From positions 4,843 to 68,842 of the forward strand of contig CAZJDY010000020.1 of assembly GCA_964544915.1 (NCBI GenBank): a DNA stretch of 64,000 bases, written 5' to 3'. This stretch comes from an uncultured Methanomassiliicoccaceae archaeon. Lineage in GTDB: Archaea; Thermoplasmatota; Thermoplasmata; Methanomassiliicoccales; JACIVX01. Below, piece by piece: positions 1 to 64,000 of the stretch (positions within the stretch are counted from its first letter, which is position 1; the number at the start of each line of letters is the position of its first letter). Position numbers and translations under genes: made by a program. A model generated the notes under the pieces. The model saw only the letters and a list, made by a program, of their open reading frames with translations, did not search any database and had not been told where the DNA came from.

Positions 1-764
1 ATCAGTTCATAGCGGACCAGATAGACCTCCCGCCGGCCCTGCTCTCGAGATTCGATCTTATATTCGCGATGACCGACAAGCCGGACGCGGAGCTCGACGC
101 GAGGATTACGGACCATATCCTGATGGCGCACAGGAGGGGGCAGATTAGGAGGTACGCGGACAAGAACGACGTGAAGGGCCTGCCGGTCGACAAGATTCTC
201 GAGGACACCATTGTGATGGCTCCGATATTCTCCAGGGAATTCTTCAGGAAGTATGTCGCCTATTCGAAGCGTTTCACGCCGGTCCTGACGGACGAGGCGA
301 TTAAGACCATCCATGACTACTATCTGCGGATCAGGAAGCAAGGCGAGGCGGAAGGATCGTCCGTTCCGATAACGGCCAGGCAGCTCGAGGCATTCGTGCG
401 CCTGTCCGAAGCGAGCGCGAGGGTCCGCCTGAGCGGTCTTGTCGCGGCCGAGGATGCGGATCGTGCCGTCAGGATTGTGGAGTACTACCTCAGCAAGATC
501 GCAAGGGAGGCGGGCAAGTTCGACATCGACATAATAACCACTGGGACTAGCAAGTCGCAACGCGATCAGATAACGGTCCTGAGGAGGCTCATATCCGACA
601 TGGCGGACCCGAAGAAAGGCGTGGCGAAAGAGATGCTGGTCCAGAGTGCCGAGGCCGAAGGCATTCCGGAGGATAGGGTGATGATCCTCTTAAAACGACT
701 GGGCGATTCCGGCGAAGTCTATTCCCCATCTGCGGGATATTACAAGCTGGCATCGGAGGGCTAG
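1..764 (+). CDS. mcm: MCM replicative helicase, C-terminal part (5' end lies outside the window)
   Basis: Frame 3 is open from the window edge. It reads FIADQIDLPPALLSRFDLIFAMTDKPD, the conserved MCM AAA+ SRFD arginine-finger region, followed by a winged-helix-like tail. Stop at 762-764. Confidence 0.9.
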   Translation, partial: QFIADQIDLPPALLSRFDLIFAMTDKPDAELDARITDHILMAHRRGQIRRYADKNDVKGLPVDKILEDTIVMAPIFSREFFRKYVAYSKRFTPVLTDEAIKTIHDYYLRIRKQGEAEGSSVPITARQLEAFVRLSEASARVRLSGLVAAEDADRAVRIVEYYLSKIAREAGKFDIDIITTGTSKSQRDQITVLRRLISDMADPKKGVAKEMLVQSAEAEGIPEDRVMILLKRLGDSGEVYSPSAGYYKLASEG

Positions 765-765
765 G

Positions 766-1059
766 TTGATTACGGTCAGGGTGCACCGGGTCGGGAGGGA
801 GGTCGTAGTCGCGGCCTGCGACAAGGACCTGATAGGGAGGGTGCTCAGGGACGGCGAGCTGCGGTTCGATGTGGCCTCCTGCTTCTACGAAGGTGAGGAC
901 GCGGACGAGGAGAAGCTGCTGAATCGATTGTCCATCGCCACGATCGCGAATCTTGTCGGAGAGAGCACCATCAGCATCGCTGCCAAGCATAATTATATCA
1001 ACGAAGATTGTGTACTGATGATAGCCGGCGTTCCTCACGCCCAGATGGTGAAGATGTAG
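766..1059 (+). CDS. Small archaeal protein, DUF424-like
   Basis: 97-aa ORF with a TTG start 1 nt after the mcm stop. Length and pattern (VVAACDKDLIG...FYEGE) recall the DUF424 family. Assignment is from memory only. Confidence 0.55.
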   Translation: MITVRVHRVGREVVVAACDKDLIGRVLRDGELRFDVASCFYEGEDADEEKLLNRLSIATIANLVGESTISIAAKHNYINEDCVLMIAGVPHAQMVKM

Positions 1060-1060
1060 G

Positions 1061-2107
1061 ATGTTCTGCGTTCGATGCGGGCGGGAAGGCCCGACATATG
1101 AGAGTCTTTGCGTTACTTGCTTCCTTGAGAACAACAGGTTCACGAGCGTGCCAGATCACGTGGACCTGGTCGAGTGCGCGCACTGCGACGAGTTCCTGAT
1201 TGGTGGCAAGTGGAACGAGTTCAGCCTTGTGGAGGATGCCGTCAAGGACGCGGCCACGAAATCGATCATCTTGAGGAAGGGGGCGAGGATTGAGGATATC
1301 AAGACCGAAGTCCGTCCGCAAGACAGCAGGAATTTCCTCGTCTCTATCGACGCGAAGGTGAAATACCTGGATCTTCAGGTCGACGAGCATCTGGAAACGG
1401 TCGTCCGCCTGAAGGGAGGCGTCTGTCCGAGATGCAGCAAGATAATGGGCTCTTACTACGAATCGATACTCCAGGTGCGAACCAGAGGAAGGAAGTTCTC
1501 CGACGATGAGAAGGAACAGATCCTGAGCGAGATCGAGGCGAGAGTTGACAACGCATCGAAGAACAGCCGGGACATGTTCATCTCGAAGGTCGAGGATATT
1601 CATGGAGGCCTCGATATCTACCTTTCTTCCAACTCCCTAGGGAAGTCGCTGTCAAGGGAGATAGCTGATAAGTATGGGGCTGAGGTGAAGGAGTCCTCGA
1701 GCCTGCTCGGCCAGAAGGATGGGAAGGAGATATTCAGGGTCACGTACCTCGTCAGGTTGCCCTCATACAAGGTAGGAGACATCATCGTCCAGGCGAACAG
1801 ACCGTATCTGATCGGTGGGATCGGTTCACGGGGCACTAGGTTGATCGACCTGCGGACCCACGAGTCGATGAACATAAACAATGCGGACCTGAGATCCGTC
1901 CAGGTTATCGGGAACATGGACGAGACGCTCGAAGCTGTCGTTCTCACCGAGAGCGAAAAGGAACTTGAGGTAATGGACCCTCGGAATTTCAAGCCAGCGG
2001 GAATCAAGAAGACACAGGATTTCAAGAGGAGGGGAGAGAGCGTCAGGGTCTTCCCCTACGATGGCGATCTTCTCCTGCTGCCGAACCGGTGCCAGACAAA
2101 AGAATGA
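1061..2107 (+). CDS. nmd3: NMD3-family ribosomal large-subunit biogenesis/export factor homologue
   Basis: N-terminal cysteine clusters (CVRCG...CVTCF, ECAHCDEF, CPRCSK) and a 348-aa length are typical of archaeal NMD3. Start is 1 nt after the preceding stop. Confidence 0.8.
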   Translation: MFCVRCGREGPTYESLCVTCFLENNRFTSVPDHVDLVECAHCDEFLIGGKWNEFSLVEDAVKDAATKSIILRKGARIEDIKTEVRPQDSRNFLVSIDAKVKYLDLQVDEHLETVVRLKGGVCPRCSKIMGSYYESILQVRTRGRKFSDDEKEQILSEIEARVDNASKNSRDMFISKVEDIHGGLDIYLSSNSLGKSLSREIADKYGAEVKESSSLLGQKDGKEIFRVTYLVRLPSYKVGDIIVQANRPYLIGGIGSRGTRLIDLRTHESMNINNADLRSVQVIGNMDETLEAVVLTESEKELEVMDPRNFKPAGIKKTQDFKRRGESVRVFPYDGDLLLLPNRCQTKE

Positions 2108-2112
2108 GGAGA

Positions 2113-2865
2113 TCAGTCGTCGACGAACTGGTCCTTTGACTCGGCCAGCAACTTCTGGAGCTTCTCCGCGGCTTTCTCGACCTCTTCCTTCTGCCCCTTC
2201 ACTATGACCTTGTTGCCCTTTTCGCGCCAGTTCTCGTCAGGCAGCGACGCTATCCTCACGTGATATTCTTTGACGATCCTTTGAAAGAGCGGCTCCATCG
2301 TGGTCTCGCCCAGCCAAGCCCTGAACTCCTTCTCATAGACGCTGTCGGTTTCGATTCTAGGGAGGATGTATTCCTGGAACATCGGGAGCATCTCCTTCGG
2401 GAAGCCAGGCAGGCAGAAGATCGTCATCTTCCCCTTCTTTGCCTCGATCCCGCAAGCCGCACCAGTGATGTTCTTCAAAGCAATCGTCCCCTTCGGCATC
2501 GTGGCCATCCTGAGAGTCTCATTGGTCAGTACCGGCTTCTTGCCATACATCCTTCTGACCGCTTCGACCAGCCACTCGACCGCATCCTGTCTCACTTCGA
2601 TTTCGACCCCGAGATACTCTGCGACCGCGTTTCGAGTGATGTCATCCAGGGTCGGTCCAAGGCCTCCTGTGATAATCAGGAAGTCTACTCCCGATTTCTG
2701 CGCTGAGTCGAGCACTCTCGTGATCTCAGGGAAGTCGTCACCGATCACGGTGATCATGTTGACATTGGCCCCCCTTTCCCGTGTCATGCGGATCATTTGG
2801 GAGGGGTATGGGTCAATCTCCGCTGTCAGGAGCTCGTCCCCTATGTGCACGATCTCGATCTTCAT
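2113..2865 (-). CDS. CinA-like molybdopterin-binding (MoCF biosynthesis) domain protein
   Basis: N-terminus MKIEIVHIGDELL...FLIITGGLGPTLDDITR matches the MoaB/Mog/CinA N-terminal domain signature (GGLGPT.DD.T). Confidence 0.8.
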   Translation of the reverse strand: MKIEIVHIGDELLTAEIDPYPSQMIRMTRERGANVNMITVIGDDFPEITRVLDSAQKSGVDFLIITGGLGPTLDDITRNAVAEYLGVEIEVRQDAVEWLVEAVRRMYGKKPVLTNETLRMATMPKGTIALKNITGAACGIEAKKGKMTIFCLPGFPKEMLPMFQEYILPRIETDSVYEKEFRAWLGETTMEPLFQRIVKEYHVRIASLPDENWREKGNKVIVKGQKEEVEKAAEKLQKLLAESKDQFVDD

Positions 2866-2887
2866 CTCACCCGTTCCTCCGACCGCA

Positions 2888-3727
2888 TTATGCGGTCATC
2901 TCCTTCCTGTTGAACAGCCATGACGCTATCCCTGCTGACACGATCGCATACACTAACGCGATTCCTATAGCCAAGGTGACGTTTGGATAGTAGTATACGA
3001 GTTGGATGCTCCCCATTCCAGGTATCTCTCTCGTTTCGGCATAATCCGAAGGGTAAGGTGAGGTCATAATGTCGTTTATTGTACCTGATGAGAAAGTGAG
3101 GGAGAACTCCGGCTTAACCTGAGAATACGTCAGGACCCCATCTGCGATTGGAAGGATAAGTAACAGAAGTGCGAATGTGAGGACCAGCGCGCCGGTTGAT
3201 CCCTTCATTATTGAGCTGATGAGGTATCCCACTGCCGAGGCCGAAATGGCGAAGAGCAGAGCGAGGCCGAAGGAGTCAGCCATCAGGCCGGATATCGACC
3301 CATCTACGGCAAGTGCCATTGTCGAAACGATGGCGTAGAACACCACCAGCGCGAGGAATATCGTCGCCAGGGTCGCGGCGAACTTTCCTGCGAAGAGAAC
3401 CCCTCGCTTGACCGGGTTGGGGAAGAGCAGGTAGCCAGTCCGGTGCTGGAACTCCGACACAAGGGAATCCCCGGCAAATAAAGTCGTCCCGATGATTATC
3501 AGGATCCAGACCCATCGCACGAACATCTGGGCGAAGTCTGCCGGGTCGCTTGGGTAGTCGTGGCCCTGGAGGGGCGGTATCACCATGATGAGCATGATGA
3601 TGGCGAATTCTAGGGCGAATATGCCGAGAAGGCGCCTGCTGCGTAGATGCTTGAGGAACTCGTATCTCGCGACTATCATACTTTGAGCGACATCTGAAGG
3701 GAGAGTGATGTTCTTCTCTTCTGTCAC
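2888..3727 (-). CDS. ABC-2 type transporter permease
   Basis: Polytopic hydrophobic 279-aa ORF that ends 4 nt upstream of the ABC ATPase partner's coding region, on the same strand. Confidence 0.75.
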   Translation of the reverse strand: MTEEKNITLPSDVAQSMIVARYEFLKHLRSRRLLGIFALEFAIIMLIMVIPPLQGHDYPSDPADFAQMFVRWVWILIIIGTTLFAGDSLVSEFQHRTGYLLFPNPVKRGVLFAGKFAATLATIFLALVVFYAIVSTMALAVDGSISGLMADSFGLALLFAISASAVGYLISSIMKGSTGALVLTFALLLLILPIADGVLTYSQVKPEFSLTFSSGTINDIMTSPYPSDYAETREIPGMGSIQLVYYYPNVTLAIGIALVYAIVSAGIASWLFNRKEMTA

Positions 3728-3731
3728 AAGA

Positions 3732-4667
3732 TCACCTCGACTCCTTTATCAGGGACATGTACAACGACTCGAGTCCAATCCCTGTCTCCCTGAAAGAGAC
3801 TATCCTAATTCCGAGCATCTGCAGGTCGGAAAGCAGTCTTGCCTGGTCCTCCTCCTTACCTTTGAATGTCACCGTGTACTGCCTAGCCTCTCCCGGCACG
3901 ATCCTTTCCACCCCGTCGAAGTGGGAGATCCTGTCAATCATGTAGCTGTCCAAATGTTGGAGAACTCTTACCTCGATATCCTTCGAACCAGTGCTCTCGA
4001 CAAGCGTCGCGACCGGCCCATATGCGAGTAGCTTGCCGTGGTCTATGAGCGCCACGCTCTCGCATATCTCCTGGACCTCATTCAGGAGGTGTGAACTCAT
4101 GAAGATGGTGTAGTCTCCTCTTCTCAGGTCCTTCAGGATATTCCTGACCTCAACCATACCTCTTGGGTCGAGACCCGAGGTAGGCTCATCGAGTATGAGA
4201 ACGTGGGGCTCATGGATTATCGCCTGAGCGATCGCGAGCCGTTGTTTCATCCCTTTGGAAAACTTCCCGATCCGCGTCTTCGACCAATCGGTCATCTTGA
4301 CTGTTTCTAACACTTCCCTGCTGCGCCTCTCGATGTACTTGTGGGACATGCCCCTCAAGGTGCCTAGGTATTCCAAAGTCTCGAGTGGAGTGAGATATGG
4401 ATAGAACTCGGGCGTTTCTACGACAGCACCAACACTGGCTAGCGCTTTCTTTGGCTCTTTCGTCACGTCGACGCCGTTAATGTAAGCCCGTCCTCCGCTG
4501 GCGAAGAGCAGGTTCGTGAGTATCTTGATCGTCGTCGTCTTGCCTGCGCCGTTCGGGCCCAGGAATCCGACGAACGACTTCTTCTTGACCGTGAGGTTCA
4601 GAGAATCGACTGCCTTGAAATCGTTGAAGTCCTTAGTCAAGTTCTCTATCACGATAGGCTCGTCCAT
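3732..4667 (-). CDS. ABC transporter ATP-binding protein
   Basis: Walker A GPNGAGKTTT, signature-like FSKGMKQRL and Walker B VLILDEPTSGLD. Confidence 0.9.
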   Translation of the reverse strand: MDEPIVIENLTKDFNDFKAVDSLNLTVKKKSFVGFLGPNGAGKTTTIKILTNLLFASGGRAYINGVDVTKEPKKALASVGAVVETPEFYPYLTPLETLEYLGTLRGMSHKYIERRSREVLETVKMTDWSKTRIGKFSKGMKQRLAIAQAIIHEPHVLILDEPTSGLDPRGMVEVRNILKDLRRGDYTIFMSSHLLNEVQEICESVALIDHGKLLAYGPVATLVESTGSKDIEVRVLQHLDSYMIDRISHFDGVERIVPGEARQYTVTFKGKEEDQARLLSDLQMLGIRIVSFRETGIGLESLYMSLIKESR

Positions 4668-4786
4668 CAGATCACTTTTTGTTGCGTGGATTGCGGAAGG
4701 GCCTACATAAACGTCGGGATATTAACCTTTTGGTCCCTGCCTGAAATCTTTTTATGCGTCCAGTCTCATTCAATCGAGGTGAAATC

Positions 4787-5656
4787 ATGATTCCACCTGA
4801 TCTTGTCGAGGAGGTCGTGATCAACATCCTCAGGACTGCCGTAACCTCTCTCCCCTCCGATGTCATCTCCGCGCTGGAGAGGGCAGAAGTTCAGGAGACG
4901 GATGATATTGCAGGGACGCAGCTCAGGACAATCCTTGAGAATGTCAAGTGCGCCGAAGGGACAGCCACTCCTATGTGCCAGGATACCGGGGTTCCGCTCT
5001 TCTTCGTCTCGGGTAGTTGCGATCCCGACCTCGAGGAAGCGATTAGGAGGGGAGTGGCGAGGGCCACAAAGGAGATTCCTTTGCGTCCGAACGTCGTACA
5101 TCCAATCACGAGGAAGAACACGGGCAACAACTTAGGCGTAGAGATGCCCTACATACACTACTCGCCAGGGCCTTCCGGATTCGTGGACATCACTGCAATG
5201 CCCAAAGGCGCTGGCTCGGAGAACATGAGCGCCTTGAAGATGCTCACTCCCGCTGAAGGGATGAAGGGCATCAAGTCTTTCGTTCTCGACACGGTGGTCA
5301 GCGCGGGTGGGCGTCCCTGTCCTCCGACGATAGTCGGGGTGGGGATAGGCGGGTCCTCCAATATCGCCATGGACCTGGCAAAGAGAGCGCTCCTTCGCCC
5401 GCTCGATGTTCGGAACCCTTATCCCGAGCTCCAGACGCTCGAGGAGGATCTGCTCGAGGCTGTCAATCTGACAGGAATCGGTCCTATGGGGCTTGGCGGC
5501 AGGACGACTTCCCTTGGCGTCAGGGTCGATCTCGCGCACTGTCATACAGCCAGTCTGCCGGTCGCGGTGAATATACAGTGCTGGGCCGCAAGGAAAGCAT
5601 CTGCACGGGTCTTCTTGGACGGCAGGGTGGTCTATTCGAGGGAGGGATTCTGGTGA
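4787..5656 (+). CDS. Class I (Fe-S) fumarate hydratase / tartrate dehydratase, alpha subunit
   Basis: MCQDTGVPLFFV motif of Fe-S hydrolyase alpha subunits. ATG at 4787 is preceded by GAGGTGA. The ORF track allows an earlier ATG at 4754. Confidence 0.85.
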   Translation: MIPPDLVEEVVINILRTAVTSLPSDVISALERAEVQETDDIAGTQLRTILENVKCAEGTATPMCQDTGVPLFFVSGSCDPDLEEAIRRGVARATKEIPLRPNVVHPITRKNTGNNLGVEMPYIHYSPGPSGFVDITAMPKGAGSENMSALKMLTPAEGMKGIKSFVLDTVVSAGGRPCPPTIVGVGIGGSSNIAMDLAKRALLRPLDVRNPYPELQTLEEDLLEAVNLTGIGPMGLGGRTTSLGVRVDLAHCHTASLPVAVNIQCWAARKASARVFLDGRVVYSREGFW

Positions 5657-6246
5657 GACTGGAGGCGCCGCTTTCGGATGAGACGGTGAGGTCCCTGAGG
5701 GTGGGGGACGTCGTGAGCCTGAGTGGCGTCATCTACACCGGCAGGGACGAGGTGCATTTGAGGGCTTTGGAGATGCACGAAAGGGGAGAGGAGCTGCCGG
5801 TCGACCTTAAGGGAGCGGCGCTTTACCATTGCGGGCCGATCGTGAAGAAGGTGAATGACCGCTGGATAGTGGTGGCAGCGGGCCCCACCACAAGCACTAG
5901 GATGGACTCCCTCGAGCCAAAGTTCATCGAGACCTTCGGCGTTCGTGCCATCATCGGGAAGGGTGGGATGTCCCGGTCGACCGTCGAGGCTATGAAGAAG
6001 TGTGGCTGCGTCTACCTCGTGATAACAGGGGGAGCGGCCGTCCTGGCCGCAAGGGATGTGAAGAAGGTCCTGGGGGTCCAGTGGCTCGATCTGGGGATGC
6101 CGGAGGCTCTTTGGGTATTCGAGGTGGATAGCCTCGGCCCACTCATCGTTGGTATCGACGCCCACGGCAACAGCCTCTTCAAGAGAGTTGATGAAGAGGT
6201 CAGGAAGAATCTCCCTGCCGCGAGGAAGCGCTTGGGATTCTCGTAG
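5653..6246 (+). CDS. Class I fumarate hydratase / tartrate dehydratase, beta subunit
   Basis: Sequence LSGVIYTGRDEVH...GPTTS.RMD...IGKGGM is typical of the beta subunit. GTG at 5653 overlaps the alpha stop codon (GTGA). The ORF-track start at 5578 would overlap alpha by 79 nt. Confidence 0.8.
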   Translation: MRLEAPLSDETVRSLRVGDVVSLSGVIYTGRDEVHLRALEMHERGEELPVDLKGAALYHCGPIVKKVNDRWIVVAAGPTTSTRMDSLEPKFIETFGVRAIIGKGGMSRSTVEAMKKCGCVYLVITGGAAVLAARDVKKVLGVQWLDLGMPEALWVFEVDSLGPLIVGIDAHGNSLFKRVDEEVRKNLPAARKRLGFS

Positions 6247-6295
6247 AAGGCATCTAGATTCCTGCGATACGGAGCGTTGATTGAGGACTAGAAGT

Positions 6296-7348
6296 TCACT
6301 TATTCTCTTCTACCAGCTCTTCCTTCGGTTTCGCCTCTTCCTCTTCACGTTCGATAGCCAACAGCCCCGGCTTCTTGCCCACCCTGTACCGTATGTATGT
6401 GGCGATCGAGAGTATGACGATCGCGAGGCAGAGGCCGACTATCATCAGGGAATGGGACAGATCGAAGCCGGGTATGAAGCCAGTATCCCCAGAGACAGGC
6501 TTCCTCTCGAGGTTGAGATCGTATTTCTTCGTCTCAAACGGGCTGAGTGATACCTGCACGGTCCTCTCCTCATATTCATCCTTCTGGAATGTCACCGTGT
6601 AAGTGCCAACGGGGACGTTCGAGAACGTGTAGTTACCGTTCGCGTCTGTGGAGGTCGAAGCGGTGTACTCCGAAGATGTGATCATCACCTTGACGTCGCG
6701 GACCTCGACTCCGCCGCTCGTGACCTTCCCGAAGAGCGTCGTCGGTTGCTCCAAGAGCGTGAAGTTAAGGTCCGTTGTCTTGCCTCGAATGATTACTACG
6801 GCTTGGTCGTGGTACGCCGTCCAGTATCCGTTCTTCTCGGCATGCGCGACGTAGGTCCCCGGTTCAACCCCATCGATCGTATACCCCCCCAGCGGCGACG
6901 TCGTAGTCGCGGAATAGTTGCGTTCGCCGGTAAGCACGATCTTCGCCCCTTTTATCGGGACAGTGCTATTCGTGACGTGTCCCGAGAGCGAACCCAGGAT
7001 CTCGATCATCTTGAAATCGAAGACATTCAAGGATCCCGGCCCGATCTGGACATAGCCATAGCTGATGTTCGCGGTGTAATTCGTGTAGGAAGCGGTTATG
7101 TTGTATGTCCCGACGGGGAGTGAGATGTTGTAATCACCCGTTGCATTGACCAGGGTGTGATATGACCCCGCCGAGGTCGTGTTGACGGCGGTGACATTGA
7201 CGTCAGGGAACGCGACTCCAGTCTCGTTCGTCACGCTGCCATTTATCCACCACTCGTTCGGACCCTGGGCATAGACCTCGGAGTGCATCACGCATAGAAT
7301 GGAAACGAAAATGATTGTTGCCAGGGCGAATGGGGTGAGCTTCCTCAT
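6296..7348 (-). CDS. Secreted, membrane-anchored surface protein with three CarboxypepD_reg-like beta-sandwich repeats
   Basis: Signal peptide MRKLTPFALATIIFVSILCVMHSEVYAQG. There are three repeats of the type G.V....G.P...A.V......T.DANGNYTF.NVPVGTYTV and numerous NxS/T sequons. The C-terminus has a transmembrane helix and an acidic/lysine tail. Confidence 0.7.
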   Translation of the reverse strand: MRKLTPFALATIIFVSILCVMHSEVYAQGPNEWWINGSVTNETGVAFPDVNVTAVNTTSAGSYHTLVNATGDYNISLPVGTYNITASYTNYTANISYGYVQIGPGSLNVFDFKMIEILGSLSGHVTNSTVPIKGAKIVLTGERNYSATTTSPLGGYTIDGVEPGTYVAHAEKNGYWTAYHDQAVVIIRGKTTDLNFTLLEQPTTLFGKVTSGGVEVRDVKVMITSSEYTASTSTDANGNYTFSNVPVGTYTVTFQKDEYEERTVQVSLSPFETKKYDLNLERKPVSGDTGFIPGFDLSHSLMIVGLCLAIVILSIATYIRYRVGKKPGLLAIEREEEEAKPKEELVEENK

Positions 7349-7476
7349 GCTTGGACTCAGATTATGCGGTGTGAGCATAAATTACTTGCGCATTGGCCAG
7401 CAACCTCGCGTCGGGCTCGCAAAGTAGTAATATATGAACGGCAAATGGACCTTGATTTGAAAGCGGAGAAAGTCTA

Positions 7477-10400
7477 ATGGAACGGGTAACAGAAGCGTAT
7501 AGCAAGAAAGAGGTCATGTCACTGATGGAGCCGCTCGTCGCCGAGTGGTTCAGCGGCAAGTTCGAGGGTCTCACCGAGCCACAATCGTTCGCGATTCCTC
7601 TCATCCACAAGAAGGAGAACGTGCTCGTGTCTTCCCCGACCGGCTCGGGCAAGACTCTGACCGCTTTCCTCTCGATAATCAATGAGCTGCTTAAGTACGC
7701 TAAGGATGGAAAGCTTGAGGACAGGGTGTATGCTGTGTACGTTTCGCCCTTGAAAGCCCTGGCCAACGACATCAACAGGAACCTGAAGGAGCCCCTGAGC
7801 GAGATGAAATCGCTCTCGGAGAAGAAAGGAATTCCGTTCCCGGAGATTCGGGTCGGCGTCAGGTCCGGCGACACTTCCCAGGCTGAAAGGCAGAAGATGC
7901 TGAGGAAACCTCCTCACATATTCATCACGACCCCCGAGTCCCTCGCCCTGGTCCTTGCCGCACCTAGGTTCAAGGAGAAGTTCACCAGGGTTGAGTGGGC
8001 GATTGTGGATGAGGTGCACGAGATATGCGATTCGAAGCGGGGCGTCTTCCTCTCCCTGACCCTGGAGCGGTTGCAGGATTATTGCACGCGTCGCTTCGTG
8101 CGGATCGGATTGTCAGCCACATTGGCACCGATCGAGGAGATAGCGGCCTTTCTTGTCGGCTTCGAGGACGGGAAGCAGAGGGACGTGAGGATCGTCGATG
8201 TCCGGTCGCCAAAGAACCTCGACCTGGAGGTTCTCTGCCCGACTGAGGACACGACAACTCTGCCTTACGAGATTGTGAACTCGAAGATGTACGACATGCT
8301 CGCTGACATGATCCGGGAGCACACCACGACCTTGGTGTTCACGAACACACGAAGCGGGACGGAGAGCGTCGTCTACAAGCTGAAGGAGCGCGGCCTTGAG
8401 AGCATCGAGGCGCATCACGGCAGCCTCAGCAAGGAGACCCGATTGGATGTGGAGGATAGGTTGAAGAGGAGCGAGCTGAAGTGCGTCGTTTCCTCGACCT
8501 CGCTCGAGCTGGGAATAGACATAGGTTCCATAGATCTCGTGTGCCAGATTGGGTCACCGAAGTCCGTAGCGAAGGGGCTGCAGCGCGTAGGCAGGAGCGG
8601 TCACGGGTACCTGCAGACCTCCAAGGGCCGGATGATAGTCTTCGACAACGACGATTTGGTCGAGTGTGCCGTTCTCTGCAGGGCGGCGCATCAGAACAAG
8701 ATCGACAGGGTCGGCATTCCTCAGAACTGCTTGGACGTTCTCGCCCAGAGCATCGTCGGAATGTCGATCGAGAGCCGTTGGAAGGCCGACGACGCGTTCC
8801 GATTGGTGCGGAGGTCGTATTGCTACAGGGGTCTGCCGAAGGAGCTGTATCTGGACGTTTTGAGATATCTTGGTAGCAAGGACGCTTTCGAGGGGGTCTA
8901 CTCTAAGATATGGTATGACGAGGAGGAGGGGACCTTCGGCAGGAAGCGCGGGGCCAGAATGATATATTTCCTCAACCTGGGAACGATACCGGAGGAGGCG
9001 AACTACAAGGTTTACGCCGAGAGGGGGGCGATGATCGGGGATCTCTCCGAGAAGTTCGTGGAGAGACTGTCCCCCAGAGACATTTTCGTTCTCGGAGGCA
9101 GGACCTATGAGTTCGTTCGCTCGCGCGGGATGAGCGTCTACGTCAAGACGGCTTCAGGCAAGAAACCGACCGTCCCTTCCTGGACAGGAGAGATGCTCCC
9201 TCGGAGCTTCGACCTCTCCATGGAAGTAGCCAAGTTCAGAGGGGAGATGGCCGCGAGACTGAAGGAGGACGAGAATAGGACGCTGGAGTGTCTGTGCGAC
9301 GACTTCGATATCGACCATGGTTCGGCGAGGTCGATACTCAGCTACTTCGAGGAACAACAGTCGACGTGCGGCATGATCCCGACGAGCAAGAGTCTCGTCA
9401 TCGAAGGATACGTCGATCTCACCGGCAATCATAATGTCATCTTCCACTTCCCGTTCGGGAGAAGGGTCAACGACGCCCTGTCCAGGGCATACGCTTTCCA
9501 GCTGACCCAGCAGCTCGGCTCCAACGTCAGCGTCTCTGTCACTGACGACACCTTCATGATAAGTGTTCCTAGGAGCATCGAGCTGAGAGGTCTGGACAAG
9601 CTGATTTCCAGCTCGGACCTCGAGAGCCTGCTTAGAAGGGCGCTCAAGGATTCCGAGATATTCAAGCAGCGGTTCCGTCACACCGCCGCCCGGAGCTTCA
9701 TGATACTCCGCAACTACAAGGGCAGGGAGGTTTCCGTGAACAGGCAGCAGATCCGCTCGAGCTACCTCCTCGACACTCTCAGGAGCGTCGAGAGGGTGCC
9801 AGTCATCGAGGAGACCTACCGCGAGATCCTGGAAGATGTCATGGATCTGCAGGACGCCACGCTCGTGCTCAAGATGATCGAGAGCGGCGAGATGGCCGTG
9901 GAGTTCGTCGACTTCTCTTCGATCCCGTCCCCGTTCGCGCACAACGTCGTCCTCGCTGGCATCTCCGACGTGGTCTTGATGGAAGACCGCAGCTCATTGC
10001 TGAGGGAGCTTCACAGGAAGATACTCTCGAAGGTCATGGCGAGCGATCTGTCGGAATTCGAGTTCGAGGAGCAGAAGGTCACAGCCTACTTCAGGAAGAA
10101 GATCGGCAGGATCGAGGGGAAGGAGGACATCCTCCGCATCCTCAAGATGATTGGGCCGATGCGCGTCTTCAAGGAAAGGGCCAGGAGCGTCTATCCCTAC
10201 TCTTCGCGGGACAAGCGCGTCGTGGATGGTTGGGCGGAGGAGCTCCTCGCCGAGGGCAAGATCGCATCGGTCTTCTCCGACGATCTCTATTTCGTCTCTT
10301 CGGAGGACTTACCGACATACGCGACCTTATTCCGAAAGAAACGTACGCTTGGAGAGACGGACAACAGGGTCTTAGATCTACTCGACAGAGAGAGGTCATC

Positions 10401-12843
10401 GCAGGAGCTCGCCGAAGCTCTGGGCGTCAGCACAGAAAGGGTCGCTAGATCCCTGCGCAATCTCGAATCCGCGTTCCTCGTCGGGAGGGTCGCACACCGG
10501 GACGGCCGATGGTTCTTCAGGCAAAGGGCGATCGAGGATAAGGGAAGACAGGCGTCCCTCGAGAGAGCGATATGCAAGTGCCTGGAAGGTTTCTCTCCGT
10601 CCACAGCGGACGAGATCTCGTTCGCGCTCGGCGTGCCCGATGCCGAAGTGAGGGACGCCGTCTTCTCCCTTGTGAGAGAGGGAATGCTCGCCGAGGGCAT
10701 GTTCCTCGTGTCCGAACACAAGCAGTACATGCTGAGGAAGGACCGCCTGAGGCTCAAGAGCCAGAATTCCGATTCCTATGATCTTCGTACGGTAGAGGTC
10801 TATCGGAGGTCGAAGACCCGGGGCCCATTCTCTTCCATAGAGGATTGCATAAGGTTCCTCGGTTCCGTCGGCGACCCGCTCGACCTCTTCCACCGGGTTC
10901 GGGGCTTCGACATTGAGGATTGGGAGAGGCTCAGGAGGGGCGGGAAGGTCCTTCTTGGAAGGTTCCTGAGGGGGCGCGTCCGCTACGTCCTTGCGGAGGA
11001 TGCCCCGATGTACGTGTCCGCGTACAGGATGGGCGCCCCGGTCGGTATGGACAAGACGATTCTCGATTTCATCAGACAGAACGACGCGCTCGGCCTGCTG
11101 CAACTTCGGCAGATGACCGGCATCCCAAAGGAGCAACTGAAGTCGGGTCTGGACCGACTCGACCGCAGCATGTATGTCGTCAGGAAGTTCGAGCACAGGG
11201 AGGAGTGGTCGCGGGAGAACATTTACGAACCCTATGACGCACCAGTGTACGGAGGCGATCCGAGGCAGGATGTCGTCCGCAGGTTCATCAGGACTAACGG
11301 CCCGGTCCCGATATTCGCAGTGACAGCTTACACAGGTTTCTCTCTAGACGAGGTTCGCGAGAGGATGCGGCTGCTGGATATTAGGAGCATATCGGTCGGG
11401 GAAGGCCAGGTCGAGATGTACATGATGGCGGACGAGGTCGACAGTCTTCAGTCGCCACAAGAATCCGAAAGGAGGATGCGGGTGCTATCGATGTTCGATC
11501 CCGACGTGCAGCCTCTCCGGTCCGAAATCGCTTCGAGATATGGGGACGGGCTGGTCTACCCGATCATGTCGGACGGCGTGCTCGTCGGTGCCGCCGAGAA
11601 ATGGAACATGAGCGGCTGCATCGAGGCGCGCGGACTCGACCTTGAGGACCCGTCTCTTCTGCCTGACGCCTTGGAGGCGCTGGATGGAATGATGAGTTTC
11701 TACAAGATGCTCGGCTACGACATCCTGAGGGTGAAGGAGGTGCTCGGGAAGAGCGTGGAGGAGATCGGAGGCGCTCTCGCTGATGTGCTGGCCAAGGCGG
11801 GATACCATCGCATCGGAGCCGCGTTCATAAAGGGGGATTTCGTCCCGAAATCGTTCTCGCAGGAGGACGTGCTCGGCTACGTTCTCTGGCGGCAGGCGAT
11901 TCCAGAGGACAGGAAGTTCGAGAATGTGCTGGAAGGGGTCAAACAGACCGGCGGCTTCCGGTCCGATTCCGCCGCCTACCTCCGTTGCAAGGTCAAGGTT
12001 CCCGTGAAGAAGCTGTTCGAACAGGGGACGTTGGTGCGCGTGCAGGCAATCCCCGAGTTCCTGACGTATACGACAATCGAGCATGCGAGTCTATACCGCA
12101 AGGCAAAGAGCGTGCAGATGAGCGAGGACATGAGATCGCTGATTAGAATACTCGAGGATCGAAAACAGATATCGAGAGACGAGCTGTATGCCCTGTCCCT
12201 GGTCGGCCACGGGAGGACCCATGAAGCGCTTCGCGAGCTGTACATGGGGTCAGCGGTGTATTTTGACCGCGCAAGGAATGTTCGTCTCGTTCCGGACTCC
12301 AGCATGAGCACGAGGGAAGCTCGGACCGGACTATTCAGATTGCTGTTCCGCAATTACGGCATGTTCGCTGCAGAGGAGATCGTCCGTTTCATCAAGTACC
12401 GGATTCCGATGAAGGAGGTCAGAGAGATACTGGCTGACCTGGAGAAGGAAGGCCTGTTGGTCAAAGGCTACTTCGTCGAGGAGGACGAGACACTCCGCTG
12501 GATGCTCAAGGAGGATTTGGACAGGATCGGCTTGGATTTCGAGGACAAGTTCGTACTTACCACCGACGACAACCTTCAATCCTACCTCCTTCCGCTCATA
12601 AGGGCGAAGTTCGGCAACAGGTCCGTGATATTTGAAGGGCGGCAGATGATTGGTGCGTTCAAGGGCAGGCCGAGAGGCAAGGACATGTACATAGACGAGT
12701 TCGTCGGCGACCGGAAGGCCAGGGCCGTGCTGAGCCAGCATTTGAGGACGATGGGCCTGACGCTTAGGAAGATCGGGGGTCATACCATCCCGGACTGGGA
12801 GGTCCAGGAGTTCTACGAGAAGACGCACCCTGGCGAGACCTGA
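7477..12843 (+). CDS. lhr: Long-form Lhr-family superfamily-2 DNA helicase (1788 aa)
   Basis: Motif I SSPTGSGKT, motif II VDEVHE, motif VI QRVGRSGH, and an Lhr-type DEAD-associated region (TYEFVRSRGMSVYV). About 900 further residues follow, with winged-helix-like segments. Confidence 0.85.
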   Translation: MERVTEAYSKKEVMSLMEPLVAEWFSGKFEGLTEPQSFAIPLIHKKENVLVSSPTGSGKTLTAFLSIINELLKYAKDGKLEDRVYAVYVSPLKALANDINRNLKEPLSEMKSLSEKKGIPFPEIRVGVRSGDTSQAERQKMLRKPPHIFITTPESLALVLAAPRFKEKFTRVEWAIVDEVHEICDSKRGVFLSLTLERLQDYCTRRFVRIGLSATLAPIEEIAAFLVGFEDGKQRDVRIVDVRSPKNLDLEVLCPTEDTTTLPYEIVNSKMYDMLADMIREHTTTLVFTNTRSGTESVVYKLKERGLESIEAHHGSLSKETRLDVEDRLKRSELKCVVSSTSLELGIDIGSIDLVCQIGSPKSVAKGLQRVGRSGHGYLQTSKGRMIVFDNDDLVECAVLCRAAHQNKIDRVGIPQNCLDVLAQSIVGMSIESRWKADDAFRLVRRSYCYRGLPKELYLDVLRYLGSKDAFEGVYSKIWYDEEEGTFGRKRGARMIYFLNLGTIPEEANYKVYAERGAMIGDLSEKFVERLSPRDIFVLGGRTYEFVRSRGMSVYVKTASGKKPTVPSWTGEMLPRSFDLSMEVAKFRGEMAARLKEDENRTLECLCDDFDIDHGSARSILSYFEEQQSTCGMIPTSKSLVIEGYVDLTGNHNVIFHFPFGRRVNDALSRAYAFQLTQQLGSNVSVSVTDDTFMISVPRSIELRGLDKLISSSDLESLLRRALKDSEIFKQRFRHTAARSFMILRNYKGREVSVNRQQIRSSYLLDTLRSVERVPVIEETYREILEDVMDLQDATLVLKMIESGEMAVEFVDFSSIPSPFAHNVVLAGISDVVLMEDRSSLLRELHRKILSKVMASDLSEFEFEEQKVTAYFRKKIGRIEGKEDILRILKMIGPMRVFKERARSVYPYSSRDKRVVDGWAEELLAEGKIASVFSDDLYFVSSEDLPTYATLFRKKRTLGETDNRVLDLLDRERSSQELAEALGVSTERVARSLRNLESAFLVGRVAHRDGRWFFRQRAIEDKGRQASLERAICKCLEGFSPSTADEISFALGVPDAEVRDAVFSLVREGMLAEGMFLVSEHKQYMLRKDRLRLKSQNSDSYDLRTVEVYRRSKTRGPFSSIEDCIRFLGSVGDPLDLFHRVRGFDIEDWERLRRGGKVLLGRFLRGRVRYVLAEDAPMYVSAYRMGAPVGMDKTILDFIRQNDALGLLQLRQMTGIPKEQLKSGLDRLDRSMYVVRKFEHREEWSRENIYEPYDAPVYGGDPRQDVVRRFIRTNGPVPIFAVTAYTGFSLDEVRERMRLLDIRSISVGEGQVEMYMMADEVDSLQSPQESERRMRVLSMFDPDVQPLRSEIASRYGDGLVYPIMSDGVLVGAAEKWNMSGCIEARGLDLEDPSLLPDALEALDGMMSFYKMLGYDILRVKEVLGKSVEEIGGALADVLAKAGYHRIGAAFIKGDFVPKSFSQEDVLGYVLWRQAIPEDRKFENVLEGVKQTGGFRSDSAAYLRCKVKVPVKKLFEQGTLVRVQAIPEFLTYTTIEHASLYRKAKSVQMSEDMRSLIRILEDRKQISRDELYALSLVGHGRTHEALRELYMGSAVYFDRARNVRLVPDSSMSTREARTGLFRLLFRNYGMFAAEEIVRFIKYRIPMKEVREILADLEKEGLLVKGYFVEEDETLRWMLKEDLDRIGLDFEDKFVLTTDDNLQSYLLPLIRAKFGNRSVIFEGRQMIGAFKGRPRGKDMYIDEFVGDRKARAVLSQHLRTMGLTLRKIGGHTIPDWEVQEFYEKTHPGET

Positions 12844-12844
12844 C

Positions 12845-13621
12845 TCACTTCTTCCTTCTCAATATCAGTTCCGCCACCTTCTTTCCAGAGAGTAACATGC
12901 CTCCGAAAATAGGCCCCATCCTAGGGGCGCCCATGACCGCGTTGCAGGCCATTCCAGTGACGTAGAGGTTTGGGAATACTTCGACCGTGTTCTTGACCGT
13001 CATCTTCTCCCCGACCTCCGCCCACATGCTCCTCTCGCCCTCTATCTTGCCGGACGGGGTCCTGAGCCTGCCTGCTTTGGCCTGCACAACCCTGCAGACC
13101 TCTGCGGCGTGGCCGGTTGCGTCGATGACGTATTTCGACCTGATGGTAACGGGGTCGACATGCATGCCTGCCACGTTGACAGCGCTCCAATTAATGACGA
13201 CGCCGGTCACCTTCGAATCCCGCATCATGACGTCCTCCACCGTGATGGCGTTGTACAATCTGGCACCTGCATCTATCGCAGAGGCGATGAGCTTCGCCGA
13301 GGCCTCGACAGAGTCAGCGGTGTAGTATCCGGCCCCCTCGTCTGTCAGGTTCACTCCGATCTCCTCCAGGAGGGATCTCGATTCCTCCTGCACGACAATC
13401 ACCGGGAATGTCATTCCGCCTCCCCACATTCCCCCTCCGGGGGAGAGCTTCCTCTCGAAGATGACGACCTTCTTGCCGGCCTTCGCCAGATATCGCGCCG
13501 CGGTCAAGGAAGAAGGCCCAGCACCCGCAATCACAACGTCCACGTCCAGGTTCTCAAGGAACTCCCTCGAGAATCGCTCCACGATTCTCTTTGTGACCAT
13601 GACTTCGTCGATTGGCATCAT
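12845..13621 (-). CDS. thi4: Thiamine thiazole synthase Thi4 (archaeal, non-suicidal type)
   Basis: Dinucleotide-binding VVIAGAGPSSLTAA and ERKLSPGGGMWGGGM. The active-site region reads IDATGHAAEV, with His and no Cys at the yeast Cys205-equivalent position. Confidence 0.9.
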   Translation of the reverse strand: MMPIDEVMVTKRIVERFSREFLENLDVDVVIAGAGPSSLTAARYLAKAGKKVVIFERKLSPGGGMWGGGMTFPVIVVQEESRSLLEEIGVNLTDEGAGYYTADSVEASAKLIASAIDAGARLYNAITVEDVMMRDSKVTGVVINWSAVNVAGMHVDPVTIRSKYVIDATGHAAEVCRVVQAKAGRLRTPSGKIEGERSMWAEVGEKMTVKNTVEVFPNLYVTGMACNAVMGAPRMGPIFGGMLLSGKKVAELILRRKK

Positions 13622-13814
13622 ATCGCCTCTGGGTTTCCCTCAAGGGGACGAACGATAACACCTGTTCCGACTTAAGAATCTGTTGTCCTCGTTTGTCTTG
13701 GTTGCTCCTGCCCCCCTCATCAGCAGCAGAGAAATGGCAAGATCTACGAAGGCATCAAAAGAAGCGCGCTGGATAGTCGACTCGTTCGGAGTTCACGTTG
13801 TTGGCATTATAACC

Positions 13815-13824
13815 TTTTAATATT
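13815..13824 (+). promoter_or_regulatory. TATA-box-like element for the 13846 gene (leaderless spacing)
   Basis: TTTTAATATT is centred about 26 nt upstream of the ATG at 13846. Confidence 0.4.
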
Positions 13825-13845
13825 GTTAAGTCTTATTCTCTCTCC

Positions 13846-14220
13846 ATGAAGATTCCATGCGAGCTGATCGTGTGGTACGTCCTTCCCTCTATCCGCCGGG
13901 AGTTGGCAAGAGAGCTCGTGGAGAAGCACGGCCTTACCCAGGCAGAGGTGGCAAGGCGCTTCGGGGTGACAGACGCCGCGATATCTCAGTACCTGAAGTT
14001 AAAGCGGGGTACGAGCAGGGAGATGGAAGCCAGCGGGAAGTACGAGGACTTCAAGAAAGAGGTAGAGCGCGCAGCCTCCAGGATCACCAATGGCTCCGAT
14101 ATCGTGACGGAGACATGCAGGATCTGCGAGATGGTCAAGAAGAGCGGGATGCTTGTCTCCATTTACGAGACCCACACAGGCCTCAAGGCGCCTCTGTGCG
14201 TCTGCCCTCAGATGGAGTGA
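13846..14220 (+). CDS. Archaeal HTH transcriptional regulator (COG2522-like) with C-terminal Cys motifs
   Basis: N-terminus MKIPCELIVWYVLPSIRRELARELVEKHGLTQAEVARRFGVTDAAISQYL contains a helix-turn-helix. The C-terminus carries CRICE and CVCP. Confidence 0.7.
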   Translation: MKIPCELIVWYVLPSIRRELARELVEKHGLTQAEVARRFGVTDAAISQYLKLKRGTSREMEASGKYEDFKKEVERAASRITNGSDIVTETCRICEMVKKSGMLVSIYETHTGLKAPLCVCPQME

Positions 14221-14228
14221 TATCCCGT

Positions 14229-15035
14229 TCAAACGTCTTTCTTCGTTCTCGCCTCTGAGATGTAGATGTACTCTTGCGCATAACCTGCGTATCTTCCGAA
14301 GCAGGTCCGCCCGAACTCGCTGACTTTCTTGTAGCTGCCCCTCGCGCCGTACACATTCTCCATGGCCCGCTTTATCCTGACATCGATTGGAAAAGCCTCG
14401 AGTTGATCGAGGCTGAAGAGCGCGATACAGTCGGCCACCTTGTCCCCGACCCCTTCGAACCGTTTGAGAGTGGTCACGCAGTCCTCGTATTTCTCATGCT
14501 TCAATCCCTCGAAGTCCAGGTCCGCACAGTGCACCCTCCTGGCGAATTTCACGAACCTGTTGCAACGGAAACCGAGATTGCAGTGCATCGCCCTTTGCTC
14601 GTTCTCCAATATCTCCTCCGGACGGGGGAAGGAGTACAGGTCGTCCGATAACTCACGGCCGAACTTCTTGCAGAGGTTTTCGATCATGCCCTCGATCCGG
14701 GGTATGCTCGCATACGTCGCGAGAGTGTAGGAAGCGGCGCACTCCCAAGGGTCCTGTCTGATCAATCTGAGCCCCTCGAACCTCTTGACCAGATCGGACA
14801 TGTAGTCGTCCTTCGATATCTCGCGGATGATCCCATCGAGGTCGTCGTCAGCCCTGAAAAAAGAGAGGAGGAGACTCTCTGGAATCCTTCCGACGGCCTC
14901 GATTCCGGCCCCGTTCTGCTTCAGCTTCACGACCCGGTCGGCGAGGACTCCCTTCCACCAGCCATGCTCCTTCCTCCACCTGAAGACCTGGCCGCAACCA
15001 AGGGTCCGGTCCAGGTTCAAGCGCCCAAAATTCAT
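14229..15035 (-). CDS. ogg: 8-oxoguanine DNA glycosylase (HhH-GPD superfamily, Ogg-type)
   Basis: The HhH-GPD hallmark FEGVGDKVADCIALF is followed by AFPIDVRIKR, and there is an OGG_N-like N-terminus (LGCGQVFRW). ATG at 15035 overlaps the upstream stop (ATGA). The longer 438-aa ORF is an out-of-frame read-through of the methyltransferase. Confidence 0.85.
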   Translation of the reverse strand: MNFGRLNLDRTLGCGQVFRWRKEHGWWKGVLADRVVKLKQNGAGIEAVGRIPESLLLSFFRADDDLDGIIREISKDDYMSDLVKRFEGLRLIRQDPWECAASYTLATYASIPRIEGMIENLCKKFGRELSDDLYSFPRPEEILENEQRAMHCNLGFRCNRFVKFARRVHCADLDFEGLKHEKYEDCVTTLKRFEGVGDKVADCIALFSLDQLEAFPIDVRIKRAMENVYGARGSYKKVSEFGRTCFGRYAGYAQEYIYISEARTKKDV

Positions 15036-15802
15036 CTCGCCTTCCTTGCCACGTAGATCATGAAGTCGCTCGTCTTCTTGAACGAGCTGAAGTCGTAATC
15101 GCCGTACACTTCCAGGACGTCGAACCCGCATCTCTTCAGGAGGTCCATGGCCTCTCTGTGGAACAGATATCGGAGCGTGAATGTCGTCGTAACCCTCCTC
15201 AGCTGGCGGTCCTGTCTCGAGATATCGTAGAAGTAATGAACGGTCGTGCGCTGGGACGGCTGGTCGAAGGTCTGGCATTCGAACTTCGATATGATCTCCC
15301 CCTGGGCGGTCAACTTCGTCCCGTTGTGGCGGACGACCCCCTCCAGTCTGTCGAGTTTCGGGTTGAAGACGCTCATGCTGAGAAGCCCGTCGCCCGTCAA
15401 ATGCTTCCACACGTTCTTCAGGGCCGCCTCTTGGTCCCCGGTCTCCAGGAGATGCAGGAAGGAGTTGAAAGGGATGATCGTCAGTTTGAACCGCCTCTTC
15501 GTCTTGAAGGTCCTGATGTCGTCGTGCATCACGTCTATCTTGCATTGTGTCTCGTCGTCTAGGAGCTCGAGCTTGGCGGTAAGACAGTCGAGCATCGCGG
15601 CGCTTCTGTCGACGCCGGTGATCTCATATCCCTTCCTTGCCAACGGAATCAGTATCCTGCCGGTCCCGCACATGCATTCCAGTATAGGAGAGCCAGTGGT
15701 CTCTGCGAGCTGCCTGTAGAACCCTACGTCCTCGGTGAGTTCCTCGGCCCAGATGTCATAGTATTTCGCCGACACCTCGTATTCGTCCAGGCTCTCCTTC
15801 AC
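15032..15802 (-). CDS. Class I SAM-dependent methyltransferase
   Basis: Motif I ILECMCGTGRILIPLA and motif II-like DVMHDD. The start is uncertain. GTG at 15802 lies 5 nt after the upstream stop, while ATGs at 15862/15892 would overlap the upstream gene. Confidence 0.75.
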   Translation of the reverse strand: MKESLDEYEVSAKYYDIWAEELTEDVGFYRQLAETTGSPILECMCGTGRILIPLARKGYEITGVDRSAAMLDCLTAKLELLDDETQCKIDVMHDDIRTFKTKRRFKLTIIPFNSFLHLLETGDQEAALKNVWKHLTGDGLLSMSVFNPKLDRLEGVVRHNGTKLTAQGEIISKFECQTFDQPSQRTTVHYFYDISRQDRQLRRVTTTFTLRYLFHREAMDLLKRCGFDVLEVYGDYDFSSFKKTSDFMIYVARKAR

Positions 15803-15806
15803 ATTC

Positions 15807-16289
15807 TCATCGCTTGTAGCCGAACTTGCGGAGCAGTTCCCTTCTTTTCTTGAGATCCTCATCCTTCTCAACTCCAAGTGGGGTCTGTCCATCGATCACA
15901 CCGACGACCCCGCGACCCCTCTGGGTCTCTGCGACGAGCACTTCCACATCATTCGCTGTAGCACAGAATATGCTGCAGACCTCTGGCACGTCTCTTATGC
16001 TCTTGAGTACATTGATTGGGTAGGCATTCCTAATCATCAGGAAGAAGGTGTGGCCGGCTCCTACCATCGTCGCGTTCTTCGCGGCGCATGCCTTCAACTC
16101 GTCGTCGTTGCCCTCCACCCTCACGAGTCTGTCAGAAGAGGCCTCGCAGAAAGCGACTCCGAACTTGATGCCGGGAACGGCATTCACCATCGCCTCATAG
16201 AGGTCCTCTGCGGTCTTTATGAAGTTGGACTGGCCCACAATGACGTTCACGTCCGAAGGTTTATCGATAAGCACAGGCTCTGTCTTCAT
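15807..16289 (-). CDS. Adenosine-specific kinase family (Adenosine_kin) protein
   Basis: GQSNFIKTAEDLYEAMVNAVPGIKFGVAFCEASSDRLVR...GAGHTF...YPINVLKSIRDVPEVCSIFCATAN matches the remembered family pattern. Confidence 0.75.
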   Translation of the reverse strand: MKTEPVLIDKPSDVNVIVGQSNFIKTAEDLYEAMVNAVPGIKFGVAFCEASSDRLVRVEGNDDELKACAAKNATMVGAGHTFFLMIRNAYPINVLKSIRDVPEVCSIFCATANDVEVLVAETQRGRGVVGVIDGQTPLGVEKDEDLKKRRELLRKFGYKR

Positions 16290-16434
16290 TCCCTGCCCCC
16301 AATCACGTAGAACATCTTCACTGATAGATAATCTTTGCAGACCGACCTCACAGGTCCCTCTGACCAGGCCTTGGAGGGCACAAGAGAGGAGAACCGGTCA
16401 AGAGTTAATAATCATAGAGTCAATCACTCGTAGC

Positions 16435-17241
16435 GTGTTCTACTTCGGACCCGCAGGCTACCCCGAGGGGAGCAAGAACCCGATTGACGCTCTGGAGAGA
16501 GTGCGCAAGCTGGGACTGGACGCGCTGGAAGTGGAGTTCGTTCGCCAGGTGAGAATGGAGGAGAGCAAGGCCAAGAACATCGGCTTGAAGGCTGAGGAAC
16601 TGGGCATTCTACTTAGCGCCCACGCTCCGTACTACGTCAACTTCAACTCCTCCAACAGAACGACCGTGAGGAAGAGCGTGGAGTGGGTCGTCAAGACGGC
16701 GAGGATCGCCGACCTGATGGGGGCCTGGGTCATCGTCATCCACGCCGCGTCATACTCCAGGAAGAGCCCGAACGCCGCGACCAAAGCCGTGATCAGGGGT
16801 ATGAAGAGATGCAGGGAGACGATGGAGGAAGAAAGCCTTCGGCCGATGCTAGGTCTGGAGACCATGGGGAGGAAGGGGACCTGGGGAACGCTGAGGGAAA
16901 TAGGGGTTGTGATGGAGGAGGTGGAGAGGGTAGTGCCGGTCTTGGACTTCGGCCATCTTCACGCGAGGGACGGCGGGCGTTTCAGGTCCGTCACCGACTT
17001 CCAGGAGGTAATGGACGAGCTCGAATCGATCTACGGTGGGCGTATGCACTTCCACTTCAGTTGCATCGAATACACTGAGGCCGGGGAGAGTAGGCACCTC
17101 CCCCTCGAAGCGAAGGAGCCTGACTTTTCGCTCTTGGCAGAGGCGCTACGTCCGCTGCGGAAGAGCGTCACGATCATCAGCGAGACCCCGCTGCCTGAGG
17201 AGGATGCGGTGAGGATGAAGGGGATGTTGGCCCCGTTCTGA
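16435..17241 (+). CDS. Endonuclease IV-like / xylose-isomerase-like TIM-barrel protein (AP endonuclease family 2)
   Basis: Metal-ligand-like motifs SAHAPYYVNF, VIHAASY, LETMG, LDFGHLHAR and HFHFS. GTG at 16435 lies about 25-30 nt downstream of the TATA-like TTAATAATCATA. The upstream part of the 340-aa ORF overlaps the divergent gene. Confidence 0.7.
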   Translation: MFYFGPAGYPEGSKNPIDALERVRKLGLDALEVEFVRQVRMEESKAKNIGLKAEELGILLSAHAPYYVNFNSSNRTTVRKSVEWVVKTARIADLMGAWVIVIHAASYSRKSPNAATKAVIRGMKRCRETMEEESLRPMLGLETMGRKGTWGTLREIGVVMEEVERVVPVLDFGHLHARDGGRFRSVTDFQEVMDELESIYGGRMHFHFSCIEYTEAGESRHLPLEAKEPDFSLLAEALRPLRKSVTIISETPLPEEDAVRMKGMLAPF

Positions 17242-17306
17242 CATCTAATGCCACAGTCCTTGGATAACGACAACTATATATTTCTAAGTCAATTAGTGGC
17301 CCAGCA

Positions 17307-18440
17307 GTGGGTGGTCTGTTGGTCGCCGGTCGCCCTTCGGATGAAAACAAAGGTTCGGGTGGGGAGCTTGAATTCGACTGCCCGGAATGCGGGACGCATA
17401 TTGTAGGCGAGATTTCAAAGTGCCCGAAGTGTGGCGTCGAGTTCGTGATAGAGGAGGTCTCGGAATTCGAGTGCCCGGAATGTGGGACCATCGTTCCGGC
17501 CGACAGCACCAAGTGCCCCAAGTGCGGTGCGGTTTTTGAAATGGAGGTTGCACCGGGATCCGTTGCAGAAACCGAGGAGACACCTTCTGTCGTGCCCGAG
17601 GCCGTGATAGCAGCCGCACCGGCCCTCGAGGCCGCAATACCTGAGCCGGGTCGAGCAGTGCCTGCGGAGACACCTGAGGAAATCGAGCTTCGCAAGCAGT
17701 TCCCTCTGCTGGTCGAGGAGGTAAAACCCCTTCTATCCCTGGCGACGGAGTATGGAATCGATGCCGCAGAGGGAAGGCGATACATAGACAAGGCGGTTAG
17801 GGCCGGCAGGCAGAGGGACGTCGTCTCGGCCGTCAAGTTCGTGAAGCACTGCCTCGAGAGCGTGAGGTCCGCGATTGACGAACGGATAACCCGGGACTTG
17901 GATTACCTGGATAAGCTCGCGGAGATTGCGAAGAAGACAGGTTCGGACCCGATCATGATCCTTCAGGCCATGGCGAACGTGAAGGCTAAGAATGAGACTA
18001 CGGACGTCGCCGGAGCGCTTGCGGAGGCGAAGGCGGGAAGGACCGAGGCGGAGAGGATCACCGGGAAGTACATCGAGGCCAACGAGATCTGCGACGCGCT
18101 CGAGAGGTTGATGCAGAACTCCGAGAGATTCTACATCGACGTGCGCGATGCGAGAAAGCTCCTGAACGAGGCCAGGGACGCAGGACAGCATGGCGATTGG
18201 AGTATGATGGGGATATTGGCTCGGAAGGGAAGGGAAGAACTCTCTTCCTCATTGCCGGATGTGCTCAAGGGAGAGCTCAAGAAGGCGAAGGGCGCGTTGC
18301 TGGATGCGAAGGCGGAAGGCAAGGAAGTCTCAGCGTTGGTCAAGATCTTGAAGGATGCCGGAGTGGCGTTCAAGCAAGGGGATCAGGAAGAAGCGCTCGA
18401 GCGTCTAATCGAGTTCAAGACAGAGGTCAGGCATCTGTAA
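17307..18440 (+). CDS. Double zinc-ribbon protein with a Pro/Ala/Glu linker and a C-terminal helical-repeat domain
   Basis: Two ribbons are present: CPECGTHIVGEISKCPKCG and CPECGTIVPADSTKCPKCG. About four degenerate helical repeats follow, of the type (G/Y).D......L..A..AG...D...A. The start is GTG or TTG, with no in-frame ATG nearby. Confidence 0.6.
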   Translation: MGGLLVAGRPSDENKGSGGELEFDCPECGTHIVGEISKCPKCGVEFVIEEVSEFECPECGTIVPADSTKCPKCGAVFEMEVAPGSVAETEETPSVVPEAVIAAAPALEAAIPEPGRAVPAETPEEIELRKQFPLLVEEVKPLLSLATEYGIDAAEGRRYIDKAVRAGRQRDVVSAVKFVKHCLESVRSAIDERITRDLDYLDKLAEIAKKTGSDPIMILQAMANVKAKNETTDVAGALAEAKAGRTEAERITGKYIEANEICDALERLMQNSERFYIDVRDARKLLNEARDAGQHGDWSMMGILARKGREELSSSLPDVLKGELKKAKGALLDAKAEGKEVSALVKILKDAGVAFKQGDQEEALERLIEFKTEVRHL

Positions 18441-18445
18441 TTCTC

Positions 18446-20677
18446 TCATTCGTGCTGTTTAATCACTTCCATCTCTCTTTCGAGGATGGAGCGCTCCTGC
18501 GTTTTCAGGCTTTCTTTGTTCACCGACACCAGGAATATCGCCTGGCGCTCGGAGACCTCGTCCACAACGTTCCTTATGAATCGCACGATCCCTTCGAAGG
18601 TGGTGTTGCTGATGAGATATTGGATGTCGTCCAAGAGCACTATGCTTCTCTTGTCTGGCTGGATGAACTCCTCGATGATTAGCATTATTCTCTCAAGGGA
18701 TGGCATGACGGTGCGCTCGGTCTTCGATTCGTGATCCGTCAGCCAGAAGACTATCGCTTCCATGTCCCCCAACTTCTCCCTCAGGACCCTCGGGTGCCCT
18801 CTGGCTATCGCCAGGCCTTTGTAGCCTTCCTTGAGCTTCGAGGCGAATAACCTGTGGGATACATCGGGCTTCTCCTCTTCCACCAGGTAACTCTGCCCTT
18901 CCTGGACCTCAATGTTGACCTGCGCGTTCTTCACTTCCTTCGTCTCCCGGGTGAGTATCTCCTTGGCCAACTTGATCGTGATATCGGAGCGCATCAGCGA
19001 GGAGAACGCAACGACTCTGTTCAGACCGCCCTCCAGCTGCCTGACGTTGTCCCTGCACACCTCGGCGACGAACCTGAGGACATCCTTCGGAACGGACAGC
19101 TTGTCCTCCCTCGCCCTCCTCTCGAGTATCGCGAGCCGGGTCTGGAGGTCCGGGGGCTGGATATCGGCTATCAGGCCGGACTCGAACCTCGTCGCCAGCC
19201 TGTCTCCAAACGACGGAATCTCCTTCGGAAGCCTGTCGCAAGCCAGCACTATCTGCCCGCCTTTGTCCATAAGGTCGTTGAATATGTGGAAGATCTCCTC
19301 CTGGATCCGCTCCTTCCCGGCAAGGAACTGCAGGTCGTCGATTATCAGGAAGTCAGCCTCGCGGTAGGTTGTCCTGAACTCCTCCAACCTCTTCGAGGCC
19401 AGCGATTCGATCAGGTCCTCTTCGATCGCATCAGTGGATGAGTATGTCACCGTGAGCTGGGGGCTGTGCTCCCTCACGTAATTCCCTATCGCCTGGAGGA
19501 GGTGGGTCTTCCCGAGCCCCGACCTGCTGTAGATGAAAAGGGGATTGTAGACCTTGCCAGGGGTAATCGCCGAAGCTCTGGCCGCCGCCTCTGCGAATGA
19601 GCTGTTCGGCCCGGTCACGAAGCTCTCGAAAGTCAGACGCGGGTTCAGGGGGCGACCGTATGGAGCCTTCTCCCCGGCGCCGATGCACCTCGGGCAGTTC
19701 CCGCTCGAGTCGAGAGGTCCGCCGCAGCTTGGGCACTGCGTCCTTTTCGGGATGCCCTGCGAGCTCATCCTGTGATACTGGAGTATGAGGTCGTAGACCC
19801 CGTCTATGCGTTCATCAAGCTTCTTCCTATCCATGTCGTCCTGGATTTGCTTCTCTGCAAGGACGGCGGAATCGGACCTCTCTATCCTTTTGCGGAGCGC
19901 CTCAAGCTCCGCCTGGGTATCCGACGCCCTCTCTGGATCCCTCATCTTTCTTAGAAGGGACTCCGTCTCTCTCTCGTACCCATTCGTCCTCAGGAACCGG
20001 AGGCTCTCCTTCATCTCCTCGATCTTCTCGATGTTCGTCTCGAAGTAGGGCAGCGCCTTGGCCGCCTTCTGAGGATTGCTATCGTAAAGGTCAAGGAGGC
20101 TGTGAACGTCGTAACCGGCTTTCGACCACTTGATTATTCTCTTCGCGGCCTTCTCATCCACGTCCTTCAGCATCTCCTCATCGACCCGAATCACCGGATG
20201 GGGGATCCAGGGAGGAGGAATCAGTTCGACGCGATTCACTTCCGCGCCCTGGAAGATGCTCGCGATTTCCTGCGGTTGGATCTTAGCGTGGAGAGTGACG
20301 ATCGCGTCCTGGCAGACGGAGTCCTGCCATATGTACTCGACGGCCTTTCCTCCCTTGTAAAGTCTGTCCTTGTCCGCCCCGGAGCGCTTGAAGACGTAGG
20401 CAGAAACGACTGGATCGCCATCCATGAAAAGGATCAATCCTTCGGACCTATTCCCGCTGTCGACTAGGGCGACCTTGATGTATCCCGAGAAGGAGTACTT
20501 CCGGACCTCGTCGAGAATCCTCTTCAGCGTGCTCTCCGTTCCGTTCTGCTTCTCGACGACCTGTCCCTCTGGTACTCCCATTTCGGCTAGCACACTCATC
20601 ATCAGACAATCGCGGTGAAATCTTAAATCCTTTATGGAGCCCCCGACTTCTGGGCGGAGGTCGTCGCCCTCGGTCAT
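18446..20677 (-). CDS. Chimeric DnaA-type AAA+ ATPase with an N-terminal PATAN/DUF4388-like region, helical region, zinc ribbon, DnaA domain III and a DUF835-like C-terminus
   Basis: Residues ~345-565 read LNPRLTFESFVTGPNSSFAEAAARASAITPGKVYNPLFIYSRSGLGKTHLL...FLIIDDLQFLAGKERIQEE...IVLACDRLPKEI...RLATRFESGLIADIQPPDLQTRLAIL...NVRQLEGGLNRV. This is the bacterial DnaA domain III signature with Walker A/B, sensor and box VII-like elements. CPSCGGPLDSSGNCPRC lies upstream. The C-terminus (GLAIARGHPRVLREK...VFWLTDHE...IVLLDDIQYLI) is DUF835-like. No DnaA domain IV is present. Confidence 0.8.
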   Translation of the reverse strand: MTEGDDLRPEVGGSIKDLRFHRDCLMMSVLAEMGVPEGQVVEKQNGTESTLKRILDEVRKYSFSGYIKVALVDSGNRSEGLILFMDGDPVVSAYVFKRSGADKDRLYKGGKAVEYIWQDSVCQDAIVTLHAKIQPQEIASIFQGAEVNRVELIPPPWIPHPVIRVDEEMLKDVDEKAAKRIIKWSKAGYDVHSLLDLYDSNPQKAAKALPYFETNIEKIEEMKESLRFLRTNGYERETESLLRKMRDPERASDTQAELEALRKRIERSDSAVLAEKQIQDDMDRKKLDERIDGVYDLILQYHRMSSQGIPKRTQCPSCGGPLDSSGNCPRCIGAGEKAPYGRPLNPRLTFESFVTGPNSSFAEAAARASAITPGKVYNPLFIYSRSGLGKTHLLQAIGNYVREHSPQLTVTYSSTDAIEEDLIESLASKRLEEFRTTYREADFLIIDDLQFLAGKERIQEEIFHIFNDLMDKGGQIVLACDRLPKEIPSFGDRLATRFESGLIADIQPPDLQTRLAILERRAREDKLSVPKDVLRFVAEVCRDNVRQLEGGLNRVVAFSSLMRSDITIKLAKEILTRETKEVKNAQVNIEVQEGQSYLVEEEKPDVSHRLFASKLKEGYKGLAIARGHPRVLREKLGDMEAIVFWLTDHESKTERTVMPSLERIMLIIEEFIQPDKRSIVLLDDIQYLISNTTFEGIVRFIRNVVDEVSERQAIFLVSVNKESLKTQERSILEREMEVIKQHE

Positions 20678-20732
20678 TCAGCTCATGTTCTTCGATGCGG
20701 CCCGCATAGGGGCTGAGGGGAAGGGCATAAGA

Positions 20733-20740
20733 AAATTTAA
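20733..20740 (+). promoter_or_regulatory. TATA-box-like element upstream of tRNA-Thr
   Basis: AAATTTAA is centred about 33 nt upstream of tRNA position 1. Confidence 0.35.
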
Positions 20741-20770
20741 GTCGAGGGACGTTTTGTTGTGCTTAACCAC

Positions 20771-20861
20771 GCCACTGTAGCTCAGCGGCAATCCGCGATC
20801 GCTAAAGAGCGACGGTTTCGTAAACCGTAGGTCGGGGGTTCAAAACCCTCCAGTGGCTCCA
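20771..20861 (+). tRNA. tRNA-Thr(CGU) with a ~15-nt insertion (putative non-canonical intron) in the D-loop; CCA encoded
   Basis: Hand fold: acceptor GCCACTG/CAGTGGC (7 bp), D-stem GCTC/GAGC, anticodon stem ACGGT/ACCGT with loop TTCGTAA (anticodon CGT), T-arm GGGGG-TTCAAAA-CCCTC, discriminator T and CCA. The D-loop holds 23 nt instead of 7-11. The extra segment is about 20789-20803. Confidence 0.8.
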
Positions 20862-20896
20862 TAATCTCTCTAGGGTACGATGCGGAGAGCGGGAAC

Positions 20897-22171
20897 TCAG
20901 CAGGTCCCGTCCTTCTTGAGGTATTCCTTGAGGATTCTTATCGCACAGACGTCGCCGCACATCGAGCAACCGTCCGACTCCTTGGTGACGCCCCTCGACC
21001 TGTATCTTCTGGCCTTCTCCGGGTCGAGGGCTTCCTTGTACATGCCCTCCCAATCCAGGGCCTTCCTGGCCTGGGACATCTTCAGGTCCCTCTCCTTTCC
21101 CCTTCCCCTTGCGACATCCGCGGCGTGCGCCGCGAGCTTGCTAGCAATCAGCCCTTCTCTTACATCTTCTGCGTCTGGCAAGGAAAGATGCTCGGCTGGC
21201 GTGACGTAGCAGAGGAAGTCCGCGCCGTAGTAGGCCGCGAGGGCCCCACCGATGGCGCCCGCAATGTGATCATAACCAGGGGCGATATCGGTCACGATAG
21301 GCCCGAGGACGTAGAACGGTGCTCCGTCGCAGACCGCCTTCTCGACCCTAACGTTCGCTTCGATTTGATTCAGAGGAACGTGACCGGGACCCTCGACCAT
21401 GACCTGGACACCTTTCTCCCTCGCCCTCTTCACCAGGTTCCCTAGTATTATGAGCTCCTGCAGCTGCGGTCCGTCCGTCGCATCATGTATGCACCCGGGT
21501 CTGAGGCCGTCCCCCAGACTCAACGTGAACTCGTGCTCGCTGGCAAGCTCGAGAAGGTAGTCGAAGTCCTCGTAGAGGGGGTTCTCCCTTCCGTTGTGGA
21601 GGATCCACGCCACCAAGAACGATCCGCCCCTTGACACGACATCGGTCACCCTACTCGACCTCTTCAGGTGCTCGACGCTCTCTTTGGTGATTCCACAATG
21701 GACCGTCATGAAGTCCACGCCGTCCTTGGCATGCTGGACTATTCCTCTGAAAATGTCGTCCTCGTCCATGTCGACGACCGCACTCTCTCTAGCTGCCTTC
21801 AACCCGGTCTGGTAAATCGGGACGGTGCCTATCGGGACGCGCACCTCCTTGACTATCGCTTTCCTGACGGCATCGATGTCGCCCCCGGTGCTCAGGTCCA
21901 TCAAGGTGTCGGTACCGTACTCGACCGCAACCCTGGCCTTGGCCAGCTCGAAGTCAATGTCCGCCATGTCCCTCGACGTGCCTATGTTCACATTGACCTT
22001 CGTTGCGAGCCCCTCGCCAATCCCGCAAGGTGCGGGGGAGTGCACAGGGTTCGAAGGGATGACGACCCTCCCGTCGGCGACCCTTCGCCTGACGACCTCG
22101 GGGTCGACTCCTTCCTTCAGGGCCACCGTTTTGATCTCGTCCGTTAGACCCAGTCTTGCCCGTTTCATCAT
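20897..22171 (-). CDS. thiC: Phosphomethylpyrimidine synthase ThiC
   Basis: Radical-SAM ThiC pattern throughout, with the C-terminal cluster CSMCGDVC. The start was chosen at MMKRARLGLTDEIK. The ORF extends to 22219. Confidence 0.9.
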   Translation of the reverse strand: MMKRARLGLTDEIKTVALKEGVDPEVVRRRVADGRVVIPSNPVHSPAPCGIGEGLATKVNVNIGTSRDMADIDFELAKARVAVEYGTDTLMDLSTGGDIDAVRKAIVKEVRVPIGTVPIYQTGLKAARESAVVDMDEDDIFRGIVQHAKDGVDFMTVHCGITKESVEHLKRSSRVTDVVSRGGSFLVAWILHNGRENPLYEDFDYLLELASEHEFTLSLGDGLRPGCIHDATDGPQLQELIILGNLVKRAREKGVQVMVEGPGHVPLNQIEANVRVEKAVCDGAPFYVLGPIVTDIAPGYDHIAGAIGGALAAYYGADFLCYVTPAEHLSLPDAEDVREGLIASKLAAHAADVARGRGKERDLKMSQARKALDWEGMYKEALDPEKARRYRSRGVTKESDGCSMCGDVCAIRILKEYLKKDGTC

Positions 22172-22466
22172 CGGTATCCTTGGTCTAATCGCCTTCCCCC
22201 TATTATGGTTTATGCCCACCAGGAGACCGGCGGAACGGTCTCGTTATGGCATGATCGAACGGTTCCGAGGCTCCTCTCTTTGCCTGGTAATGAACCCCAG
22301 TTTTTCGAGCACTTAAAGGGTCGGTCTACTTTAAATATCCAGATGTCCGCGAAGTTTATTTATAGTATGATGGCATTAGGAAAACACCATCAGAAGGAAG
22401 GATGGGAGGCAGGTTCAGCTATCTAACAGATGACCCAACGAGTTGACCTATTGATTGTGAGATTGA

Positions 22467-24389
<1,923 letters not shown>

Positions 24390-24397
24390 GTGATCAG

Positions 24398-26914
24398 ATG
24401 GAAGAGGCAACACAGAAGGTCGTTCAGCGCACCATCGAAGTGGAGATGAAGAAGTCCTACATCGACTACGCCATGAGCGTCATCGTCGGCAGGGCGCTCC
24501 CGGACGTGAGGGACGGTCTGAAGCCGGTTCATCGTAGGATACTTTATTCAATGTATGACATGGGCCTCACCTCTGGCAAGGCTCACAAGAAGAGCGCCAG
24601 AGTGGTCGGAGAAGTTCTCGGAAAATATCATCCGCATGGCGACATGGCAGTTTACGATTCGCTCGTGAGGATGGGTCAAGACTTCTCGATGCGTTATCTC
24701 TTGATTGATGGTCAGGGCAACTTCGGAAGCGTGGACGGCGACTCCGCGGCAGCTATGAGATACACAGAATGTCGTCTGGCCGCGATCGCCGAGGAGATGC
24801 TCGAGGACATCGACAAGGACACCGTCAACTTCGTCGACAACTTCGATGGCAGTCTGAAGGAGCCAGAGGTTCTGCCGGCGAAACTGCCGAACCTACTAAT
24901 CAACGGCTCATCTGGTATCGCTGTCGGCATGGCCACGAACATCCCGCCTCACAACCTGCGGGAGGTCGCGGACGCGATTATTCATCTAATCGACAACCCG
25001 AACATGGAGGTCATGGAACTGATGGAGTTCATCAAGGGTCCAGACTTTCCGACGGGTGGCATCATATACGGGGTCAACGGGATCATCGAGGCCTACTCGA
25101 CCGGCAAGGGGCGCTTGAAGGTCAGGGCCAGGACCAAGATCGAAGAGCACGAGAATAAGAAGAAGATCATCGTCACCGAGATCCCCTATATGGTCAACAA
25201 GGCGAACCTGATCGAAGCGATCGCCGAGCTGGTGAAGGATAAAAGGATCGACGGCATCACGGACCTGAGAGACGAATCGGACCGCGAAGGCATGAGGGTC
25301 GTCATCGAGCTACGCAAGGAGGTCATGGAGGAGATTGTTCTCAACCAGCTCTTCTCCCACACCCAGATGGAGGTGACGTTCGGCGTCATAAACCTCGCTC
25401 TCGTGAACAACGAGCCCCGGGTACTCACTTTGAAGGAGACGCTCCAAAGCTTTGTCGACTATCGCAAGACGGTCGTTATCAGGAGGACGAATTTCGAGCT
25501 CGAGGAAGCGAGGAAGCGGGACCATATCCTTCAGGGCCTGATCAGGGCCGTCGACGAGCTCGACGAGACGATTGCATTGATACGCGCGTCAAAGAGCGGG
25601 GAGGAGGCGCGGGATGCCTTGATACAGAGATTCCAGCTGTCGGACGATCAGGCCAAGGCCATTCTGGACATGCGGCTGCAGAAGCTGACGGGCCTCGAGA
25701 TAGAGAACCTGCGCCAGGAGTTCCAGGAGATCGAGAAGAGGATCAGGGATCTGGAGGACATCCTGGCCAACGAGAAGAGGATCATGGACATAATCAAGGC
25801 CGAGGTCCTCGAGATCAAGGAGGAGCACGGCGACGAAAGGAAGACGGAGATCGTGCACGACGCGATAGACCTTGACATAGAGGATCTCATCCCGGTCGAG
25901 GACATGGTCGTGATCATCACCCACGACGGCTACATCAAGAGGCTCCCGATCAACACTTACAAGCAGCAGCGGAGGGGGGGCGTCGGCCTCATAGGAATGG
26001 AGACGAAGGAGGAGGACCACGTCGTCGATCTGTTCGTCACCTCCACTCACAACTACATCATGTTCTTCACGAACCACGGTAGGGTGTACTGGTTAAAGGC
26101 GTACATGATACCTGTTGGAGGACGACATGCCAAAGGGAAGCCGATCGTCAATATGCTTCCGGGCCTCGAAGAGGGCGAGAAGGTCCTCGACACGATCCCA
26201 GTCAAGGATTTCGACGACCAGCACTCCTTGGTGTTCGCCACGAAGAAGGGCATAATCAAGAAGACGAAGCTCTCGGCGTACGCACACGTGAGGTCTTCGG
26301 GCATCATAGCTCTCGGACTGGAGCCTGGCGATGAGCTTGTGGACACGAGGTTGACCGACGGCAAGAAGGAGGTCGTCATCGCGACAAAGGACGGACAGGC
26401 TGTACGCTTCGAAGAGAGCGAGGTGCGGTCGATGGGCAGACCGGCCAAGGGAGTCATAGGCATCAGGCTGTACCCCGGCGACGAGGTCGTCAGCATGGCC
26501 GCTGTCACATCCGATTCGAAGCTCCTCAGCATCACGGAGAATGGCTATGGGAAGATGTCCCTGGTAAGCGGCTATCGCAAGACCAAGAGGGGCGGCAGAG
26601 GGGTCATAACGATCAAGACCGGCGACAGGAACGGGAAAGTCATTGCCGCCCTTGATGTCCTCGAGGACGACGAGCTTATCGTCACGAGCACAGGCGGGAT
26701 GGTGATAAGGATTCCAGTCACGGACATTAGGGTCATGGGAAGGGCGACGATGGGTGTGACGATCATGCGCTTGCGCAACGGGGACCGGGTCACCGCGGTC
26801 GCCAGGCTGGTGGGTGAGAAGGAGGAGAGAATGGTGGATCAGGTCGAGGTCAAAGAGGATCTGGAGATACTGCCGCCGGAGATGCCGGACGACGAAAACG
26901 GCCAGGAGGAGTAA
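24398..26914 (+). CDS. gyrA: DNA gyrase subunit A
   Basis: [29 protein letters not shown], the active-site AAMRYTE, and C-terminal beta-pinwheel repeats. Confidence 0.95.
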
Positions 26915-27071
26915 TCCTCATGGCGGAGGGTGTCGCGGCTTTCCTATGGGCCCCAGGATGCCATCGTTTCCTCCCTCGAACTGCCCCCGATCTGGTGTGG
27001 TCAGAGCATTCGAATCGGTCATCTGGCTCATCAAATTGTCACAGTCGCGAATTTGGTAATCTTCTGGAAAG

Positions 27072-27080
27072 TTTTATTAT
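27072..27080 (+). promoter_or_regulatory. TATA-box-like element upstream of the KaiC-like gene
   Basis: TTTTATTAT lies about 44 nt upstream of the ATG at 27120. GGTGG lies between it and the start as a possible ribosome-binding site. Confidence 0.35.
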
Positions 27081-27119
27081 CGTATTAGGTAATGGAATTG
27101 CCCCGAGTGGTGGATAACG

Positions 27120-27821
27120 ATGTTCAGGAACTCGATGCAAGGGCTCGACAAGATATTCCGGACGGACATAGACGCCCCGAAGGTCATTCTTGTGACCGGC
27201 CCGCCAGGGTCGATGAAGACGAGCTTCAGCTACTCTCTTATGTCCTCGTACCTCGAAAAAGCGGGAGAGTTTGGCTTGTACGTGACGCTTGAGGAGACCG
27301 CCGAAAGCCATCTGAAGAACATGCGTAGCCTCGGCGTCAAGATCAGTCCGAACCTGGAGATATCGGATTTCACCGATCTCAGGGAGCTCGACGAGGTGAT
27401 CGAGGTCGACAATCCGACCGACTACGTGCACTTCATCGAGCAGGTGATAGGTTACTTCAGGAACAAGCACAAGGAGAAGTTCACGGTCTTCGCCCTGGAC
27501 TCGATTGGGGCCCTATACTCACTTATGGAAGACGTGAAGTGCATGCGCAAGAAGATGTTCTACTTCTTCAAGACGCTGCGCGACTTCAACCTGATGTCCT
27601 TCGTCGTCATGGAACGCCCTCAGGGCGGCTCGAACGACATGCTCGGGAACGAGGTCTTTCTCGTCGATGGTATCATAGAGTTGGGTCTGGACAGGACGAG
27701 AGGGAAGCTCGTCAGATACATACGGGTCGACAAGATGAGGGCTTGCGAGCACAGCATGGAGAAGCATACGGTGGAGGTCGGGGAGGGCGGTCTGACGATA
27801 CTGGGCCCGACTCTGGTCTAG
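27120..27821 (+). CDS. KaiC/RecA-superfamily (ArlH/FlaH-sized) ATPase-like protein with a deviant Walker A
   Basis: The 233-aa size and pattern match single-domain KaiC-like proteins (VILVTGPPGSMKTSF...YVTLEE...FALDSIGALY...VDGIIEL...R.IRV.KMR). The P-loop reads GPPGSMKT, with Met in place of the Gly before Lys. Confidence 0.75.
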   Translation: MFRNSMQGLDKIFRTDIDAPKVILVTGPPGSMKTSFSYSLMSSYLEKAGEFGLYVTLEETAESHLKNMRSLGVKISPNLEISDFTDLRELDEVIEVDNPTDYVHFIEQVIGYFRNKHKEKFTVFALDSIGALYSLMEDVKCMRKKMFYFFKTLRDFNLMSFVVMERPQGGSNDMLGNEVFLVDGIIELGLDRTRGKLVRYIRVDKMRACEHSMEKHTVEVGEGGLTILGPTLV

Positions 27822-27852
27822 AAAAATACTTAAGACATCCAATTGATATTAG

Positions 27853-29103
27853 TTGAAAACTGGCATGTGGGAAACAGGAGGAAGGTTATTGCCCGAGGAT
27901 AGTGTTCCGATTTGGCAGGTCATCGAGGAGTTTAAGGACAAGATCAAGACGCAGGAAGTCGAGCTCAAGAAGCGAAGGGACGAACTCGACGTCCGCGACG
28001 CGGAGCTGAAGGAGCGGAAGAGGCTCCTCGACGAGCACGCGCAGAAGCTCGAGTCGAAAGGGAAGGAACTCGAAAAGCGCGAGGGCGAGCTGGTCCCGCG
28101 CGAGACCGAAGTCGCAAAGGTTGAGGCCGACCTTCGGACGATGTCGGCCGAGCTGAAGGAAAGGGACGGTGAGCTGCGCGCCGGAAGGCTCGGGCTCGAA
28201 AAACGCGAGCGTGAAATCACCCAGCAGGAAGGGGAAGTCCATAGGCTCACGGAGCAGACGAGCTCCTACGAGGGCAAGATAAAGCAGATGACCGACAGGA
28301 TCTCAGCGACTGAAGAGAAGCTTCTCGGCGAGGAACGGGAGATCAGGAAGATGCTCGACGATATCTCTTCGAAGAGGGAGGAGTTGCTCGCGAAAATCAA
28401 GGTCGTCGCGGAACAGGAAGGCCTTCTGGCGGAGAGCAAGCAGGTCGTCATGGACGAGCAGAAGAGATTCGTGGAGTGGGAGAGGATACTCAACGACCGC
28501 GAGGCGACGCTGAGCGAGCGCGAGAGGATACTGGTGAGGAAGGAGACGCGGGTTCCCGAGACGGTCGAGGTCAAGGAGAACATCTGTTCCAAGTGTGGTA
28601 GTGTTATTCCAGAGGGGTCTGACATTTGTTTGGCCTGCGTGGCTTTGGAGGCCGAGGCTAAGAGAGCCGAAGAAGAAGCTGCGAATAGGGTTGCAGAAGA
28701 GGAGGCAAGGAAGGCCGCCGAGGAAGAAGCCAGGAAGGCGGTGGAGGCTACCCAGGTTCAAGCGGCCACGGAAGTGGCGTCTGTGCTAGTGCCGGAGCCA
28801 GCACCGGTCGTAGTCGAGCGACCGGCTGCAGAACCGGTCGTTGAAGCTCAGCCCGAGCAGGTAGAAGCTTCGAAAGAGGAGCCCGCCCAGGAAGTGGTGA
28901 CGATTGAGAAGAGCTGCCCCAACTGTCGTACTATCGTTGACGCGAACGCGGAGAAGTGCTATGCCTGCGGAGCGGACCTGAGGGGAGTGGCCGAGGCGAA
29001 GGAGGAGGGGGTGCCCGCGGAGGAGAAGCTCGCGGACGAATCACAGAAGGGCCCGGAAGTGAAGCGGTCGGTGTCGATAAGAAGGATCATACGAAGAAAA
29101 TAA
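27853..29103 (+). CDS. Coiled-coil protein with two zinc ribbons and an acidic Ala/Glu/Pro linker
   Basis: About 230 aa of heptad-like K/E/R/L-rich sequence is followed by CSKCGSVIPEGSDICLAC, an AEEEARKA low-complexity stretch, CPNCRTIVDANAEKCYACG and a basic tail. Alternative ATG at 27865. Confidence 0.65.
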   Translation: MKTGMWETGGRLLPEDSVPIWQVIEEFKDKIKTQEVELKKRRDELDVRDAELKERKRLLDEHAQKLESKGKELEKREGELVPRETEVAKVEADLRTMSAELKERDGELRAGRLGLEKREREITQQEGEVHRLTEQTSSYEGKIKQMTDRISATEEKLLGEEREIRKMLDDISSKREELLAKIKVVAEQEGLLAESKQVVMDEQKRFVEWERILNDREATLSERERILVRKETRVPETVEVKENICSKCGSVIPEGSDICLACVALEAEAKRAEEEAANRVAEEEARKAAEEEARKAVEATQVQAATEVASVLVPEPAPVVVERPAAEPVVEAQPEQVEASKEEPAQEVVTIEKSCPNCRTIVDANAEKCYACGADLRGVAEAKEEGVPAEEKLADESQKGPEVKRSVSIRRIIRRK

Positions 29104-29292
29104 GGGAAGATCCCCTTCTTGTTCGTGTTTCGATCTAGTTCGTCTCTTCACACCTTCCTTGGTGGCTCCTTTATTCGACCTATTCAATTGAGTTCACTAC
29201 ATATTTCGTTCTTTCCCCTCGGAAAACAGGGCTTAGAGTAGGGGGTGATGGCAGACCATATTATCAGATTACATTACGGGCAAAGATATGTA

Positions 29293-29300
29293 TTTATAAT
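29293..29300 (+). promoter_or_regulatory. TATA-box-like element upstream of the giant surface-protein gene
   Basis: TTTATAAT lies about 45 nt upstream of the ATG at 29345. GGTGG lies 5 nt before that ATG. Confidence 0.4.
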
Positions 29301-29344
29301 GTCATGCTCCTACTTTATTGCCAGTAAATGTACCAGGTGGGATA

Positions 29345-32300
29345 ATGAGATTAAGTGTTCTGGCGAGCAAAGCAGCTAGCTTTCTGATTGTGTGGAGCAT
29401 GATGTTCTCCTCATTTGCCGGCCTTATCGTGCTGGGAATACCAGGCGTTGGCCAGGCAGTGCTGCCGTCCGAGTATTCGAATGGCGATATGATAATTGGT
29501 ACCGATTACACGATCTCGAATTGGGCTATCAACAATCGGGTCGAATACATGGACGGGAACCTGACGATCCGCTCCGGAGGTGTCGTAACGATCACCAACG
29601 GAGGACTGAGCTTCACTCAGGATACTGGTCCAGACGGGATCGCCGGGACTTCCGATGACCATGTCTATACCCTCATCGTCGAGGACGGCGGCACGCTCGT
29701 CCTTGAGAAATCGATTCTGACCACCCACCTGGATCAGCGGAACGATTTCCCAAGTCTTGGCGTCATTGTTAGGAACGGAGGGGCGTTGGAGGCCAGGAAT
29801 TCAACACTTAAGTTCCCCGGTCACATGGTCGTCGATGATTCGACACTCATGATGTGGAATGCGACCGTCACTGGGCAGGACCCGACCGACATTGTAGAAT
29901 TCTGCAACCAGACGCAGTTCCAGTCTGACGCGTTCGACGATTCTCCGGTAATGCTGTTCGTTTCAAGTGTCGTCAATATCTACGATTCAGAGATCAATGG
30001 ATTGTTCGAGAACACCACCGGGGTGCCGCCTGCTTCTTTGTACAACCATTCATATAGCTTCGCTTCCGACGACGGAGACAGATCGGTAGTAACATATAAT
30101 ATCACAAGGACTGTCGCCGCTATAGGTGCAGGAAACCCGTCGGGTCAACTACTTGCGAACCTCACGATGGACGATTCGAGGCTTTTCGCAGTAGGGTCAG
30201 GCCAGCGGCTATTGACTTCTGGCATCGACGCAGCGGGCCTCGCGTTCTCAGGGACTTCCGGTGTGGTTGTCACATTGCATGCGAAGTACAAGACGGACGC
30301 AGGATATACGGGTTCGAATCCTATCCAATGGCAATACAACAAAGGACCTCTGAGATCTAGTGGAATCGTGCCTGCAGATACATCGTCGCCGTTTGGACCG
30401 AATCTGGAGGTAACCAGATATGCCAAGTTGCCAGCGATGTCTTCCGCGGATTTGAGCGGTCTGAACATCTCATTCGCAAACAGCGTCGCGAACAGGGTTT
30501 ACTTCAACAGACTGTGGGTCACCGTCGAGATGCCGATCCAGACCTTCCGGAATCTGACGCTTGCCGGATCGACGCAAATGACAGCTGTCAATTCCTACAT
30601 TTCGACCGACTTCTCAAACGATCCACTCGTGCACAATCAATTGGCCGTTCTTGACAACGCCGACGCCTATCTGTACGGCGTCTCCGCAGACATGTCTCAG
30701 ACCGCGTCACCCTCATTCGATCGCCGACCTGCGTACTCGACATCTGACAGAGCATTCAGCGCGACACCTTCAGCACTGGGGTCTGGAAATACTGCAGCAG
30801 GAGAATCGATTGCCAACCTCACTGCCAATGATAATAGATACTTCAACGTGAACAGTGGAGAGAGAATGGCGATTGATGGATTCAATGTCAGCAATCTAGT
30901 TGGTGAGATTTCCAATGCTGTACTCAATGTGATATACCTTACAGAATCTGGATATACAACAAGGACGTACGTCAATTGGAGTCTCGAGGGAGGCGCTCTC
31001 CAGAACACCTCTATTCAACCAGTCAACATCGGTGCGGAGACCCTGGCCTCATTCAACCTATACAATGCAGGAGTGCGCACGCTGAGTGATATCGCTCAGT
31101 TGAATGTTGCCTTCGATGACAGAGGAGGTCTATTCGTATATTTCGAGAGAGTCTGGATCGAGGTAACCCTAAGACCAAACATCTATGTGTACCGGTGGAT
31201 GAACTTCAAAGCCGTTGATTCGCAGTCCTTGCCGGTGCAGGGTGCGTGGGTGAACGCGACAGTGTCGGCTTCTGGTACCGCTGCGTACTACTACACTCCG
31301 TCAGGAGTGATAGGCGCACCGCCCACCGAGGTTCTTGACTACCTCGGAAAGGACGTTACCAGCTACAAGCGCACGAATCCATACGGCTCAGCAATGATAC
31401 CTCTGTTCTGGGAAATTGTCAATGAATCCACTATGCCGAATTCAGGGGTGCTGGGAGGGTATGACCTCAACGTGACTTACAGGAATGTCACAAGCGTTAT
31501 GTACTACTACACAACCGGTGTGAGCTTCGCACCATATCCAGCGCTTTCAGAGGCGGACCAGACCAAAGCGGTTACGGTAACACTGTCCAGTCTGGTGCTT
31601 GACAAGCCGGACTTGGTCGTCACAGCCCTGACTGCTCTGCCAACGACAGTATACGAGGACGACACGGTAACATTGACAGCGACGGCGGCGAACAACGGGC
31701 TAACGGCCGCGACCGATGTCCTGGTGACCTTCACGGACTTCTTCGGAGGCACGCTGACTGAGATCTCAAATGCAACTATTCCGTTCATGTTAGGCGCTTC
31801 GTCGACAGACGTGGTCGTGAGCTGGTCAAACACTCTACCGGGCGTTCACACCATAACCGCGAGAGTAGATCCTTTCGACAATGTCATCGAACGGAGTGAA
31901 TCGAACAACGAGCTATCGATTCAGGTCAATGTTCTGGCAAACCTACCCGAGCTGTCGATCGTCTCGAGCGACATCGTGATCGATCCTCAACCTGCCTATA
32001 CCGGCGCACAGGTCTTCGCGAACGCGACCATTCGCAACACACTCGGAAGAGCCAATGCAATAAACGCAGTCGTTGAGTTCTACATAGGCAACCCGATGAG
32101 CGGCGGACAGTTACTTGGATCGACGAGTGTCAATGTTCCAGCTGGAGGGTCGAACGTCTCCAGCTTCGAGTGGGTTCCGTCTCAGATTGGCGAGTACTCG
32201 ATTTATGTCTATGTCAACCGTTTAAGGGCAATCACAGAGTACGACTTCACAAACAACCTTGCATCCACGGACGTTATCGTTGAACTCTCGACAAACGAGT

Positions 32301-34912
32301 TCGACTTCGTCGTGGACGACAACAACATTGTGACCCTAGCAGGAACCGTGTTCCTGTGGGGTGCGAACATTATTGTGAAGGATAACGGCACACTGATTCT
32401 CAGCGATGTGGACCTTGTCCTAGTGCAGTCATCTGGGGACCAGTTCCTAATAATCATACAGGACAACGGTACCCTGATCTTGAACCAATCTCTCATCACA
32501 TCCGACTACAGCTTGAGGCTGTATCTATTCGACCACGCCTCTCTGGTGGTGACAAATGGCTCGATAATGAATCCGGTCGTCACCATCATTGCTGAAGACC
32601 AGTCCCGCATCGACATTGAATCTTCCACTGTGCACGCTGACATAATCGCACCTACAAAATCGAGCGTCGTCATGAATGCAGCGAACACTACATTCGGTCG
32701 CACCTGGTCCTCGTTCGGAGGGAACGCTGCGGCCTATCTGACGAACGTCAGCATACCCTCGCTCTCACCAGTAGACGGAGCGGTCGTCTACCACTACAGA
32801 TGGATAGTGGTGACCGTCGTCGACGGCAAGGGCGCCCCACTGCCTGGAGCCTTTGTCAACCTAGAGCATTACTTGAATGGAACGGTATCTGGTACTGGCA
32901 ACTCCGGTTCGAACGGACGGATAATGTTCCGTGCCCTCTGTGACAAGATCACGGCATCCTCAATGACTTACTTCGGCAGTTATCGATTGAACGCGACGTA
33001 CTGGTTCGACGATGTGGCTTACGAGACTGACGGATACACGACTGCATCCCTTGAGCCGTATTCAGTGCCGTTGACTCGCGATGTCATCATCTCCACCCTA
33101 ACGATACCGGACGCTGTAAGGGGGCCCGCGGATCTGGTGGCTCTGAGCATAGTGTTCACGCCGGCTAGTAGTCCGGTCAGCGTCAATACTCATCTCCTGA
33201 TGGACGCGAGAGCGGACAACATCGGTGAGACCGAGGCGTCGAACGTGGTCGTAAGGTTCTGGCTCGGAGCCGTGGGGACCGGGACGGTCATCGACGAGGT
33301 CACAGTGCCACTGATTAACCCAGGAGAGACCATTGTAGCCACAGGTGAGTGGGATGCTTCGGTCGATGTCGATCAGAAACTCCAGACCAGGACGATAGCG
33401 GTCGAGTTCAATCCAGGCCAGATCATAACTGAGATCTCGTATGCCAACAACATTGTCACACAGTCGATCCTTGTGGTCGATAGACGCCCCGATTTTGTGT
33501 TCCCAGACGGCATTGAAGTGACATCTGGTGGACACGTGACCGAGCAAGCTGTCGTCGGAGAATCCGTGGTCCTGGGCACTCAGGTTGAGAACGATGGATA
33601 CACATCTGCGATGGGCGTCGTGGTTGCCTTCTACATAATGGACTCTGACGGTCTGACGACGTACCTTGGAATGATCACGACGGATATCGCCAACAACGCC
33701 ACGGTCAACGCAAACCTGACTTGGGCGGTCAACACCACAAGTTTCGGACAGTTCGACCTGAAGATAGTGGTGAATCCGCTTGGATTGAAGGAGGAAGGGA
33801 ACTATGGCAACAATGAGATAACTGCGCAGTTCCAGATCAACGTGCCGAACCCGGTTATTGTCATCAACCTGAATGGCGTGTTCAGCTACAAGGCCGGCAC
33901 CGACGTGGTGGTCAGCGGTACGATAACCAACGAGATCAGTGGTGAACCCCTCATCGGTAGGCCCGTGTGGGTCAGTCTCGTGGATGCGTCCGGTAATGTC
34001 ATAGGTTCCAACGCGACTTCAACGACCACGTCGTCAGGCAGCTTCCAGACATCCAAGTACATCCCCCTAGGAGAGGAGGGAGACTACGAGATTCGAGTGA
34101 CGGTCCAGATCGGAGATCAGACATTCAGCAACAGCCAGGACATAACCGTCAATAGGGGCTTCATAGAGACGCCGACTGATTGGTGGATCTATGCAATCAT
34201 AATCGCCATAGTCGCCGCGATCATCATCTTCTTCTCGGTGTACCTATACAAGTACGGCCTGGGCAAGATGGTCGAGTGCGGCGAGTGCGGCGCCCTCATA
34301 CCAGAGTCCTCTAAGCGCTGCCCGAAGTGCGGCGTGGAGTTCGAGGCAGGAACGGCCAAGTGCAGCGAGTGCGGTGCTTGGATACCTGCGAGCTCGGGCG
34401 AGTGTCCGGAGTGCGGTGCGAAGTTCGTCACGGCCCCGATCCCGGAGGAAGAGGACGAATACATGAAGAAGATGAGGGAGCAGTACCAGCAGTTCGTGGA
34501 CGGATACAGGGAGCAGGCCAAGGGCGTATTAGGGAAGAAGTTCTCGGAGGCGAAGTTCGCTGACTGGTGGAAGAAGCAGCCCAGCCACACAACCTTCGAG
34601 AAGTGGCTGTCCCAGGAGGAGGAGCGCCGGAAGCTAGGTGCGTTCGCCTGCCCTGTCTGCGGCACGCTGAACCCAAGAGGTGCGAAGGTCTGCCACAAGT
34701 GCGGTACCGTCTTCGAGACTCCGAAGGAGGCCCCGAAGGAAGAGGGCGAAGAGGAAGGGAAGCCGAGGCTGAGGAGGATCGTCAAGAGGCCGGTGGAGAA
34801 GAAGGTCCTGAAGAAGGCTGAAGAGGCACCGGCGGAAGAGAGATCCTATGAGCAGCCCGGAGCACCGCCAGAGGAAGAGAGCTCCAAGGATGAGGAACCG
34901 AAGACCACATAG
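29345..34912 (+). CDS. Giant (1856 aa from the ATG at 29345; 1864 aa in the ORF track) type I membrane surface protein with beta-helix-like and CARDB-like regions, a C-terminal transmembrane helix and a cytoplasmic triple zinc-ribbon tail
   Basis: N-terminal hydrophobic signal (ASFLIVWSMMFSSFAGLIVLGIPGVGQA). Parallel-beta-helix-like repeats occur in two places (LTIRSGGVVTITNGG, VEDGGTLVLEKS, VRNGGALEARNS and again IVKDNGTLILSD, IQDNGTLILNQS). At least four CARDB-like modules are present (e.g. KPDLVVTALTALPTTVYEDDTVTLTATAANNG), with numerous NxS/T sequons. The transmembrane helix is WWIYAIIIAIVAAIIIFFSVYLY at 34181-34249. Three CxxC-x(n)-CxxC ribbons and a K/E-rich tail follow. Confidence 0.8.
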   Translation: MRLSVLASKAASFLIVWSMMFSSFAGLIVLGIPGVGQAVLPSEYSNGDMIIGTDYTISNWAINNRVEYMDGNLTIRSGGVVTITNGGLSFTQDTGPDGIAGTSDDHVYTLIVEDGGTLVLEKSILTTHLDQRNDFPSLGVIVRNGGALEARNSTLKFPGHMVVDDSTLMMWNATVTGQDPTDIVEFCNQTQFQSDAFDDSPVMLFVSSVVNIYDSEINGLFENTTGVPPASLYNHSYSFASDDGDRSVVTYNITRTVAAIGAGNPSGQLLANLTMDDSRLFAVGSGQRLLTSGIDAAGLAFSGTSGVVVTLHAKYKTDAGYTGSNPIQWQYNKGPLRSSGIVPADTSSPFGPNLEVTRYAKLPAMSSADLSGLNISFANSVANRVYFNRLWVTVEMPIQTFRNLTLAGSTQMTAVNSYISTDFSNDPLVHNQLAVLDNADAYLYGVSADMSQTASPSFDRRPAYSTSDRAFSATPSALGSGNTAAGESIANLTANDNRYFNVNSGERMAIDGFNVSNLVGEISNAVLNVIYLTESGYTTRTYVNWSLEGGALQNTSIQPVNIGAETLASFNLYNAGVRTLSDIAQLNVAFDDRGGLFVYFERVWIEVTLRPNIYVYRWMNFKAVDSQSLPVQGAWVNATVSASGTAAYYYTPSGVIGAPPTEVLDYLGKDVTSYKRTNPYGSAMIPLFWEIVNESTMPNSGVLGGYDLNVTYRNVTSVMYYYTTGVSFAPYPALSEADQTKAVTVTLSSLVLDKPDLVVTALTALPTTVYEDDTVTLTATAANNGLTAATDVLVTFTDFFGGTLTEISNATIPFMLGASSTDVVVSWSNTLPGVHTITARVDPFDNVIERSESNNELSIQVNVLANLPELSIVSSDIVIDPQPAYTGAQVFANATIRNTLGRANAINAVVEFYIGNPMSGGQLLGSTSVNVPAGGSNVSSFEWVPSQIGEYSIYVYVNRLRAITEYDFTNNLASTDVIVELSTNEFDFVVDDNNIVTLAGTVFLWGANIIVKDNGTLILSDVDLVLVQSSGDQFLIIIQDNGTLILNQSLITSDYSLRLYLFDHASLVVTNGSIMNPVVTIIAEDQSRIDIESSTVHADIIAPTKSSVVMNAANTTFGRTWSSFGGNAAAYLTNVSIPSLSPVDGAVVYHYRWIVVTVVDGKGAPLPGAFVNLEHYLNGTVSGTGNSGSNGRIMFRALCDKITASSMTYFGSYRLNATYWFDDVAYETDGYTTASLEPYSVPLTRDVIISTLTIPDAVRGPADLVALSIVFTPASSPVSVNTHLLMDARADNIGETEASNVVVRFWLGAVGTGTVIDEVTVPLINPGETIVATGEWDASVDVDQKLQTRTIAVEFNPGQIITEISYANNIVTQSILVVDRRPDFVFPDGIEVTSGGHVTEQAVVGESVVLGTQVENDGYTSAMGVVVAFYIMDSDGLTTYLGMITTDIANNATVNANLTWAVNTTSFGQFDLKIVVNPLGLKEEGNYGNNEITAQFQINVPNPVIVINLNGVFSYKAGTDVVVSGTITNEISGEPLIGRPVWVSLVDASGNVIGSNATSTTTSSGSFQTSKYIPLGEEGDYEIRVTVQIGDQTFSNSQDITVNRGFIETPTDWWIYAIIIAIVAAIIIFFSVYLYKYGLGKMVECGECGALIPESSKRCPKCGVEFEAGTAKCSECGAWIPASSGECPECGAKFVTAPIPEEEDEYMKKMREQYQQFVDGYREQAKGVLGKKFSEAKFADWWKKQPSHTTFEKWLSQEEERRKLGAFACPVCGTLNPRGAKVCHKCGTVFETPKEAPKEEGEEEGKPRLRRIVKRPVEKKVLKKAEEAPAEERSYEQPGAPPEEESSKDEEPKTT
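30113..30535 (+). repeat. Copy 1 of an internally duplicated ~135-140-aa module inside the giant protein (protein-level repeat)
   Basis: AIGAGNPSGQLLANLTMDDSRLFAVGSGQRL...LSGLNISFANSVANRVYFNRLWVTVEMP aligns by eye with copy 2. Confidence 0.6.
30773..31175 (+). repeat. Copy 2 of the internally duplicated module inside the giant protein
   Basis: ALGSGNTAAGESIANLTANDNRYFNVNSGERM...IAQLNVAFDDRGGLFVYFERVWIEVTLRP. Anchors shared with copy 1 are G.GN, ANLT..D.R.F.V.SG.R and N..F......VYF.R.W..V. Confidence 0.6.
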
Positions 34913-34920
34913 ACACAAAC

Positions 34921-34945
34921 CTTTTTTCTCTTTCTTCTTTTCACT
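34921..34945 (+). terminator. Oligo-T tract downstream of the giant gene (archaeal-type terminator)
   Basis: CTTTTTTCTCTTTCTTCTTTTCACT starts 9 nt after the TAG stop. Confidence 0.45.
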
Positions 34946-35048
34946 GTCTATTCTATCATTCTTCTTGCGGCGTCTGGCATTGTCTGGTTTCCGAGCATGA
35001 ATTCATATCGAAAAGCCCGGCATGACTGTGAAGAATGATGGAGATATG

Positions 35049-35098
35049 GGGCGGCGCAATTCAAATTGCCGCGCCGCCGCGCGGTCAAAATGAAAAAA
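35049..35098 (-). terminator. GC-rich imperfect hairpin plus T-runs (minus strand) downstream of the filament operon
   Basis: On the minus strand the TAA stop at 35115-35117 is followed by CCCTTTTTTCATTTT and then the inverted repeat GGCGGCGCGGCAA/TTGCGCCGCC. Confidence 0.4.
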
Positions 35099-35114
35099 GG
35101 GAAACGTCCGATTA

Positions 35115-36803
35115 CTAAGTCATTTTCTCCCTTATTTCTTTGACAGTCCTCTCGGGGTCCTTGTAATATGCCGAGATTATGTTTGCGACCTGCTTGTAGT
35201 TGTCGACGCCTATCTTCTTCATGTACTCGAGGATGTCAACCCTGCGCTTCACCTCGCGCTCCATCTCCCTCGGGGACCAGTTCCTTATCGCCCTGACCTT
35301 CTCGTATACATAGGAGTGCCCGCTGAAGTTGAACGTATCGTCCGCGGGGTTCCAAGTGTGGACGGCGTTCGTGATGAGCTCTCCGGTCTCCGGGTCCATG
35401 CCGACGATCTCGGTCAGGGATTTGACCCTCCTCGTCATCTTCGTGCCTACTTTTACCTGCGCTTGTAGGAGCACGATGTCGAGCGCCGTCAGCAATGCTC
35501 TCGGGAGGTTGATTGGGTCGTTCTCCATCCTGTGCACCATCGCCTGAACGTCCTCTGCGTGGAAGGTCGAATAGGCGGTCTTGCCGGTCGCCATCGCCTG
35601 GAATACGACGTAGGCCTCCTTGCCTCTGACCTCACCAACCATTAGGTACTGAGGTCTCTGCCTCAGCGCGGTCGTCAATAGCTCGAACATGTCAATCGTG
35701 CCGGTCTTGCCGCCGCCCCTGCCGCCAAAGCCCTCTCTTGTGAGGGACGGAATCCAGTTCTCGTGAGGCAGGTTGAGCTCCCTGGTGTCCTCGATGCTGA
35801 CAATCTTCATTTGTGGCGGTATGAACAGCAATACTGCGTTCAAAGTCGTCGTCTTGCCGCTCGCGGTACCTCCGCAGACGAGCATCGAGCTACCGTATTC
35901 GGTAGCGATCCAAAGATAGGCCATCATGTCAGTGCTCATCGTTCTGAATTTGAGCAGATCGATCGGGGTGAACGGGTTCTCCTTGAAGCGTCTGATCGTG
36001 AAGGACGATCCCCTCTTCGTGACGTACTTTCCTAGGGTCGCATTGAGCCTCGAGCCGTCCGGTATGGTAGCGTCAAGTAACGGGTCAGCGACGGATATGT
36101 GCTTTCCGCACTTCTGTGCCAACCAGACGACGAACGCGTCGAGTTCCATCTCCTTCTCGAATCTGATGTTCGATCTGATCGATCCGTATTTTCTGTGGTA
36201 GATGTAAAGTGGAATGTCAACCCCGTCGCAAGAGCAGTCCTCAACGTTCGGGTCGGTCATCATGACATCTATTGCACCATATCCGATGAAGTCCCTCCGG
36301 AGAAAGTATATGATCCTGTCCTTCGACACCGGGTGGAGTGTCACGCCGAACGTTTTCATGAGGGTATCTGTCGCCTTGTTTAGGATATTATCCTTCTCGA
36401 CGGCCGACTCGATCTCCGCCAGGTTCAGCGTCATTATGAGTGCGTTCTTGAGCAGCTCCAGAAGGTTGCGTTCGTCTCCAGACAGGTTCGGCTCGATTAC
36501 CTCATAGAGGTACTCTCCTCCGACGTTGTCGTACCTTATCCGTACGAACGAGTAGGGGTCCATGATCTTCGAGATCTCGACCTCGTCGACTCCGGGGTCC
36601 GATATCTTCGGTATCTCTGTTATGACGTCGAGCGGTCCTTTGTTGACCTCGGATGGAATCATGATCTTCATCGGTTTGCTCTTCAGCTTGAGCAAGAATG
36701 AAAGGTATCTGCTTGAGAACCCGCCGCCTGACCTTCTCTCCTTTGCTTCCTCTTCAGCTCTCTCCTCAGGGAGAGGTCCTTCCATTCTAGCGGCATCTGT
36801 CAT
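35115..36803 (-). CDS. FlaI/ArlI-TadA (GspE/VirB11) family secretion ATPase, paralogue 1
   Basis: Walker A GGTASGKTT, EDTRELNLPHENWIP, Walker B region LMVGEVRGKE, and FQAMATGKTAYSTFHA. Confidence 0.9.
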   Translation of the reverse strand: MTDAARMEGPLPEERAEEEAKERRSGGGFSSRYLSFLLKLKSKPMKIMIPSEVNKGPLDVITEIPKISDPGVDEVEISKIMDPYSFVRIRYDNVGGEYLYEVIEPNLSGDERNLLELLKNALIMTLNLAEIESAVEKDNILNKATDTLMKTFGVTLHPVSKDRIIYFLRRDFIGYGAIDVMMTDPNVEDCSCDGVDIPLYIYHRKYGSIRSNIRFEKEMELDAFVVWLAQKCGKHISVADPLLDATIPDGSRLNATLGKYVTKRGSSFTIRRFKENPFTPIDLLKFRTMSTDMMAYLWIATEYGSSMLVCGGTASGKTTTLNAVLLFIPPQMKIVSIEDTRELNLPHENWIPSLTREGFGGRGGGKTGTIDMFELLTTALRQRPQYLMVGEVRGKEAYVVFQAMATGKTAYSTFHAEDVQAMVHRMENDPINLPRALLTALDIVLLQAQVKVGTKMTRRVKSLTEIVGMDPETGELITNAVHTWNPADDTFNFSGHSYVYEKVRAIRNWSPREMEREVKRRVDILEYMKKIGVDNYKQVANIISAYYKDPERTVKEIREKMT

Positions 36804-36806
36804 TCT

Positions 36807-37757
36807 CTATCCTCCTATGACTCTCGTTCCGATAAAGCCGATGGCTAACATGATGAAGCTGTGCCTTAGTCCATTGGTGATTCTGCCATCCTGGAGGACA
36901 CCTGCGAGGATGCCGTCACCGAAAGCATGGAGTACTACCGCAATCACGAAGATCAACTGGACCTGCGGGATGACTTTGGTCTGTATGGTTGCTGGCATAT
37001 TCGTTATGCCAGCCGCTTCGGCGCCCTCTGCGACCTGCTGGCCCGCTTCCGCCATCTTCGGCAGGAAGGTCGAGTTCAGGATGAATATCGTCGCAATGAA
37101 CACCATGAACGCGATGTAGATGACGACCATGTATGTCGACATGGCTATCTTCCTCTCGTTCTCGTTAAGCATCGTCTCCCTCGCGTCGTGGGCGACCATT
37201 GTGAGGACATCCGCGACGCTTCCGCCGGCATCGTTCGCCTTGATAATGATTGACATCATCCTGTTGACGAGGGGCGTGTTCACCCTCTCTGCAAACAGGC
37301 GAATCGCATCGGCTGCCGGTACTCCCCAGTCTATCTGAGCGGCCATCCTCTTTATCTCTGGCGTCAGTTTGCCGTACCTGCCTCTAGATGAGACCTTGAT
37401 CGCCTCGGCCAATGTCATGCCGAATCGCCCAGCTTCGGCCACATCTCTGAGGAAATCCGGCAGTCTAGACTCTATTTCCTTTATCTTCTTGTGACGGGAG
37501 GTCATGTAGAAGCCATACGGTCCACTCATCGCCATTAGTCCGAAGGCGAGGAAGTCTATCCATTCTAGACCGGTGCTTAGTCCTCCGATGGCGTCCAGGA
37601 ATCCCACAAAGAACAGTACGACTGCTATGACGACACCCACTATGAGGATTATCCTGGCATAATCCCTCTTGTTCGTCTTGAGCTGGTCGATGTCTAGGAT
37701 TCGCTCCTTCTTGCCCTCCTTCTTCTTCTCTTTCCCCTTCCTAGCCATCCCGATCAC
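36807..37757 (-). CDS. Single T2SSF-domain membrane protein (FlaJ/TadC-like, C-terminal-half equivalent)
   Basis: 316 aa. A cytoplasmic helical domain (LAEAIKVSSRGRYGKLTPEIKRMAAQIDWGVPAADAIRLFAERV...DAGGSVADVL) is flanked by transmembrane helices. There is a 3-nt spacer to each neighbouring gene. Confidence 0.75.
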   Translation of the reverse strand: MIGMARKGKEKKKEGKKERILDIDQLKTNKRDYARIILIVGVVIAVVLFFVGFLDAIGGLSTGLEWIDFLAFGLMAMSGPYGFYMTSRHKKIKEIESRLPDFLRDVAEAGRFGMTLAEAIKVSSRGRYGKLTPEIKRMAAQIDWGVPAADAIRLFAERVNTPLVNRMMSIIIKANDAGGSVADVLTMVAHDARETMLNENERKIAMSTYMVVIYIAFMVFIATIFILNSTFLPKMAEAGQQVAEGAEAAGITNMPATIQTKVIPQVQLIFVIAVVLHAFGDGILAGVLQDGRITNGLRHSFIMLAIGFIGTRVIGG

Positions 37758-37760
37758 CCC

Positions 37761-38801
37761 TCATAGGCTGGTCTCCTTGGTAATGTTCCATATGAAGAAG
37801 ATGAATCCGAACTGGGAGATTGGAATCATCAGTCCGACCACCGCATAGAGGAGGGTGATGGTCATGTCCGATGAGCCCCCTCCGCCAGGAACGATTGCCA
37901 TTATCGCCATGATGACGACAAGAAACAAAGGAAATGCGACGACGACAGTGACGAAGGACTCGGCCATAAGACCAAGGGTCTCGAGCTGCGAGCGCATCTC
38001 AAGCTTGCCCTCCTTCTCGAACTGCTCCGCCTTCTGCAGGAAGTAAGGTTTCAGCTGACCGCCGGAAGTGGAGGTCGTGACGACACCCTGTAGGAACTCC
38101 TGAAATCTGGAGGACGGGGTTCTCTGGGCCGCATTGTTTATCGCAGTCAGTATGTCGATCCCGAGGAGTTCTGTGTCCCTCGTGATCCACTCTGCCTCAT
38201 CCCTGATCTCGCCGTAAATCTCTTGCCTCGAAAGTTCCTTGAAAATGACGTCGACGTTGACATCTGCGGATGCCATCGCGGAAATGAAGCTCATCGCAGG
38301 GCCGATTCTCTTGTCTATGTCCCTGCCCCTGCGCTTCGCCTTCGACGCCGGCTGCGAGATCAGGACGACGTACGCCAGCATCGGGGGTATAGCAACCATA
38401 AGCACGAGTCCGACCAGGACGAGCGCGGCGTCGATCTTCAGGAAGCTCAGGATGATGCCGCCCATGAGAACAGCGACGACCCCGGCCACGGCGCCGACGA
38501 GTATGGTCGTCATCCAGACGTAAGCCACATATTCCTCCGTTCGCATCTTCATGTGGGCCTGGAGCAGGCTCTGTTCGAGCTTGGGGTTCGGTTTAGCTTT
38601 CAGTTTCACAAACGCTCCCAAAGTCCTCCAGCAGAACTCCTGATACTTCGTGAGCTTGATGTAATCTGGAATAGCGCCCTGGGGAAGCCTGACAACGTGG
38701 GGGCCGGCGATCTCAGGCTTATCTTCCGCCCTCTTGGTCTTCAGATACGACTTCTTCGAGGCCTCTAATCTCGCAAATATGTCAGAGACTTCGGGCGCCA
38801 A
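37761..38801 (-). CDS. Single T2SSF-domain membrane protein (FlaJ/TadC-like, N-terminal-half equivalent)
   Basis: 346 aa with the same transmembrane-helix/helical-domain/transmembrane-helix layout (ISAMASADVNVDVIFKELS...AINNAAQRTPSSRFQEFLQGVVTTSTSGGQL). The predicted TTG start overlaps the upstream ATPase by 20 nt. Confidence 0.7.
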   Translation of the reverse strand: MAPEVSDIFARLEASKKSYLKTKRAEDKPEIAGPHVVRLPQGAIPDYIKLTKYQEFCWRTLGAFVKLKAKPNPKLEQSLLQAHMKMRTEEYVAYVWMTTILVGAVAGVVAVLMGGIILSFLKIDAALVLVGLVLMVAIPPMLAYVVLISQPASKAKRRGRDIDKRIGPAMSFISAMASADVNVDVIFKELSRQEIYGEIRDEAEWITRDTELLGIDILTAINNAAQRTPSSRFQEFLQGVVTTSTSGGQLKPYFLQKAEQFEKEGKLEMRSQLETLGLMAESFVTVVVAFPLFLVVIMAIMAIVPGGGGSSDMTITLLYAVVGLMIPISQFGFIFFIWNITKETSL

Positions 38802-40572
38802 CCTGCGTCACCCCCTCATTCATTTCCCTGCGTACCCTCTTTATTGTCTTGTCAGGGTCCTTGTAGTAGCTGTTGATGAGCCCCCAAAGCTTCCTATGGT
38901 CAGTGACGTCCTTCTGGACCATGTACTTGACGATGTCAGTCCGTCTGTTGAACTCGTCCATCATCTCCTCGTGAGTGAGGCTTTTCATCTCCATGATTTT
39001 GTCGAACAGGAAGCTGTGGCCTTTGTAGATGAACTTGTCAGTGGCCTGGTCCCACTCGTAGACGGTGTTCGTGATGAGCTCGTTGGTTTCGGGCTCGAAA
39101 CCGACGATTTCGATGACCTGTTTGATCCTCCTAACTAAGTCAGTCCCGACTCTCGCGTGGGTCTGGATGACGACATTCCTAAGTGCTGTGAGTAGGATTC
39201 GCGGGCAGTTGATCGGTGGGTTCTCGAGCCTGTTTACCATCGACTTGATCGAGTCTGCGTGCATTGTAGAGTAAGTGGTGTGGCCGGTGGCCATCGCCTG
39301 GAACATGATGTATGTCTCTTTGCCCCTGACTTCACCTACGATGATGTAGTTGGGGCGCTGCCTCAGGGAGGCCCTGACGAGGTCGTACATGTCGATCTCC
39401 CCGGCCATTCTCCCGTCCGCGTCTCGCTCCCCCACGCCGGTCCTCGTCGCACCAGGTATCCAGTTATCGTGCGGTAGGTTGATCTCCCTTGTGTCTTCCA
39501 TAGTGACCACTTTGGCCCCTGGAGGAATGAACAATGCGATCGAATTCAGCGTGGCGGTCTTGCCGCTGGCGGTTCCGCCAGCTATGATTGCGGACTCTCC
39601 GTTCTCGACACCCAACCAGAAGTATGCGACCATCTCCGGACTCGCCGTACCGAACTTGACAAGCTCTACAGGAGTGAACGGTTTCTCCTTGAAGCGTCTG
39701 ATCGTGAATGTAGACCCTCTTGTCGTCACTTCCCTCGAATAGGTCGCTTGGACACGGTGACCTTCGGGAGTGGTGCCATCGAGGATCGGGTTCGACACCG
39801 ATATCTGCTTGCCGCATCTCTGTCCCAGGGCAACTACGTATGAGTTGAGCGCGTCCTCATCGTTGAAGATCAGACTGGTCTTTATGCTCTCATATTTCCT
39901 GTGGAAGACGAAAAGTGGAATGCCGACTCCGTCGCACGAGATATCCTCAACGTTCTCGTCCTTCATGATGGCGTCGACCCGCCCATATCCGACAAAGTCC
40001 CTGGTTATGTAGTACCCTATCTTCTTCCGAGCGAGAGGATTAATCCTTACTCCTCGGCTCTTGATGTAACTCTCGACGCTCCCCTCGAGGTACTCTTCCT
40101 TGTCGAGCTCGGTAAGCTTGACCCACTCATATCCCAGTGTCCTCTTGAAGGTGTCTTTTATCAGGTCGAGCAGTCTCTCCTCCTTTTCCGTCAGCTTCGG
40201 TTCTATCATGTCCAGGACGTACTCGCTCGTTTCCTTGTTGAAAGTCACCCGGACGAAGCTGAAAGGATCCACTACCGGGTAGATCTCAGCGACCTCGATG
40301 TTGGGATTGTCGATCTTCGGGATTTCTGTGATGACAGAGCCCCTGCCCTTTGACCATTCGATTCTCTGGGCTATCTCGCCCATGGGGAGTCTTACCCTGG
40401 ACGCCCTATTCGGAGCGACCTTTCGGAGGAACTTCAAATAGGAATCCCTCATCTTGTTCGTGACCTTCGATTCGCCCTGGAAATCCTCCGCCGATTCTTT
40501 CCCGGAGACGACTTCCGCCTCACTCGACTGGTCGCCTTCTGTCATCTTTCCAGCTTCAGCTTCCTGCATCAT
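38782..40572 (-). CDS. FlaI/ArlI-TadA family secretion ATPase, paralogue 2
   Basis: Walker A GGTASGKTA, EDTREINLPHDNWIP, IIVGEVRGKE, and FQAMATGHTTYSTMHA. The acidic N-terminal extension differs from paralogue 1. Confidence 0.9.
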   Translation of the reverse strand: MMQEAEAGKMTEGDQSSEAEVVSGKESAEDFQGESKVTNKMRDSYLKFLRKVAPNRASRVRLPMGEIAQRIEWSKGRGSVITEIPKIDNPNIEVAEIYPVVDPFSFVRVTFNKETSEYVLDMIEPKLTEKEERLLDLIKDTFKRTLGYEWVKLTELDKEEYLEGSVESYIKSRGVRINPLARKKIGYYITRDFVGYGRVDAIMKDENVEDISCDGVGIPLFVFHRKYESIKTSLIFNDEDALNSYVVALGQRCGKQISVSNPILDGTTPEGHRVQATYSREVTTRGSTFTIRRFKEKPFTPVELVKFGTASPEMVAYFWLGVENGESAIIAGGTASGKTATLNSIALFIPPGAKVVTMEDTREINLPHDNWIPGATRTGVGERDADGRMAGEIDMYDLVRASLRQRPNYIIVGEVRGKETYIMFQAMATGHTTYSTMHADSIKSMVNRLENPPINCPRILLTALRNVVIQTHARVGTDLVRRIKQVIEIVGFEPETNELITNTVYEWDQATDKFIYKGHSFLFDKIMEMKSLTHEEMMDEFNRRTDIVKYMVQKDVTDHRKLWGLINSYYKDPDKTIKRVRREMNEGVTQVGARSL

Positions 40573-40587
40573 TACACCGCTTCAATG

Positions 40588-41514
40588 TCAGATCTGAACC
40601 CCGACGTTCACGAATGCTCGGTTATAAGTCATCATCCCAGCGTTCACTATCTTAAGTGTGACAGTGTGGACGTTGTCGTTCACCGGCAGATCCCTTATGG
40701 AGTAATCTCCTGAGCTCAGGGAGTAATCTCCTAAGATCAGTCCGGCCTTCGAGCACAGGTCGCCAAGGTATTGTTGCCATGCCGTCCAATAGCGGGTCGT
40801 AAGGGTGATGTTGACGTACTTGTCGGTCAAGTATCCAACGGCATAGTCCTGGGAATCGATGTACACGAGGTTCAGATTCAGGCCAACAGTGCCGGTCCCG
40901 CCGACACTTGCGTTGGTCCCTATGAAGTCAATCTGAGTGAACTTGATGTTGATCGCCGATCCAATCTTCTCGACCTCCAAGCTAGGGTATGCCCTAATGA
41001 TCTGACCGTCCTGTTGCTTGACGATCATCGCACCGTTCTCGTACGCCACCCACTGCTGGACGTAATACCTGTTTGGAGCGTACAGCTCCACCATGCCGCC
41101 TCCAGACTCCGACACGCTCGTCTTGGAGCCCTCAAGCGAATAGTTGAAGCATACCTTGACGCCCGAATCACCCATCCCCTGGGGCGAGTACGTCAGCAAT
41201 CCGGCGGTCGGGGAAGCGAAAACCGGTATCCCTGCCGCGCCGAGAGGTATCGGCGAGTACATGTGGATCGAGGTGGAACCAGTCACTTGAGCAGTGACGA
41301 TCAGGTTGTCGATCTTCCCTTTGAGGTCACCGAACTGATTGATCGCCTGGCTCATATGTGCTCTCTCATTGTCCTGCATCCACACAGGAATGTAAGAGTT
41401 GGTGAACATTGAAAGGAATGTCATGAATACCAGCAGGGCCATGATCGTACCCACGGTCGACGCGACACCTTCCTCGTCGCGTCTCAAGAAGTGACGCTTG
41501 TCTAGCCTAGTCAT
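40588..41514 (-). CDS. Archaeal type IV pilin-like protein (class III signal-peptide-like N-terminus plus a large beta-rich domain)
   Basis: MTRLDKRHFLRRDEEGVASTVGTIMALLVFMTFLSMF has a charged leader, G|VAS, then a hydrophobic helix, as in archaeal prepilins. It is the first gene of the operon. The ORF could extend to 41550. Confidence 0.6.
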   Translation of the reverse strand: MTRLDKRHFLRRDEEGVASTVGTIMALLVFMTFLSMFTNSYIPVWMQDNERAHMSQAINQFGDLKGKIDNLIVTAQVTGSTSIHMYSPIPLGAAGIPVFASPTAGLLTYSPQGMGDSGVKVCFNYSLEGSKTSVSESGGGMVELYAPNRYYVQQWVAYENGAMIVKQQDGQIIRAYPSLEVEKIGSAINIKFTQIDFIGTNASVGGTGTVGLNLNLVYIDSQDYAVGYLTDKYVNITLTTRYWTAWQQYLGDLCSKAGLILGDYSLSSGDYSIRDLPVNDNVHTVTLKIVNAGMMTYNRAFVNVGVQI

Positions 41515-41787
41515 TCGACGTCCCTCACGGGAACCGAACATACCCTCCACCAGTGACCCAGTTCCTTCGGGTGAAAATGAGCAACATATAACTATTTAAA
41601 CATGTCGTGGTTGCTGGCTTGAATTGAGAACGACGTTCAGGAACGCGTTGTCCGATGCTTTCTCGGTGCCTATCGACGAGTTGAATATCGAGATAGGCGC
41701 CGGCACCAGCGACGTCATTCGAAAGGTCACGGAATGGCAGATCTGGGGAAAAAGACCTACGGCATCCAGATTCGTCAATAAGTAAGC

Positions 41788-41795
41788 TTTATTAC
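41788..41795 (+). promoter_or_regulatory. TATA-box-like element upstream of tRNA-Phe
   Basis: TTTATTAC is centred about 30 nt upstream of tRNA position 1. Confidence 0.35.
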
Positions 41796-41820
41796 AATCC
41801 TCTCTGTTCTCTGAACGCAC

Positions 41821-41912
41821 GCCGCGGTAACTCAGTTGGGAGAGTGCAAGACTGAAGTTCCTGCATGGGAGCGGATATCTTGAAGTCGCTGGTTCAAATC
41901 CGGCCCGCGGCA
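41821..41912 (+). tRNA. tRNA-Phe(GAA) with a canonical 19-nt intron after position 37 (41858-41876); CCA not encoded
   Basis: Hand fold: acceptor GCCGCGG/CCGCGGC, D-arm ACTC-AGTTGGGA-GAGT, anticodon stem CAAGA/TCTTG with CTGAAG[intron]A, T-arm GCTGG-TTCAAAT-CCGGC and discriminator A. Confidence 0.85.
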
Positions 41913-41992
41913 CATCAACGCACAAATGAAACGCCCTGTCTCGCCTCCAGTAATGGTCGAAATGTCTATTATCTAAATGAGCGATTGGTCTA

Positions 41993-42430
41993 TTGGGCGC
42001 GATGATGCAGGTCAAGGGATTCGAAACAAACATGATCGAGGCGAAGAGATTCTCGAAGTCCGGCGAACGGATCTCGAACGTCAGAATTGACCAGAACAGC
42101 TCCGTAACTCAGATTTCGAGGGTCGCAGAGGATACCGCGTCGGTCGAGTTCAGGTTTACCGCGAACTACGTCGGGATGGGATACATCAAGATCGAGGGTC
42201 AGATAATGCTCTCTGGGGAGGTCGAGGGCCTCGTGGACGAATGGTCAAAGAAGAACTCCATGCCTGACGAAGCGGCGAACCTTGTTCACAACATGATAGT
42301 TTCGAACTGCATCCCCACTGCTCTGCTGGTTTCCCGCGACATCAGGCTTCCCCCGCCGTTCCCGCTCCCGAGGGTCAATATCCAAAAGAAAACTGCGAGA
42401 GGCCCAGGAGAGAGCGTAGAAGTCGCCTGA
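41993..42430 (+). CDS. Hypothetical small protein with a SecB-like C-terminal pattern
   Basis: 145-aa ORF; ATG alternatives at 42002/42005. The C-terminus NCIPTALLVSRDIRLPPPFPLPRVNI resembles the SecB segment CPNILFPYARE...FPQLNLAPVNF. The similarity is weak and judged by eye only. Confidence 0.4.
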   Translation: MGAMMQVKGFETNMIEAKRFSKSGERISNVRIDQNSSVTQISRVAEDTASVEFRFTANYVGMGYIKIEGQIMLSGEVEGLVDEWSKKNSMPDEAANLVHNMIVSNCIPTALLVSRDIRLPPPFPLPRVNIQKKTARGPGESVEVA

Positions 42431-42457
42431 ACGGTCATGTTATTGAAGAGTGTGCCC

Positions 42458-44410
42458 TCAGCGAATGTGTTCCAAGGCGAATGAACCGATTGTCAGGCCG
42501 TGCTTGCTCGAAGTGTACCTTATGTAAGTCCTTGATTGCACGTCGGATATGCCACTGACCGCGAAGAAGGTTCTCAGCTGGTCAACCTTGAAGTCGATCA
42601 TTCCGTCCATGATGGATCCGAGCATCTGGATTTCCTGCTCACCGTGCACCCCCTTCTCGACTGTGAAGAGCGCGACAGCCTTGTCTCTTTTCCTCCGGCC
42701 GCAGAACGGACTCAAGAACCTGAACGCGGTATTTGGGTCAGAATAAGCTATGAGCGTCGAGATGGATCTGAATGCGAGGCGGTACGATTCATGCTTATCT
42801 TTGTACACCTTCGCGATTTTCTCGACGTTGTCCATAATCGTGTCATGGTCGGTCGGCTCGTCGATATAAATCGTGTAAGGGTCGTCGGTCGTCTCTCCCA
42901 TGCTCCTTGAATAGGAATCGACATATTTCACGAGGCCCAGCTTCTCATATTCCTCGTATCCAGATAGCACGTAGTTCATCTCTTCTCTAATGTCGTGGGG
43001 AGTCTTGTCGGTGAGTACCCACAACACCGGCAGCCCTTTCTTGAGTCCCTCTGCCATGAATTGGTTCACCATCACCTCTTTTCCGACGAAGGGTGGACCG
43101 TGAATCAGAATGTTCGATCCGAACGGGATGCCTCCGAGTAGCAGATCGTCGAGACGATCATTGCCGGTCTTCACCTTCGCCTGTTGCACCTCGAGCGCCC
43201 TATCCTGCTCTTTCGCTGATATCTCGTCCTCTATTACGCCTTGCTCTCTACGGCGCAACTCCTCCATTTTCGCGTTGAGATACTTCTCCTTTGCCCGGAT
43301 CTCCTCCTCTTTTCTCTGGATATCCGCCTTGAGATCCTCGAGACGCTTCTTCAGTTCCAGCTCGTCCAGACCAGAGAGCTGTTTCTTCATCTCATCGAAT
43401 CTGCGGTGCTCCTCTGAAAGCACCTTCTCCCTGTGGAACAGATCTTCCTCTCTCCGGAGGATTTCTTCTTCTTTGTATGAGACGACGGACTTGATCTTCG
43501 AAAGCTCATCATCCTTCTCTCGATTCTCTGTTCTGAGCTTCTCGATTTCTGCGTCCTTCAACATGATGGATTTTTCTTTGAGCTGCAAATCTCTGATTCT
43601 TTCCTGAATCTCTCTCTCCGCTTCGGGGCCGGTCATTCGCGCGATCTTCAACTCGCTTTCCAGGAGTCTGTCGTCGATTGCCTTCTGTTTCAGGTCCTGT
43701 TCAAGCCTGTCGACTTTCGCCAGCAACTCCTGCTCTCTACGCTGGAACTCAAGGTCCTTTCCTCTGAGCTCCGCGTGGAATCTCTCCTCGAGGTCATTCT
43801 CGTCGGCGGCCGAGATCGTCTTGTTCTTCAGCGTCACTTCCTTTTCTGACACAGCGGTCTCTCTGGTGGAAAGCTCCTTTTCGAGCTCCTTCAGTTCAAC
43901 TTCCTTCCGGATGATGGAAGCCCGGTCCTCAGGCAAGTTGCCAAGGGAACTTTCGAACTGGCTCTTGAGCGCCTCCCTCATTTCCCTGGCGTTCTCAAGT
44001 TCTTTCAGAAGTCTCGTGTTCTCGTTTGAGAGCCCGCGCAACTTCTTGGTCGTCTCTGGATCCGTCACTCCCGTGCTCTCTCCCCTCTCCCTCATCTCAC
44101 CTATTTCCTTCCTCAGACGGGTTAGCTTGTCCTCGTAATCCGTGACCTTCTCCTTCAAAGTCAGTTGGTCTTCCTGTGCCTCCGATTCCCCTCCGATTTC
44201 GACATCCGAGTTTATCGGAAGCTCGGGCTCGGCACCTTCGTTCAACCAAGAGAGAAGACTCTCCTCGCCGCTCAACCATTTCTTCAGATCGTCGATTCTC
44301 TCTGCGGCCACCCCATTTGAGCCGTTCTGACCAGTCTCGCCAGTGGATTCGTTGGAATCATTCGGTGCTCCCTGATAGTCCAGGTTGCCACCCTCTGATT
44401 TCTTTTGCAC
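42458..44410 (-). CDS. Coiled-coil protein fused to a C-terminal KaiC/RecA-like ATPase domain with a deviant Walker A
   Basis: Residues ~60-400 are K/E/L/R-rich heptad-like sequence. The C-terminal ~245 aa read LLLGGIPFGSNILIHGPPFVGKEVMVNQF...LWVLTDKTP...SISTLI...DGMIDF, which is KaiC-like. The P-loop is GPPFVGKE, with Glu where Ser/Thr is expected. Confidence 0.75.
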   Translation of the reverse strand: MQKKSEGGNLDYQGAPNDSNESTGETGQNGSNGVAAERIDDLKKWLSGEESLLSWLNEGAEPELPINSDVEIGGESEAQEDQLTLKEKVTDYEDKLTRLRKEIGEMRERGESTGVTDPETTKKLRGLSNENTRLLKELENAREMREALKSQFESSLGNLPEDRASIIRKEVELKELEKELSTRETAVSEKEVTLKNKTISAADENDLEERFHAELRGKDLEFQRREQELLAKVDRLEQDLKQKAIDDRLLESELKIARMTGPEAEREIQERIRDLQLKEKSIMLKDAEIEKLRTENREKDDELSKIKSVVSYKEEEILRREEDLFHREKVLSEEHRRFDEMKKQLSGLDELELKKRLEDLKADIQRKEEEIRAKEKYLNAKMEELRRREQGVIEDEISAKEQDRALEVQQAKVKTGNDRLDDLLLGGIPFGSNILIHGPPFVGKEVMVNQFMAEGLKKGLPVLWVLTDKTPHDIREEMNYVLSGYEEYEKLGLVKYVDSYSRSMGETTDDPYTIYIDEPTDHDTIMDNVEKIAKVYKDKHESYRLAFRSISTLIAYSDPNTAFRFLSPFCGRRKRDKAVALFTVEKGVHGEQEIQMLGSIMDGMIDFKVDQLRTFFAVSGISDVQSRTYIRYTSSKHGLTIGSFALEHIR

Positions 44411-44792
44411 CCAGTTTCACCTGCTGGCCGAAACTAATGTCAACTTGACTCAAGTCTAGATTAATATTTATATTTTAACATTCTGTTCAAGTTAGCGTCT
44501 ATCGATATCAACTCTGAGAAGCGCTGTCATTTACGAGTTTCAAGCCTTTCGATCTCGCCTGGAGTCTCTCTCGTCGCGCGGTAGTTGCATTTTCACGATT
44601 GGAGGCGGGTTGACCGGGAAGAGATTCTCTGAGATTGAATGACACTCGGACAAGTCCACTTGAACGAACGCATCGCATTCTGGGGAACTGGCTTCGGCCA
44701 AACGCATTCTCCTTTTTTTCTGTGAGATGACAAAAAGATAAATACGGACACGAGTATCTTAGTACGGCTTCGGCTGCAGCCAGGTGTCGTGG

Positions 44793-44963
44793 ATGGAGAA
44801 GCAAATACACGTCAAGATCGACAAGGACAGCGACTTGACACTTCGAGAGGTCCTGAAGAAGATCGAGGAGATCCAAGCAGAACATCCCGAGCTGGACGTT
44901 TTCTTTGATGGAGATGAATACGCGATATGCAGCCGCCCTAGGAAAACCGGACGCGAACTCTGA
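44793..44963 (+). CDS. Small hypothetical protein (56 aa) upstream of deoxyhypusine synthase
   Basis: The ATG is preceded by AGGTG at a 6-nt spacing. Translation is MEKQIHVKIDKDSDLTLREVLKKIEEIQAEHPELDVFFDGDEYAICSRPRKTGREL. The ORF is below the ORF-track length cutoff. Confidence 0.4.
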   Translation: MEKQIHVKIDKDSDLTLREVLKKIEEIQAEHPELDVFFDGDEYAICSRPRKTGREL

Positions 44964-45017
44964 TGCATCTTGATGAGACAGGGGACAACAGATTCCAGAT
45001 TGTCTGAGGGGTTACAA

Positions 45018-46079
45018 ATGGTCAGCAGAGAGGATTTGCTGAGGGAGAAAGTGAAGCACATCGACTTCGAGAAGATCTCTACGGTCGAGGATCTTGTCAA
45101 CGCATACAAAGACAGCTCTGTCCAGAGCAGAGCCCTGGCGACATGTGCTATGGCGTACGAGAACGCACTGAAGGACCCTGGCAGACCGACAATTCTTCTG
45201 GGCCTGGCCGGACCTCTGATTGCTGCCGGACTCAGGAAGATCATCGCCGACATGATAAAGTACGGCATTGTCGACGGCATCGTTTCGATCGGCGCGATAC
45301 CCTATCAGGACTTCTACCAGTCAAGGGGTTACAGCCACTACAAGTGCTCAACCACCATCGATGACGTGAAGCTGAGGGAGCTTTGGCTCGACAGGATATA
45401 TGACACGCTCGTCGATGAGGAGAAATTCAGGGAGACCGACTCTTACATCGGGGACATCGCGGAGAAGCTAGAGCCACGCGGCTACTCGAGCAGGGAATTC
45501 ATGGAGGTCCTCGGGTCGCACTCTAAGGACAAGAACTCTATCCTATACAACGCGAGGAAGTACGGAGTGCCGGTGTTCGTACCGGCGCTGAATGACTCTT
45601 CAATCGGCATAGGCCTTACCGAGATGTACGTTCGGATGCGCAAAGCGAAAAAACCGTTCATGAGGATCGACCCTATCCGAGACAACTGGGAGATCGCCCA
45701 GATTAAGATCAAATCGGACAGGACAGGCGTCATCTACATCGGGGGCGGGGTCCCGAAGAACTACATCCAGCAGACAGAGGTTATCGCCGAGACTTTGGGT
45801 CACGACAAAGGCGGTCATTACTATGCCATTCAAATCACCACCGACGTACCGTACTGGGGAGGTCTGTCCGGCTGCACTTTCGAGGAGGCGCAGTCCTGGG
45901 GCAAGATAAACAAGAACGCGACCAAATCCGTCGTCTACGTGGAAGCGACGATCGGCCTGAGCCTCATGGTCGGGTACATACTCCAAAAGGGAGTCTGGAA
46001 GAACAGGAAGCGTCTGAAGTATGTCTGGGAAGGCGACATGCTTAAGGAGATCAAGAAGGTCCCCTTAGGCATCAAGTAG
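45018..46079 (+). CDS. dys: Deoxyhypusine synthase
   Basis: GPLIAAGLRKIIADMIKYGIVDGIVS, VPVFVPALNDSSIG, GGGVPKNYIQQ and TFEEAQSWGKI are characteristic of the family. An alternative start lies at 44970/44973. Confidence 0.9.
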   Translation: MVSREDLLREKVKHIDFEKISTVEDLVNAYKDSSVQSRALATCAMAYENALKDPGRPTILLGLAGPLIAAGLRKIIADMIKYGIVDGIVSIGAIPYQDFYQSRGYSHYKCSTTIDDVKLRELWLDRIYDTLVDEEKFRETDSYIGDIAEKLEPRGYSSREFMEVLGSHSKDKNSILYNARKYGVPVFVPALNDSSIGIGLTEMYVRMRKAKKPFMRIDPIRDNWEIAQIKIKSDRTGVIYIGGGVPKNYIQQTEVIAETLGHDKGGHYYAIQITTDVPYWGGLSGCTFEEAQSWGKINKNATKSVVYVEATIGLSLMVGYILQKGVWKNRKRLKYVWEGDMLKEIKKVPLGIK

Positions 46080-46211
46080 TGCGCATCCCGAACCCCTTCG
46101 TCCTTCTCCTCTTCCCGTCTTTCTTCGTCTCCAAATTATCGTGCAGTTCATCATAGAGAATAGTTTATTATGCGCAGAGCGGAATGCCAAGACGTGCCCA
46201 GACTCGGAAGG

Positions 46212-46757
46212 ATGACGATAGGGCTCTACAATTCGTACGATCCGGTGAACTTCAGGGAGGCTCACAGGAGGATCCTTGCGAGGGCCGGGCCTCTCTCGCT
46301 CGCCTTCGACGCGAATCTCGCGACGTTCGGCTTTCCATTTCCAAAGGAACTCTCCACGCCGCAAGAGATTGCGGATTGGGTCGCCACGACGACGTCAATC
46401 GGTGAGGACGGGGGTTATCTGAAGGAGCTGACATCGAAGGGTCGCTTTCAGACCTTTCCGTACATCAACAGGGGATTCCCCCCGCAGCTGGGGGCGGTCG
46501 TGCTCACGACCTGCAATGCAGAGGGGAAGAAGAAGAGGAGCGTCGGGGAGATCTGTGCTATGTTGCTAGAAGGGAGGAGCGTGTGTCTCATTTTCGGAAC
46601 GGGACCGAAGGGCACCCCGAAGGAGATGTTCGAGATCGCCCAGCATCATCTCGATATTACGTTCGGCGGGTATTCACTGGAGACGTGCACGGCCCTCGGA
46701 GCCGTCGTCGCCGTGCTTGCACATGAATTGAGGCGGGTATCCGAAGAAGAACGATGA
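46212..46757 (+). CDS. SPOUT-like archaeal protein (DUF531-like), putative RNA methyltransferase fold
   Basis: MTIGLYNSYDP at the N-terminus. The C-terminus has a trefoil-knot-like pattern, CLIFGTGPKGTPKEMFEIAQHHLDIT...SLETCTALGAVVAVL. Family assignment is from memory. Confidence 0.5.
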   Translation: MTIGLYNSYDPVNFREAHRRILARAGPLSLAFDANLATFGFPFPKELSTPQEIADWVATTTSIGEDGGYLKELTSKGRFQTFPYINRGFPPQLGAVVLTTCNAEGKKKRSVGEICAMLLEGRSVCLIFGTGPKGTPKEMFEIAQHHLDITFGGYSLETCTALGAVVAVLAHELRRVSEEER

Positions 46758-46788
46758 CCGTTTACTCTGATAGAATTTCTAGAGGCGA

Positions 46789-47814
46789 TCAGTAACTACC
46801 GTAGTGGAGGTCCATGTCCGGAATCCCGACGCCGTCTCCCTTCGTCACCTTTCCGACAAGTTTTGCGCCTTCGCCCAGCGTCTTGAGGGTCTTGTTGGCG
46901 GACCTTGCGGGGCAGATGACGGCGAACCCCATGCCCATGTTGAAGGTCTGATACATCTCCCTCGGTTCGACGTTCCCGACCTCAGCCAGCAGCTTGAATA
47001 TTGGCCGAGGTCTGATCGGGTCGTCGATCTCGAACATCACCCCTTTCTTCAGCCTGACGAAATTCCTCAGTCCCCCGCCGGTGACGTCCACCATGCCTTT
47101 CACGGTGCAGGTCTTCAACAGCCTAATTATCTTCTTCACGTAGATTTCTGTCGGGGTCAGGAGCTCCTCCCCGATTGTTTGCTTCAGCCCGTTGAATTTG
47201 TCGTCGTAGCCGATATCATTGTGCATCAGCAACTTTCTGGCCAGCGTCAGCCCGTTGGAATGGATTCCCGAGCTCTCAAGGCCGATTATCGCATCCCCGA
47301 CCTCGATATTCGAGCCGTCGATTATCCTGTCCTTCTTCACGTAACCCAGGCAGCTTGCGGAGAGGTCGACCCCACGGACCAGTTCCGGCATGATCGCGAT
47401 CTCCCCACCGACGATATCGATGTTGGACAGCTCGGCGCCTTTCTCTAACCCTATGCCAATCTGCTCGGTGACCCTGTCGTCGGGCCGATCAATTGCAATG
47501 TAATCGACGAGCGCGATCGGCTCGGCCCCGACGCAGATAGTGTCGTTGACGTTCATCGCGATGCAATCGATCCCGACGGTGTCCCACTTGTCGAGGGCTT
47601 CTGCCACAAGGAGCTTGGTGCCAACTCCATCGGTGCAAAGCGTCAGGGCCATCTCCCCGAAATCGATCATCCCGGTGAACTGGCCCATGATCTCCAGCAT
47701 CTTGCCCTTTCCCTTCCTGCGATATTTCAATTGCTCAACGAGGGACTCAATCGCTTTGGATTTGCGGCTTATGTCGACCCCCGCGCGCACATACGTCCAA
47801 CCTTTCCGTCTCAT
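46789..47814 (-). CDS. purM: Phosphoribosylformylglycinamidine cyclo-ligase (AIR synthase) PurM
   Basis: YVRAGVDI, LCTDGVGTKL, GIDCIAMNVNDTICVGAEP and GGEIA motifs. The start was chosen at MRRKGWTY. The ORF extends to 47874. Confidence 0.9.
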   Translation of the reverse strand: MRRKGWTYVRAGVDISRKSKAIESLVEQLKYRRKGKGKMLEIMGQFTGMIDFGEMALTLCTDGVGTKLLVAEALDKWDTVGIDCIAMNVNDTICVGAEPIALVDYIAIDRPDDRVTEQIGIGLEKGAELSNIDIVGGEIAIMPELVRGVDLSASCLGYVKKDRIIDGSNIEVGDAIIGLESSGIHSNGLTLARKLLMHNDIGYDDKFNGLKQTIGEELLTPTEIYVKKIIRLLKTCTVKGMVDVTGGGLRNFVRLKKGVMFEIDDPIRPRPIFKLLAEVGNVEPREMYQTFNMGMGFAVICPARSANKTLKTLGEGAKLVGKVTKGDGVGIPDMDLHYGSY

Positions 47815-47904
47815 CGCCCTTCCCGTACTGGTAATCGGTGGGCGTTTTGAAAAAGCTTTGTCCGGGGCAAACATTTATGCTTTGCGAACAAGGATTGGTG
47901 GACG

Positions 47905-48507
47905 ATGTCGAAACGCTGGCTTGCTGAGCGGAGGAGGGACTACTACTACAAGAAGGCTAAGGAGATGGACTACAGGAGCAGGGCCGCCTTCAAGCTGAAG
48001 CAGATCGATGAGAGATTCCACATTCTGAGACGGGGAGCCAAGGTCGTGGACCTCGGGGCCGCTCCCGGAGGCTGGCTGCAGGTCGCCAAGGAATCAGTTG
48101 GCCCGACGGGTAAGGTCGTCGGCCTGGATCTGCAGTCGATCGAACCCATAGAGGGGGTGTTGACGATTAGGGGGGACATCAGGGAGGAACAAACGGTCCA
48201 AGAGCTCCTTTCTCTCATAGGTGGAAAGGTGGACGTCGTTCTATCCGACATGTCTCCGCGCATCAGCGGCAGCTACTCCGTGGACCATGCAAGATCGGTG
48301 GAGCTCTGCAACCACGGTCTCGTGTTCGCCACTAAGGTGCTGAAGAAAGGAGGGAGCATGGCTATGAAGATCTTCCAGGGGGACCTGATGAAGGAGTACA
48401 TGTCCGAGGTGGGGAAGCACTTCAGCGAGGTCCGATTGCACGGCCCAAAAGCGTCCAGGTCGAGCAGCTCGGAGATATATATAATCGCAAGGGACTTCTC
48501 GGGATAG
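47905..48507 (+). CDS. rlmE: 23S rRNA (uridine-2'-O)-methyltransferase RlmE/FtsJ
   Basis: YRSRAAFKLKQIDERF, VVDLGAAPGGWLQV, VLSDMSP and MKIFQG. Confidence 0.9.
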   Translation: MSKRWLAERRRDYYYKKAKEMDYRSRAAFKLKQIDERFHILRRGAKVVDLGAAPGGWLQVAKESVGPTGKVVGLDLQSIEPIEGVLTIRGDIREEQTVQELLSLIGGKVDVVLSDMSPRISGSYSVDHARSVELCNHGLVFATKVLKKGGSMAMKIFQGDLMKEYMSEVGKHFSEVRLHGPKASRSSSSEIYIIARDFSG

Positions 48508-48613
48508 ATCCTTTGCCGGGTTCCTTGTCGTTTCGTCAGTGAGATTTCTCTGTTTAGTCTCCTTGATATTCTTCACCGACAGTTTTTAGGACACGAGCGT
48601 CGATTCAGAGAGG

Positions 48614-48847
48614 ATGATCACTTATCTGACAGTGACCTTCAGCACCGAGGGTAAGAGGCCGTCCGAAGTGCTAAGCGCACTCCACAACCTAGGCTTCGAG
48701 ACAACGACAGGGAGCTACGATTGCCTGTATCGCTGGCCCCAGAAGGCTACTGTCGAGGATGCGGTCTATCTCGCCGACAAAGTGCACGCCTCCCTGAGGG
48801 GGATGGGAGTGCTTTTCAAGCTCGAGACGGTCAGCGACGAGATTTGA
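48614..48847 (+). CDS. Small hypothetical protein (77 aa)
   Basis: Clean ORF in an otherwise unoccupied gap. No family recognised. Confidence 0.45.
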   Translation: MITYLTVTFSTEGKRPSEVLSALHNLGFETTTGSYDCLYRWPQKATVEDAVYLADKVHASLRGMGVLFKLETVSDEI

Positions 48848-48862
48848 TTACGAATTGTTCTC

Positions 48863-49504
48863 ATGAGGAGAGATCCCGTGCTCTGCAGGAAGATAGTCTG
48901 CGTTGGTCGCAACTACCGCAGCCACGTGGCCGAGATGAAGGCCGACGAGCCGTCAGAGCCGGTGTTGTTCCTGAAACCACCTAGCTCGCTGATTAGGAAC
49001 GGTGGACCGATTCTTTTGCCGAAGGACATCGGGAGGGTCGATCACGAAGCAGAGCTCGCCTTGATCATCGGGAAGGGCGGCAAAGGCATTCGCGTGGAGG
49101 ACGCTCTCGGTCACATCGGTCAACTGGCGGTCTTCAACGATGTGACCGCCAGGGACATGCAATCCACCGCAAAGGCGAAAGGGTTGCCTTGGGCCCTCAG
49201 CAAAGGGATCGATACTTTCTCCCCGATGTCGGACCCGCGTCCATCAGGAGAAGTGGACGATCTGCAGGACCTCGATATCGAGCTCAGGGTGAACGGTGTC
49301 ACAAGGCAGCGAGGCGACACATCGCAGATGATATTCGGCGTTCCTGAGCTCGTCGCATACATCTCACGATGGATGAGGCTCGATGAAGGGGACATAATAG
49401 CAACCGGGACGCCAGAGGGCGTAGGCCCAATTCGGCCGGGAGACATGGTCGAGATCGATATATCAGAGGTCGGCAGGCTCTCAAACCCGGTACGGTCTCT
49501 CTAA
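48863..49504 (+). CDS. Fumarylacetoacetate hydrolase (FAH) family protein
   Basis: CVGRNYRSHVAEM, PVLFLKPPSS, VDHEAELALIIGK and FNDVTARD. Confidence 0.85.
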   Translation: MRRDPVLCRKIVCVGRNYRSHVAEMKADEPSEPVLFLKPPSSLIRNGGPILLPKDIGRVDHEAELALIIGKGGKGIRVEDALGHIGQLAVFNDVTARDMQSTAKAKGLPWALSKGIDTFSPMSDPRPSGEVDDLQDLDIELRVNGVTRQRGDTSQMIFGVPELVAYISRWMRLDEGDIIATGTPEGVGPIRPGDMVEIDISEVGRLSNPVRSL

Positions 49505-52254
49505 TCCCAGAATTTCTTCGTCCTAGCGTAGTTCATCTCCGCGCTCAGTATGTCCCTAAGGAACTCGTCCTCGTTGTCGTAGAATCCCGAGAGGATTCTC
49601 GCCGCCGTGTCCGGTCCGACGCCTCTTCCGGATAGTGCGACGAGAGCTCTCTTGCCGTGCTCCATAACGAGATTCGCGCTCTTGTACATCCTCTGGATCT
49701 CCCTCTTCTCTTCCTCGTTGGGATTGGGTTTCTTGAGCAGCTTCACGATATCTCTGTTGTAAGGATGAAGCACGGCTACCATACGACTGCCGCACCTGGG
49801 ACAGAGCGTCTTCTTCGGTGCGTCCTTCGGCTTCATTCGCCACTGGTTCGTGCAATTGATGCATGTGAGATGGAGGACCTCGTCCTCCAGCCTGTTGCCC
49901 AGTGCGACAAGGATCGAGTGGTCGGCGCGTTGCGGCATGATCAGTTCTCTCGAATGCTCGAGACCCGCCTTGCCGATAGGTGAGAGGGCGCTTACCTCGA
50001 ACTTGATATCACCAGTCTCGATCCTCCTTATGATCTCGATCGTTCTTTCCAGGTCCAGATCCTCCCAGAGCACCTTCCCTATCGCTTCCTCGGAGAGCGG
50101 CGTTCCCTCGAACACCTCGACCAGGCGGTTGAAGTTCACGGTCCGGTAGTCCGCCCCCTTCTCCACCACTCCGAACTTCTTCGCGACGTAGACGAAGCGC
50201 CACCTCAGGAAGCTCGAACTCTTCATCATGAGCCGTACGAGGCTCTCCACGCCGTCAGGTTTTATCGACCTCAGGGTCTGGATTATCAAGGCGGGATTCA
50301 GATCCCTGGGGAGTTCGATCACGATCCTGTATGGGTCCGTGTGGACAAGGACGCTCTCCCCGAGTCTCGCCGTAAGTAGAACGGAGAGCATCCTGGAGAT
50401 CGTCTCGTTGACCCGCGTCCCGAAGCATGCGTTCAATATCGCGAGCTTCTTCCCGACCTCTAGAGTAAGGAGGGAATCGGAAGGCATCGGGAAGCCGTCC
50501 TTCTGCTTTCTAAGGTAGTCTCTCAGCTTCCTGTCCGCGTCATTCTCCCCGGGGTAGTCCTCGATGTCCTCCAGTCTCCTGAGCCGTCCGACCTCCTGCG
50601 CGACCTCGAACGGCACTGGTATCTCTTCGCCGATCCAGGAAGGTATGGACCCGATCTCCTTCACTTGTTCCACGAGAAGTTCGTCCTCTCTGACCTCGAT
50701 TATCCGCCAGGTCCTCCCTCGAGTGATGAACGTCGCGTACGGCTCGGCGAACGAGACGACGAAGCTTTCGTCGAGGGAGCCGACGATGCTCCTGCTGCCA
50801 ATGTCCCTTATCTTGAACGTCTTCTCGTCGGGAATCATCGACACGTTGTCGTAGAAGTACCTCATGCCCTGTGTGGAGCGTCTGAAGTACTCGTTCCCGA
50901 CGAATAGCAGTCCTATATTGCCCAACTGGTCCAGCACAGAATCGAAATCCTCTCTCGAGAGGTTGCGATACGGATAGGATCGTGCGATCGTGCCGTAGGC
51001 CTCCTCTATCGCGACCTGTCCACTCATGGCCATCGACACGAGCTGGTTGGCCAATACAGTGAAGGGGTTCTCCCTTACCGTCAGCTCCTCGAGCTCCCCC
51101 GCCATCGCCCTCCTGCTGATCACCAGGCTCTCTGCGATCTCGTCCGGAGTGCTGGCAATGACAACACCCTTCGACTTCTCTCCCACCTTGTGTCCAGCCC
51201 TCCCCATCCTCTGTATCAGGCGAGTCACCTGTCTCGGGGAATTGTACTGGATTGCAAAATCCGCCGTCCCTATGTCTATGCCGAGTTCAAGGGACGAAGT
51301 GCAAATCAGTCCTTTCAAATTCTCCTTCTTGAACGCCTCCTCCATCTCGACCCTTATCTCCTTCGACAGGGACCCGTGGTGCACGCCTATTCGGAGACTC
51401 TCGTCCCAGACGTGATACCTGGCTGCGAGCGCTTCCGCGGTGTCCCTCGTGTTGACGAACAGCAGGGTCGACCTGTGCGCTTCGATGACGTCCCTCGCCC
51501 TCCTCATGCAAGCCACGAGCTGAGGATCGCACTGAAGGGTGCCTGCTAGATCGCGGTCCGGGTCCATGACCTCAGGGCACTGGACTGTGACCTCCATTTC
51601 CTTGGCCACATCCGTGCGGACGACACGCACGTCCCGGCCCACGCCACCGAGGAAGTTCGCCACCTCCTCCACGGTGCCAACCGTCGCGGACAGGCCTATC
51701 CGCTGGAACTCGCCAGCTATCCGAGCGAGCCGCTCCAATGCGACCGCGAGCTGAGCGCCCCTCTCATCGTTTGCCAGCTCGTGGATCTCATCAACAACGA
51801 CCCATTTTACTCTGGATAGATGCTCCTTGAGCCTCTTCCCTGTGAACATTATCTGCAGCGTCTCGGGCGTCGTGATGAGCACGTCTGGGGCGGTCTTGGA
51901 CTGTCTGTTCCTCTCTGCCTGGGACGTGTCCCCATGCCTCACAGCCACCCCGATACCGAGCGCGTTTCCGAATTCCTCCAGTCTCCTGAGCATGTCCCTG
52001 TTCAGCGCCCTCAGTGGGGTGATGTACAGGCACTTTATGCCTTTCCCCTCCATTCTCAGGAGTCTGTGAAATATCGGGAGCATGGCCGCCTCTGTCTTGC
52101 CAATTCCCGTCGGTGCGACCAGGAGGAGGTGCTCACCTTGGAGTATGCGTGGGATCGCTTCCCTCTGCGGCCCGGTGGGCTCGTTGATGTTCTTCTCGTT
52201 CAGGATCCTCCGGATCCTGTCATCTAGAAGTTCGAATGTCATAGCCAGCTGCAA
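49501..52254 (-). CDS. Lhr-like SF2 helicase, short archaeal form (917 aa) with a C-terminal zinc ribbon
   Basis: Motif I APTGIGKT, motif II VDEIHE, QRMGRAGH, a DEAD-associated region, and CINCTNQW...CPRCGS near the C-terminus. Confidence 0.85.
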   Translation of the reverse strand: MQLAMTFELLDDRIRRILNEKNINEPTGPQREAIPRILQGEHLLLVAPTGIGKTEAAMLPIFHRLLRMEGKGIKCLYITPLRALNRDMLRRLEEFGNALGIGVAVRHGDTSQAERNRQSKTAPDVLITTPETLQIMFTGKRLKEHLSRVKWVVVDEIHELANDERGAQLAVALERLARIAGEFQRIGLSATVGTVEEVANFLGGVGRDVRVVRTDVAKEMEVTVQCPEVMDPDRDLAGTLQCDPQLVACMRRARDVIEAHRSTLLFVNTRDTAEALAARYHVWDESLRIGVHHGSLSKEIRVEMEEAFKKENLKGLICTSSLELGIDIGTADFAIQYNSPRQVTRLIQRMGRAGHKVGEKSKGVVIASTPDEIAESLVISRRAMAGELEELTVRENPFTVLANQLVSMAMSGQVAIEEAYGTIARSYPYRNLSREDFDSVLDQLGNIGLLFVGNEYFRRSTQGMRYFYDNVSMIPDEKTFKIRDIGSRSIVGSLDESFVVSFAEPYATFITRGRTWRIIEVREDELLVEQVKEIGSIPSWIGEEIPVPFEVAQEVGRLRRLEDIEDYPGENDADRKLRDYLRKQKDGFPMPSDSLLTLEVGKKLAILNACFGTRVNETISRMLSVLLTARLGESVLVHTDPYRIVIELPRDLNPALIIQTLRSIKPDGVESLVRLMMKSSSFLRWRFVYVAKKFGVVEKGADYRTVNFNRLVEVFEGTPLSEEAIGKVLWEDLDLERTIEIIRRIETGDIKFEVSALSPIGKAGLEHSRELIMPQRADHSILVALGNRLEDEVLHLTCINCTNQWRMKPKDAPKKTLCPRCGSRMVAVLHPYNRDIVKLLKKPNPNEEEKREIQRMYKSANLVMEHGKRALVALSGRGVGPDTAARILSGFYDNEDEFLRDILSAEMNYARTKKFWD

Positions 52255-52402
52255 ACCGCAACGATTGACTGTGAGTATATCAACGTATCGCGCTAGATGT
52301 TATCGAATCAGATACTTGGTCCGTTGTTCCAGGTTCTCGAAAATAGAAACATTGATGAACAGGATATCGGCATATTGATTCCAATCAGTCTCGGGGAGGA
52401 AC

Positions 52403-53065
52403 ATGGAACCTGTATTGCTGGTGCCAGGTGAGATAGAACTCGCGGTCGTAGCGGTGATGATAGTTTTCGGCCTCGCCCTCGCTTTTGCTGGGCACAGAAT
52501 TTGGAAGGGGCTGATGGGCATCATCGGGGCCTTCCTCGGATTCATCCTGGGCTACACCATAGGAATGGTCTTCAGCGAAGAGCTGGCCGGCTTCTTGCTC
52601 GGCGTCATAGGGGCGGTTTTCCTGGGCGTCGTTTTCTACCGTCTGGTGTCGACCGGGGTCTCCCTCGTCATCGCAGCGGCAGCGTTCATACTGCTCTATG
52701 AGCTCGGTGCAGGTGTCATCATATCTATTCTGGTTGCCGGCGCTATCTTCGTCATAGTGTTCCTCGGGTTCGAGAGGCTCATAGCACTGTTCACGGCTGT
52801 CACCGGAGCCTCGATGGTCGTTTGGGGGTTGGATTTCCTGGATGTCCAGGCGGAATTCATCGTACCGGCGTTCCTCGCGGTCGCCGCTGTCGGGACTGTC
52901 GTCCAGTTCTTCGACATCGAGCGCAAGAAGAAGATGCCGGTCGTGACTCACGCGACGATCATGAAGATTGATGTGGTGAAGCGCTGCCCTACCTGCGGCC
53001 AGGTTCTGACATACATACCTGACTACGATGCGTGGTTCTGCTACAGCTGCGGAAGGTACAGTTAG
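52403..53065 (+). CDS. Polytopic membrane protein with a C-terminal cytoplasmic zinc ribbon
   Basis: About six hydrophobic helices, then RCPTCGQVLTYIPDYDAWFCYSCGRY. Confidence 0.6.
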   Translation: MEPVLLVPGEIELAVVAVMIVFGLALAFAGHRIWKGLMGIIGAFLGFILGYTIGMVFSEELAGFLLGVIGAVFLGVVFYRLVSTGVSLVIAAAAFILLYELGAGVIISILVAGAIFVIVFLGFERLIALFTAVTGASMVVWGLDFLDVQAEFIVPAFLAVAAVGTVVQFFDIERKKKMPVVTHATIMKIDVVKRCPTCGQVLTYIPDYDAWFCYSCGRYS

Positions 53066-53093
53066 TCGGTCGGCATGCCTCAGAAGAAAGGTT

Positions 53094-54263
53094 TCATTTC
53101 TGAACTGGCTCTGTCGCCTCGAGGATCAGCTCAGATATGTCCTTGACCTTGATGCTCGCGCCCAGTTTCTTGGCGCCCTGGTCCAGGTTCAGGACGCAGA
53201 AGGGGCATGAGGAAGCGATCATCTCTGCTCCAGTGTCCAATGCCTCCTTGACCCTCTCTGCCGCTATGTTCACAGCGAAGTCATTGAATGCCGACTTGTA
53301 ACCCCCACCAGCACCGCAGCATCTGGAGCTCATCCTGTTCCGCGGCATCTCGACCAGCTCGACGCCGGGAATTGCTTTAAGGACCTCACGCGGTGGTTCG
53401 AAAACGCCACCGTGTCTGCCGAGGTGGCATGGGTCATGATAGGTTATCTTCGCTTTGATCTCCTTCGTGAACTTCAGCCTCTTCTCCTTGATGAGTTTCT
53501 GCACGTACTGCGAGAAGTGGTAGACCTCGAATGTCGGATTGGAGTAGAATCTTCCGTAGTCCTTCATGGAGGTCTTGTAACAACCGGCGCAGGTCGTCAC
53601 TATCGCCTTGGCGCCCCTCCTCTCCGTCTCCGTCTCTATGTGCTCGGCGAAGTCATATGTCAGGTCGGTCATCCCGGTTCTCAGTGCGGGCGAGGTGCAG
53701 CACCATTCGTCCTCTCCGAGAACATCCAGCTTCACATCCGCTCTGTGGAGGACGGTGACGCCTGCCTTTGCGATATTCTGGACACGGTACGAGGCTGTGC
53801 AGCCGGCGAAGAATATGACGTCCGGATTCGCTGCCCTGGGAACGTCGGGTGGGAACCACGCGGCTCGCTTTTCAGTCGGCTCTCCGTAGGGGTTCCTGAC
53901 GCTTTTGATGCGATCGTGCAGTTTCGTGTGGGGCGGCAATGGGCCCGCTCCCTGTTCGACGAGCCATACCCGCACCTTCTCCCAGAACTCCGCAAACTCG
54001 ATGTTCGCGTGACAGACGGTCCAGCAGGATGCGCAACCAGTGCACATGTAGACGGCCTTGACGAACTCCTCGTTCACCTCAACCTTGCGCCCGAGTAGTC
54101 TGTCGACCGGGGACTTCTTCATCAGCTGGTTCAGATAGAAAATCTTGCCCCTAGGCGTGACGGACTCCCACGGCGTCTGCGCCCAGGTGTCGCAGACCTG
54201 AATGCAGTAGCCGCATTGCAGGCAGGCAAGCAAGTCCCTTTTGATCTCAGGCATCTTGACCAT
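53094..54263 (-). CDS. (Fe-S)-binding oxidoreductase, HdrD/GlcF/GlpC-like (two 4Fe-4S motifs plus two CCG domains)
   Basis: CLQCGYCIQVC and CTGCASCWTVC, with CCG-type motifs (GCTASY, CCTSP, DPCHLGR, CCGAGGG). ATG at 54263 is preceded by GAGGTG. The longer 481-aa ORF would overlap the next gene. Confidence 0.8.
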   Translation of the reverse strand: MVKMPEIKRDLLACLQCGYCIQVCDTWAQTPWESVTPRGKIFYLNQLMKKSPVDRLLGRKVEVNEEFVKAVYMCTGCASCWTVCHANIEFAEFWEKVRVWLVEQGAGPLPPHTKLHDRIKSVRNPYGEPTEKRAAWFPPDVPRAANPDVIFFAGCTASYRVQNIAKAGVTVLHRADVKLDVLGEDEWCCTSPALRTGMTDLTYDFAEHIETETERRGAKAIVTTCAGCYKTSMKDYGRFYSNPTFEVYHFSQYVQKLIKEKRLKFTKEIKAKITYHDPCHLGRHGGVFEPPREVLKAIPGVELVEMPRNRMSSRCCGAGGGYKSAFNDFAVNIAAERVKEALDTGAEMIASSCPFCVLNLDQGAKKLGASIKVKDISELILEATEPVQK

Positions 54264-54442
54264 CTGTGCACCTCTTCGATCGTGGCTCGAGCCAGCGGAC
54301 CCTTGCCCCTCATGGAGGGTCAGGTCGGGGTAAAGGATGGAAATCAGATATTTATGTTTTGGTATGCCAACTTGCCAGTTGCACTCGGTATTGATTGTCA
54401 GTAGACTGAGAATCGTGTCGCGGGAGAGAGTGACGGGTCGAC

Positions 54443-54949
54443 TCAGCCATCGAGTATCGGTGAATATCCGTACCAGGAACCTTCCGTTCTGAGCATGTGC
54501 AGATTCTGCTCCAGTGTCTGCTTGTGATCGCCTTCCCATTTGGCGAGCTCTTCCAGGACGGTCTTCGCCCTATCGTCCGAGACCAAGCCAACCGCCTCAC
54601 TGTACATTCTTATGGAGTTCTCTTCCACCGTGATCCCGATCTCGACGGCTTCGATCTCTCCCTCAAGCGTCGAGCATCTCTCGCCAATCTCCGCCGGGAA
54701 CACCCGTTCGGGAATGAGCTCGAGGTACTTCTTGGTCGGTTTGACGGACGAGATGTCGACGGATGGCGAGATCCTGAGCATCTCCTTTTCTAGAATCTTT
54801 CGGTGCTCTCCCTCGTCCTTTGCGAGCCCCCTCAGCAACGCGGCGCCTTTCTTGTCCTTCACATGTTCGCTCATGCTCATATACAGGTCATGACCGAACT
54901 TCTCGACCTCGACCGCCGCCGCAAGAATCGAAAGCTGATCTCCTTCCAT
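54443..54949 (-). CDS. Ferritin-like di-iron protein (rubrerythrin-domain)
   Basis: Two E...E..H half-sites: EVEKFGHDLY...KDEGEHRKIL and VEENSIRMY...KWEGDHKQTL. Confidence 0.75.
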   Translation of the reverse strand: MEGDQLSILAAAVEVEKFGHDLYMSMSEHVKDKKGAALLRGLAKDEGEHRKILEKEMLRISPSVDISSVKPTKKYLELIPERVFPAEIGERCSTLEGEIEAVEIGITVEENSIRMYSEAVGLVSDDRAKTVLEELAKWEGDHKQTLEQNLHMLRTEGSWYGYSPILDG

Positions 54950-55234
54950 GTTTGGTCCATCAGTGAGCAGGAGGTTCTTATTTGTTGTTGAAGAATGCGA
55001 AATGCTCTACTGAGCATGACGAAATTCTTAAGGCTCCCTAACAGGTTTAACGGTACGAGAGCCGCGTGCCTCGTCGGATAGCAGCACATATCGTCTGAGG
55101 GGGAACTGGCGGTATTCGATTTGACATCCCGAACTGCGGAATTCTACCAGATCTCCTCTCTCGGAACACACATGGCTGTCGATGAGACTGTCCTGTGGGG
55201 CACGGACAATGAATGAAATGGAGGAAATGAGCAA

Positions 55235-57115
55235 ATGTACGGATACTGGGGAAAGATTCTGAAAGTGGACCTGACAACCGGGAAGACATCCACTCAGGAG
55301 TTTGATGAGGAGTTTGCCCGAAAATGGTTAGGAGGAGTCGGCTTCGGCGTGAAGATTTGTTACGACGAGATACCTGCCGGCGCAGATCCATTAGGCCCCG
55401 ACAACGTCTTTGTTCTCTCAGTAGGACCTATCCAGGGTTACACTGGAATACTGGGTTCGGGACGGTTTGCGATTGGGTTCAAGTCCCCGCTGACCGGTTT
55501 CTGGGGCCAGTCGACCGGTGGAGGCTATGCTGCTGAGGAATTGAAGCGCACAGGATATGATGCGATTGTCGTGAAGGGTGCGTCGAAGAAGCCTGTCTAC
55601 CTCAAGGTCATGAATGGCAAGGTCGAGCTGAAGGACGCGTCCGGTCTGTGGGGAAAGGATATCCATGAAACGCAGGAAGCTCTTTGGAAGGAAGTGGGGG
55701 ACAAAACCGCCGTCGTCATGCCAATCGGGCCAGGTGCTGAGAACATGGTCAGGTACGCAGCTTTGACAATAATCGACGGTCACGGAAACGCCGGTCGTAT
55801 GGGCGGTGGCGCAGTGATGGGGTCGAAGAAGCTGAAGGCGATCGTGCTTAAAGGTGACAGACACACAGCGATCAAGGACCCCGATAAGCTGAAGGCCCTG
55901 AAGAAGGAAGTTGCTGGGATTGTGAAGGACAATGCCTTCGCGAAGGCGAATCGCGAGGAAGGACAGGCAATGGCCATCATTCCGCGGGAGCAGCTGAGCC
56001 TGCTACCGATGAAGAACTTCTCTCTCGGTTCCTGGCCTGAGGGCGCGAAGAAGATCGGATCAGCTGGCGGTGACTTCAACCCGGTTCTGAAGCCGAAACC
56101 CGATGCATGCTCGAGCTGCGTCATGGGGTGCCACAGGCGCGTAATCGTGAAAGAGGGCAAGAAGTGCGACATGGACGGGTATGGTCCAGAGTACGAGACG
56201 CTCGGCATGATGGGCAGCAACTGCCTTGTTGATGACCTAAAGGCGATCAACTACGCCAACCACCTGTGCAACATGTGGAGCATCGACACAATCGACTTCG
56301 GTGGAGTCGTCGGATTTGCCATGGAAGCCTACGAGAAGGGATTCATAAAGAAGAAGGACCTCGGATTCGAGCTGAAGTGGGGGGATGGCGTCGCGATGTG
56401 CAAGCTGCTGAAGCTCATCACGTTTAGGACGAACGAGATGGGTCGTCTGCTCGGTGAGGGTCTGAGAGTCGCGGGTGAGAAGCTCGGATGCCCGCAGCTC
56501 GCTGTACACGTAAACAACGCCGTTATACCAGCTCACGACCCCCGCGCATTCTTCTCGATGGCGGTCAACTATGCGACCGGACCTCGTGGACCGTGCCACG
56601 TGACCGGGTTCCCTGAGGGCTCGGAGCTCGGAATACCAGTGCCTGAGTACGGGCTGCCTGGAATGGACAGGTTCGACGACAAGCTGAAGGGCAAGGCCGC
56701 ATTGGCGTGGCAAGACATCTGCCAGTTCGACAACGCGCTGAGCTACTGCCTGTTCTACGATTTCGCCGGGTATACGCACAAAATGAAATCAGACATGATC
56801 AATGCGATCACTGGTTGGAACACCGACACGAAGGAGCTGTTCATACAGGTCGGTGGAAGAATCAACCAGCTGTGCAGGATATTCAACCTGAAGCATGGCC
56901 TGATGCCGAAGAAGAACGATGTGCTCCCGCCGAGGATGTTCGAACCACTCAAGGAGGGCGGTGCCGCAGGAAAGGTGCCCCCCATCGACAAGATGCTCAA
57001 GGAATACTACCAAGAGAGGGGCTGGCCGAACGGAATACCCACTGCTGACACGTTGAAGAAGTTCGGATTGGACTTTGCCGTTGCTGACCTGAAGAAGATC
57101 CCTGCTGCGAAGTGA
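55235..57115 (+). CDS. aor: Aldehyde:ferredoxin oxidoreductase (tungstopterin AOR family)
   Basis: N-terminus MYGYWGKILKVDLTTGK, GGVGFG, the DGHGNAGRMGGGAVMGSKKLKAIV region, and the CSSCVMGC cluster motif. Length is 626 aa. Confidence 0.9.
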   Translation: MYGYWGKILKVDLTTGKTSTQEFDEEFARKWLGGVGFGVKICYDEIPAGADPLGPDNVFVLSVGPIQGYTGILGSGRFAIGFKSPLTGFWGQSTGGGYAAEELKRTGYDAIVVKGASKKPVYLKVMNGKVELKDASGLWGKDIHETQEALWKEVGDKTAVVMPIGPGAENMVRYAALTIIDGHGNAGRMGGGAVMGSKKLKAIVLKGDRHTAIKDPDKLKALKKEVAGIVKDNAFAKANREEGQAMAIIPREQLSLLPMKNFSLGSWPEGAKKIGSAGGDFNPVLKPKPDACSSCVMGCHRRVIVKEGKKCDMDGYGPEYETLGMMGSNCLVDDLKAINYANHLCNMWSIDTIDFGGVVGFAMEAYEKGFIKKKDLGFELKWGDGVAMCKLLKLITFRTNEMGRLLGEGLRVAGEKLGCPQLAVHVNNAVIPAHDPRAFFSMAVNYATGPRGPCHVTGFPEGSELGIPVPEYGLPGMDRFDDKLKGKAALAWQDICQFDNALSYCLFYDFAGYTHKMKSDMINAITGWNTDTKELFIQVGGRINQLCRIFNLKHGLMPKKNDVLPPRMFEPLKEGGAAGKVPPIDKMLKEYYQERGWPNGIPTADTLKKFGLDFAVADLKKIPAAK

Positions 57116-57149
57116 GCGACTTGATCCGAAATTAAAACCATTCAAACCC

Positions 57150-57169
57150 TTTTCCTTTGTTTGTTTTTA
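57150..57169 (+). terminator. Oligo-T tract downstream of aor
   Basis: TTTTCCTTTGTTTGTTTTTA lies about 35 nt after the stop. Confidence 0.4.
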
Positions 57170-57253
57170 CAGTGATGACTGTTCAGGGCATGGTAGGCGA
57201 CATGAATTCCGTATAAGGATACCATTCAGCCCGCGGACAAGGAGGCGCGGAGG

Positions 57254-57753
57254 TTGCGTTACTGTCCGAGATGCGGGGGCCTGATTGGAAGAGAGGCGCG
57301 ATTCTGCGATATTTATGGACATGATTTGTCCAGGCAGCGCACGGCGAGGAAGGTCCCACCCGAATACTATCAAGCTCAGCCGCAACAGCGAGAGCCTGCT
57401 GTGGCAATCCCCGCGAGTCCTGTGATTGCAGCGGTCCTGGCACTTAGGCCTGGGTTCTTCGGTTCGATGGGACTGGGGCACATCTACGTAAGGAGCATCG
57501 CGAAGGGATCGTGTACATGGTGGTCGGGTTGTTGTTCGGCCTGTTCACCTGGATTCTGATTCTGTCCGTATTGTTGATGCCACTCAGCTACCACACGGAG
57601 AATGAGACCGATCCTGCTGGTCTGGCCATTGTTGGCTTGTTCTTTGCGGCGATATTCTTCTCACTGTGGTTTTGGCAGGCGTACGACGCGTACAAGCTGG
57701 CAAAGATGACCCAGATGCCTGCGGTCGGGGAACCTTCGCCGCAATACTACTAG
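57254..57753 (+). pseudogene. Frameshifted zinc-ribbon / transmembrane-domain membrane protein gene
   Basis: ORF 57254-57559 (MRYCPRCGG...GLGHIYVRSIAKG) and ORF 57511-57753 (IVYMVVGLLFG...WFWQAYDAYKLAK) join into one protein if a single nt is added in the GGG run near 57505-57508. The second zinc knuckle reads FCDIYG, with TAT where TGT is expected. Confidence 0.6.
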
Positions 57754-57769
57754 TTGCAGGACCTTGCAC

Positions 57770-58012
57770 CTACGGCTTCCATTTGCCGGAAATGAACATG
57801 CAGTAATCATAAACGATAGGGCCAGCTTTCGTCTTCTCGCAAGGGAAGTCGGGGCACTCGAAGCAATATCTAGCGCCTCTTTCGAAGGCGCATGTGGATA
57901 TCTTGCACATCTCGTTCATTTGGGGGGTGCATCCCCCGTCCCCATTCGGGCACTTACTCCTGACCATCAGGGGGCATATCTCGCACGCGATCCCGCAGAC
58001 GCCGATTTTCAT
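57770..58012 (-). CDS. Cysteine-rich DUF3795-like protein
   Basis: MKIGVCGIACEICP...CFECPDFPC pattern. The start was chosen at MKIGV. The ORF extends to 58075. Confidence 0.6.
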   Translation of the reverse strand: MKIGVCGIACEICPLMVRSKCPNGDGGCTPQMNEMCKISTCAFERGARYCFECPDFPCEKTKAGPIVYDYCMFISGKWKP

Positions 58013-58129
58013 CTCCGCACCTCTTAGCTTGAATCGATTGGGCGGGAGATAATCATTGCCTCGGACCGGGGACATTCTATCGCGGATTCATATCGATGCA
58101 GAGCAATCACATACTTAGGCGAGCTCGGG

Positions 58130-58903
58130 ATGAGGATCATCTCTTGGAACGTTAACGGGATTAGGGCCGTCCACAAGAAAGGATTCAAGAAGTGGCTCAG
58201 AAAAGAAGAACCGGACATACTGTGCCTCCAAGAGACGAAGGCCGGGGAACACCAGATACCCAATGATCTCAAGAGGATTGTAGGCTACCGGTGTTACTTC
58301 TCCTCCCCGGTGGACAAGAAGGGTTACAGCGGCGTCGCAATCTTCACGAATAAGGAACCGTCGAGGCTTGCGGCGGGGATCGGGGTTGAGAGGTTCGACA
58401 ACGAAGGTCGGATCCAGATAGCCTACTATGACGACTTCGTGCTTCTCAATGTGTACTTCCCGAATGGCAAATCCTCGAGAGAAAGGCTCAGGTTCAAGCT
58501 GGACTTCTACGACTCCTTCCTTGAATTCGTCGTGAGGATGAAGGATCAGGGGGAAGGGGTGGTCATCTGCGGGGACGTCAACACCGCCCACAGGAAGATC
58601 GATTTAGCAAGGCCGAAAGAGAATGAGAGAATCTCGGGCTTCCTACCAGAAGAGAGGGCCTGGATCGACAAGTTGCTGGCCAGTGGGTTTGTCGACACAC
58701 TCAGGGTTTTCGATAGGTCGCCGGGTCAATATACCTGGTGGGACCTGAAGACAAAGGCGAGGGATAGAAACGTCGGCTGGAGGATAGACTACTTCTTCGT
58801 CAGCGAGAACCTCCGGGACCGACTCGAGGACGCATTCATCCTCAGAGAAGTTCAGGGCTCGGATCATTGCCCTGTTGGCATAACACTGAAGCAGCAAACC
58901 TGA
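58130..58903 (+). CDS. xth: Exodeoxyribonuclease III (Xth / AP endonuclease family 1)
   Basis: [51 protein letters not shown] and GSDHCPV. Confidence 0.92.
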
Positions 58904-58957
58904 GGAATGTCGAGCGAAAGGGAAAGATGGAAGTAGGAAGAGGTTTTGTGGAAGGCC

Positions 58958-60265
58958 TCAGCGGGGCCTTCCCCTGTTCGTTCTGAACAGAGCTCTCCAG
59001 ATTGGGTTGATCGGCAGCTTCTTCTCTCCCTTCCTGAGTCTGCCGGTCAGGAGTATGTCCTTCCTGAACAACCACACCGCTATGGCCATCGTTGCGAAGG
59101 CGAACGCCGCTTCGTACGTGATCCCGCCGATGACGAGCGTGTAGTCGTCGAACATCAGGCTCCTTATCGCCATCATCGGGTGCGTGAACGGTATCGCGAA
59201 CAACAGCACCTGGCCGACGAGCGGCATGGTGTTGAAGTCGAGCATAATAACCGCGAACATCGGTATCATCGCCAGGAGGGTGATCGGCATCGTGAGGGTC
59301 TGCGCGGACCTGTAGTTTTTCGCGAAGATCCCGAGCAGCATGCACAGGGCCAGGGCGGAGAGCAGGCCGAGGAAGAGCGAGATGCCCACGAGGATGTAGT
59401 CGAATGCGTTGAGCGTCAGTCCGTATTTCGCCATGTCAATCGGGGCGCCAGCCGAGATCGAACTCGTGTAGTATCCGAGGCCGATCATGTAAATCACTGC
59501 CAATATTAGGCCGACGATCGCGCTACCTGCGAGCTTGCCGAAGACGATAGAGCTCCTTTTGACTGGAAGCGTCAGCAGCGTCTCGAGCGTCTTGTTCTCC
59601 TTCTCGGTGCCCATCGATGATATGACCATGCTGCCGGCCATGATGATGACCATCAGCACTATAAGAGGAACGATCAAAGCCTGCTGGGACATGAAGCCGG
59701 CTATCAGCCCGGGAGAGATCCCGACCATTTCCTTTCCCTTGAAGACGGTCGTCTCGTTTCTCATGGTCGGGTTCAGTATGACCGTGGAGTTCACCGAGGA
59801 ATGCCGATCTATGAGTTCCTTCGATACGCTCGCGCTCGCGAACTGTAGTGTCACGTCGACGTTGCTCGAGGATATAGTATCCATGAGCCCCGTACCCTTC
59901 ATGATCCAGAGGATCTGGTACTCGCCGCTCTCGTTGCTCATGATACTCTCGCCGAAACCGGCTGGAACGATGATAAGGGCAATCCCTCCCTCTTTGTCCA
60001 GTGTTGTCAGTCCTTCGGAAACGCTCGAACCGTTGTAGACGACCTTCGCGCTCTTGTTCAGTGCCGCCAAAGCTACGGTGGAAAGCGTGCTATGATCTTG
60101 ATCTATCGTTCCTATCACTGGGGTCTTCGTCGCCTCTTCGCCAGCTCCCCCAATCAAGTTCCCAAGCGATCCGAAGATCGCGGCCATGATGACGATTGGT
60201 ATGAGCGCCGCCGGCGTCAATAGCTCCTTCACTTCCTTCTTGATGATGTTCGTGACGCTCTTCAT
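58958..60265 (-). CDS. ABC-2 type transporter permease (NatB-like)
   Basis: An N-terminal transmembrane helix, a large extracytoplasmic loop and a C-terminal bundle of transmembrane helices. Its start overlaps the stop of the upstream ATPase gene by 4 nt. Confidence 0.75.
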   Translation of the reverse strand: MKSVTNIIKKEVKELLTPAALIPIVIMAAIFGSLGNLIGGAGEEATKTPVIGTIDQDHSTLSTVALAALNKSAKVVYNGSSVSEGLTTLDKEGGIALIIVPAGFGESIMSNESGEYQILWIMKGTGLMDTISSSNVDVTLQFASASVSKELIDRHSSVNSTVILNPTMRNETTVFKGKEMVGISPGLIAGFMSQQALIVPLIVLMVIIMAGSMVISSMGTEKENKTLETLLTLPVKRSSIVFGKLAGSAIVGLILAVIYMIGLGYYTSSISAGAPIDMAKYGLTLNAFDYILVGISLFLGLLSALALCMLLGIFAKNYRSAQTLTMPITLLAMIPMFAVIMLDFNTMPLVGQVLLFAIPFTHPMMAIRSLMFDDYTLVIGGITYEAAFAFATMAIAVWLFRKDILLTGRLRKGEKKLPINPIWRALFRTNRGRPR

Positions 60266-60987
60266 GCGACCACCTTCACGAAGACGTCCTCGATGTTGTT
60301 GCAGTGGTGTTTCCTCTTCAGCTCATCAGGCGTGCCGATCTCGACGATCTTGCCGTTGTTGATTAGAGCGATCCGGTCGCAGAGTAGCTCGACCTCTAGC
60401 ATATTGTGAGATGAGAGGAGGATCGTCGTTCCTTCGGAGGAGGTCTTCTTTGTGAGCTTCCTGATCTCCTGGGAGTTCAACACGTCCAGACCCGAAGTGA
60501 GTTCGTCAAGTATCGCCAGCTTCGGCTCGATCATAAGCGCGCGGGCGACTAGCAGCCTCCTCGTCATGCCTTTGCTGTACGCCTCGACCTTATCGTTGAT
60601 CCTCTCGCCGAGGTTCGCTATCTCGATCCCCCGTCTGACGATCTCGGCGGACTTGCGGCCGTTCCCGAAGAATGCCGCTATGAACTCCAGATAGCCCTTG
60701 CCTGAAAGGTTCTTGTACGCACCAGCATCCTCTGGCAAGTAGCTTATGATCTTCCTGACATCATCGGCCTCGTGCTCCAGATCGTGACCGAATATCTTCA
60801 CCTGGCCAGAGGTAATCTGCAATAATGTCGCAAGGATTCTGAGAGTAGTGGTCTTGCCAGCGCCGTTCGGGCCAATGAGGCCAAATATCTCACCCTGATT
60901 GACTGTGAACGAAATCTTGTCGACAGCGTTGAAGCTACCATAGCTCTTCACCAGGTTCTTCACTTCTATCGCGGTCAAGTTCAACAT
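60262..60987 (-). CDS. ABC transporter ATP-binding protein
   Basis: GPNGAGKTTT, YSKGMTRRL and LAILDELTSGLD. The start was chosen at MLNLTAIEVKNL. The ORF extends to 61032. Confidence 0.9.
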   Translation of the reverse strand: MLNLTAIEVKNLVKSYGSFNAVDKISFTVNQGEIFGLIGPNGAGKTTTLRILATLLQITSGQVKIFGHDLEHEADDVRKIISYLPEDAGAYKNLSGKGYLEFIAAFFGNGRKSAEIVRRGIEIANLGERINDKVEAYSKGMTRRLLVARALMIEPKLAILDELTSGLDVLNSQEIRKLTKKTSSEGTTILLSSHNMLEVELLCDRIALINNGKIVEIGTPDELKRKHHCNNIEDVFVKVVA

Positions 60988-61131
60988 CCCCGTTGCGTGT
61001 ATTGTCATGTGATGAAATAGGTTCTGCCGCATAGCACCAGTCTCTATATATCTCTTCCCAGTCGTGAACTCAATGTCGGCCGTGTATATTGCTAGCAGAC
61101 CTTATTTGTATGCAAGTTATTACTTGCATCG

Positions 61132-61755
61132 ATGAGCAAGAAGAAGACGAAACCGGACCTCACATCGAACCCTGCAAGAGAACGGATCATCGACGCCAGT
61201 CTGCAGATGTTTGGAGAAAGGGGATTCAAAGGGTCTACGACAAAAGAGATAGCGCGAAAGGCTATGGTGAATGAGGTAACGATCTTCAGATTGTTCGGAT
61301 CAAAAAGGGATCTGTTCGAAGCGGTGATTGTGGAGAGATCACCGCTAGCTCTCATAAAGAGGGATATCTCCTTCGATCCAGATGCCGATATCGAGGATCT
61401 TTTCGTCCAGAACGCAAAGGCGGTGCTCGGCATCCTGAGGTCGAACAAGCACCTTTTCATGGTCATGTTTGGGGAAGTCTGGAGACAGTCTCGTACTAGG
61501 TCGACAATCAGCGACGTCTTGATGAAGAAGGGGATTGAGTTCGGTGCTGAGTTCATGAGGATCCAGATGGAGCGGGGCCGGGTCAGAAGGATGGATCCTG
61601 AGGTCGCTGCCAGGGCATGGATGGGCATGGTCCAGGCTTACTTCATCACCGCGGACCTCCTTGAAGGCAGATCGCCGAGTCCCGAGGACGATGGGAGGAT
61701 CATCCGAGGCTTCGCCTCGATATTCTTGGACGGGGTTAGACTGGAGGGCAGGTGA
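61132..61755 (+). CDS. TetR/AcrR family transcriptional regulator
   Basis: The N-terminal HTH RERIIDASLQMFGERGFKGSTTKEIARKAMVNEVTIFRLFGSKRDLF. Confidence 0.85.
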   Translation: MSKKKTKPDLTSNPARERIIDASLQMFGERGFKGSTTKEIARKAMVNEVTIFRLFGSKRDLFEAVIVERSPLALIKRDISFDPDADIEDLFVQNAKAVLGILRSNKHLFMVMFGEVWRQSRTRSTISDVLMKKGIEFGAEFMRIQMERGRVRRMDPEVAARAWMGMVQAYFITADLLEGRSPSPEDDGRIIRGFASIFLDGVRLEGR

Positions 61756-61761
61756 CGATGC

Positions 61762-62523
61762 ATGGATTTGGCGGTTGAGGATTTGGGCAGCAATACCCAG
61801 CCTCTCGCGATCGAGGCCAAAGGGCTAAGGAAGGAGTTCGAGGGACGCCCCGTCGTCTCTGACATCGATTTGAGGATTCCAAAAGGCGTTCTGTACGGTC
61901 TGATTGGCCCCAATGGGTCCGGGAAGACGACTACGATCAAGATGCTCGTCGGCTTGCTTACCGTCACCGCCGGCACAGCCAGCATTCTATCGGAGAGAGT
62001 GCCTTTGAAAAAGAGACTTCCGAAGATCGGCTATATGCCGCAGGAGATGGCGATCTACACGGATCTCACCGTTCACGAGAACCTGGAGCTCTTCGCCGGA
62101 TTGTACTCCATTGGAAGAAGCGTTTTCGAGAAGAGGGAGACCGAACTTCTCGCAATGATAGATCTAGCAGAACGCAAAGACAGTATGGTGTCAAAGCTCA
62201 GCGGGGGCATGAGGCACAGAGTATCCCTGGCCTGCGCCCTCCTTCACGAACCCGAGGTCGTGTTCCTCGACGAGCCGACGGTCGGGGTCGACCCAGAGCT
62301 CAGGGTGGGATTCTGGGATTACTTCACGAGATTGAAGGCGCAGGGTAGGACGATCGTCCTCACGACGCACTACATGGACGAGGCGGTCAGGTGCGATCTT
62401 GTCGGCATGATGAGAATGGGAAAGCTTATTGCTGAAGGCACCCCGGAGGAACTGATGGCCTCCGTGTCCGCATCGAACCTCGAGGGTGCGTTCCTGCACT
62501 ACTCGAAGGGGGCTGTCCCTTGA
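61762..62523 (+). CDS. ABC transporter ATP-binding protein
   Basis: GPNGSGKTTT, LSGGMRHR and VVFLDEPTVGVD. Confidence 0.9.
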   Translation: MDLAVEDLGSNTQPLAIEAKGLRKEFEGRPVVSDIDLRIPKGVLYGLIGPNGSGKTTTIKMLVGLLTVTAGTASILSERVPLKKRLPKIGYMPQEMAIYTDLTVHENLELFAGLYSIGRSVFEKRETELLAMIDLAERKDSMVSKLSGGMRHRVSLACALLHEPEVVFLDEPTVGVDPELRVGFWDYFTRLKAQGRTIVLTTHYMDEAVRCDLVGMMRMGKLIAEGTPEELMASVSASNLEGAFLHYSKGAVP

Positions 62524-63674
62524 ACCTACGCAGGACGCTTTCAGTTACTCGCAAGACGTTGCGCGGTCTGAAGCACGACAAGAGGACGGTCGGGTTCCTG
62601 GTCCTCATGCCCCTCTTCCTGATAGCGCTCTTCGGCTACACGTTCGGAGGCAGCGTAAAGGACGTTCCGATAATCGTGGTGAATCTCGACCAGGGTTCTC
62701 CGAACGGGTCCGCAGCTTCTGCGATAATCTCTGAGCTCGAGACTCGAGAGACGCTGAAGATCATGGAGACGTTGGGACCTGGAGACCCTAGTTCCGAAAA
62801 CTACGCGATAGACAAGGTCAGCAAGGGCGAGGTTTGGGTTGCGATAGTGTTCTCCGAGCACTTCACGGAGGACGTCATGGCGGCGATTGACAACCTGCGT
62901 AATGGGCTCTCGGCCATCCCAAGCATCATACAATTCCACGTGGATGCCTCCAATCCGAACATCGAGCAATCTGTGTACACCGAGCTTCAGGGATCCGTCC
63001 AGAAGGTGTTGGTCGGAACGTATCATCTGATCCCTCCCATCGCCATCAATGAGGAAAGGGTCTACGGAGAGGGTGCCGAGTTCATCGACTTCTTCGCGCC
63101 GGGGGTCATGGGACTGGCCGCGATGATGGTGACTTTCATGCTCTCCATAATCTCATTCGTTCACGAACGGACGACGGGAACTTTGGATAGGCTGCTGTCG
63201 ACTCCAGTCACAGAGGCGGAGATCGTGGCGGGCTACGCTCTCGCGTTCGGCCTTGTCGGGCTCGTTCAGACGAGCGTTATCTTCTTGACCGCCGTCGTCC
63301 TCTTCCAGATACAGATTGTGGGAAGTGCTTTGCTAGTCCTGCTCATCATCTTTCTACTGGGCGTCGGGAACCAGGGGCTGGGATTCCTTCTCTCTTCGAA
63401 CGCGAAGAACGAGTTTCAGGCCGTGCAGTTCATGCCAATCATCCTTTTCCCTTCGATTCTCTTGGCCGGAGTGTTCTGGCCCATAGAAGCCGTGCCAGAG
63501 TTCCTGAGGCCGATATCCTATTTCATCCCGCTCACATACGCTGTGGATGGGTCCAGGTCGGTGATGATACGGGGCTGGGGGATTGAACACATTTGGGTGC
63601 AGCTGACGATACTGGTCGTGTTCGCCGTAGTGATGCTGGTCCTGAGCGCCTACAGCTTAAAGAGGCGCAAATGA
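62520..63674 (+). CDS. ABC-2 type transporter permease
   Basis: An N-terminal transmembrane helix, an extracytoplasmic domain and a C-terminal ABC-2 membrane bundle. The TTG start overlaps the upstream stop by 4 nt. Confidence 0.75.
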   Translation: MNLRRTLSVTRKTLRGLKHDKRTVGFLVLMPLFLIALFGYTFGGSVKDVPIIVVNLDQGSPNGSAASAIISELETRETLKIMETLGPGDPSSENYAIDKVSKGEVWVAIVFSEHFTEDVMAAIDNLRNGLSAIPSIIQFHVDASNPNIEQSVYTELQGSVQKVLVGTYHLIPPIAINEERVYGEGAEFIDFFAPGVMGLAAMMVTFMLSIISFVHERTTGTLDRLLSTPVTEAEIVAGYALAFGLVGLVQTSVIFLTAVVLFQIQIVGSALLVLLIIFLLGVGNQGLGFLLSSNAKNEFQAVQFMPIILFPSILLAGVFWPIEAVPEFLRPISYFIPLTYAVDGSRSVMIRGWGIEHIWVQLTILVVFAVVMLVLSAYSLKRRK

Positions 63675-63689
63675 CGTTATGAGGCAACG

Positions 63690-64000
63690 GTGGTATTCGA
63701 GGGCGAGAGGGAGAGCCAGGCCGATCCATGGAGGCGGCTCCTGGCGGACAACATAAGCGAGGTAATTGGAGAAGCGGCTCGCCGTGAGATTGTTCCAGAA
63801 GAGGATGCTTCTTCCTTCCCTTGCGACACAGAGGGAAATGTCAGATGGACTCGCACCGTCATCGGACGCATGGACGAACTAATGGACGAGGAGGACAGGA
63901 TAGAAGTCCTGACGAGATGCGCTCACGTCATGTCCGAGTCGAGCATCAGGGTGCTGCGTGAGATCTACGAAAGGAACCATGACGTCGAGGAGCTCCGTGA
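63690..64000 (+). CDS. Hypothetical protein, 3' end outside the window
   Basis: The frame is open from the GTG at 63690 to the window edge (VVFEGERESQADPWRRLLADNISEVIGE...RCAHVMSESSIRVLREIYERNHDVEELR). Composition looks coding. The ORF is not in the ORF track and no family was recognised. Confidence 0.4.
   Translation, partial: MVFEGERESQADPWRRLLADNISEVIGEAARREIVPEEDASSFPCDTEGNVRWTRTVIGRMDELMDEEDRIEVLTRCAHVMSESSIRVLREIYERNHDVEELR

Follow-up and report, generated by a model that had tools for sequence, protein, structure and literature searches.

Among the archaeal type IV pili (T4P), the locus analyzed here belongs with those of the euryarchaeal clade 2, which have been linked with two tadC genes and with recurrent neighbor genes for coiled-coil proteins, KaiC ATPases and S-layer-like proteins (Makarova 2016; PMC4858521). 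A member of this group, the CdiP system of Cuniculiplasma, combines two ATPases with a split platform (PMC12448462), and the same architecture is present here; the statement of a first-pass annotation that no known archaeal pilus locus is matched is therefore not supported. The operon is clade-2 (PilB3/afGspE/CdiP-type) T4P machinery and not a new apparatus. A further point of reference is that DUF835 and MEDS are inactivated KaiC ("iKaiC") signaling domains (PMC5847659).

The locus is a 17-kb block (27120-44410) of a 64,000-nt stretch of DNA (the window) from a methane-cycling archaeon of the Methanomassiliicoccales. All of the genes listed in the first-pass annotation were confirmed at their coordinates (Table 1). 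The conserved gene set also reaches to the left of the block, to 17307-20677, a part that had been overlooked. On balance, we favor the interpretation that the clade-2 T4P locus is surrounded by conserved genes for cytoplasmic KaiC, zinc-ribbon and coiled-coil proteins and for a giant anchored surface protein, and that the whole may operate as a coupled module. The linkage is based on synteny, all of it within one class, Thermoplasmata. The sample of lineage A consisted of 80 related genome loci, of which 50 were assessable on the T4P side and 36 on the KaiC233/giant protein side; lineage B is a second lineage in which the flanking genes are different.

Table 1. Positions of the features in the 64,000-nt window
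Feature	Position	Strand	Description
Zn377	17307..18440	+	Cytoplasmic; N-terminal double zinc ribbons, helical C-terminal part
DnaA-AAA+/iKaiC fusion	18446..20677	-	743 aa; Bac_DnaA 4.6e-60, DUF835 2.6e-24
KaiC233	27120..27821	+	233 aa, single-domain KaiC-family ATPase; Pfam KaiC E 1.4e-36, 126 bits
CCZn416	27853..29103	+	416 aa, coiled coil and two CxxC...CxxC zinc ribbons
Giant surface protein	29318-34912 (likely start 29345)	+	1864 aa (1855 from likely start)
T4P operon	35115-41550	-	Five genes, convergent to giant protein gene
ATPase paralogue 1	35115..36803	-	562 aa, T2SSE and PilB3_C (Pfam)
Platform, C-terminal half	36807..37757	-	316 aa, T2SSF 1.6e-20; ArlJ model positions 260-542
Platform, N-terminal half	37761..38801	-	346 aa, T2SSF 1.6e-12; ArlJ model positions 4-243
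ATPase paralogue 2	38782..40572	-	596 aa, T2SSE
DUF7289 pilin-like protein	40588..41514	-	308 aa from Met at 41514; Pfam 30.8 bits, cut-off 27
tRNA-Phe (GAA)	41821..41913	+	93 nt
p145	41993..42430	+	145 aa, SecB-like fold; Pro-rich conserved C-terminal tail
CC-iKaiC650	42458..44410	-	650 aa, long coiled coil and C-terminal degenerate KaiC/DUF7504

The two ATPases of the operon share 47% identity over their full length. Judged by motif, both are catalytically intact, the catalytic motifs being retained in 76/76 orthologues of paralogue 1 and in 64-68 of the 68 orthologues of paralogue 2. Both halves of the platform were found in 50/50 loci. Among NCBIfam names, those of the FlaI and ArlJ models fit the ATPases and the platform halves best, and KaiC233 has the length of ArlH; one could, therefore, envision a divergent archaellum-like motility apparatus in which KaiC233 serves as ArlH. 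We find this hardly credible. The solved structure nearest to paralogue 1 is A. fulgidus GspE2 (2OAP), which is much closer, at 443 bits, than FlaI at 298. All of the archaellum models scored under their cut-offs: FlaI at 410-435 bits versus 550 (435 bits for paralogue 1 with the FlaI equivalog), ArlJ at 58-77 bits versus 400-570, and ArlH, when matched with KaiC233, at 24.8 bits versus 215. Moreover, KaiC233 is encoded outside the ATPase operon, on the opposite strand and beyond a 5.6-kb gene, and neither archaellins nor ArlF/G/C/D/E/X were found here. These membership tests effectively refute the archaellum-like reading. The earlier likening of KaiC233 to ArlH is thus not supported, nor is the suggested role in motility, for which the archaellins and Arl accessory genes are absent.

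The remaining gene of the operon encodes a DUF7289 protein whose signal is of the class III type (RRDEEG|VASTVGTIMALLVF); this motif is kept in the orthologues, and no other ORF of the window is class-III-like. In its AlphaFold2 model (pLDDT 84), a helix at residues 6-78 is followed by beta strands that make up an all-beta domain, and a comparison of the model with PDB folds yielded no significant match. We presume that the protein is a minor or priming pilin, which we infer to be arCOG02911-like. Neither major pilins nor a prepilin peptidase are encoded in the window, a situation shared with PilB3 and CdiP. The absence of a major pilin gene might suggest that the operon specifies a display or anchoring machine, in which a short pseudopilus (bindosome- or T2SS-like) presents or anchors giant adhesins and the KaiC and zinc-ribbon proteins are assembly chaperones of these giants, not pilus regulators. 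Secondary matches to the BasE and BasF bindosome models and the nearby SecB-like fold protein are consistent with such a machine, as are the proteins of 2300-2460 aa with a T4-pilin N-terminus that occupy the position of the giant protein in two loci (L137 and L141). However, the bindosome models were matched at 197-207 bits versus a cut-off of 1000, the major pilins of the PilB3 and CdiP systems are likewise encoded in trans, and M. luminyensis CZDD1 has been reported to bear pili-like appendages and to express a pilin at a high level. In addition, the giant protein of the window is not a T4P substrate, because it carries a Sec-type signal peptide and a C-terminal anchor. We consider a display machine quite improbable.

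The ectodomain of the giant protein contains four CARDB domains and CarboxypepD_reg, and the repeats, as far as their sequence indicates, may resemble a parallel beta-helix; the protein has 33 N-x-S/T sequons. A single C-terminal transmembrane helix (residues 1618-1649) is followed by a cytoplasmic tail with six CxxC motifs, which correspond to three zinc ribbons, and the basic motif PRLRRIVKRP. Of the 41 recovered ORFs, 40 are full-length orthologues whose 3' end is intact, and all of these carry the six CxxC motifs and the basic motif; the one left out is a 309-aa mis-called ORF of L019. Median identity among the orthologues is 63% in the tail versus approximately 27% in the ectodomain, and this strong constraint on the tail implies that it has an intracellular partner. 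A related basic-hydrophobic motif is found in the tail and at the C-terminus of CCZn416; the similarity that BLASTP detects between the two does not go beyond the generic zinc-ribbon pattern. The basic motif that they have in common is short, and it could simply be a patch for membrane binding or an effect of composition.

KaiC233 and CCZn416 are probably encoded in one operon, the gap between the genes being 31 nt here and a median of approximately 27 nt in relatives. The P-loop of KaiC233, GPPGSMKT, is non-canonical, and this variant is invariant, with the catalytic LEE motif retained (40 orthologues). The solved structures nearest to KaiC233 are KaiC CI, PH0186 and PH0284. CCZn416 matches DZR and Zn_Ribbon of Pfam, its coiled coil matches SMC and the N-terminal part of RNase Y, and its basic C-terminus (..SIRRIIRRK) is a motif that is kept in the orthologues.

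The genes upstream of the block are part of the same conserved set. Zn377, which matches Zn_ribbon_3, DZR and DUF7129 of Pfam, has a homologue immediately upstream of KaiC233 in 37/38 second-lineage loci and also in L173-L176, and full-length homologues of the 743-aa fusion protein are encoded upstream of KaiC233 in 37/38 loci. The fusion protein consists, in order, of an unknown N-terminal domain, a coiled coil, a zinc ribbon, a DnaA-type AAA+ domain and DUF835. Its AAA+ part has domain III and the lid and lacks domain IV (positions 99-349 of the 437 of the model were matched), and it scored 319 bits with TIGR00362 and 253 bits (E 8e-74) with the DnaA structure 8bv3. In CC-iKaiC650, at the other end of the locus, the P-loop reads GPPFVGKE and the catalytic EE is gone; the protein is probably catalytically dead. 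KaiC is a member of the RecA/RadA superfamily, and this, together with the genuine DnaA domain III, could point to a function linked to DNA, with the pilus serving in DNA uptake or exchange, or with KaiC/RadA-like and DnaA-like ATPases acting on DNA and the T4P as their surface arm (cf. Ups/Ced and competence pili). Also in line with this are the extra N-terminal zinc ribbon and HhH motifs (HHH_5, 8.5e-14) of sister-clade CC-iKaiC orthologues and the adjoining gyrBA genes of lineage A. A function of this kind nonetheless appears highly doubtful: the DnaA-like protein lacks the DNA-binding domain IV, HhH motifs and zinc ribbon are both absent from the CC-iKaiC650 of the window, gyrBA adjacency was seen at 0/80 loci of lineage B, and Pfam scans of the 10 genes under study and 14 further large ORFs of the window found no ComEC/CedA-type channel or nuclease.

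For a claim about gene content, a chance expectation is not applicable; the relevant test is whether the neighborhood is conserved, and this proved to be so. In lineage A, every assessable locus carried the T4P genes (50/50), and every one assessable on that side carried KaiC233 and the giant protein (36/36). The count for CCZn416 was at least 31/36, and that for p145 and CC-iKaiC650 was 49/50; genes past 44410 were retained in just 22-26 of the 50. In lineage B, KaiC233 and CCZn are followed by the giant protein in 20 of 26 loci and then by a T4P ATPase in 18 of 26. The scattering in relatives that the first-pass annotation had named as its refutation was not seen: KaiC233, CCZn416, the giant protein and the T4P operon remain neighbors in 36/36 assessable loci and in most loci of the second lineage. 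In L137 and L141, the giant that fills the slot after KaiC233-CCZn has an archaellin/T4-pilin N-terminus (TIGR02537 above cut-off), which again ties the KaiC233-CCZn pair to T4P-type surface proteins.

Alternatively, the pilus operon, an S-layer-like envelope glycoprotein and a KaiC signaling hub could be separate systems, their adjacency reflecting nothing but gene order inherited in a slowly rearranging clade. The gyrA gene, clearly unrelated in function, is syntenic with KaiC233 in 33/36 lineage A loci, tRNA-Phe is equally syntenic, and the p145 family occurs elsewhere in housekeeping contexts. Furthermore, L092, L114 and L173/L174 have the KaiC quartet with neither the giant protein nor T4P genes in the surrounding 10 kb, which indicates that the KaiC module need not adjoin the genes of the pilus and may act on other outputs. 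Set against these points, the core adjacency outlasts the replacement of the flanks on both sides and in two lineages, and order and orientation are kept despite divergence, not only of the giant ectodomain but also of p145 (40%). The substitute for the giant protein is itself a giant pilin-type protein, and the constrained tail argues for a partner inside the cell. Separate systems are, in our judgment, possible but rather unlikely.

The label "SecB-like" for the 145-aa protein holds only at the level of the fold. p145 had no match in Pfam; its AlphaFold2 model (pLDDT 84) resembles SecB and the SecB-like chaperone Rv1957 (Foldseek E 2e-4, probability 1.0, TM 0.55-0.6). The family has 968 representatives, and its distant members lie among housekeeping genes, with T4P or KaiC genes not nearby; p145 is, therefore, unlikely to be a component specific to this system. 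The gyrBA and tRNA-Phe genes are also syntenic in lineage A, though unrelated. These genes and p145 appear to be lineage-specific bystanders, and thiC a bystander too. The earlier concept of a single functional unit is thus supported in part, by the strongly kept synteny, but the T4P is of a known kind, and the inclusion of tRNA-Phe and the SecB-like protein in the unit is not supported.

The pairing of a known two-motor T4P operon with a giant surface protein and KaiC-like proteins is conserved and looks new, and the function that we infer for the coupled module is as follows. KaiC233 and CCZn416 would form a membrane-proximal cytoplasmic complex, with CC-iKaiC650 and the Zn377/DnaA-AAA+-iKaiC pair as probable participants. 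The complex might bind or sense the tail of the giant protein and modulate the two-ATPase pilus motor. The KaiC hub would then constitute a regulatory and scaffold layer, comparable in role, not in ancestry, to ArlH and ArlCDE(X) at the archaellum. If the complex reads the tail and tunes the motor, pilus assembly would be coupled to surface contact or adhesion in an archaeon that has no rigid wall.

In L085, the T4P flank is without p145 and CC-iKaiC650, and in L173/L174 a 941-aa homologue of CC-iKaiC650 is encoded 9.4 kb from the KaiC quartet, with T4P genes not nearby. The tRNA-Phe gene of the window probably contains an intron; at the same position, L016, L029, L045 and L078 have a tRNA-Phe of 74 nt.

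All of the genes that the first-pass annotation had grouped into one surface apparatus were found in the window at 27120-44410, and their coordinates are collected in the table together with those of the other features considered here. ATPase562, the 562-aa ATPase of the type IV pilus (T4P) operon, is 93% identical to a homologue in MAG OWC_0006, and wetland and sediment metagenome contigs carry identical KaiC-like proteins.

Features of the window considered in this work, in order of position
Feature	Coordinates	Strand	Description
Secreted protein, 360 aa	6296-7378	-	three CarboxypepD_reg domains
Lhr-type large helicase, 1788 aa	7477-12843	+	fused to AlkZ-like DNA-glycosylase domains
OGG_N glycosylase-like ORF	14229-15545		
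AP-endonuclease-2 gene	16219-17241		TIM barrel
Zn377, 377 aa	17307-18440	+	double zinc ribbon (DUF7129/DZR), helical C-terminal part
DnaA-iKaiC, 743 aa	18446-20677	-	coiled coil, zinc ribbon, DnaA domain III + lid, C-terminal DUF835
tRNA	20771-20861		91 nt; ARAGORN anticodon 'ta', no name; Rfam score 58.7 bits
KaiC233, 233 aa	27120-27821		KaiC-like; Pfam KaiC E 1.4e-36
CCZn416, 416 aa	27853-29103		coiled coil + two zinc ribbons; begins 31 nt 3' of KaiC233
Giant protein, 1864 aa	29318-34912		Sec-type signal, four CARDB, single C-terminal transmembrane helix, cytoplasmic tail with six CxxC
T4P operon, five genes	35115-41550	-	convergent
tRNA-Phe	41821-41913		93 nt
p145, 145 aa	41993-42430		SecB-like fold
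CC-iKaiC650, 650 aa	42458-44410		coiled-coil/KaiC fusion
Lhr-type large helicase	49501-52254	-	
Membrane protein, 220 aa	52403-53065	+	multi-pass; weak C-terminal zinc-ribbon match (E 0.13-0.25)

Scattering of these genes in relatives had been named as the observation that would speak against a unit. We mapped all window proteins onto 80 genome loci around ATPase562 orthologues (66-95% identity) from Methanomassiliicoccales and other Thermoplasmata MAGs, referred to as lineage A, and counted retention over the assessable loci. The four other operon genes were present in 50/50, p145 and CC-iKaiC650 in 49/50, and the giant protein and KaiC233 in 36/36. By tblastn, CCZn416 was found in 31/36; L085, inspected from among the five loci scored without it, has a diverged coiled-coil/zinc-ribbon ORF in that slot. 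The genes beyond 44410 (o173, deoxyhypusine synthase and DUF531) were retained in 22-26/50. As judged from these counts, the genes are not scattered in lineage A. The relatives compared are Thermoplasmata, and the best 120 homologue matches all fall in the same clade.

Since synteny extended to gyrA as well (33/36), we needed to distinguish functional linkage from gene order kept by descent. Another scan was centred on the KaiC233 orthologue of L085, the most divergent locus, and covered 80 metagenome loci of the sister lineage (lineage B). Neither gyrA, gyrB nor thiC occurred in any of the 80, and gyrBA, given its absence from every lineage B locus, was rejected as a member of the unit; gyrBA and thiC are lineage-A-specific bystanders. 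The tRNA-Phe gene, which the first-pass annotation had listed with the apparatus, is syntenic in lineage A and was likewise classed as a bystander. In lineage B, the giant protein follows the KaiC233-CCZn pair in 20/26 loci, and the T4P ATPase does so in 18/26. Loci L092, L114 and L173/L174 have no giant protein or T4P inside 10 kb, and in L137 and L141 the slot after KaiC233-CCZn holds a 2323- or 2460-aa protein instead. One interpretation of these results is that a functional link joins KaiC233/CCZn416, the giant protein and the T4P operon, and we lean modestly toward it. The alternative, that the three have merely been inherited side by side as gyrA was in lineage A, seems to us rather unlikely.

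The two large proteins that replace the giant protein (L137:7637-14608 and L141:3090-10472) begin with a canonical archaellin/type IV pilin N-terminus, KKG|VSEVIGTILILAITVV, and their TIGR02537 score exceeds the cut-off. They would be unusually large pilin-type proteins.

The T4P operon opens with a DUF7289 gene, followed by ATPase596, T2SSF346, T2SSF316 and ATPase562, and the junctions between the ATPase and platform genes comprise two of 3 nt and one 20-nt overlap. Both ATPases match T2SSE (108.8 and 106.3 bits; cut-off 24.9) and Pfam PilB3_C, are 47% identical along their full length, and retain an intact Walker A, Asp box, Walker B and His box, as do essentially all orthologues. Among solved structures, the closest is Archaeoglobus fulgidus GspE2 (2OAP; 443 bits, compared with 298 bits for FlaI). 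The T2SSF proteins (73.7 and 48 bits; cut-off 25.2) each have several transmembrane segments, and T2SSF346 and T2SSF316 cover the N- and C-terminal halves, respectively, of the ArlJ/UpsF models, that is, a platform protein split in two. The DUF7289 protein carries a conserved class III-type signal, RRDEEG|VASTVGTIMALLVF, and is confidently modelled as an N-terminal helix of about 70 residues (6-78) followed by an all-beta domain. It did not match TIGR02537, and a Foldseek search of the model against the PDB returned no significant match and no pilin; the predicted architecture is at most suggestive of a pilin. No small major pilin was found in the window, where the DUF7289 gene is the only class-III-like ORF. 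No prepilin peptidase (PibD/FlaK/EppA) was found among the 24 larger window ORFs scanned against Pfam, and this enzyme is probably encoded elsewhere in the genome.

The locus had been said to match no known archaeal pilus locus. The operon instead fits an established pattern, and the pilus machinery is of the euryarchaeal clade-2/CdiP type, a known kind. The CdiP pilus of Cuniculiplasma divulgatum (Thermoplasmatales) is, in the accessible part of its description, an adhesive, non-twitching pilus of a wall-less or S-layer-less archaeon (PMC12448462, ISME J 2025). On the architecture established there by experiment, this system from the same phylum shares with the window an operon with two PilB/AapE-type ATPases, a platform split into N- and C-terminal half genes, and a major pilin encoded elsewhere. 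Unlike the CdiP operon, as described in that portion of the paper, the window operon is headed by a pilin-like DUF7289 gene, and the same portion mentions no flanking KaiC-like, zinc-ribbon or giant tail-anchored proteins. The clade-2 T4P, as far as the accessible text of the 2016 survey by Makarova et al. covers them, include PilB3/PilB4 of Haloferax volcanii, afGspE of Archaeoglobus and an Aciduliprofundum boonei locus with two ATPases (PMC4858521). That text gives further points of likeness: an ATPase nearest to afGspE2 with PilB3_C, two tadC-like genes, pilins in trans, a minor pilin signature of 250-550 aa and all-beta, and, frequently, an S-layer-like neighbour, an intracellular coiled-coil protein and KaiC-family ATPases. 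According to the same accessible text, then, the association of T4P with KaiC ATPases, coiled-coil and S-layer-like proteins is already known. Its census, as accessible, covered the Methanomassiliicoccus genomes of that time and lists no secretion ATPase in them, whereas the locus is present here in dozens of Methanomassiliicoccales MAGs.

KaiC233 had been likened to ArlH, the KaiC-family protein of archaella. This likeness did not hold: KaiC233 scores 24.8 bits on NF052589 (cut-off 215) and 27.5 on the FlaH subfamily model (cut-off 194). Likewise, the two ATPases reach 435 and 410 bits on the FlaI equivalog (cut-off 550) and the platform halves 58-77 bits on the ArlJ models (cut-offs 400-570). 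Neither the archaellins ArlA/B nor ArlF/G/C/D/E/X were found by Pfam and NCBIfam among the 10 genes of the 27120-44410 block or by Pfam among 14 further large window ORFs. The locus shares with the ArlH/ArlI/ArlJ/ArlCDE(X) complex of the archaellum the combination of KaiC-family and coiled-coil cytoplasmic proteins with a T4P-superfamily ATPase and platform, but equivalog-level homology, archaellins and stator proteins are lacking, and the genes lie in separate convergent transcription units. With scores below the equivalog cut-offs, afGspE2 nearer than FlaI and no archaellins, we rejected the archaellum/ArlH reading, and an archaellum-like device is given smaller weight than inherited adjacency. 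KaiC233 is a generic single-domain KaiC, and its nearest structures are KaiC CI, PH0186 and PH0284.

Both KaiC-family proteins of the block match Pfam KaiC (PF06745, cut-off 26.6), KaiC233 with 126.4 bits and CC-iKaiC650 with 71.5 bits. The P-loop of KaiC233, GPPGSMKT, has M for the G of GxxxxGK[ST], which is invariant in 40 orthologues, and LEE is retained; the protein is apparently active. The P-loop of CC-iKaiC650 is GPPFVGKE, invariantly GPPF[VIT]GKE in orthologues, and TDK stands in place of the catalytic EE, so that this protein is probably inactive. KaiC233 and CCZn416 are probably co-transcribed; the gap between their genes has a median of about 27 nt in relatives. Directly upstream of KaiC233, 37/38 lineage B loci carry two further genes, which are full-length homologues of the window genes for the zinc-ribbon protein Zn377 and the fusion DnaA-iKaiC. 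These two genes are tail-to-tail with 5 nt between them in the window, and the pair stays together in both lineages (L085, L087-L166 and L173-L176). In the window a tRNA gene, thiC and gyrBA intervene between the pair and KaiC233, an order shared by L175. L173/L174 carry a 941-aa homologue of CC-iKaiC650 located 9.4 kb from the KaiC quartet, with no T4P nearby. The cytoplasmic genes thus resemble a separate module of KaiC/iKaiC and zinc-ribbon/coiled-coil proteins, which usually, not always, adjoins the giant protein and the pilus operon.

Orthologues of CC-iKaiC650 in sister clades are longer (760-890 aa; for example L029:1832-4315, with similar genes in L031, L039, L045 and L078) and open with a zinc ribbon and then helix-hairpin-helix motifs (HHH_5, 8.5e-14). 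Both of these elements are missing from the window protein.

The AAA+ part of DnaA-iKaiC is a bona fide bacterial-type DnaA domain III, in an archaeon (Bac_DnaA, 202.9 bits; DnaA of PDB 8bv3, 253 bits). On TIGR00362 the protein scores 319 bits, under the cut-off of 343.9. DnaA domain IV, the DnaA-box-binding HTH, is absent: the TIGR00362 match stops at model position 349/437, and DUF835 follows instead. DUF835 and MEDS have been described as inactivated KaiC (iKaiC) signalling domains (PMC5847659). One could envision a DNA-linked role of the locus, for which a DnaA domain III is present and the DNA-binding domain IV is not; we give this possibility smaller weight as well. The DnaA-iKaiC gene lies about 1.8 kb from gyrB-gyrA in this lineage, reminiscent of the bacterial dnaA...gyrB order, and the adjacency is not kept in the sister lineage.

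All full-length orthologues of the giant protein have the transmembrane helix, exactly six CxxC and, at the end, a basic-hydrophobic motif (..LRRIVRRP.. or ..MVIRRPIDRKVVPKKIIK..). Compared with the window protein, the orthologues are 63% identical (median) over the 156-residue tail and about 27% over the ectodomain (n=33). The tail is thus conserved on par with KaiC233 and the ATPases, whereas the exposed part evolves fast. An adhesin or envelope protein whose intracellular partner is conserved would be expected to show this combination of a conserved tail and a fast-evolving ectodomain. One alternative, to which we again give smaller weight, is that the locus is a machine for display of the giant adhesin. 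A related motif, ..SIRKIIKRK-COOH or ..FVKKIVKKK.., ends the CCZn416 orthologues. Paralogy of the tail and CCZn416 was considered and rejected, because BLASTP shows generic zinc-ribbon matches only (E ~1e-3); all that we claim for the two is the shared short motif.

In the mechanism that we propose, the T4P operon would assemble an adhesive pilus from pilins encoded elsewhere, and KaiC233 and CCZn416 might form a membrane-proximal complex that touches the tail of the giant protein via the zinc ribbons and/or the basic motif. Such a complex could modulate the two-ATPase motor, with the iKaiC proteins as further inputs or outputs, in a regulating and scaffolding role that would be analogous to that of ArlH/ArlCDE at the archaellum. 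A bolder version is a Thermoplasmata-specific transmembrane coupling, in which the giant adhesin signals through its zinc-ribbon tail to a KaiC-centred module (KaiC233, CCZn416, the coiled-coil iKaiC, the zinc-ribbon helical protein and the DnaA-type AAA+/iKaiC fusion), which would gate the two-ATPase T4P motor, for example by selecting which ATPase engages the split platform. We regard this version as speculative and improbable as a whole. If it were true, it would represent a new archaeal "outside-in" adhesion-to-pilus signalling device based on zinc-ribbon contacts. The conserved KaiC/zinc-ribbon module and the tail-anchored giant protein next to the operon are candidate regulators or switch factors, and may bear on the need of the related CdiP system for two ATPases and a split platform.

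Makarova, Galperin and Koonin are said to have described KaiC-like ATPases, including inactivated KaiC, as archaeal signal-transduction hubs in 2017. The locus resembles such hubs in having an apparently active single-domain KaiC, two degenerate KaiC-type domains (DUF835 and a DUF7504/MEDS-like one) and partners in a conserved neighbourhood. As far as could be verified, the accessible literature contains neither the DnaA-type AAA+/DUF835 and coiled coil/iKaiC fusions, nor the combination of zinc ribbon, HhH, coiled coil and iKaiC, nor a link to a surface protein with a zinc-ribbon tail. The accessible text of the 2016 survey makes no mention of zinc-ribbon tails, the KaiC233-CCZn pair or DnaA-iKaiC fusions (PMC4858521). 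By the same accessible literature, novelty appears to lie in the conserved Thermoplasmata-specific set, in the cytoplasmic three-zinc-ribbon tail of the giant protein, in the KaiC233-CCZn pair, and in the fusions of iKaiC with DnaA-AAA+ or with a coiled coil. The DnaA-type fusion and the zinc-ribbon tail of a surface protein widen the known architectures of archaeal KaiC hubs.

Methanogens of the order Methanomassiliicoccales are widespread in wetlands, sediments and guts. A preprint describes pili-like appendages in M. luminyensis CZDD1, together with a type IV pilin that is highly expressed and required for direct interspecies electron uptake. The locus described here is a strong candidate for encoding the machinery that assembles such appendages in environmental Methanomassiliicoccales.

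The view of p145 as a chaperone dedicated to the pilus was weakened by our analysis. The protein has no family match in Pfam or NCBIfam, and a profile search against the PDB gave nothing below E=1. Its AlphaFold2 model (pLDDT 84), a four-stranded sheet with a long helix, matches SecB and the SecB-like chaperone Rv1957 with a Foldseek probability of 1.0 (5mtw, 1qyn and 1fx3; E 2e-4 to 2e-3, TM 0.53-0.61), so that the fold is common to these proteins but a sequence-level match is not. To our knowledge, SecA is absent from Archaea. An exhaustive profile search recovered 968 representatives of the p145 family at 50% clustering, for which Pfam and NCBIfam hold no model. Of the remote family members, three from hydrothermal and other Thermoplasmata have ribosomal, TFS, Cdc48 or HhH-GPD genes as neighbours, and no pilus or KaiC genes were found near them. 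Because distant members sit among housekeeping genes, p145 is not counted as a dedicated component. In contrast to SecB, p145 and its relatives form an archaeal family whose C-terminal tail is Pro-rich, and its distant members are not linked to secretion or pilus genes. An invariant R-x-x-x-LP-x-P-x-P-x-P lies near the C-terminus, followed by a nearly invariant terminal ..E-V-A (alignment A1). A few members of 262-272 aa (P0231, P0232, P0234 and P0248) contain two matching stretches, of which the one in the C-terminal half is full length; these proteins may have arisen by tandem duplication.

An Rfam scan of 17000-45000 gave nothing beyond two tRNAs, both of which are overlong. Since the tRNA-Phe at the matching position in L016, L029, L045 and L078 is only 74 nt, the window copy probably bears an intron. 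The window also encodes two Lhr-type large helicases; the OGG_N-like ORF and the AP-endonuclease-2 gene lie between the AlkZ-fused helicase and Zn377, and the three form a small DNA-repair gene cluster. The CarboxypepD_reg domain of the 360-aa secreted protein is also found in the giant protein. If the weak zinc-ribbon match of the 220-aa protein is real, the genome would encode a further membrane protein that bears a zinc ribbon on its cytoplasmic side.

What the first reader, a model, noticed from the sequence alone, without database searches (positions are those of the whole stretch)
29345..34912. Giant surface protein (1856 aa from the 29345 ATG) whose cytoplasmic tail carries three zinc ribbons
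The protein has an N-terminal signal-like hydrophobic segment and about 1600 aa of predicted extracellular sequence. That region contains two parallel-beta-helix-like regions, at least four CARDB-like modules and numerous NxS/T sequons.

A single transmembrane helix lies at 34181-34249. A roughly 220-aa intracellular tail follows, with three CxxC-x(n)-CxxC ribbons (34277-34420 and 34649-34705) and a K/E-rich end.

S-layer and adhesin-type proteins normally end shortly after the anchor. A structured metal-binding cytoplasmic tail suggests coupling of a giant extracellular structure to an intracellular partner. The gene has its own TATA-like element and converges on the filament operon.
Basis: partly seen in the sequence, partly recalled or inferred. 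Interest (0 to 1): 0.7.

Follow-up and report, generated by a model that had tools for sequence, protein, structure and literature searches.

The report
Giant archaeal surface protein, zinc-ribbon tail
This gene encodes a huge cell-surface protein of a wall-less methanogen relative, and its short zinc-binding tail inside the cell is the best-conserved part of an unstudied protein family that nearly always sits beside a pilus-building machine, so the cell's outer coat may be wired to an internal motor.

Summary
ORF 29345-34912 (+) encodes a 1855-aa type-I membrane protein: signal peptide, about 1570-aa ectodomain (four CARDB modules, enriched N-glycosylation sequons), one TM helix, and a 220-aa tail with three CxxC-x10-CxxC zinc ribbons.

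New here: the tail is the most conserved part (63-79% identity against 30-50% in the ectodomain). It contains a confidently predicted three-helix domain with no Pfam family. It ends in an acidic disordered linker carrying a basic motif, LRRIVKRP. The upstream coiled-coil zinc-ribbon protein carries the same motif at its C-terminus.

The tail defines a family in at least 232 Thermoplasmatota species genomes, always at the C-terminus of 1100-4500-aa proteins, and known only from uncultured organisms.

All 83 loci read keep the order KaiC-like, coiled-coil protein, giant, then a convergent operon of two ArlI-like ATPases, a split platform protein and a prepilin. Three distant lineages with unrelated flanks keep the giant-to-ATPase junction, 9-30 bp apart.

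Best reading: an envelope component coupled through its tail to a CdiP-type pilus machine. The partner is inferred, not shown.

It is not a recognisable canonical S-layer protein. Beta-helix HMMs fail, but AlphaFold2 supports an all-beta N-terminal module. Unannotated and uncharacterised; a new variant of a known kind.

The parts
29293..29299 (+). TATA-like element TTTATAA, about 46 nt upstream of the ATG
   Evidence: Read directly. A hairpin plus T-rich stretch at 29102-29117, after the upstream gene's stop, suggests a separate transcript. Function is inferred.
29335..29341 (+). Shine-Dalgarno-like AGGTGGG, 4 nt before the ATG
   Evidence: Read directly. Supports the start at 29345.
29345..34912 (+). 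Giant surface protein gene, 1855 aa plus stop codon
   Evidence: An identical protein, P0001, lies on a 276-kb NCBI contig; 50 family homologues (E <= 1e-80) were found.
29345..29458 (+). Sec-type signal peptide (residues 1-38; hydrophobic core 14-32; GQA|V site)
   Evidence: The cleavage site is inferred from sequence; no dedicated predictor was available.
29450..31579 (+). N-terminal ectodomain module (residues 36-745): all-beta, with beta-helix-like runs, two paralogous jelly-roll (CBM-like) inserts and a terminal beta-sandwich
   Evidence: AlphaFold2 pLDDT 89, pTM 0.89. Foldseek hits CBM22 tandem, BcsB, reelin repeat and tailspike depolymerases at E 1e-5 to 1e-3 but TM 0.10-0.16. No Pfam family.
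31604..32299 (+). CARDB modules 1-2 (residues 754-985)
   Evidence: Pfam CARDB 107 bits in four stretches. PDB CARDB-like 2kut/2l0d.
32297..32794 (+). Second beta-helix-like region (residues 985-1150), a paralogue of the N-terminal region
   Evidence: In phmmer, this segment matches positions about 50-110 of many homologues. Not modelled; no Pfam hit.
33152..33874 (+). CARDB modules 3-4 (residues 1270-1510)
33911..34105 (+). Membrane-proximal prealbumin-like (CarboxypepD_reg-like) domain, residues 1523-1587
   Evidence: Pfam 23.3 bits, below the cut-off of 32.3, but 17 of 24 relatives match, best E 6e-8.
34181..34249 (+). Single transmembrane helix (residues 1613-1635)
   Evidence: Hydropathy 2.85. 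AlphaFold2 helix at pLDDT above 90. Positive-inside bias.
34277..34414 (+). Zinc ribbons 1 and 2 (Cys 1645/1648/1659/1662 and 1673/1676/1687/1690), a double zinc ribbon
   Evidence: Pfam DZR 36.2 bits. All eight Cys are invariant with fixed spacing across the family.
34442..34633 (+). Three-helix domain between the ribbons (residues 1700-1763) with invariant Y1706, M1710, Y1714, F1738, W1741, W1754, E1759
   Evidence: AlphaFold2 pLDDT 91-93. Invariant columns. No Pfam family at E <= 0.1. No significant PDB fold match.
34649..34702 (+). Zinc ribbon 3 (Cys 1769/1772/1783/1786)
   Evidence: Pfam Zn_Ribbon_1 and Zn_ribbon_3. Cys invariant.
34769..34792 (+). Basic-hydrophobic linear motif LRRIVKRP inside a disordered acidic/proline-rich tail
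   Evidence: Present in 78 of 83 tails against 0.1% of composition-matched shuffles, and in 113 of 129 family representatives. Lies in the pLDDT < 50 region.
27120..27821 (+). KaiC/ArlH-like single-domain protein (233 aa) with non-canonical P-loop GPPGSMKT
   Evidence: Pfam KaiC 126 bits; weak ArlH/FlaH matches. P-loop variant in 46 of 48 orthologues. Sits upstream of the giant in all loci with enough flank and in L089.
27853..29103 (+). Coiled-coil protein with two zinc ribbons, an acidic linker and a C-terminal ...VSIRRIIRRK
   Evidence: The C-terminal motif is conserved in orthologues and in distant L089.
35115..36803 (-). ArlI/PilB3-like ATPase a (canonical Walker A), convergent with the giant gene
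   Evidence: T2SSE plus PilB3_C. FlaI model 435 bits, cut-off 550. GGTASGKT.
36807..37757 (-). Platform protein, C-terminal half of ArlJ/TadC
   Evidence: T2SSF. Matches ArlJ model positions 260-542.
37761..38801 (-). Platform protein, N-terminal half of ArlJ/TadC
   Evidence: T2SSF. Matches ArlJ model positions 4-243.
38782..40572 (-). ArlI/PilB3-like ATPase b
   Evidence: Best rate co-variation with the tail.
40588..41550 (-). Prepilin-like protein (DUF7289) with a class-III-type N-terminus ...DEEG|VASTVGTIMALLVF
   Evidence: The same N-terminus is conserved in distant loci L087, L090 and L092.
42458..44410 (-). Long coiled-coil plus KaiC-like domain protein (650 aa) with P-loop GPPFVGKE
   Evidence: Conserved in position.

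Best explanation
The gene encodes the envelope-side component of a conserved Thermoplasmatota surface apparatus.

The protein is exported by a Sec-type signal peptide and held in the membrane by one C-terminal helix. Outside the cell it presents a fast-evolving, probably N-glycosylated stalk: a beta-helix/CBM-like head, CARDB (Ig-like) modules and a prealbumin-like base. This would contribute to the disordered 'exterior protein layer' that replaces an S-layer in this phylum.

Inside the cell, a slowly evolving tail acts as a docking module. It runs zinc ribbon, zinc ribbon, three-helix domain, zinc ribbon, acidic disordered linker, then a basic RRIVRR-type motif.

My best guess is that the structured part of the tail binds the cytoplasmic face of the adjacent CdiP-type pilus machine, which has two ArlI-like ATPases and a split ArlJ-like platform. 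I also propose that the basic motif engages an acidic site or the membrane. The upstream coiled-coil zinc-ribbon protein carries the same motif, so it would engage the same target. The surface layer, the motor and a KaiC-like/coiled-coil cytoplasmic scaffold would then be tied into one unit. That unit would work as an anchor or stator, or as a positional hub.

Shown here: the anatomy, the topology indicators, conservation of the tail, the shared motif and the gene linkage.
Inferred: zinc binding, glycosylation, every physical contact, and the anchoring role.
For: (1) Tail conservation. Identity to the window protein across 44 homologues is 0.59-0.79 in residues 1601-1800 and 0.30-0.55 through most of the ectodomain. 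The structured tail diverges as slowly as gyrA (mean distance 0.47 against 0.49) and less than half as fast as its own ectodomain at 1.07. All 12 Cys and their spacing are invariant.

(2) The tail folds. AlphaFold2 gives a TM helix, three ribbons and a three-helix domain at pLDDT above 90, followed by a disordered end.

(3) Family size. 232 species-representative genomes encode it. There are 233 clusters (50% identity) at E < 1e-30. In the 79 representatives of at least 1300 aa that were inspected, the tail is always C-terminal, on proteins of 1388-4499 aa, while the ectodomain modules vary.

(4) Gene linkage. The order gyrBA, KaiC-like, coiled-coil, giant, then convergent ATPase, platform half, platform half, ATPase, prepilin, coiled-coil-KaiC is present in all 83 loci as far as each contig reaches (gene calls).

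(5) Linkage survives shuffling of the flanks. The low-GC loci L087, L090 and L092 have unrelated neighbours, yet the giant's stop lies 9-30 bp from the ATPase gene's stop. L089 keeps KaiC-like, coiled-coil and giant without gyrase. L085 has the ATPase/platform genes 7 kb away.

(6) Shared motif. The giant carries LRRIV[KR]RP and the coiled-coil protein ends in VSIRKIIKRK. In a second clade these become MVIRRPIDRKVVPKKIIKTP and PQIFVKKIVKKK. The pairings are A/A 25, B/B 18 and mixed 1. The motif occurs in 0.1% of shuffles.

(7) Rate co-variation. Tail distances track ATPase b (r = 0.92, partial on gyrA 0.77) and ATPase a (0.89, 0.67). They track KaiC233 (0.67, 0.20) and the coiled-coil protein (0.74, 0.29) less well. 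This is suggestive only.

(8) Literature.
- A two-ATPase, split-platform pilus machine (CdiP) and an unidentified about 20-nm exterior protein layer were described in Thermoplasmatales (PMC12448462).
- Large C-terminally anchored 'S-layer-like' proteins, zinc-ribbon proteins, coiled-coil proteins and KaiC-like ATPases recur in archaeal type IV pilus loci (PMC4858521).
Against: - No physical interaction was tested or modelled. The structure tool returns no interface information and accepts only single chains.
- The giant and the pilus operon are convergent, so they are not co-transcribed. Within the 80 related species, gyrBA and thiC are equally syntenic, so much of that conservation could be inheritance rather than selection.
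- One distant sub-lineage (L084, L091; probably L088) has the giant between a nitroreductase gene and tgt, with no pilus, KaiC-like or coiled-coil gene within 10 kb.
- The motif co-variation rests on essentially two clades.
- The distance-correlation analysis uses 24 related loci and a short gyrA control, and it cannot exclude phylogenetic artefacts.
- Both KaiC-like proteins have non-canonical P-loops, so an ATP-driven role for them is doubtful.
- All members come from uncultured organisms, so no expression, abundance or localisation data exist.
Confidence: 0.55

Rival explanations
1. It is simply the main envelope protein (S-layer or exterior-protein-layer subunit) of these archaea. On this view the tail serves the protein itself: membrane retention, lateral clustering through zinc ribbons, or insertion and quality control. 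The proximity to the pilus operon would be inherited gene order without functional meaning.
For: - Size, signal peptide, C-terminal anchor, sequon enrichment, and low Cys and Lys content outside the cell all fit archaeal envelope glycoproteins.
- The ectodomain evolves fast, as exposed proteins do.
- gyrBA and thiC are equally syntenic in the 80 related species.
- One sub-lineage lacks pilus neighbours.
- The exterior protein layer of Thermoplasmatales is still unidentified.
Against: - No match to any S-layer family in Pfam, NCBIfam or PDB.
- The junction with the pilus ATPase gene persists, 9-30 bp apart, in three distant lineages where every other neighbour has changed.
- A self-serving anchor does not explain why a soluble coiled-coil protein encoded next door carries the same terminal motif.
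- A coat protein at S-layer copy number, with three zinc sites each, would need a zinc supply comparable to a whole cell's quota (my own estimate from general knowledge, not tested).
Confidence: 0.25
2. It is a transmembrane sensor that relays signals from outside to inside. The CBM-like/beta-helix head would bind a glycan or surface. The zinc-ribbon tail would sequester or release a cytoplasmic regulator, such as the KaiC-like pseudo-ATPases or the coiled-coil protein, to switch pilus assembly. This would be analogous to RsgI-type anti-sigma factors or to bacterial FimV/HubP hubs.
For: - The head resembles carbohydrate-binding modules and glycan depolymerase tailspikes at the domain level.
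- KaiC-like proteins were proposed as regulators of archaeal type IV pili (PMC4858521).
- KaiC-like, coiled-coil and giant stay together in L089, without nearby pilus ATPases but with three more KaiC-like genes and two Pilin_N genes within 5 kb.
- The degenerate P-loops fit a switch or scaffold role rather than a motor.
Against: - Foldseek TM-scores are low (0.10-0.16), so ligand binding is a guess.
- No known signalling domain is present in the tail.
- Tail evolution tracks KaiC233 and the coiled-coil protein least well.
- The low-GC lineage keeps the giant and the pilus operon without KaiC-like or coiled-coil genes immediately upstream.
Confidence: 0.15
3. It is an ordinary adhesin whose C-terminal extension is a lineage-specific, dispensable appendage, or the cysteine-rich region actually lies outside the cell.
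For: CARDB-rich giant proteins are common adhesin-like proteins. Zinc-ribbon Pfam models match promiscuously; JGI even labels these proteins 'ribosomal protein L40E'.
Against: - The tail is the most conserved region and defines the family.
- The positive-inside bias, the absence of sequons and the K/E-rich composition all place it in the cytoplasm.
- The ectodomain is almost Cys-free: 132 Cys in 78,838 residues, against 540 in 9,624 tail residues across the family.
Confidence: 0.03

Closest known systems
'S-layer-like' large proteins with a single C-terminal TM helix encoded in archaeal type IV pilus loci (e.g. arCOG05471; Makarova, Koonin and Albers 2016, PMC4858521)
   Same: A large secreted protein, anchored by one C-terminal helix, encoded beside the ATPase and TadC genes. 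KaiC-like, coiled-coil and zinc-ribbon proteins also occur in such loci.
   Different: - Those proteins were described with conserved extracellular cysteines and no structured cytoplasmic tail. Here the ectodomain is nearly Cys-free, and a 220-aa zinc-ribbon/helical tail is the conserved core.
- That census reported no secretion ATPases in three Methanomassiliicoccus-related ('Thermoplasmatales') genomes.
- Sequence relationship to arCOG05471 was not tested.
CdiP pilus machinery and exterior protein layer of Cuniculiplasma divulgatum (Gaines et al. 2025, PMC12448462)
   Same: The neighbouring operon has the same unusual layout: two ATPases and a platform protein split into N- and C-terminal halves. 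The phylum is the same, and that paper reports an unidentified about 20-nm glycoprotein layer in place of an S-layer.
   Different: - The paper does not mention a giant zinc-ribbon-tailed protein, a KaiC-like protein or a coiled-coil partner.
- Orthology of the window's proteins to CdiPE1/2 and CdiPFa/b was not tested by sequence.
- No family member from a cultured Thermoplasmatales species was seen.
Archaellum stator and scaffold: ArlF/ArlG (outside), ArlX or ArlCDE (inside), ArlH (KaiC-like)
   Same: The concept is the same: an ArlI/ArlJ-type motor tied to the envelope outside and to a KaiC-like protein plus a coiled-coil scaffold inside. Both ATPases match the FlaI model best, and KaiC233 weakly matches ArlH.
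   Different: - There is no homology between the giant and ArlF/G, or between the coiled-coil protein and ArlX/ArlCDE; no such hits appeared.
- Here one polypeptide spans the membrane.
- The ATPases score below the FlaI cut-off (435 and 410 against 550 bits).
- No archaellin-family match was seen among the cluster's proteins.
Bacterial FimV/HubP/TspA hub proteins of type IV pili (general knowledge, not tested here)
   Same: A bitopic protein with an extracytoplasmic domain, one TM helix and a long, highly acidic cytoplasmic region. It organises pilus components and regulators.
   Different: - Unrelated domains: LysM, TPR and the FimV C-terminal domain, against CARDB, beta-helix-like and zinc ribbons.
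- Opposite size balance: here the outside part is giant.
- A different domain of life.
Double-zinc-ribbon (Pfam DZR, PF12773) membrane proteins, including arCOG07264 and arCOG06883 in archaeal pilus loci
   Same: A cytoplasmic CxxC-x(n)-CxxC ribbon pair next to a TM helix. The DZR model is matched above its threshold. Zinc-ribbon proteins recur in archaeal pilus loci.
   Different: - As described in PMC4858521, arCOG07264 has an N-terminal ribbon; that such proteins are generally small is my own general knowledge.
- Here the ribbons are C-terminal to a 1600-aa ectodomain. They are combined with an undescribed three-helix domain, a third ribbon and a terminal basic motif.
RsgI-type anti-sigma factors of cellulolytic clostridia (general knowledge, not tested here)
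   Same: An extracellular carbohydrate-binding module, a single TM helix and a cytoplasmic partner-binding domain, acting as an outside-to-inside relay.
   Different: Opposite orientation (their cytoplasmic domain is N-terminal), much smaller, and the partner is a sigma factor, which archaea lack. No sequence similarity was found.

Membership tests
Canonical archaeal S-layer protein | Homology to a described S-layer family or solved S-layer structure | tested here: not met
   No S-layer family in Pfam or NCBIfam. PDB sequence search finds only CARDB-like domains and weak ribbons. Foldseek on residues 36-745 finds no S-layer protein.
Canonical archaeal S-layer protein | Signal peptide plus a C-terminal anchor that ends shortly after the TM helix (or a PGF-CTERM lipid anchor) | tested here: not met
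   The signal peptide and a single TM helix are present. However, the TM helix is followed by 220 structured, conserved residues.
Canonical archaeal S-layer protein | Forms a paracrystalline lattice and is among the most abundant proteins | not testable with these tools
   No expression, proteomic or imaging data; all members come from uncultured organisms.
CARDB-domain cell-surface proteins (PF07705) | CARDB domains above the Pfam gathering score | tested here: met
   107 bits against 22.7, four stretches. 24 of 24 relatives match.
Double zinc ribbon / zinc-ribbon proteins (PF12773, PF13240, PF13248) | Model match above threshold, with four Cys ligands per ribbon conserved | tested here: met
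   DZR 36.2 against 27.3; Zn_Ribbon_1 38.9 against 25; Zn_ribbon_3 30.1 against 27. All 12 Cys are invariant.
Double zinc ribbon / zinc-ribbon proteins (PF12773, PF13240, PF13248) | Actual metal binding | not testable with these tools
   Needs metal analysis of recombinant tail.
Right-handed parallel beta-helix proteins (Beta_helix / NosD / pectate-lyase-like) | HMM match to a beta-helix family | tested here: not met
   No such hit at E <= 1 in the protein, or at E <= 0.01 in 24 family members.
Right-handed parallel beta-helix proteins (Beta_helix / NosD / pectate-lyase-like) | Predicted three-dimensional beta-helix | tested here: inconclusive
   The confident all-beta model has regularly spaced short strands. 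Tailspike depolymerases (6tku, 5w6h, 9qrm) are among the hits, but TM-scores are 0.10-0.14. Coordinates could not be inspected.
Pilus-locus 'S-layer-like' accessory protein (PMC4858521) | Large secreted protein with a single C-terminal TM helix, encoded next to the ATPase and TadC genes | tested here: met
Pilus-locus 'S-layer-like' accessory protein (PMC4858521) | Several conserved extracellular cysteines (disulfides), as described for arCOG05471 | tested here: not met
   2 Cys in 1568 ectodomain residues here. Across the family, 132 Cys in 78,838 ectodomain residues.
CdiP-type pilus machinery (applies to the neighbouring operon) | Two secretion ATPases and a platform protein split into N- and C-terminal halves in one operon | tested here: met
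   (ArlJ model positions 4-243 and 260-542 on separate genes). Layout as described.
CdiP-type pilus machinery (applies to the neighbouring operon) | Sequence orthology to the C. divulgatum CdiPE1/2, CdiPFa/b and CdiPB proteins | not tested
Archaellum (ArlB, ArlF/G, ArlH/I/J, ArlX or ArlCDE) | ArlI, ArlJ and ArlH at equivalog score, with archaellin and ArlF/G present | tested here: not met
   FlaI model 435 and 410 bits against a cut-off of 550. ArlH 24.8 and 28.1 bits against 215. None of the cluster's proteins matched ArlB, ArlF or ArlG models; the rest of the window was not screened for them.

The most novel reading that the evidence does not exclude
Wall-less Thermoplasmatota may possess an integrin-like link across the membrane. 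On this reading, this giant glycoprotein is a principal component of the still-unidentified exterior protein layer. Its zinc-ribbon/three-helix tail would clamp that layer to the double-ATPase CdiP-type pilus motor. Through the shared RRIVRR-type motif, the tail would also connect to a cortical scaffold of coiled-coil protein and KaiC-like pseudo-ATPases. The assembly would act as the stator and/or a mechanosensor for a pilus in cells that have no S-layer to push against.
Probability: 0.25. Interest if true: 0.8.

Novelty: new variant of a known kind. Interest (0 to 1): 0.62.

Why it matters
Archaea of this phylum mostly lack an S-layer. Two questions are open. What makes up their about 20-nm exterior protein layer? 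How are pili or archaella braced in the membrane without a rigid wall? (PMC12448462.)

This family is a concrete candidate that can be tested for both. It is giant, surface-exposed and present in at least 232 species. It is linked to the unusual two-ATPase/split-platform pilus machine. It is also the only component with substantial domains on both sides of the membrane.

The tail supplies a new, sharply defined sequence signature: two ribbons, a three-helix domain with invariant aromatic residues, a third ribbon and a basic motif. This signature can be used to annotate proteins now labelled 'hypothetical', 'CARDB domain-containing' or, wrongly, 'ribosomal protein L40E'.

The motif shared with the coiled-coil neighbour gives a specific binding hypothesis to test.

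The main limitation is that every member comes from an uncultured organism.

Tried and rejected
(1) Beta-helix by HMM. Pfam was searched at E <= 1 on the protein and at E <= 0.01 on 24 relatives, with no Beta_helix or NosD hit. The claim now rests only on the AlphaFold2 strand pattern and weak Foldseek hits.

(2) Fold identity of the tail. Foldseek against PDB gave nothing at E <= 0.001. There were only isolated ribbon look-alikes: eL40, RanBP2-type fingers and the ArnA ribbon. The 'L40e' and 'PRK14559' NCBIfam hits are ribbon noise.

(3) Fold identity of the head. The 43 hits at E <= 0.001 all have TM-scores of 0.16 or less. They are domain-level resemblances only, and no overall homologue exists.

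(4) Complex prediction of the tail with KaiC233 and the coiled-coil C-terminus. I prepared paired fusion rows but did not submit them. I used that job for the ectodomain instead.

(5) Search for a cultured host. Cluster look-ups and a third homologue search with a low-GC member found only metagenome-assembled sources. No Aciduliprofundum, Cuniculiplasma or Methanomassiliicoccus luminyensis entry appeared. Absence is not proven, because the word-indexed search is incomplete.

(6) Literature. Four full-text searches found no paper describing this family or a zinc-ribbon cytoplasmic tail on an archaeal surface protein. The Thermococcales hypervariable Ig-protein module (PMC8416519) is unrelated.

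(7) The sigma-70 promoter and terminator scan is not meaningful for an archaeon. I used only the hairpin after the upstream gene.

(8) Rfam found only the two tRNAs.

(9) I considered that the basic motif could be a membrane-targeting or nucleic-acid-binding patch rather than a protein-binding motif. This cannot be distinguished with the tools at hand.

Full report
**What is in the window.** The frame is open from a TTG at 29318 to the stop at 34910-34912. The ATG at 29345 gives 1855 residues. A TTTATAA element at 29293-29299 and AGGTGGG at 29335-29341 precede this ATG. A hairpin with a T-rich tail follows the upstream gene (29102-29117). This is inference from position; no transcript data exist.

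The window comes from a Methanomassiliicoccales archaeon. An identical protein, P0001, sits on a 276-kb NCBI contig, and the named relatives are Methanomassiliicoccales genomes assembled from metagenomes.

**Topology.** Hydropathy finds only two strong segments: residues 14-32 (the signal-peptide core, with GQA|V near residue 38) and residues 1613-1635. Across 45 homologues the flank before the helix carries on average 0.62 K+R and the flank after it 2.04.

The 1568-residue ectodomain has these features:
- 1.3% Lys and 26.5% Asn+Ser+Thr.
- Only 2 Cys.
- 33 NxS/T sequons, against 21.3 +/- 4.0 in shuffles.

The 219-residue tail has 12% Lys, 17% Glu, no sequon, and 12 Cys, all in CxxC motifs. Family-wide the contrast is 132 Cys in 78,838 ectodomain residues against 540 in 9,624 tail residues. 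Every available indicator places the ribbons in the cytoplasm. No dedicated topology predictor was available.

**Ectodomain.**
- Pfam finds four CARDB stretches (107 bits) and a sub-threshold prealbumin-like domain next to the membrane. 17 of 24 relatives match that domain.
- Nothing in Pfam, NCBIfam or the PDB sequence set covers residues 36-750 or 985-1270.
- In particular there is no Beta_helix or NosD hit in this protein or in 23 relatives.
- AlphaFold2 on a 13-sequence alignment of residues 36-745 gave a confident all-beta model (pLDDT 89, pTM 0.89). It shows runs of regularly spaced short strands, two longer-stranded inserts and a terminal sandwich.
- Foldseek matched carbohydrate-binding-module tandems, BcsB, reelin repeats, malectin-like ectodomains and phage tailspike depolymerases at E 1e-5 to 1e-3, but TM-scores were only 0.10-0.16. 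These are domain-level resemblances and not an overall homologue.
- The 985-1150 segment is a sequence paralogue of the N-terminal part.

**Tail.** AlphaFold2 on a 20-sequence alignment (A1) predicts the following layout:
- The TM helix.
- Two ribbons.
- A three-helix domain (residues 1700-1763, pLDDT 91-93).
- A third ribbon.
- A disordered end of about 60 residues.

The helical domain has invariant Y1706, M1710, Y1714, F1738, W1741, W1754 and E1759. It has no Pfam family and no significant PDB fold match.

In a full-length alignment of 44 homologues, identity to the window protein is 0.59, 0.79, 0.63 and 0.66 in the four 50-residue blocks from 1601 to 1800. Through most of the ectodomain it is 0.30-0.55, with one N-terminal block at 0.65. 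The six CxxC motifs keep exactly the same spacing in all complete homologues.

**A shared linear motif.** Within the disordered, acidic, proline-rich end lies LRRIVKRP (nt 34769-34792). A motif of this type follows the last ribbon in 78 of 83 tails, against 0.1% of composition-matched shuffles. It is also present in 113 of 129 family representatives, often repeated.

The protein encoded just upstream (27853-29103) is a coiled coil followed by two ribbons and an acidic linker. It ends in ...VSIRRIIRRK. Its orthologues end in VSIRKIIKRK in Methanomassiliicoccales and in PQIFVKKIVKKK in a second Thermoplasmata clade. In that second clade the giant's motif is MVIRRPIDRKVVPKKIIKTP. The motif types pair A/A in 25 loci, B/B in 18 and mixed in 1. 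Even the distant locus L089 follows the pattern.

Two neighbouring proteins thus carry the same terminal signature on similar flexible linkers. This suggests a common target: a protein surface or the membrane. The co-variation rests on about two clades and is confounded by phylogeny.

**The family.** A pattern scan of one genome per species, confirmed by tblastn, found the tail in 232 genomes. The 80 best are Methanomassiliicoccales and other Thermoplasmata/Thermoplasmatota assemblies. An exhaustive profile search of 1.84 billion representatives gave 233 clusters at E < 1e-30. In the 79 representatives of at least 1300 aa that were inspected, the tail lies at the C-terminus of proteins of 1388-4499 aa. 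The ectodomain modules recognisable by single-sequence search vary from member to member, while the tail is found in all.

Source annotations read 'hypothetical', 'CARDB domain-containing', 'subtilase family' or, spuriously, 'ribosomal protein L40E'. No member from a cultured strain was found. Four literature searches found no description of the family.

**Genomic context.** In the window the gene order is as follows:
- gyrB, gyrA.
- A 233-aa KaiC/ArlH-like protein.
- The coiled-coil zinc-ribbon protein.
- The giant.
- On the other strand, converging on the giant: an ArlI/PilB3-like ATPase, the C-half and then the N-half of an ArlJ/TadC platform, a second ATPase, and a DUF7289 prepilin-like protein.
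- A tRNA-Phe gene and a conserved 145-aa ORF.
- A 650-aa coiled-coil plus KaiC-like protein.

tblastn of these proteins against 83 loci showed the same order wherever the contig reached (gene calls). Because thiC and gyrBA are equally conserved there, this alone could be inherited synteny.

Distant members are more telling:
- Three low-GC loci (L087, L090, L092) have entirely different flanks. Yet the giant's stop lies 9-30 bp from the stop of the ATPase, platform half, platform half, ATPase, prepilin operon. The prepilin N-terminus is conserved.
- L089 keeps KaiC-like, coiled-coil and giant without gyrase.
- L085 has the ATPase and platform genes 7 kb away.
- One sub-lineage (L084, L091) shows no such neighbours within 10 kb.

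The linkage to the pilus operon is therefore maintained across shuffling in most lineages, but not in all.

**Relation to published work.** Gaines et al. 2025 (PMC12448462) described the CdiP pilus machine in Cuniculiplasma divulgatum. It has two ATPases and a platform split into two genes, which they called unique among archaea. They also described a disordered exterior protein layer about 20 nm thick, of unknown composition, in place of an S-layer.

The window's convergent operon has that layout. Sequence orthology to the CdiP proteins was not tested.

Makarova et al. 2016 (PMC4858521) noted several recurrent accessories of archaeal type IV pilus loci:
- Large C-terminally anchored 'S-layer-like' proteins.
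- Zinc-ribbon proteins.
- Coiled-coil proteins.
- KaiC-like ATPases.

They also noted two ATPases in one locus in Aciduliprofundum, and no secretion ATPases in three Methanomassiliicoccus-related genomes.

The giant fits the 'S-layer-like accessory' slot. It differs in lacking extracellular cysteines and in having the conserved cytoplasmic module.

**Which partner?** I compared pairwise distances across 24 loci. The table gives the correlation of each protein's distances with those of the structured tail.

| Compared protein | r | Partial r, controlling for gyrA |
|---|---|---|
| ATPase b | 0.92 | 0.77 |
| ATPase a | 0.89 | 0.67 |
| Giant's own N-terminal ectodomain | 0.87 | 0.66 |
| KaiC650 | 0.84 | 0.59 |
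| Coiled-coil protein | 0.74 | 0.29 |
| KaiC233 | 0.67 | 0.20 |

The structured tail evolves as slowly as gyrA (0.47 against 0.49). This mirror-tree result is weak evidence: the pairs are related, the control is short and rates differ. It points to the motor ATPases as the more likely contact for the structured tail.

Both KaiC-like proteins carry conserved non-canonical P-loops: GPPGSMKT in 46 of 48 orthologues, and GPPFxGKE in 54 of 57. Both ATPases keep GGTASGKT. The KaiC-like proteins may therefore be scaffolds or switches rather than motors.

**Conclusion.**
- Shown: a giant type-I surface protein with a conserved, folded, Cys4-ribbon-rich cytoplasmic tail. It is the hallmark of a large, unannotated Thermoplasmatota family. 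It is genomically tied to a CdiP-type pilus operon and shares a terminal motif with a neighbouring coiled-coil protein.
- Inferred: the tail docks the surface protein to the pilus motor and/or a KaiC-like/coiled-coil scaffold, acting as anchor, stator or hub (confidence 0.55).
- Rivals: a self-contained coat protein (0.25), an outside-to-inside sensor (0.15), and a dispensable appendage or external tail (0.03).

It is a new variant of a known kind, not a categorically new system. Its interest lies in offering a testable candidate for two open questions: what forms the exterior protein layer, and how pili are braced in archaea that lack an S-layer.

Noticed in passing
window 27120-27821 (+) and 42458-44410 (-): Both KaiC-like proteins of the cluster have conserved non-canonical Walker A motifs. 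One is GPPGSMKT (Met where the second Gly should be; 46 of 48 orthologues). The other is GPPF[TIV]GKE (Glu in place of Ser/Thr; 54 of 57). The two pilus ATPases keep GGTASGKT. The KaiC-like proteins may be pseudo-ATPases.
   Followed up: partly
window 27853-29103 (+): This is a coiled-coil protein with two zinc ribbons, an acidic linker and a C-terminal VSIRRIIRRK. The terminus is conserved to the last residue across orthologues. It mirrors the motif in the giant's tail.
   Followed up: yes
window 35115-41550 (-): The operon has two ArlI-like ATPases, a platform protein split into separate N-half and C-half genes, and a 320-aa prepilin-like protein. This is the same layout as the CdiP pilus machinery of Cuniculiplasma divulgatum, described in 2025 as unique. 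Here it is seen in more than 80 species.
   Followed up: partly
window 18446-20677 (-) and 17307-18440 (+): A 743-aa archaeal protein combines a bacterial-type DnaA ATPase domain (203 bits) and an Hda lid with a C-terminal DUF835. It sits next to a 377-aa protein with an N-terminal double zinc ribbon. A DUF835 gene and a zinc-ribbon gene are adjacent in L003 too.
   Followed up: no
window 7477-12843 (+) and 49501-52254 (-): There are two Lhr-type helicases. The larger (1788 aa) carries AlkZ-like DNA glycosylase and winged-helix domains at its C-terminus.
   Followed up: no
window 20771-20861 (+) and 41821-41913 (+): Both tRNA genes are long (about 90 nt), probably because they contain introns. 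ARAGORN could not name the anticodon of the first. The second (tRNA-Phe) sits inside the pilus cluster, between the prepilin gene and a 145-aa ORF.
   Followed up: no
window 41993-42430 (+): This 145-aa ORF has no Pfam or NCBIfam match. An unannotated ORF of similar size (143, 140 and 148 aa) is called at the same position in L001, L002 and L003, so it may belong to the cluster; sequence homology between them was not checked.
   Followed up: partly
L001 3393-7235; L002 1506-7925: The gyrase genes of relatives carry inteins: gyrA in L001, and both gyrB and gyrA (with a LAGLIDADG domain) in L002. The window's gyrB and gyrA have none.
   Followed up: no
L087, L092 (tails of P0297, P0296): A low-GC lineage (35-46% GC) carries a fourth zinc ribbon in the tail. 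The stop-to-stop distance to the ATPase gene is only 9-30 bp.
   Followed up: partly
L079 (2-kb contig labelled Paceibacterota); P0316 (labelled Thermotogaceae): The archaeal tail sequence appears on short contigs assigned to bacterial bins. These are most likely binning errors and not horizontal transfer.
   Followed up: no
L002 16392-16952: In one relative, an extra 186-aa protein consisting of double zinc ribbons is encoded directly after the giant gene.
   Followed up: no

Follow-up and report, generated by a model that had tools for sequence, protein, structure and literature searches.

The genes described here make up a genuine assembly operon for an archaeal type IV pilus, with two motor ATPases and a membrane platform encoded by two genes; they add one more case to a known system, in a layout that is usual in Thermoplasmata. 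Five closely spaced minus-strand genes at positions 35115-41550 of the 64-kb stretch of Methanomassiliicoccales DNA that was analysed (the window) encode, in order, a prepilin-like protein (PIL), an ATPase (E2), two platform proteins (Fa and Fb) and a second ATPase (E1). We are confident, short of certainty, that these genes provide the membrane-proximal machinery that assembles an adhesive type IV pilus, one of the afGspE/PilB3-like kind of Euryarchaeota, in the typical Thermoplasmata "CdiP-type" form. The 64-kb window contains neither the prepilin peptidase nor a major pilin, and the existence of the pilus is therefore inferred from relatives.

Re-reading of the open-reading frames bore out the five co-directional genes, their coordinates and their spacers as given in an earlier, sequence-only reading of this DNA. 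PIL spans 40588..41514 (308 aa) from the ATG used in public gene calls, or 40588..41550 (320 aa) from the GTG that opens the longest frame, and is followed on the same strand by E2 (38782..40572, 596 aa), Fa (37761..38801, 346 aa), Fb (36807..37757, 316 aa) and E1 (35115..36803, 562 aa); Fa, with a TTG start, overlaps E2 by 20 nt. A candidate archaeal TATA box, TTTAAATA (41593..41600, minus strand), is located about 80 nt upstream of the PIL ATG at 41514, and an oligo-T tract (35087..35104, minus strand), a candidate operon terminator, lies right behind the stop codon of E1, with a GC-rich inverted repeat after it. These two putative signals bracket the five co-oriented genes, and the terminator is possibly common to the operon and the convergent gene. 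A profile-HMM search recovered T2SSE in both ATPases and one T2SSF domain in each of Fa and Fb.

E1 and E2 share 47% identity over 560 residues and both match Pfam T2SSE (3e-31 and 1.8e-30, respectively) as well as, above the Pfam threshold, the PilB3_C extension (1.6e-07 and 5.9e-09). When compared to solved structures, E1 was closest to A. fulgidus GspE (2OAP, E 1.5e-131), followed by FlaI (7e-88) and CpaF (3e-39), and E2 likewise matched 2OAP best (1e-125), followed by FlaI (1e-81) and CpaF (1e-38), while the NCBIfam FlaI equivalog scores of 435 for E1 and 410 for E2 were both below the cutoff of 550. By sequence comparison, then, both are afGspE/PilB3-like and archaellum motors are excluded. 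The earlier description of the two as full-length paralogues with intact motifs holds, with Walker A, Asp box, Walker B and His box retained in both, and alignment revealed no loss of catalytic residues in either clade: the motifs are invariant across 73 E1 orthologues and all present across 63 E2 orthologues. Public homologues of E1 are Methanomassiliicoccales proteins at 70-93% identity, and the median identity of orthologues to the window proteins is 63.8% for E1 and 64.6% for E2. In a neighbor-joining tree the core E1 and E2 clades were each monophyletic in 100/100 bootstraps, and the divergence between E1 and E2 about equals their distance from homologues in other archaea. E1 and E2 are two old paralogues of a hexameric secretion ATPase in the FlaI/TadA superfamily, both apparently active and equally conserved in about 60-70 species. 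Only fourteen positions are conserved within each paralogue and differ between them, compared to 131 that are conserved and identical; several of the 14 fall in an N-terminal-domain motif that reads PDGSR in E1 and PEGHR in E2, and one sits in the His box.

The two-gene platform noted earlier is genuine, with separate ORFs in 85/85 related loci. Fa and Fb, each with a single Pfam T2SSF domain, cover positions 4-243 and 260-542, respectively, of the 555-position ArlJ profile, and this alignment identifies them as the N-terminal and C-terminal halves, in colinear order, of a single polytopic platform of the FlaJ/ArlJ/TadC type; three hydrophobic segments are predicted in Fa. In the window, the two genes share one reading frame and are separated merely by TGA plus GGG. 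A sequencing-error split or read-through was ruled out, as the frame offsets over 78 related loci (25/22/31 for the three possibilities) show no preference and no Fa-Fb fusion was found in 85 loci.

The pilin-like first gene of the sequence-only reading (41514 to 40588) is supported by a conserved prepilin motif and by a modelled helix plus head. Its N-terminus carries a basic region ending in RRDEEG and continuing as VASTVGTIMALLVFMTFLSMF, and the motif [DEKR]G followed by VA(S/A)(T/V)(V/I)GT is present in at least 60 of 68 orthologues; no window ORF other than PIL showed a class III signal-peptide pattern that was convincing. The 320-aa form matches Pfam DUF7289 weakly (30.8 bits, cutoff 27). 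An AlphaFold2 model (pLDDT 87.7, pTM 0.80) has a long N-terminal helix at residues 6-78 and a beta-rich head, for which Foldseek returned no significant match in the PDB. PIL probably serves as a minor, initiator or tip pilin encoded in the operon itself. Archaellin, arlC-G and prepilin peptidase domains were not detected in the scanned window ORFs, in agreement with what had been noted before. PilA-like genes are absent from the 64-kb window and rare near the cluster in related loci (4/85), which fits major pilins encoded in trans.

A synteny search in Thermoplasmatota found the order PIL-E2-Fa-Fb-E1 in 57 of 85 related loci, making it the majority state among related species, and the loci that depart from it are mostly on contigs that break off. 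The E2-Fa-Fb-E1 order also occurs in Cuniculiplasma and other Thermoplasmatota loci, and all five operon proteins are under clear purifying selection. The Cuniculiplasma genes were listed in 2016 as CSP5_0712-0715, in an arrangement likened to that of Aciduliprofundum (PMC5155288), and C. divulgatum's CdiP pilus machinery, with CdiPE1/E2 and CdiPFa/b, was described in 2025, together with images of abundant true pili and a pilin identified for the module (PMC12448462). As in the window, the Cuniculiplasma genes run ATPase, N-half platform, C-half platform, ATPase in the same order and strand, with the platform split at a homologous position (Fa to CdiPFa, 32% identity, E 7e-37; Fb to CdiPFb, 29%, E 8e-38) and PilA-like major pilins outside the operon. 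The upstream Cuniculiplasma ATPase clusters with E2 (71% bootstrap) and the downstream one has the derived His-box signature of E1, TFHAED; the grouping of the latter with E1 received 1% bootstrap, so that its orthology rests on BLAST score margins and this signature. In contrast, the window operon starts with a DUF7289 prepilin-like gene that the examined Cuniculiplasma loci do not have, the ATPases are merely 39-44% identical to the window proteins, and the neighbouring genes in Cuniculiplasma are unrelated to those of the window.

Other elements of the layout have precedents as well, since two distinct ATPases at one A. boonei locus and a pair of tadC-like genes at many euryarchaeal loci of clade 1/2 were reported by Makarova et al. 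in 2016 (PMC4858521), and fission of the platform gene for Epd and Tad systems by Denise et al. in 2019 (PMC6668835). The sequence-only reading was therefore right about a filament operon with two full-length ATPases and a split platform but not in calling it non-canonical and novel; it had itself held that a characterised pilus clade with the same five-gene synteny would count against novelty, and that is largely what was found. The points of remaining interest are the retention of two motors, the class-wide conservation, and the linked giant surface protein with KaiC-like ATPases.

Among described systems, the clade 2 euryarchaeal type IV pili, which include H. volcanii PilB3-PilC3, have been reported with two tadC-like genes, a 250-550-aa all-beta FlaFind-positive minor pilin (arCOG02911), trans-encoded PilA pilins, KaiC-family ATPases and an S-layer-like neighbour (PMC4858521). 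Each of these features has a counterpart in the window, where clade 2 and arCOG02911 were compared by description only, and the window ATPases carry PilB3_C, with their closest solved relative, afGspE, itself unplaced in clade 2 here. The Methanomassiliicoccus genomes available at that time were reported to be without secretion ATPases (PMC4858521), whereas the lineage of the window carries two. Epd of Methanococcus maripaludis and the bacterial Tad system (TadA/CpaF, TadB, TadC) likewise have two adjacent single-T2SSF genes that are halves of a two-domain ancestor (PMC6668835), next to an ATPase gene, but they use one secretion ATPase and a TadZ/FlaH-type secondary ATPase; the window has no TadZ, and for E1 and E2 the match to afGspE (1e-125 to 1e-131) is far better than that to CpaF (about 1e-39). 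The archaellum proteins ArlI and ArlJ (FlaI and FlaJ) belong to the same superfamilies, yet here the platform is split, archaellins and ArlC-H are absent from the window, the ATPases score below the ArlI equivalog cutoff, and ArlH is not among the KaiC-like neighbours (25-28 bits, cutoff 215). Bacterial type IVa pili share with this locus more than one secretion-ATPase paralogue per filament machine (PilB/PilT/PilU), but that duplication is independent, and both archaeal paralogues have the full N-terminal domain and no PilT-family signature (44 and 43 bits, cutoff 319).

In the mechanism we propose, a prepilin peptidase encoded elsewhere would cleave PIL after the conserved Gly, an Fa-Fb heterodimer would be the equivalent of a single two-domain platform protein, and ATPase hexamers docked beneath it would use ATP to drive pilins from the membrane into the filament. 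The filament would consist of small PilA-like pilins whose genes are located elsewhere in the genome, as is the case in C. divulgatum and H. volcanii, with the 308-aa operon prepilin as a minor, priming or tip subunit. If this much is right, our tentative preference, at somewhat under even odds, is for a division of labour in which E1 and E2 form separate homohexamers alternating on one platform, for example in priming and elongation or with different pilin sets; an obligate heterohexamer or an extension/retraction pair seems less likely than two homohexamers.

An extension/retraction pair would make E1 and E2 the archaeal analogue of PilB and PilT in a dynamic pilus capable of twitching, an idea raised by the authors of the C. 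divulgatum study (PMC12448462). We regard it as unlikely. It is consistent with two conserved, catalytically intact motors on one platform and with conserved substitutions, specific to each paralogue, in the His box and close to the nucleotide-binding motif of the N-terminal domain; however, both proteins share one full-length architecture (N-terminal domain, ATPase domain, PilB3_C), neither is shortened like PilT, and both fall far below the pilT_fam cutoff as given above. Moreover, no twitching was seen in C. divulgatum, which has the same module (PMC12448462), and Tad (CpaF) and Sulfolobus Aap pili are described as bidirectional with one ATPase (PMC11300603; PMC12448462).

Similarly improbable is one obligate heterohexamer (e.g., 3+3) matching an asymmetric Fa-Fb platform. 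The tight co-occurrence and equal conservation of the E1 and E2 genes, and their symmetric placement around the halves of a platform that is itself a heteromer, would suit such an arrangement, but four loci (L052, L061, L076 and L080) keep Fa-Fb beside a single ATPase and in a fifth (L049) the E2 gene is 8 kb off, which argues against a strictly obligate cis pair; in the loci with one adjacent ATPase, the second gene may be elsewhere in the genome. The two paralogues are also only 47% identical, which is about their distance from homologues in other archaea.

Several neighbouring genes appear to be associated with the operon. Tail-to-tail with E1 is a gene for an 1864-aa surface protein with CARDB repeats (29318..34912, plus strand; Pfam matches to CARDB in four stretches and to zinc ribbons), which has a single C-terminal TM helix, predicted at residues 1623-1641, and a cytoplasmic multi-zinc-ribbon tail; in 40 of the 68 loci with enough flank, DHVE2 MAGs included, a homologue lies convergent to E1 and no more than 1.6 kb away. 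Upstream of it are genes for a 233-aa single-domain KaiC-like ATPase (27120-27821, plus strand; Pfam KaiC 1.4e-36) and a 416-aa coiled-coil protein with Pfam zinc ribbons (27853-29103, plus strand), syntenic in 16-20 related loci. On the other side, a conserved orphan ORF (41993-42430, plus strand) adjoins the gene for a 650-aa protein (42458..44410, minus strand; Pfam KaiC 8.9e-20) with a coiled-coil N-terminus of about 400 aa and a C-terminal KaiC/RecA-like ATPase domain, which is syntenic in 22-23 related loci and was ruled out as ArlH at 28 bits.

This neighbourhood could suggest that the machine makes a short structure resembling a pseudopilus, by which surface proteins would be assembled or anchored as in a bindosome or T2SS, with the CARDB giant as client, a reading also in keeping with the large, atypical protein that is the sole pilin-like product of the operon. 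We give it little credence, as the C. divulgatum core has no CARDB neighbour and yet produces abundant true pili (PMC12448462), the BasE model scored 197 and 207 bits (cutoff 1000) and BasF 32 and 47 (cutoff 1300), and S-layer-like neighbours were already taken as accessories of PilA-based pili in 2016 (PMC4858521). Finally, a degenerate archaellum, or a pseudogene or assembly or sequencing artefact behind the split and its single in-frame TGA, is refuted by the conservation data, in spite of the public annotation of a protein identical to E1 as "flagellar protein FlaI", since both ATPases are nearer to afGspE, the window has no archaellin or arlC-H genes, and the split recurs in all 85 loci with all five proteins under selection.

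The locus is a Methanomassiliicoccales member of an already known type of pilus module, in which two secretion ATPases accompany a split platform. ORF listing and translation placed its five co-directional minus-strand genes where the sequence-only reading had put them: the prepilin-like gene PIL (40588-41550, a 320-aa ORF that public gene calls start at the ATG at 41514 to give 308 aa), the afGspE/PilB3-like ATPase E2 (38782-40572, 596 aa), the membrane proteins Fa (37761-38801, 346 aa) and Fb (36807-37757, 316 aa) of a FlaJ/TadC-type platform, and the second ATPase, E1 (35115-36803, 562 aa). The intergenic spacers from PIL through E1 are 15, -20, 3, and 3 nt, the 20-nt overlap of Fa with E2 assuming a TTG start. 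Read from the sequence, a TTTAAATA box lies ~80 nt 5′ of the PIL ATG, and the E1 stop codon is followed by an oligo-T tract and a GC-rich inverted repeat, an arrangement that would fit a single transcription unit. Pfam searches returned T2SSE and PilB3_C in both E1 and E2, a single T2SSF domain in each of Fa and Fb, and a weak DUF7289 match in PIL, which backs the earlier assignment of two ATPases and a split platform. Archaellin, ArlC-H, and prepilin peptidase domains were not found among the window ORFs scanned, and for these ORFs the reported absence of arlB-type flagellins, arlC/D/E/F/G, and a prepilin peptidase holds. The parts of this pilus operon are identified, intact, and conserved.

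Golyshina et al. (2016, PMC5155288) had recorded two ATPase genes, CSP5_0712 and CSP5_0715, flanking the TadC genes CSP5_0713-14 in Cuniculiplasma divulgatum and likened the arrangement to that of Aciduliprofundum, Makarova et al. (PMC4858521) had noted two different ATPases within a single locus of A. boonei, and the 2025 paper on this pilus machinery, CdiP, called its two ATPases 'unique' and the arrangement an outlier (PMC12448462). When the CdiPFa,b platform sequence was rebuilt from the supplement of the 2025 paper, Fa matched its N-terminal part (residues 37-304; 32% identity, E 7e-37) and Fb its C-terminal part (residues 333-606; 29% identity, E 8e-38), so that the window halves are homologous to and colinear with CdiPFa and CdiPFb and the gene boundary is homologous in position. 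Cuniculiplasma contigs recovered with CdiPFb as query (L002 and L003) carry T2SSE (525 aa)-T2SSF (323 aa)-T2SSF (284 aa)-T2SSE (528 aa), and more distant Thermoplasmatota contigs likewise have the order T2SSE-T2SSF-T2SSF-T2SSE. The single-strand series E2-Fa-Fb-E1 in the window thus follows the Cuniculiplasma order of ATPase, N-half, C-half, and ATPase. The anatomy described by the sequence-only reading stands and its claim of novelty does not, since the module was recorded in 2016 and characterised in 2025 and its order is seen in Cuniculiplasma.

Fa covers positions 4-243 and Fb positions 260-542 of the 555-position NCBIfam ArlJ profile, which makes them, in that order, the N-terminal and the C-terminal half of a single two-domain platform. 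In the window they share a reading frame with only TGA and GGG between them (37758-37763, minus strand), a detail on which the sequence-only reading was silent, having considered that the two genes might be one gene split by sequencing error. In related loci, the frame relation between the Fa and Fb stop codons is distributed 25/22/31 over the three offsets, and no ORF holding both halves occurs in the 85 loci. A sequencing-error or read-through origin was ruled out on these counts, the in-frame TGA being peculiar to the window; the split is genuine and fixed. Because relatives have no frame preference, the same-frame arrangement in the window looks coincidental and not programmed read-through. 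Two adjacent single-T2SSF platform genes are also a likeness to the Epd and Tad systems, whose split platforms Denise et al. (2019, PMC6668835) attributed to gene fission, and the trait is not exclusive to them, as many loci in euryarchaeal clades 1 and 2 of Makarova et al. have two tadC-like genes (PMC4858521).

Over their full length, E1 and E2 are 47% identical, bearing out their description as full-length paralogues. The top PDB match of both was 2OAP, the GspE of Archaeoglobus fulgidus (E 1.5e-131 for E1 and 1e-125 for E2), followed by FlaI (~1e-87 and ~1e-81) and then CpaF (~1e-39). Both also carry the PilB3-type C-terminal extension of the PilB3-like clade 2 (Pfam PilB3_C, 31.8 and 36.4 bits; cutoff 27), the 2OAP match being recorded apart from this and not as a clade 2 trait. 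Unlike Epd and Tad systems, the locus has ATPases far closer to afGspE (~1e-130) than to CpaF, lacks TadZ, and has as its second ATPase a full secretion-ATPase paralogue; against TIGR03819 (cutoff 373) they scored 144 and 136 bits, and both proteins fell far under the PilT, PilB, GspE, and BasE cutoffs. Neither reached the FlaI/ArlI equivalog cutoff (NF058587, 550; E1 434.9, E2 410.2), and the split platform differs from the single two-domain ArlJ of archaella. Judged by these scores, E1 and E2 are not archaellum motors, and the sub-cutoff equivalog scores together with the absent arl genes ruled out an archaellum remnant. Walker A (G-x4-GKT), the Asp box (EDTRE), Walker B (GEVRG), and the His box are kept across 73 E1 and 63 E2 orthologues, which agrees with the intact motifs noted earlier and rules out that either paralogue has lost catalytic residues; both ATPases look active.

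The age of the pair was addressed with a neighbor-joining (NJ) tree combining 148 ATPases taken from the loci with 120 sequences that represent 50%-identity clusters, and with 100 bootstrap replicates on a 74-taxon subset. In 100% of replicates the E1 core was monophyletic, and so was the E2 core; a recent tandem duplication was ruled out, each paralogue being a fully supported many-species clade and the two sharing 47% identity. The upstream Thermoplasmatales ATPase grouped with E2 in 71% of replicates, and the downstream (Cuniculiplasma) ATPase with E1 in 1%, deep nodes being unresolved; monophyly of E1 and E2 against other archaeal homologues reached 3%, leaving a sister relation unsupported. 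By BLAST, the upstream Cuniculiplasma ATPase scored 432 bits to E2 versus 408 to E1, and the downstream one 423 bits to E1 versus 368 to E2. The downstream Thermoplasmatales gene also shares with E1 the His box TFHAED, which appears derived, T(M/I)HADS in E2 and most homologues being ancestral-looking. The BLAST margins and TFHAED, with the NJ grouping on the E2 side, therefore favour positional orthology with the Cuniculiplasma ATPases, set against the 1% on the E1 side. On the tree and orthology data, the duplication is old and preceded the split of the sampled lineages; Makarova et al. had proposed an 'ancestral clade 2 duplication' (PMC4858521). Between the two clades, 14 positions are fixed differently and 131 identically, several of the 14 clustering in an N-terminal-domain motif (PDGSR in E1, PEGHR in E2), a pattern compatible with subfunctionalisation in which activity was retained.

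The N-terminus of PIL has a basic stretch followed by G|VASTVGTIMALLVF..., a motif that at least 60 of the 68 orthologues share, and PIL is the sole window ORF with such a prepilin-type N-terminus. Its AlphaFold2 model (45 homologues, pLDDT 87.7) has one helix at residues 6-78 and a beta-rich head, so that the predicted fold has the general type IV pilin shape with a large head, for which Foldseek returned nothing significant in the PDB. The signature minor pilin of Makarova et al., arCOG02911, is an all-beta, FlaFind-positive protein of 250-550 aa with a class III signal peptide (PMC4858521); compared by description only, PIL fits in its 308 aa, conserved signal motif, beta-rich head, and DUF7289 match. 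Only 4 of the 85 loci have a small PilA-like pilin gene close to the cluster, and the 64-kb window contains no PilA-like ORF. PIL is probably a minor subunit, and its major counterpart is probably encoded at another site in the genome, as in C. divulgatum and H. volcanii.

The closest public proteins come from Methanomassiliicoccales MAGs (70-100% identity), and a relative whose E1 is 78% identical has the same gene order and wider neighbourhood. A scan of GTDB representatives, one genome per species, with an ATPase alignment gave 80 Thermoplasmatota loci at 57-87% identity to E1, spanning Methanomassiliicoccales, DHVE2 (Aciduliprofundum relatives), Saliniplasma, and many other Thermoplasmata MAGs. 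Locus ORFs were called and classed by BLAST against the window proteins, with order counts covering all 85 loci. The sequence-only reading had proposed such a synteny search, and PIL-E2-Fa-Fb-E1 was found in 57 loci. E2-Fa-Fb-E1 occurred in seven, E2-Fa-Fb-E1-PIL in four, PIL-Fa-Fb-E1 in two and in one more (L049) with E2 8 kb off on the opposite strand, PIL-E1-Fa-Fb in two, and PIL-E2-E1-Fa-Fb in one; in the remainder the order was incomplete at contig ends. Median identity to the window proteins in 60 complete loci was 63.8% for E1, 64.6% for E2, 56% for each of Fa and Fb, and 36% for PIL; the two motors are thus equally constrained. Three loci in MFD long-read MAGs (L014, L028, and L043), in which pilus and neighbouring genes are split into many short ORFs, most likely by assembly indel errors and not by pseudogenisation, were left out of the conservation statistics. 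The Methanomassiliicoccus genomes available in 2016 were without secretion ATPases (Makarova et al., PMC4858521), and the full dual-ATPase locus is present in many environmental Methanomassiliicoccales MAGs, some labelled Methanomassiliicoccus sp. (for example L018, L020, L023, and L029, from Methanomassiliicoccus sp. and Methanomethylophilaceae MAGs); its presence in the order is therefore lineage-dependent.

Convergent with E1 is a giant surface protein gene (29318-34912, plus strand, 1864 aa), whose product carries a signal or anchor at its N-terminus, CARDB repeats in four stretches, a single transmembrane helix (residues 1623-1641), and, on the cytoplasmic side, a tail of ~220 aa that contains several CxxC zinc ribbons. 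Of 68 related loci, 40, DHVE2 MAGs among them, likewise have a convergent homologue no more than 1.6 kb from E1; none was found beside the Cuniculiplasma locus. Two KaiC-like ATPase genes flank the pilus/CARDB block, each beside a conserved partner: a single-domain protein (27120-27821, plus strand, 233 aa) next to a coiled-coil zinc-ribbon protein (27853-29103, plus strand, 416 aa), and a 650-aa protein with a ~400-aa coiled-coil N-terminus (42458-44410, minus strand) next to a 145-aa ORF (41993-42430, plus strand) without a match in Pfam, NCBIfam, or PDB. This set is syntenic in ~16-23 related loci, and the KaiC-like ATPases, at 25-28 bits, do not reach the ArlH cutoff of 215. KaiC-family ATPases and S-layer-like proteins were associated with such loci by Makarova et al. 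(PMC4858521).

By analogy with known machines that build type IV filaments, Fa and Fb would form one platform on which hexameric ATPases dock to drive the extraction and polymerisation of pilins, with prepilins processed by a peptidase encoded elsewhere. Our preferred reading is that E1 and E2 each form a homohexamer and divide the labour between them, because both paralogues are intact, because some lineages have a single ATPase gene beside the platform, and because the divergence between E1 and E2 is as great as that of either from foreign homologues. Alternatively, the same two full-length proteins may assemble into an E1-E2 heterohexamer. It seems to us rather unlikely that the paired motors are a non-redundant, obligate engine of two functionally specialised ATPases that became fixed early in the history of Thermoplasmata (as a mixed hexamer, with one ATPase devoted to disassembly, or with a separate motor for each class of pilin) and that in many lineages this engine is physically coupled to KaiC-like ATPases and, via the cytoplasmic zinc-ribbon tail of the CARDB giant, to that protein; if so, this archaeal pilus apparatus would have components and a control logic unseen in characterised systems. 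A PilT-like retraction motor as the role of the second ATPase is disfavoured, as E1 and E2 share one full-length architecture, neither being a short form without the N-terminal domain as in a PilB/PilT pair, both score far below the pilT_fam cutoff (44.5 and 43.3 bits versus 319), and C. divulgatum does not twitch.

Why two motors are kept becomes a general question, because the layout is widespread and both motors are equally constrained; natural one-motor variants are open to comparison with two-motor loci. Across many Thermoplasmata lineages, the dual-ATPase layout is the majority state and not an outlier. Neither this spread nor the equal constraint changes the classification as a machine of known type. 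Added here are two comparative observations, namely that the DUF7289 prepilin gene belongs to the conserved operon and that the CARDB giant gene is often linked to it tail-to-tail. In public annotation these genes are labelled 'flagellar protein FlaI/FlaJ' or 'hypothetical'; the better interpretation is a pilus (adhesion) system, which implies surface attachment in environmental members of an order once reported without such ATPases.

An adjoining tRNA-Phe, a slight GC dip, and an integrase beside the Cuniculiplasma locus hinted at a mobile-element origin, which was ruled out by the gyrA-to-deoxyhypusine synthase synteny kept in relatives. In the Cuniculiplasma sp. contig JBTRZW010000010.1 (L002, 2200-7000), a phage-type integrase and ~15 very small ORFs lie directly upstream of the ATPase-platform cluster, which suggests an integrated element there. 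In the window, the tRNA-Phe gene is on the strand opposite the pilus operon and immediately upstream of it. Both tRNA genes (20771-20861 and 41821-41913, plus strand) may contain introns, given their length of ~90 nt; ARAGORN assigned no anticodon to the former, and an Rfam scan of the window returned nothing beyond these two. A 743-aa protein (18446-20677, minus strand) joins a DnaA ATPase domain of bacterial type (Pfam Bac_DnaA, E 4.6e-60) to a DUF835 domain at the C-terminus, a pairing not expected in an archaeon. Two large Lhr-type helicases are encoded at 7477-12843 (plus strand) and 49501-52254 (minus strand), the longer of which (1788 aa) carries C-terminal AlkZ-like DNA glycosylase domains.
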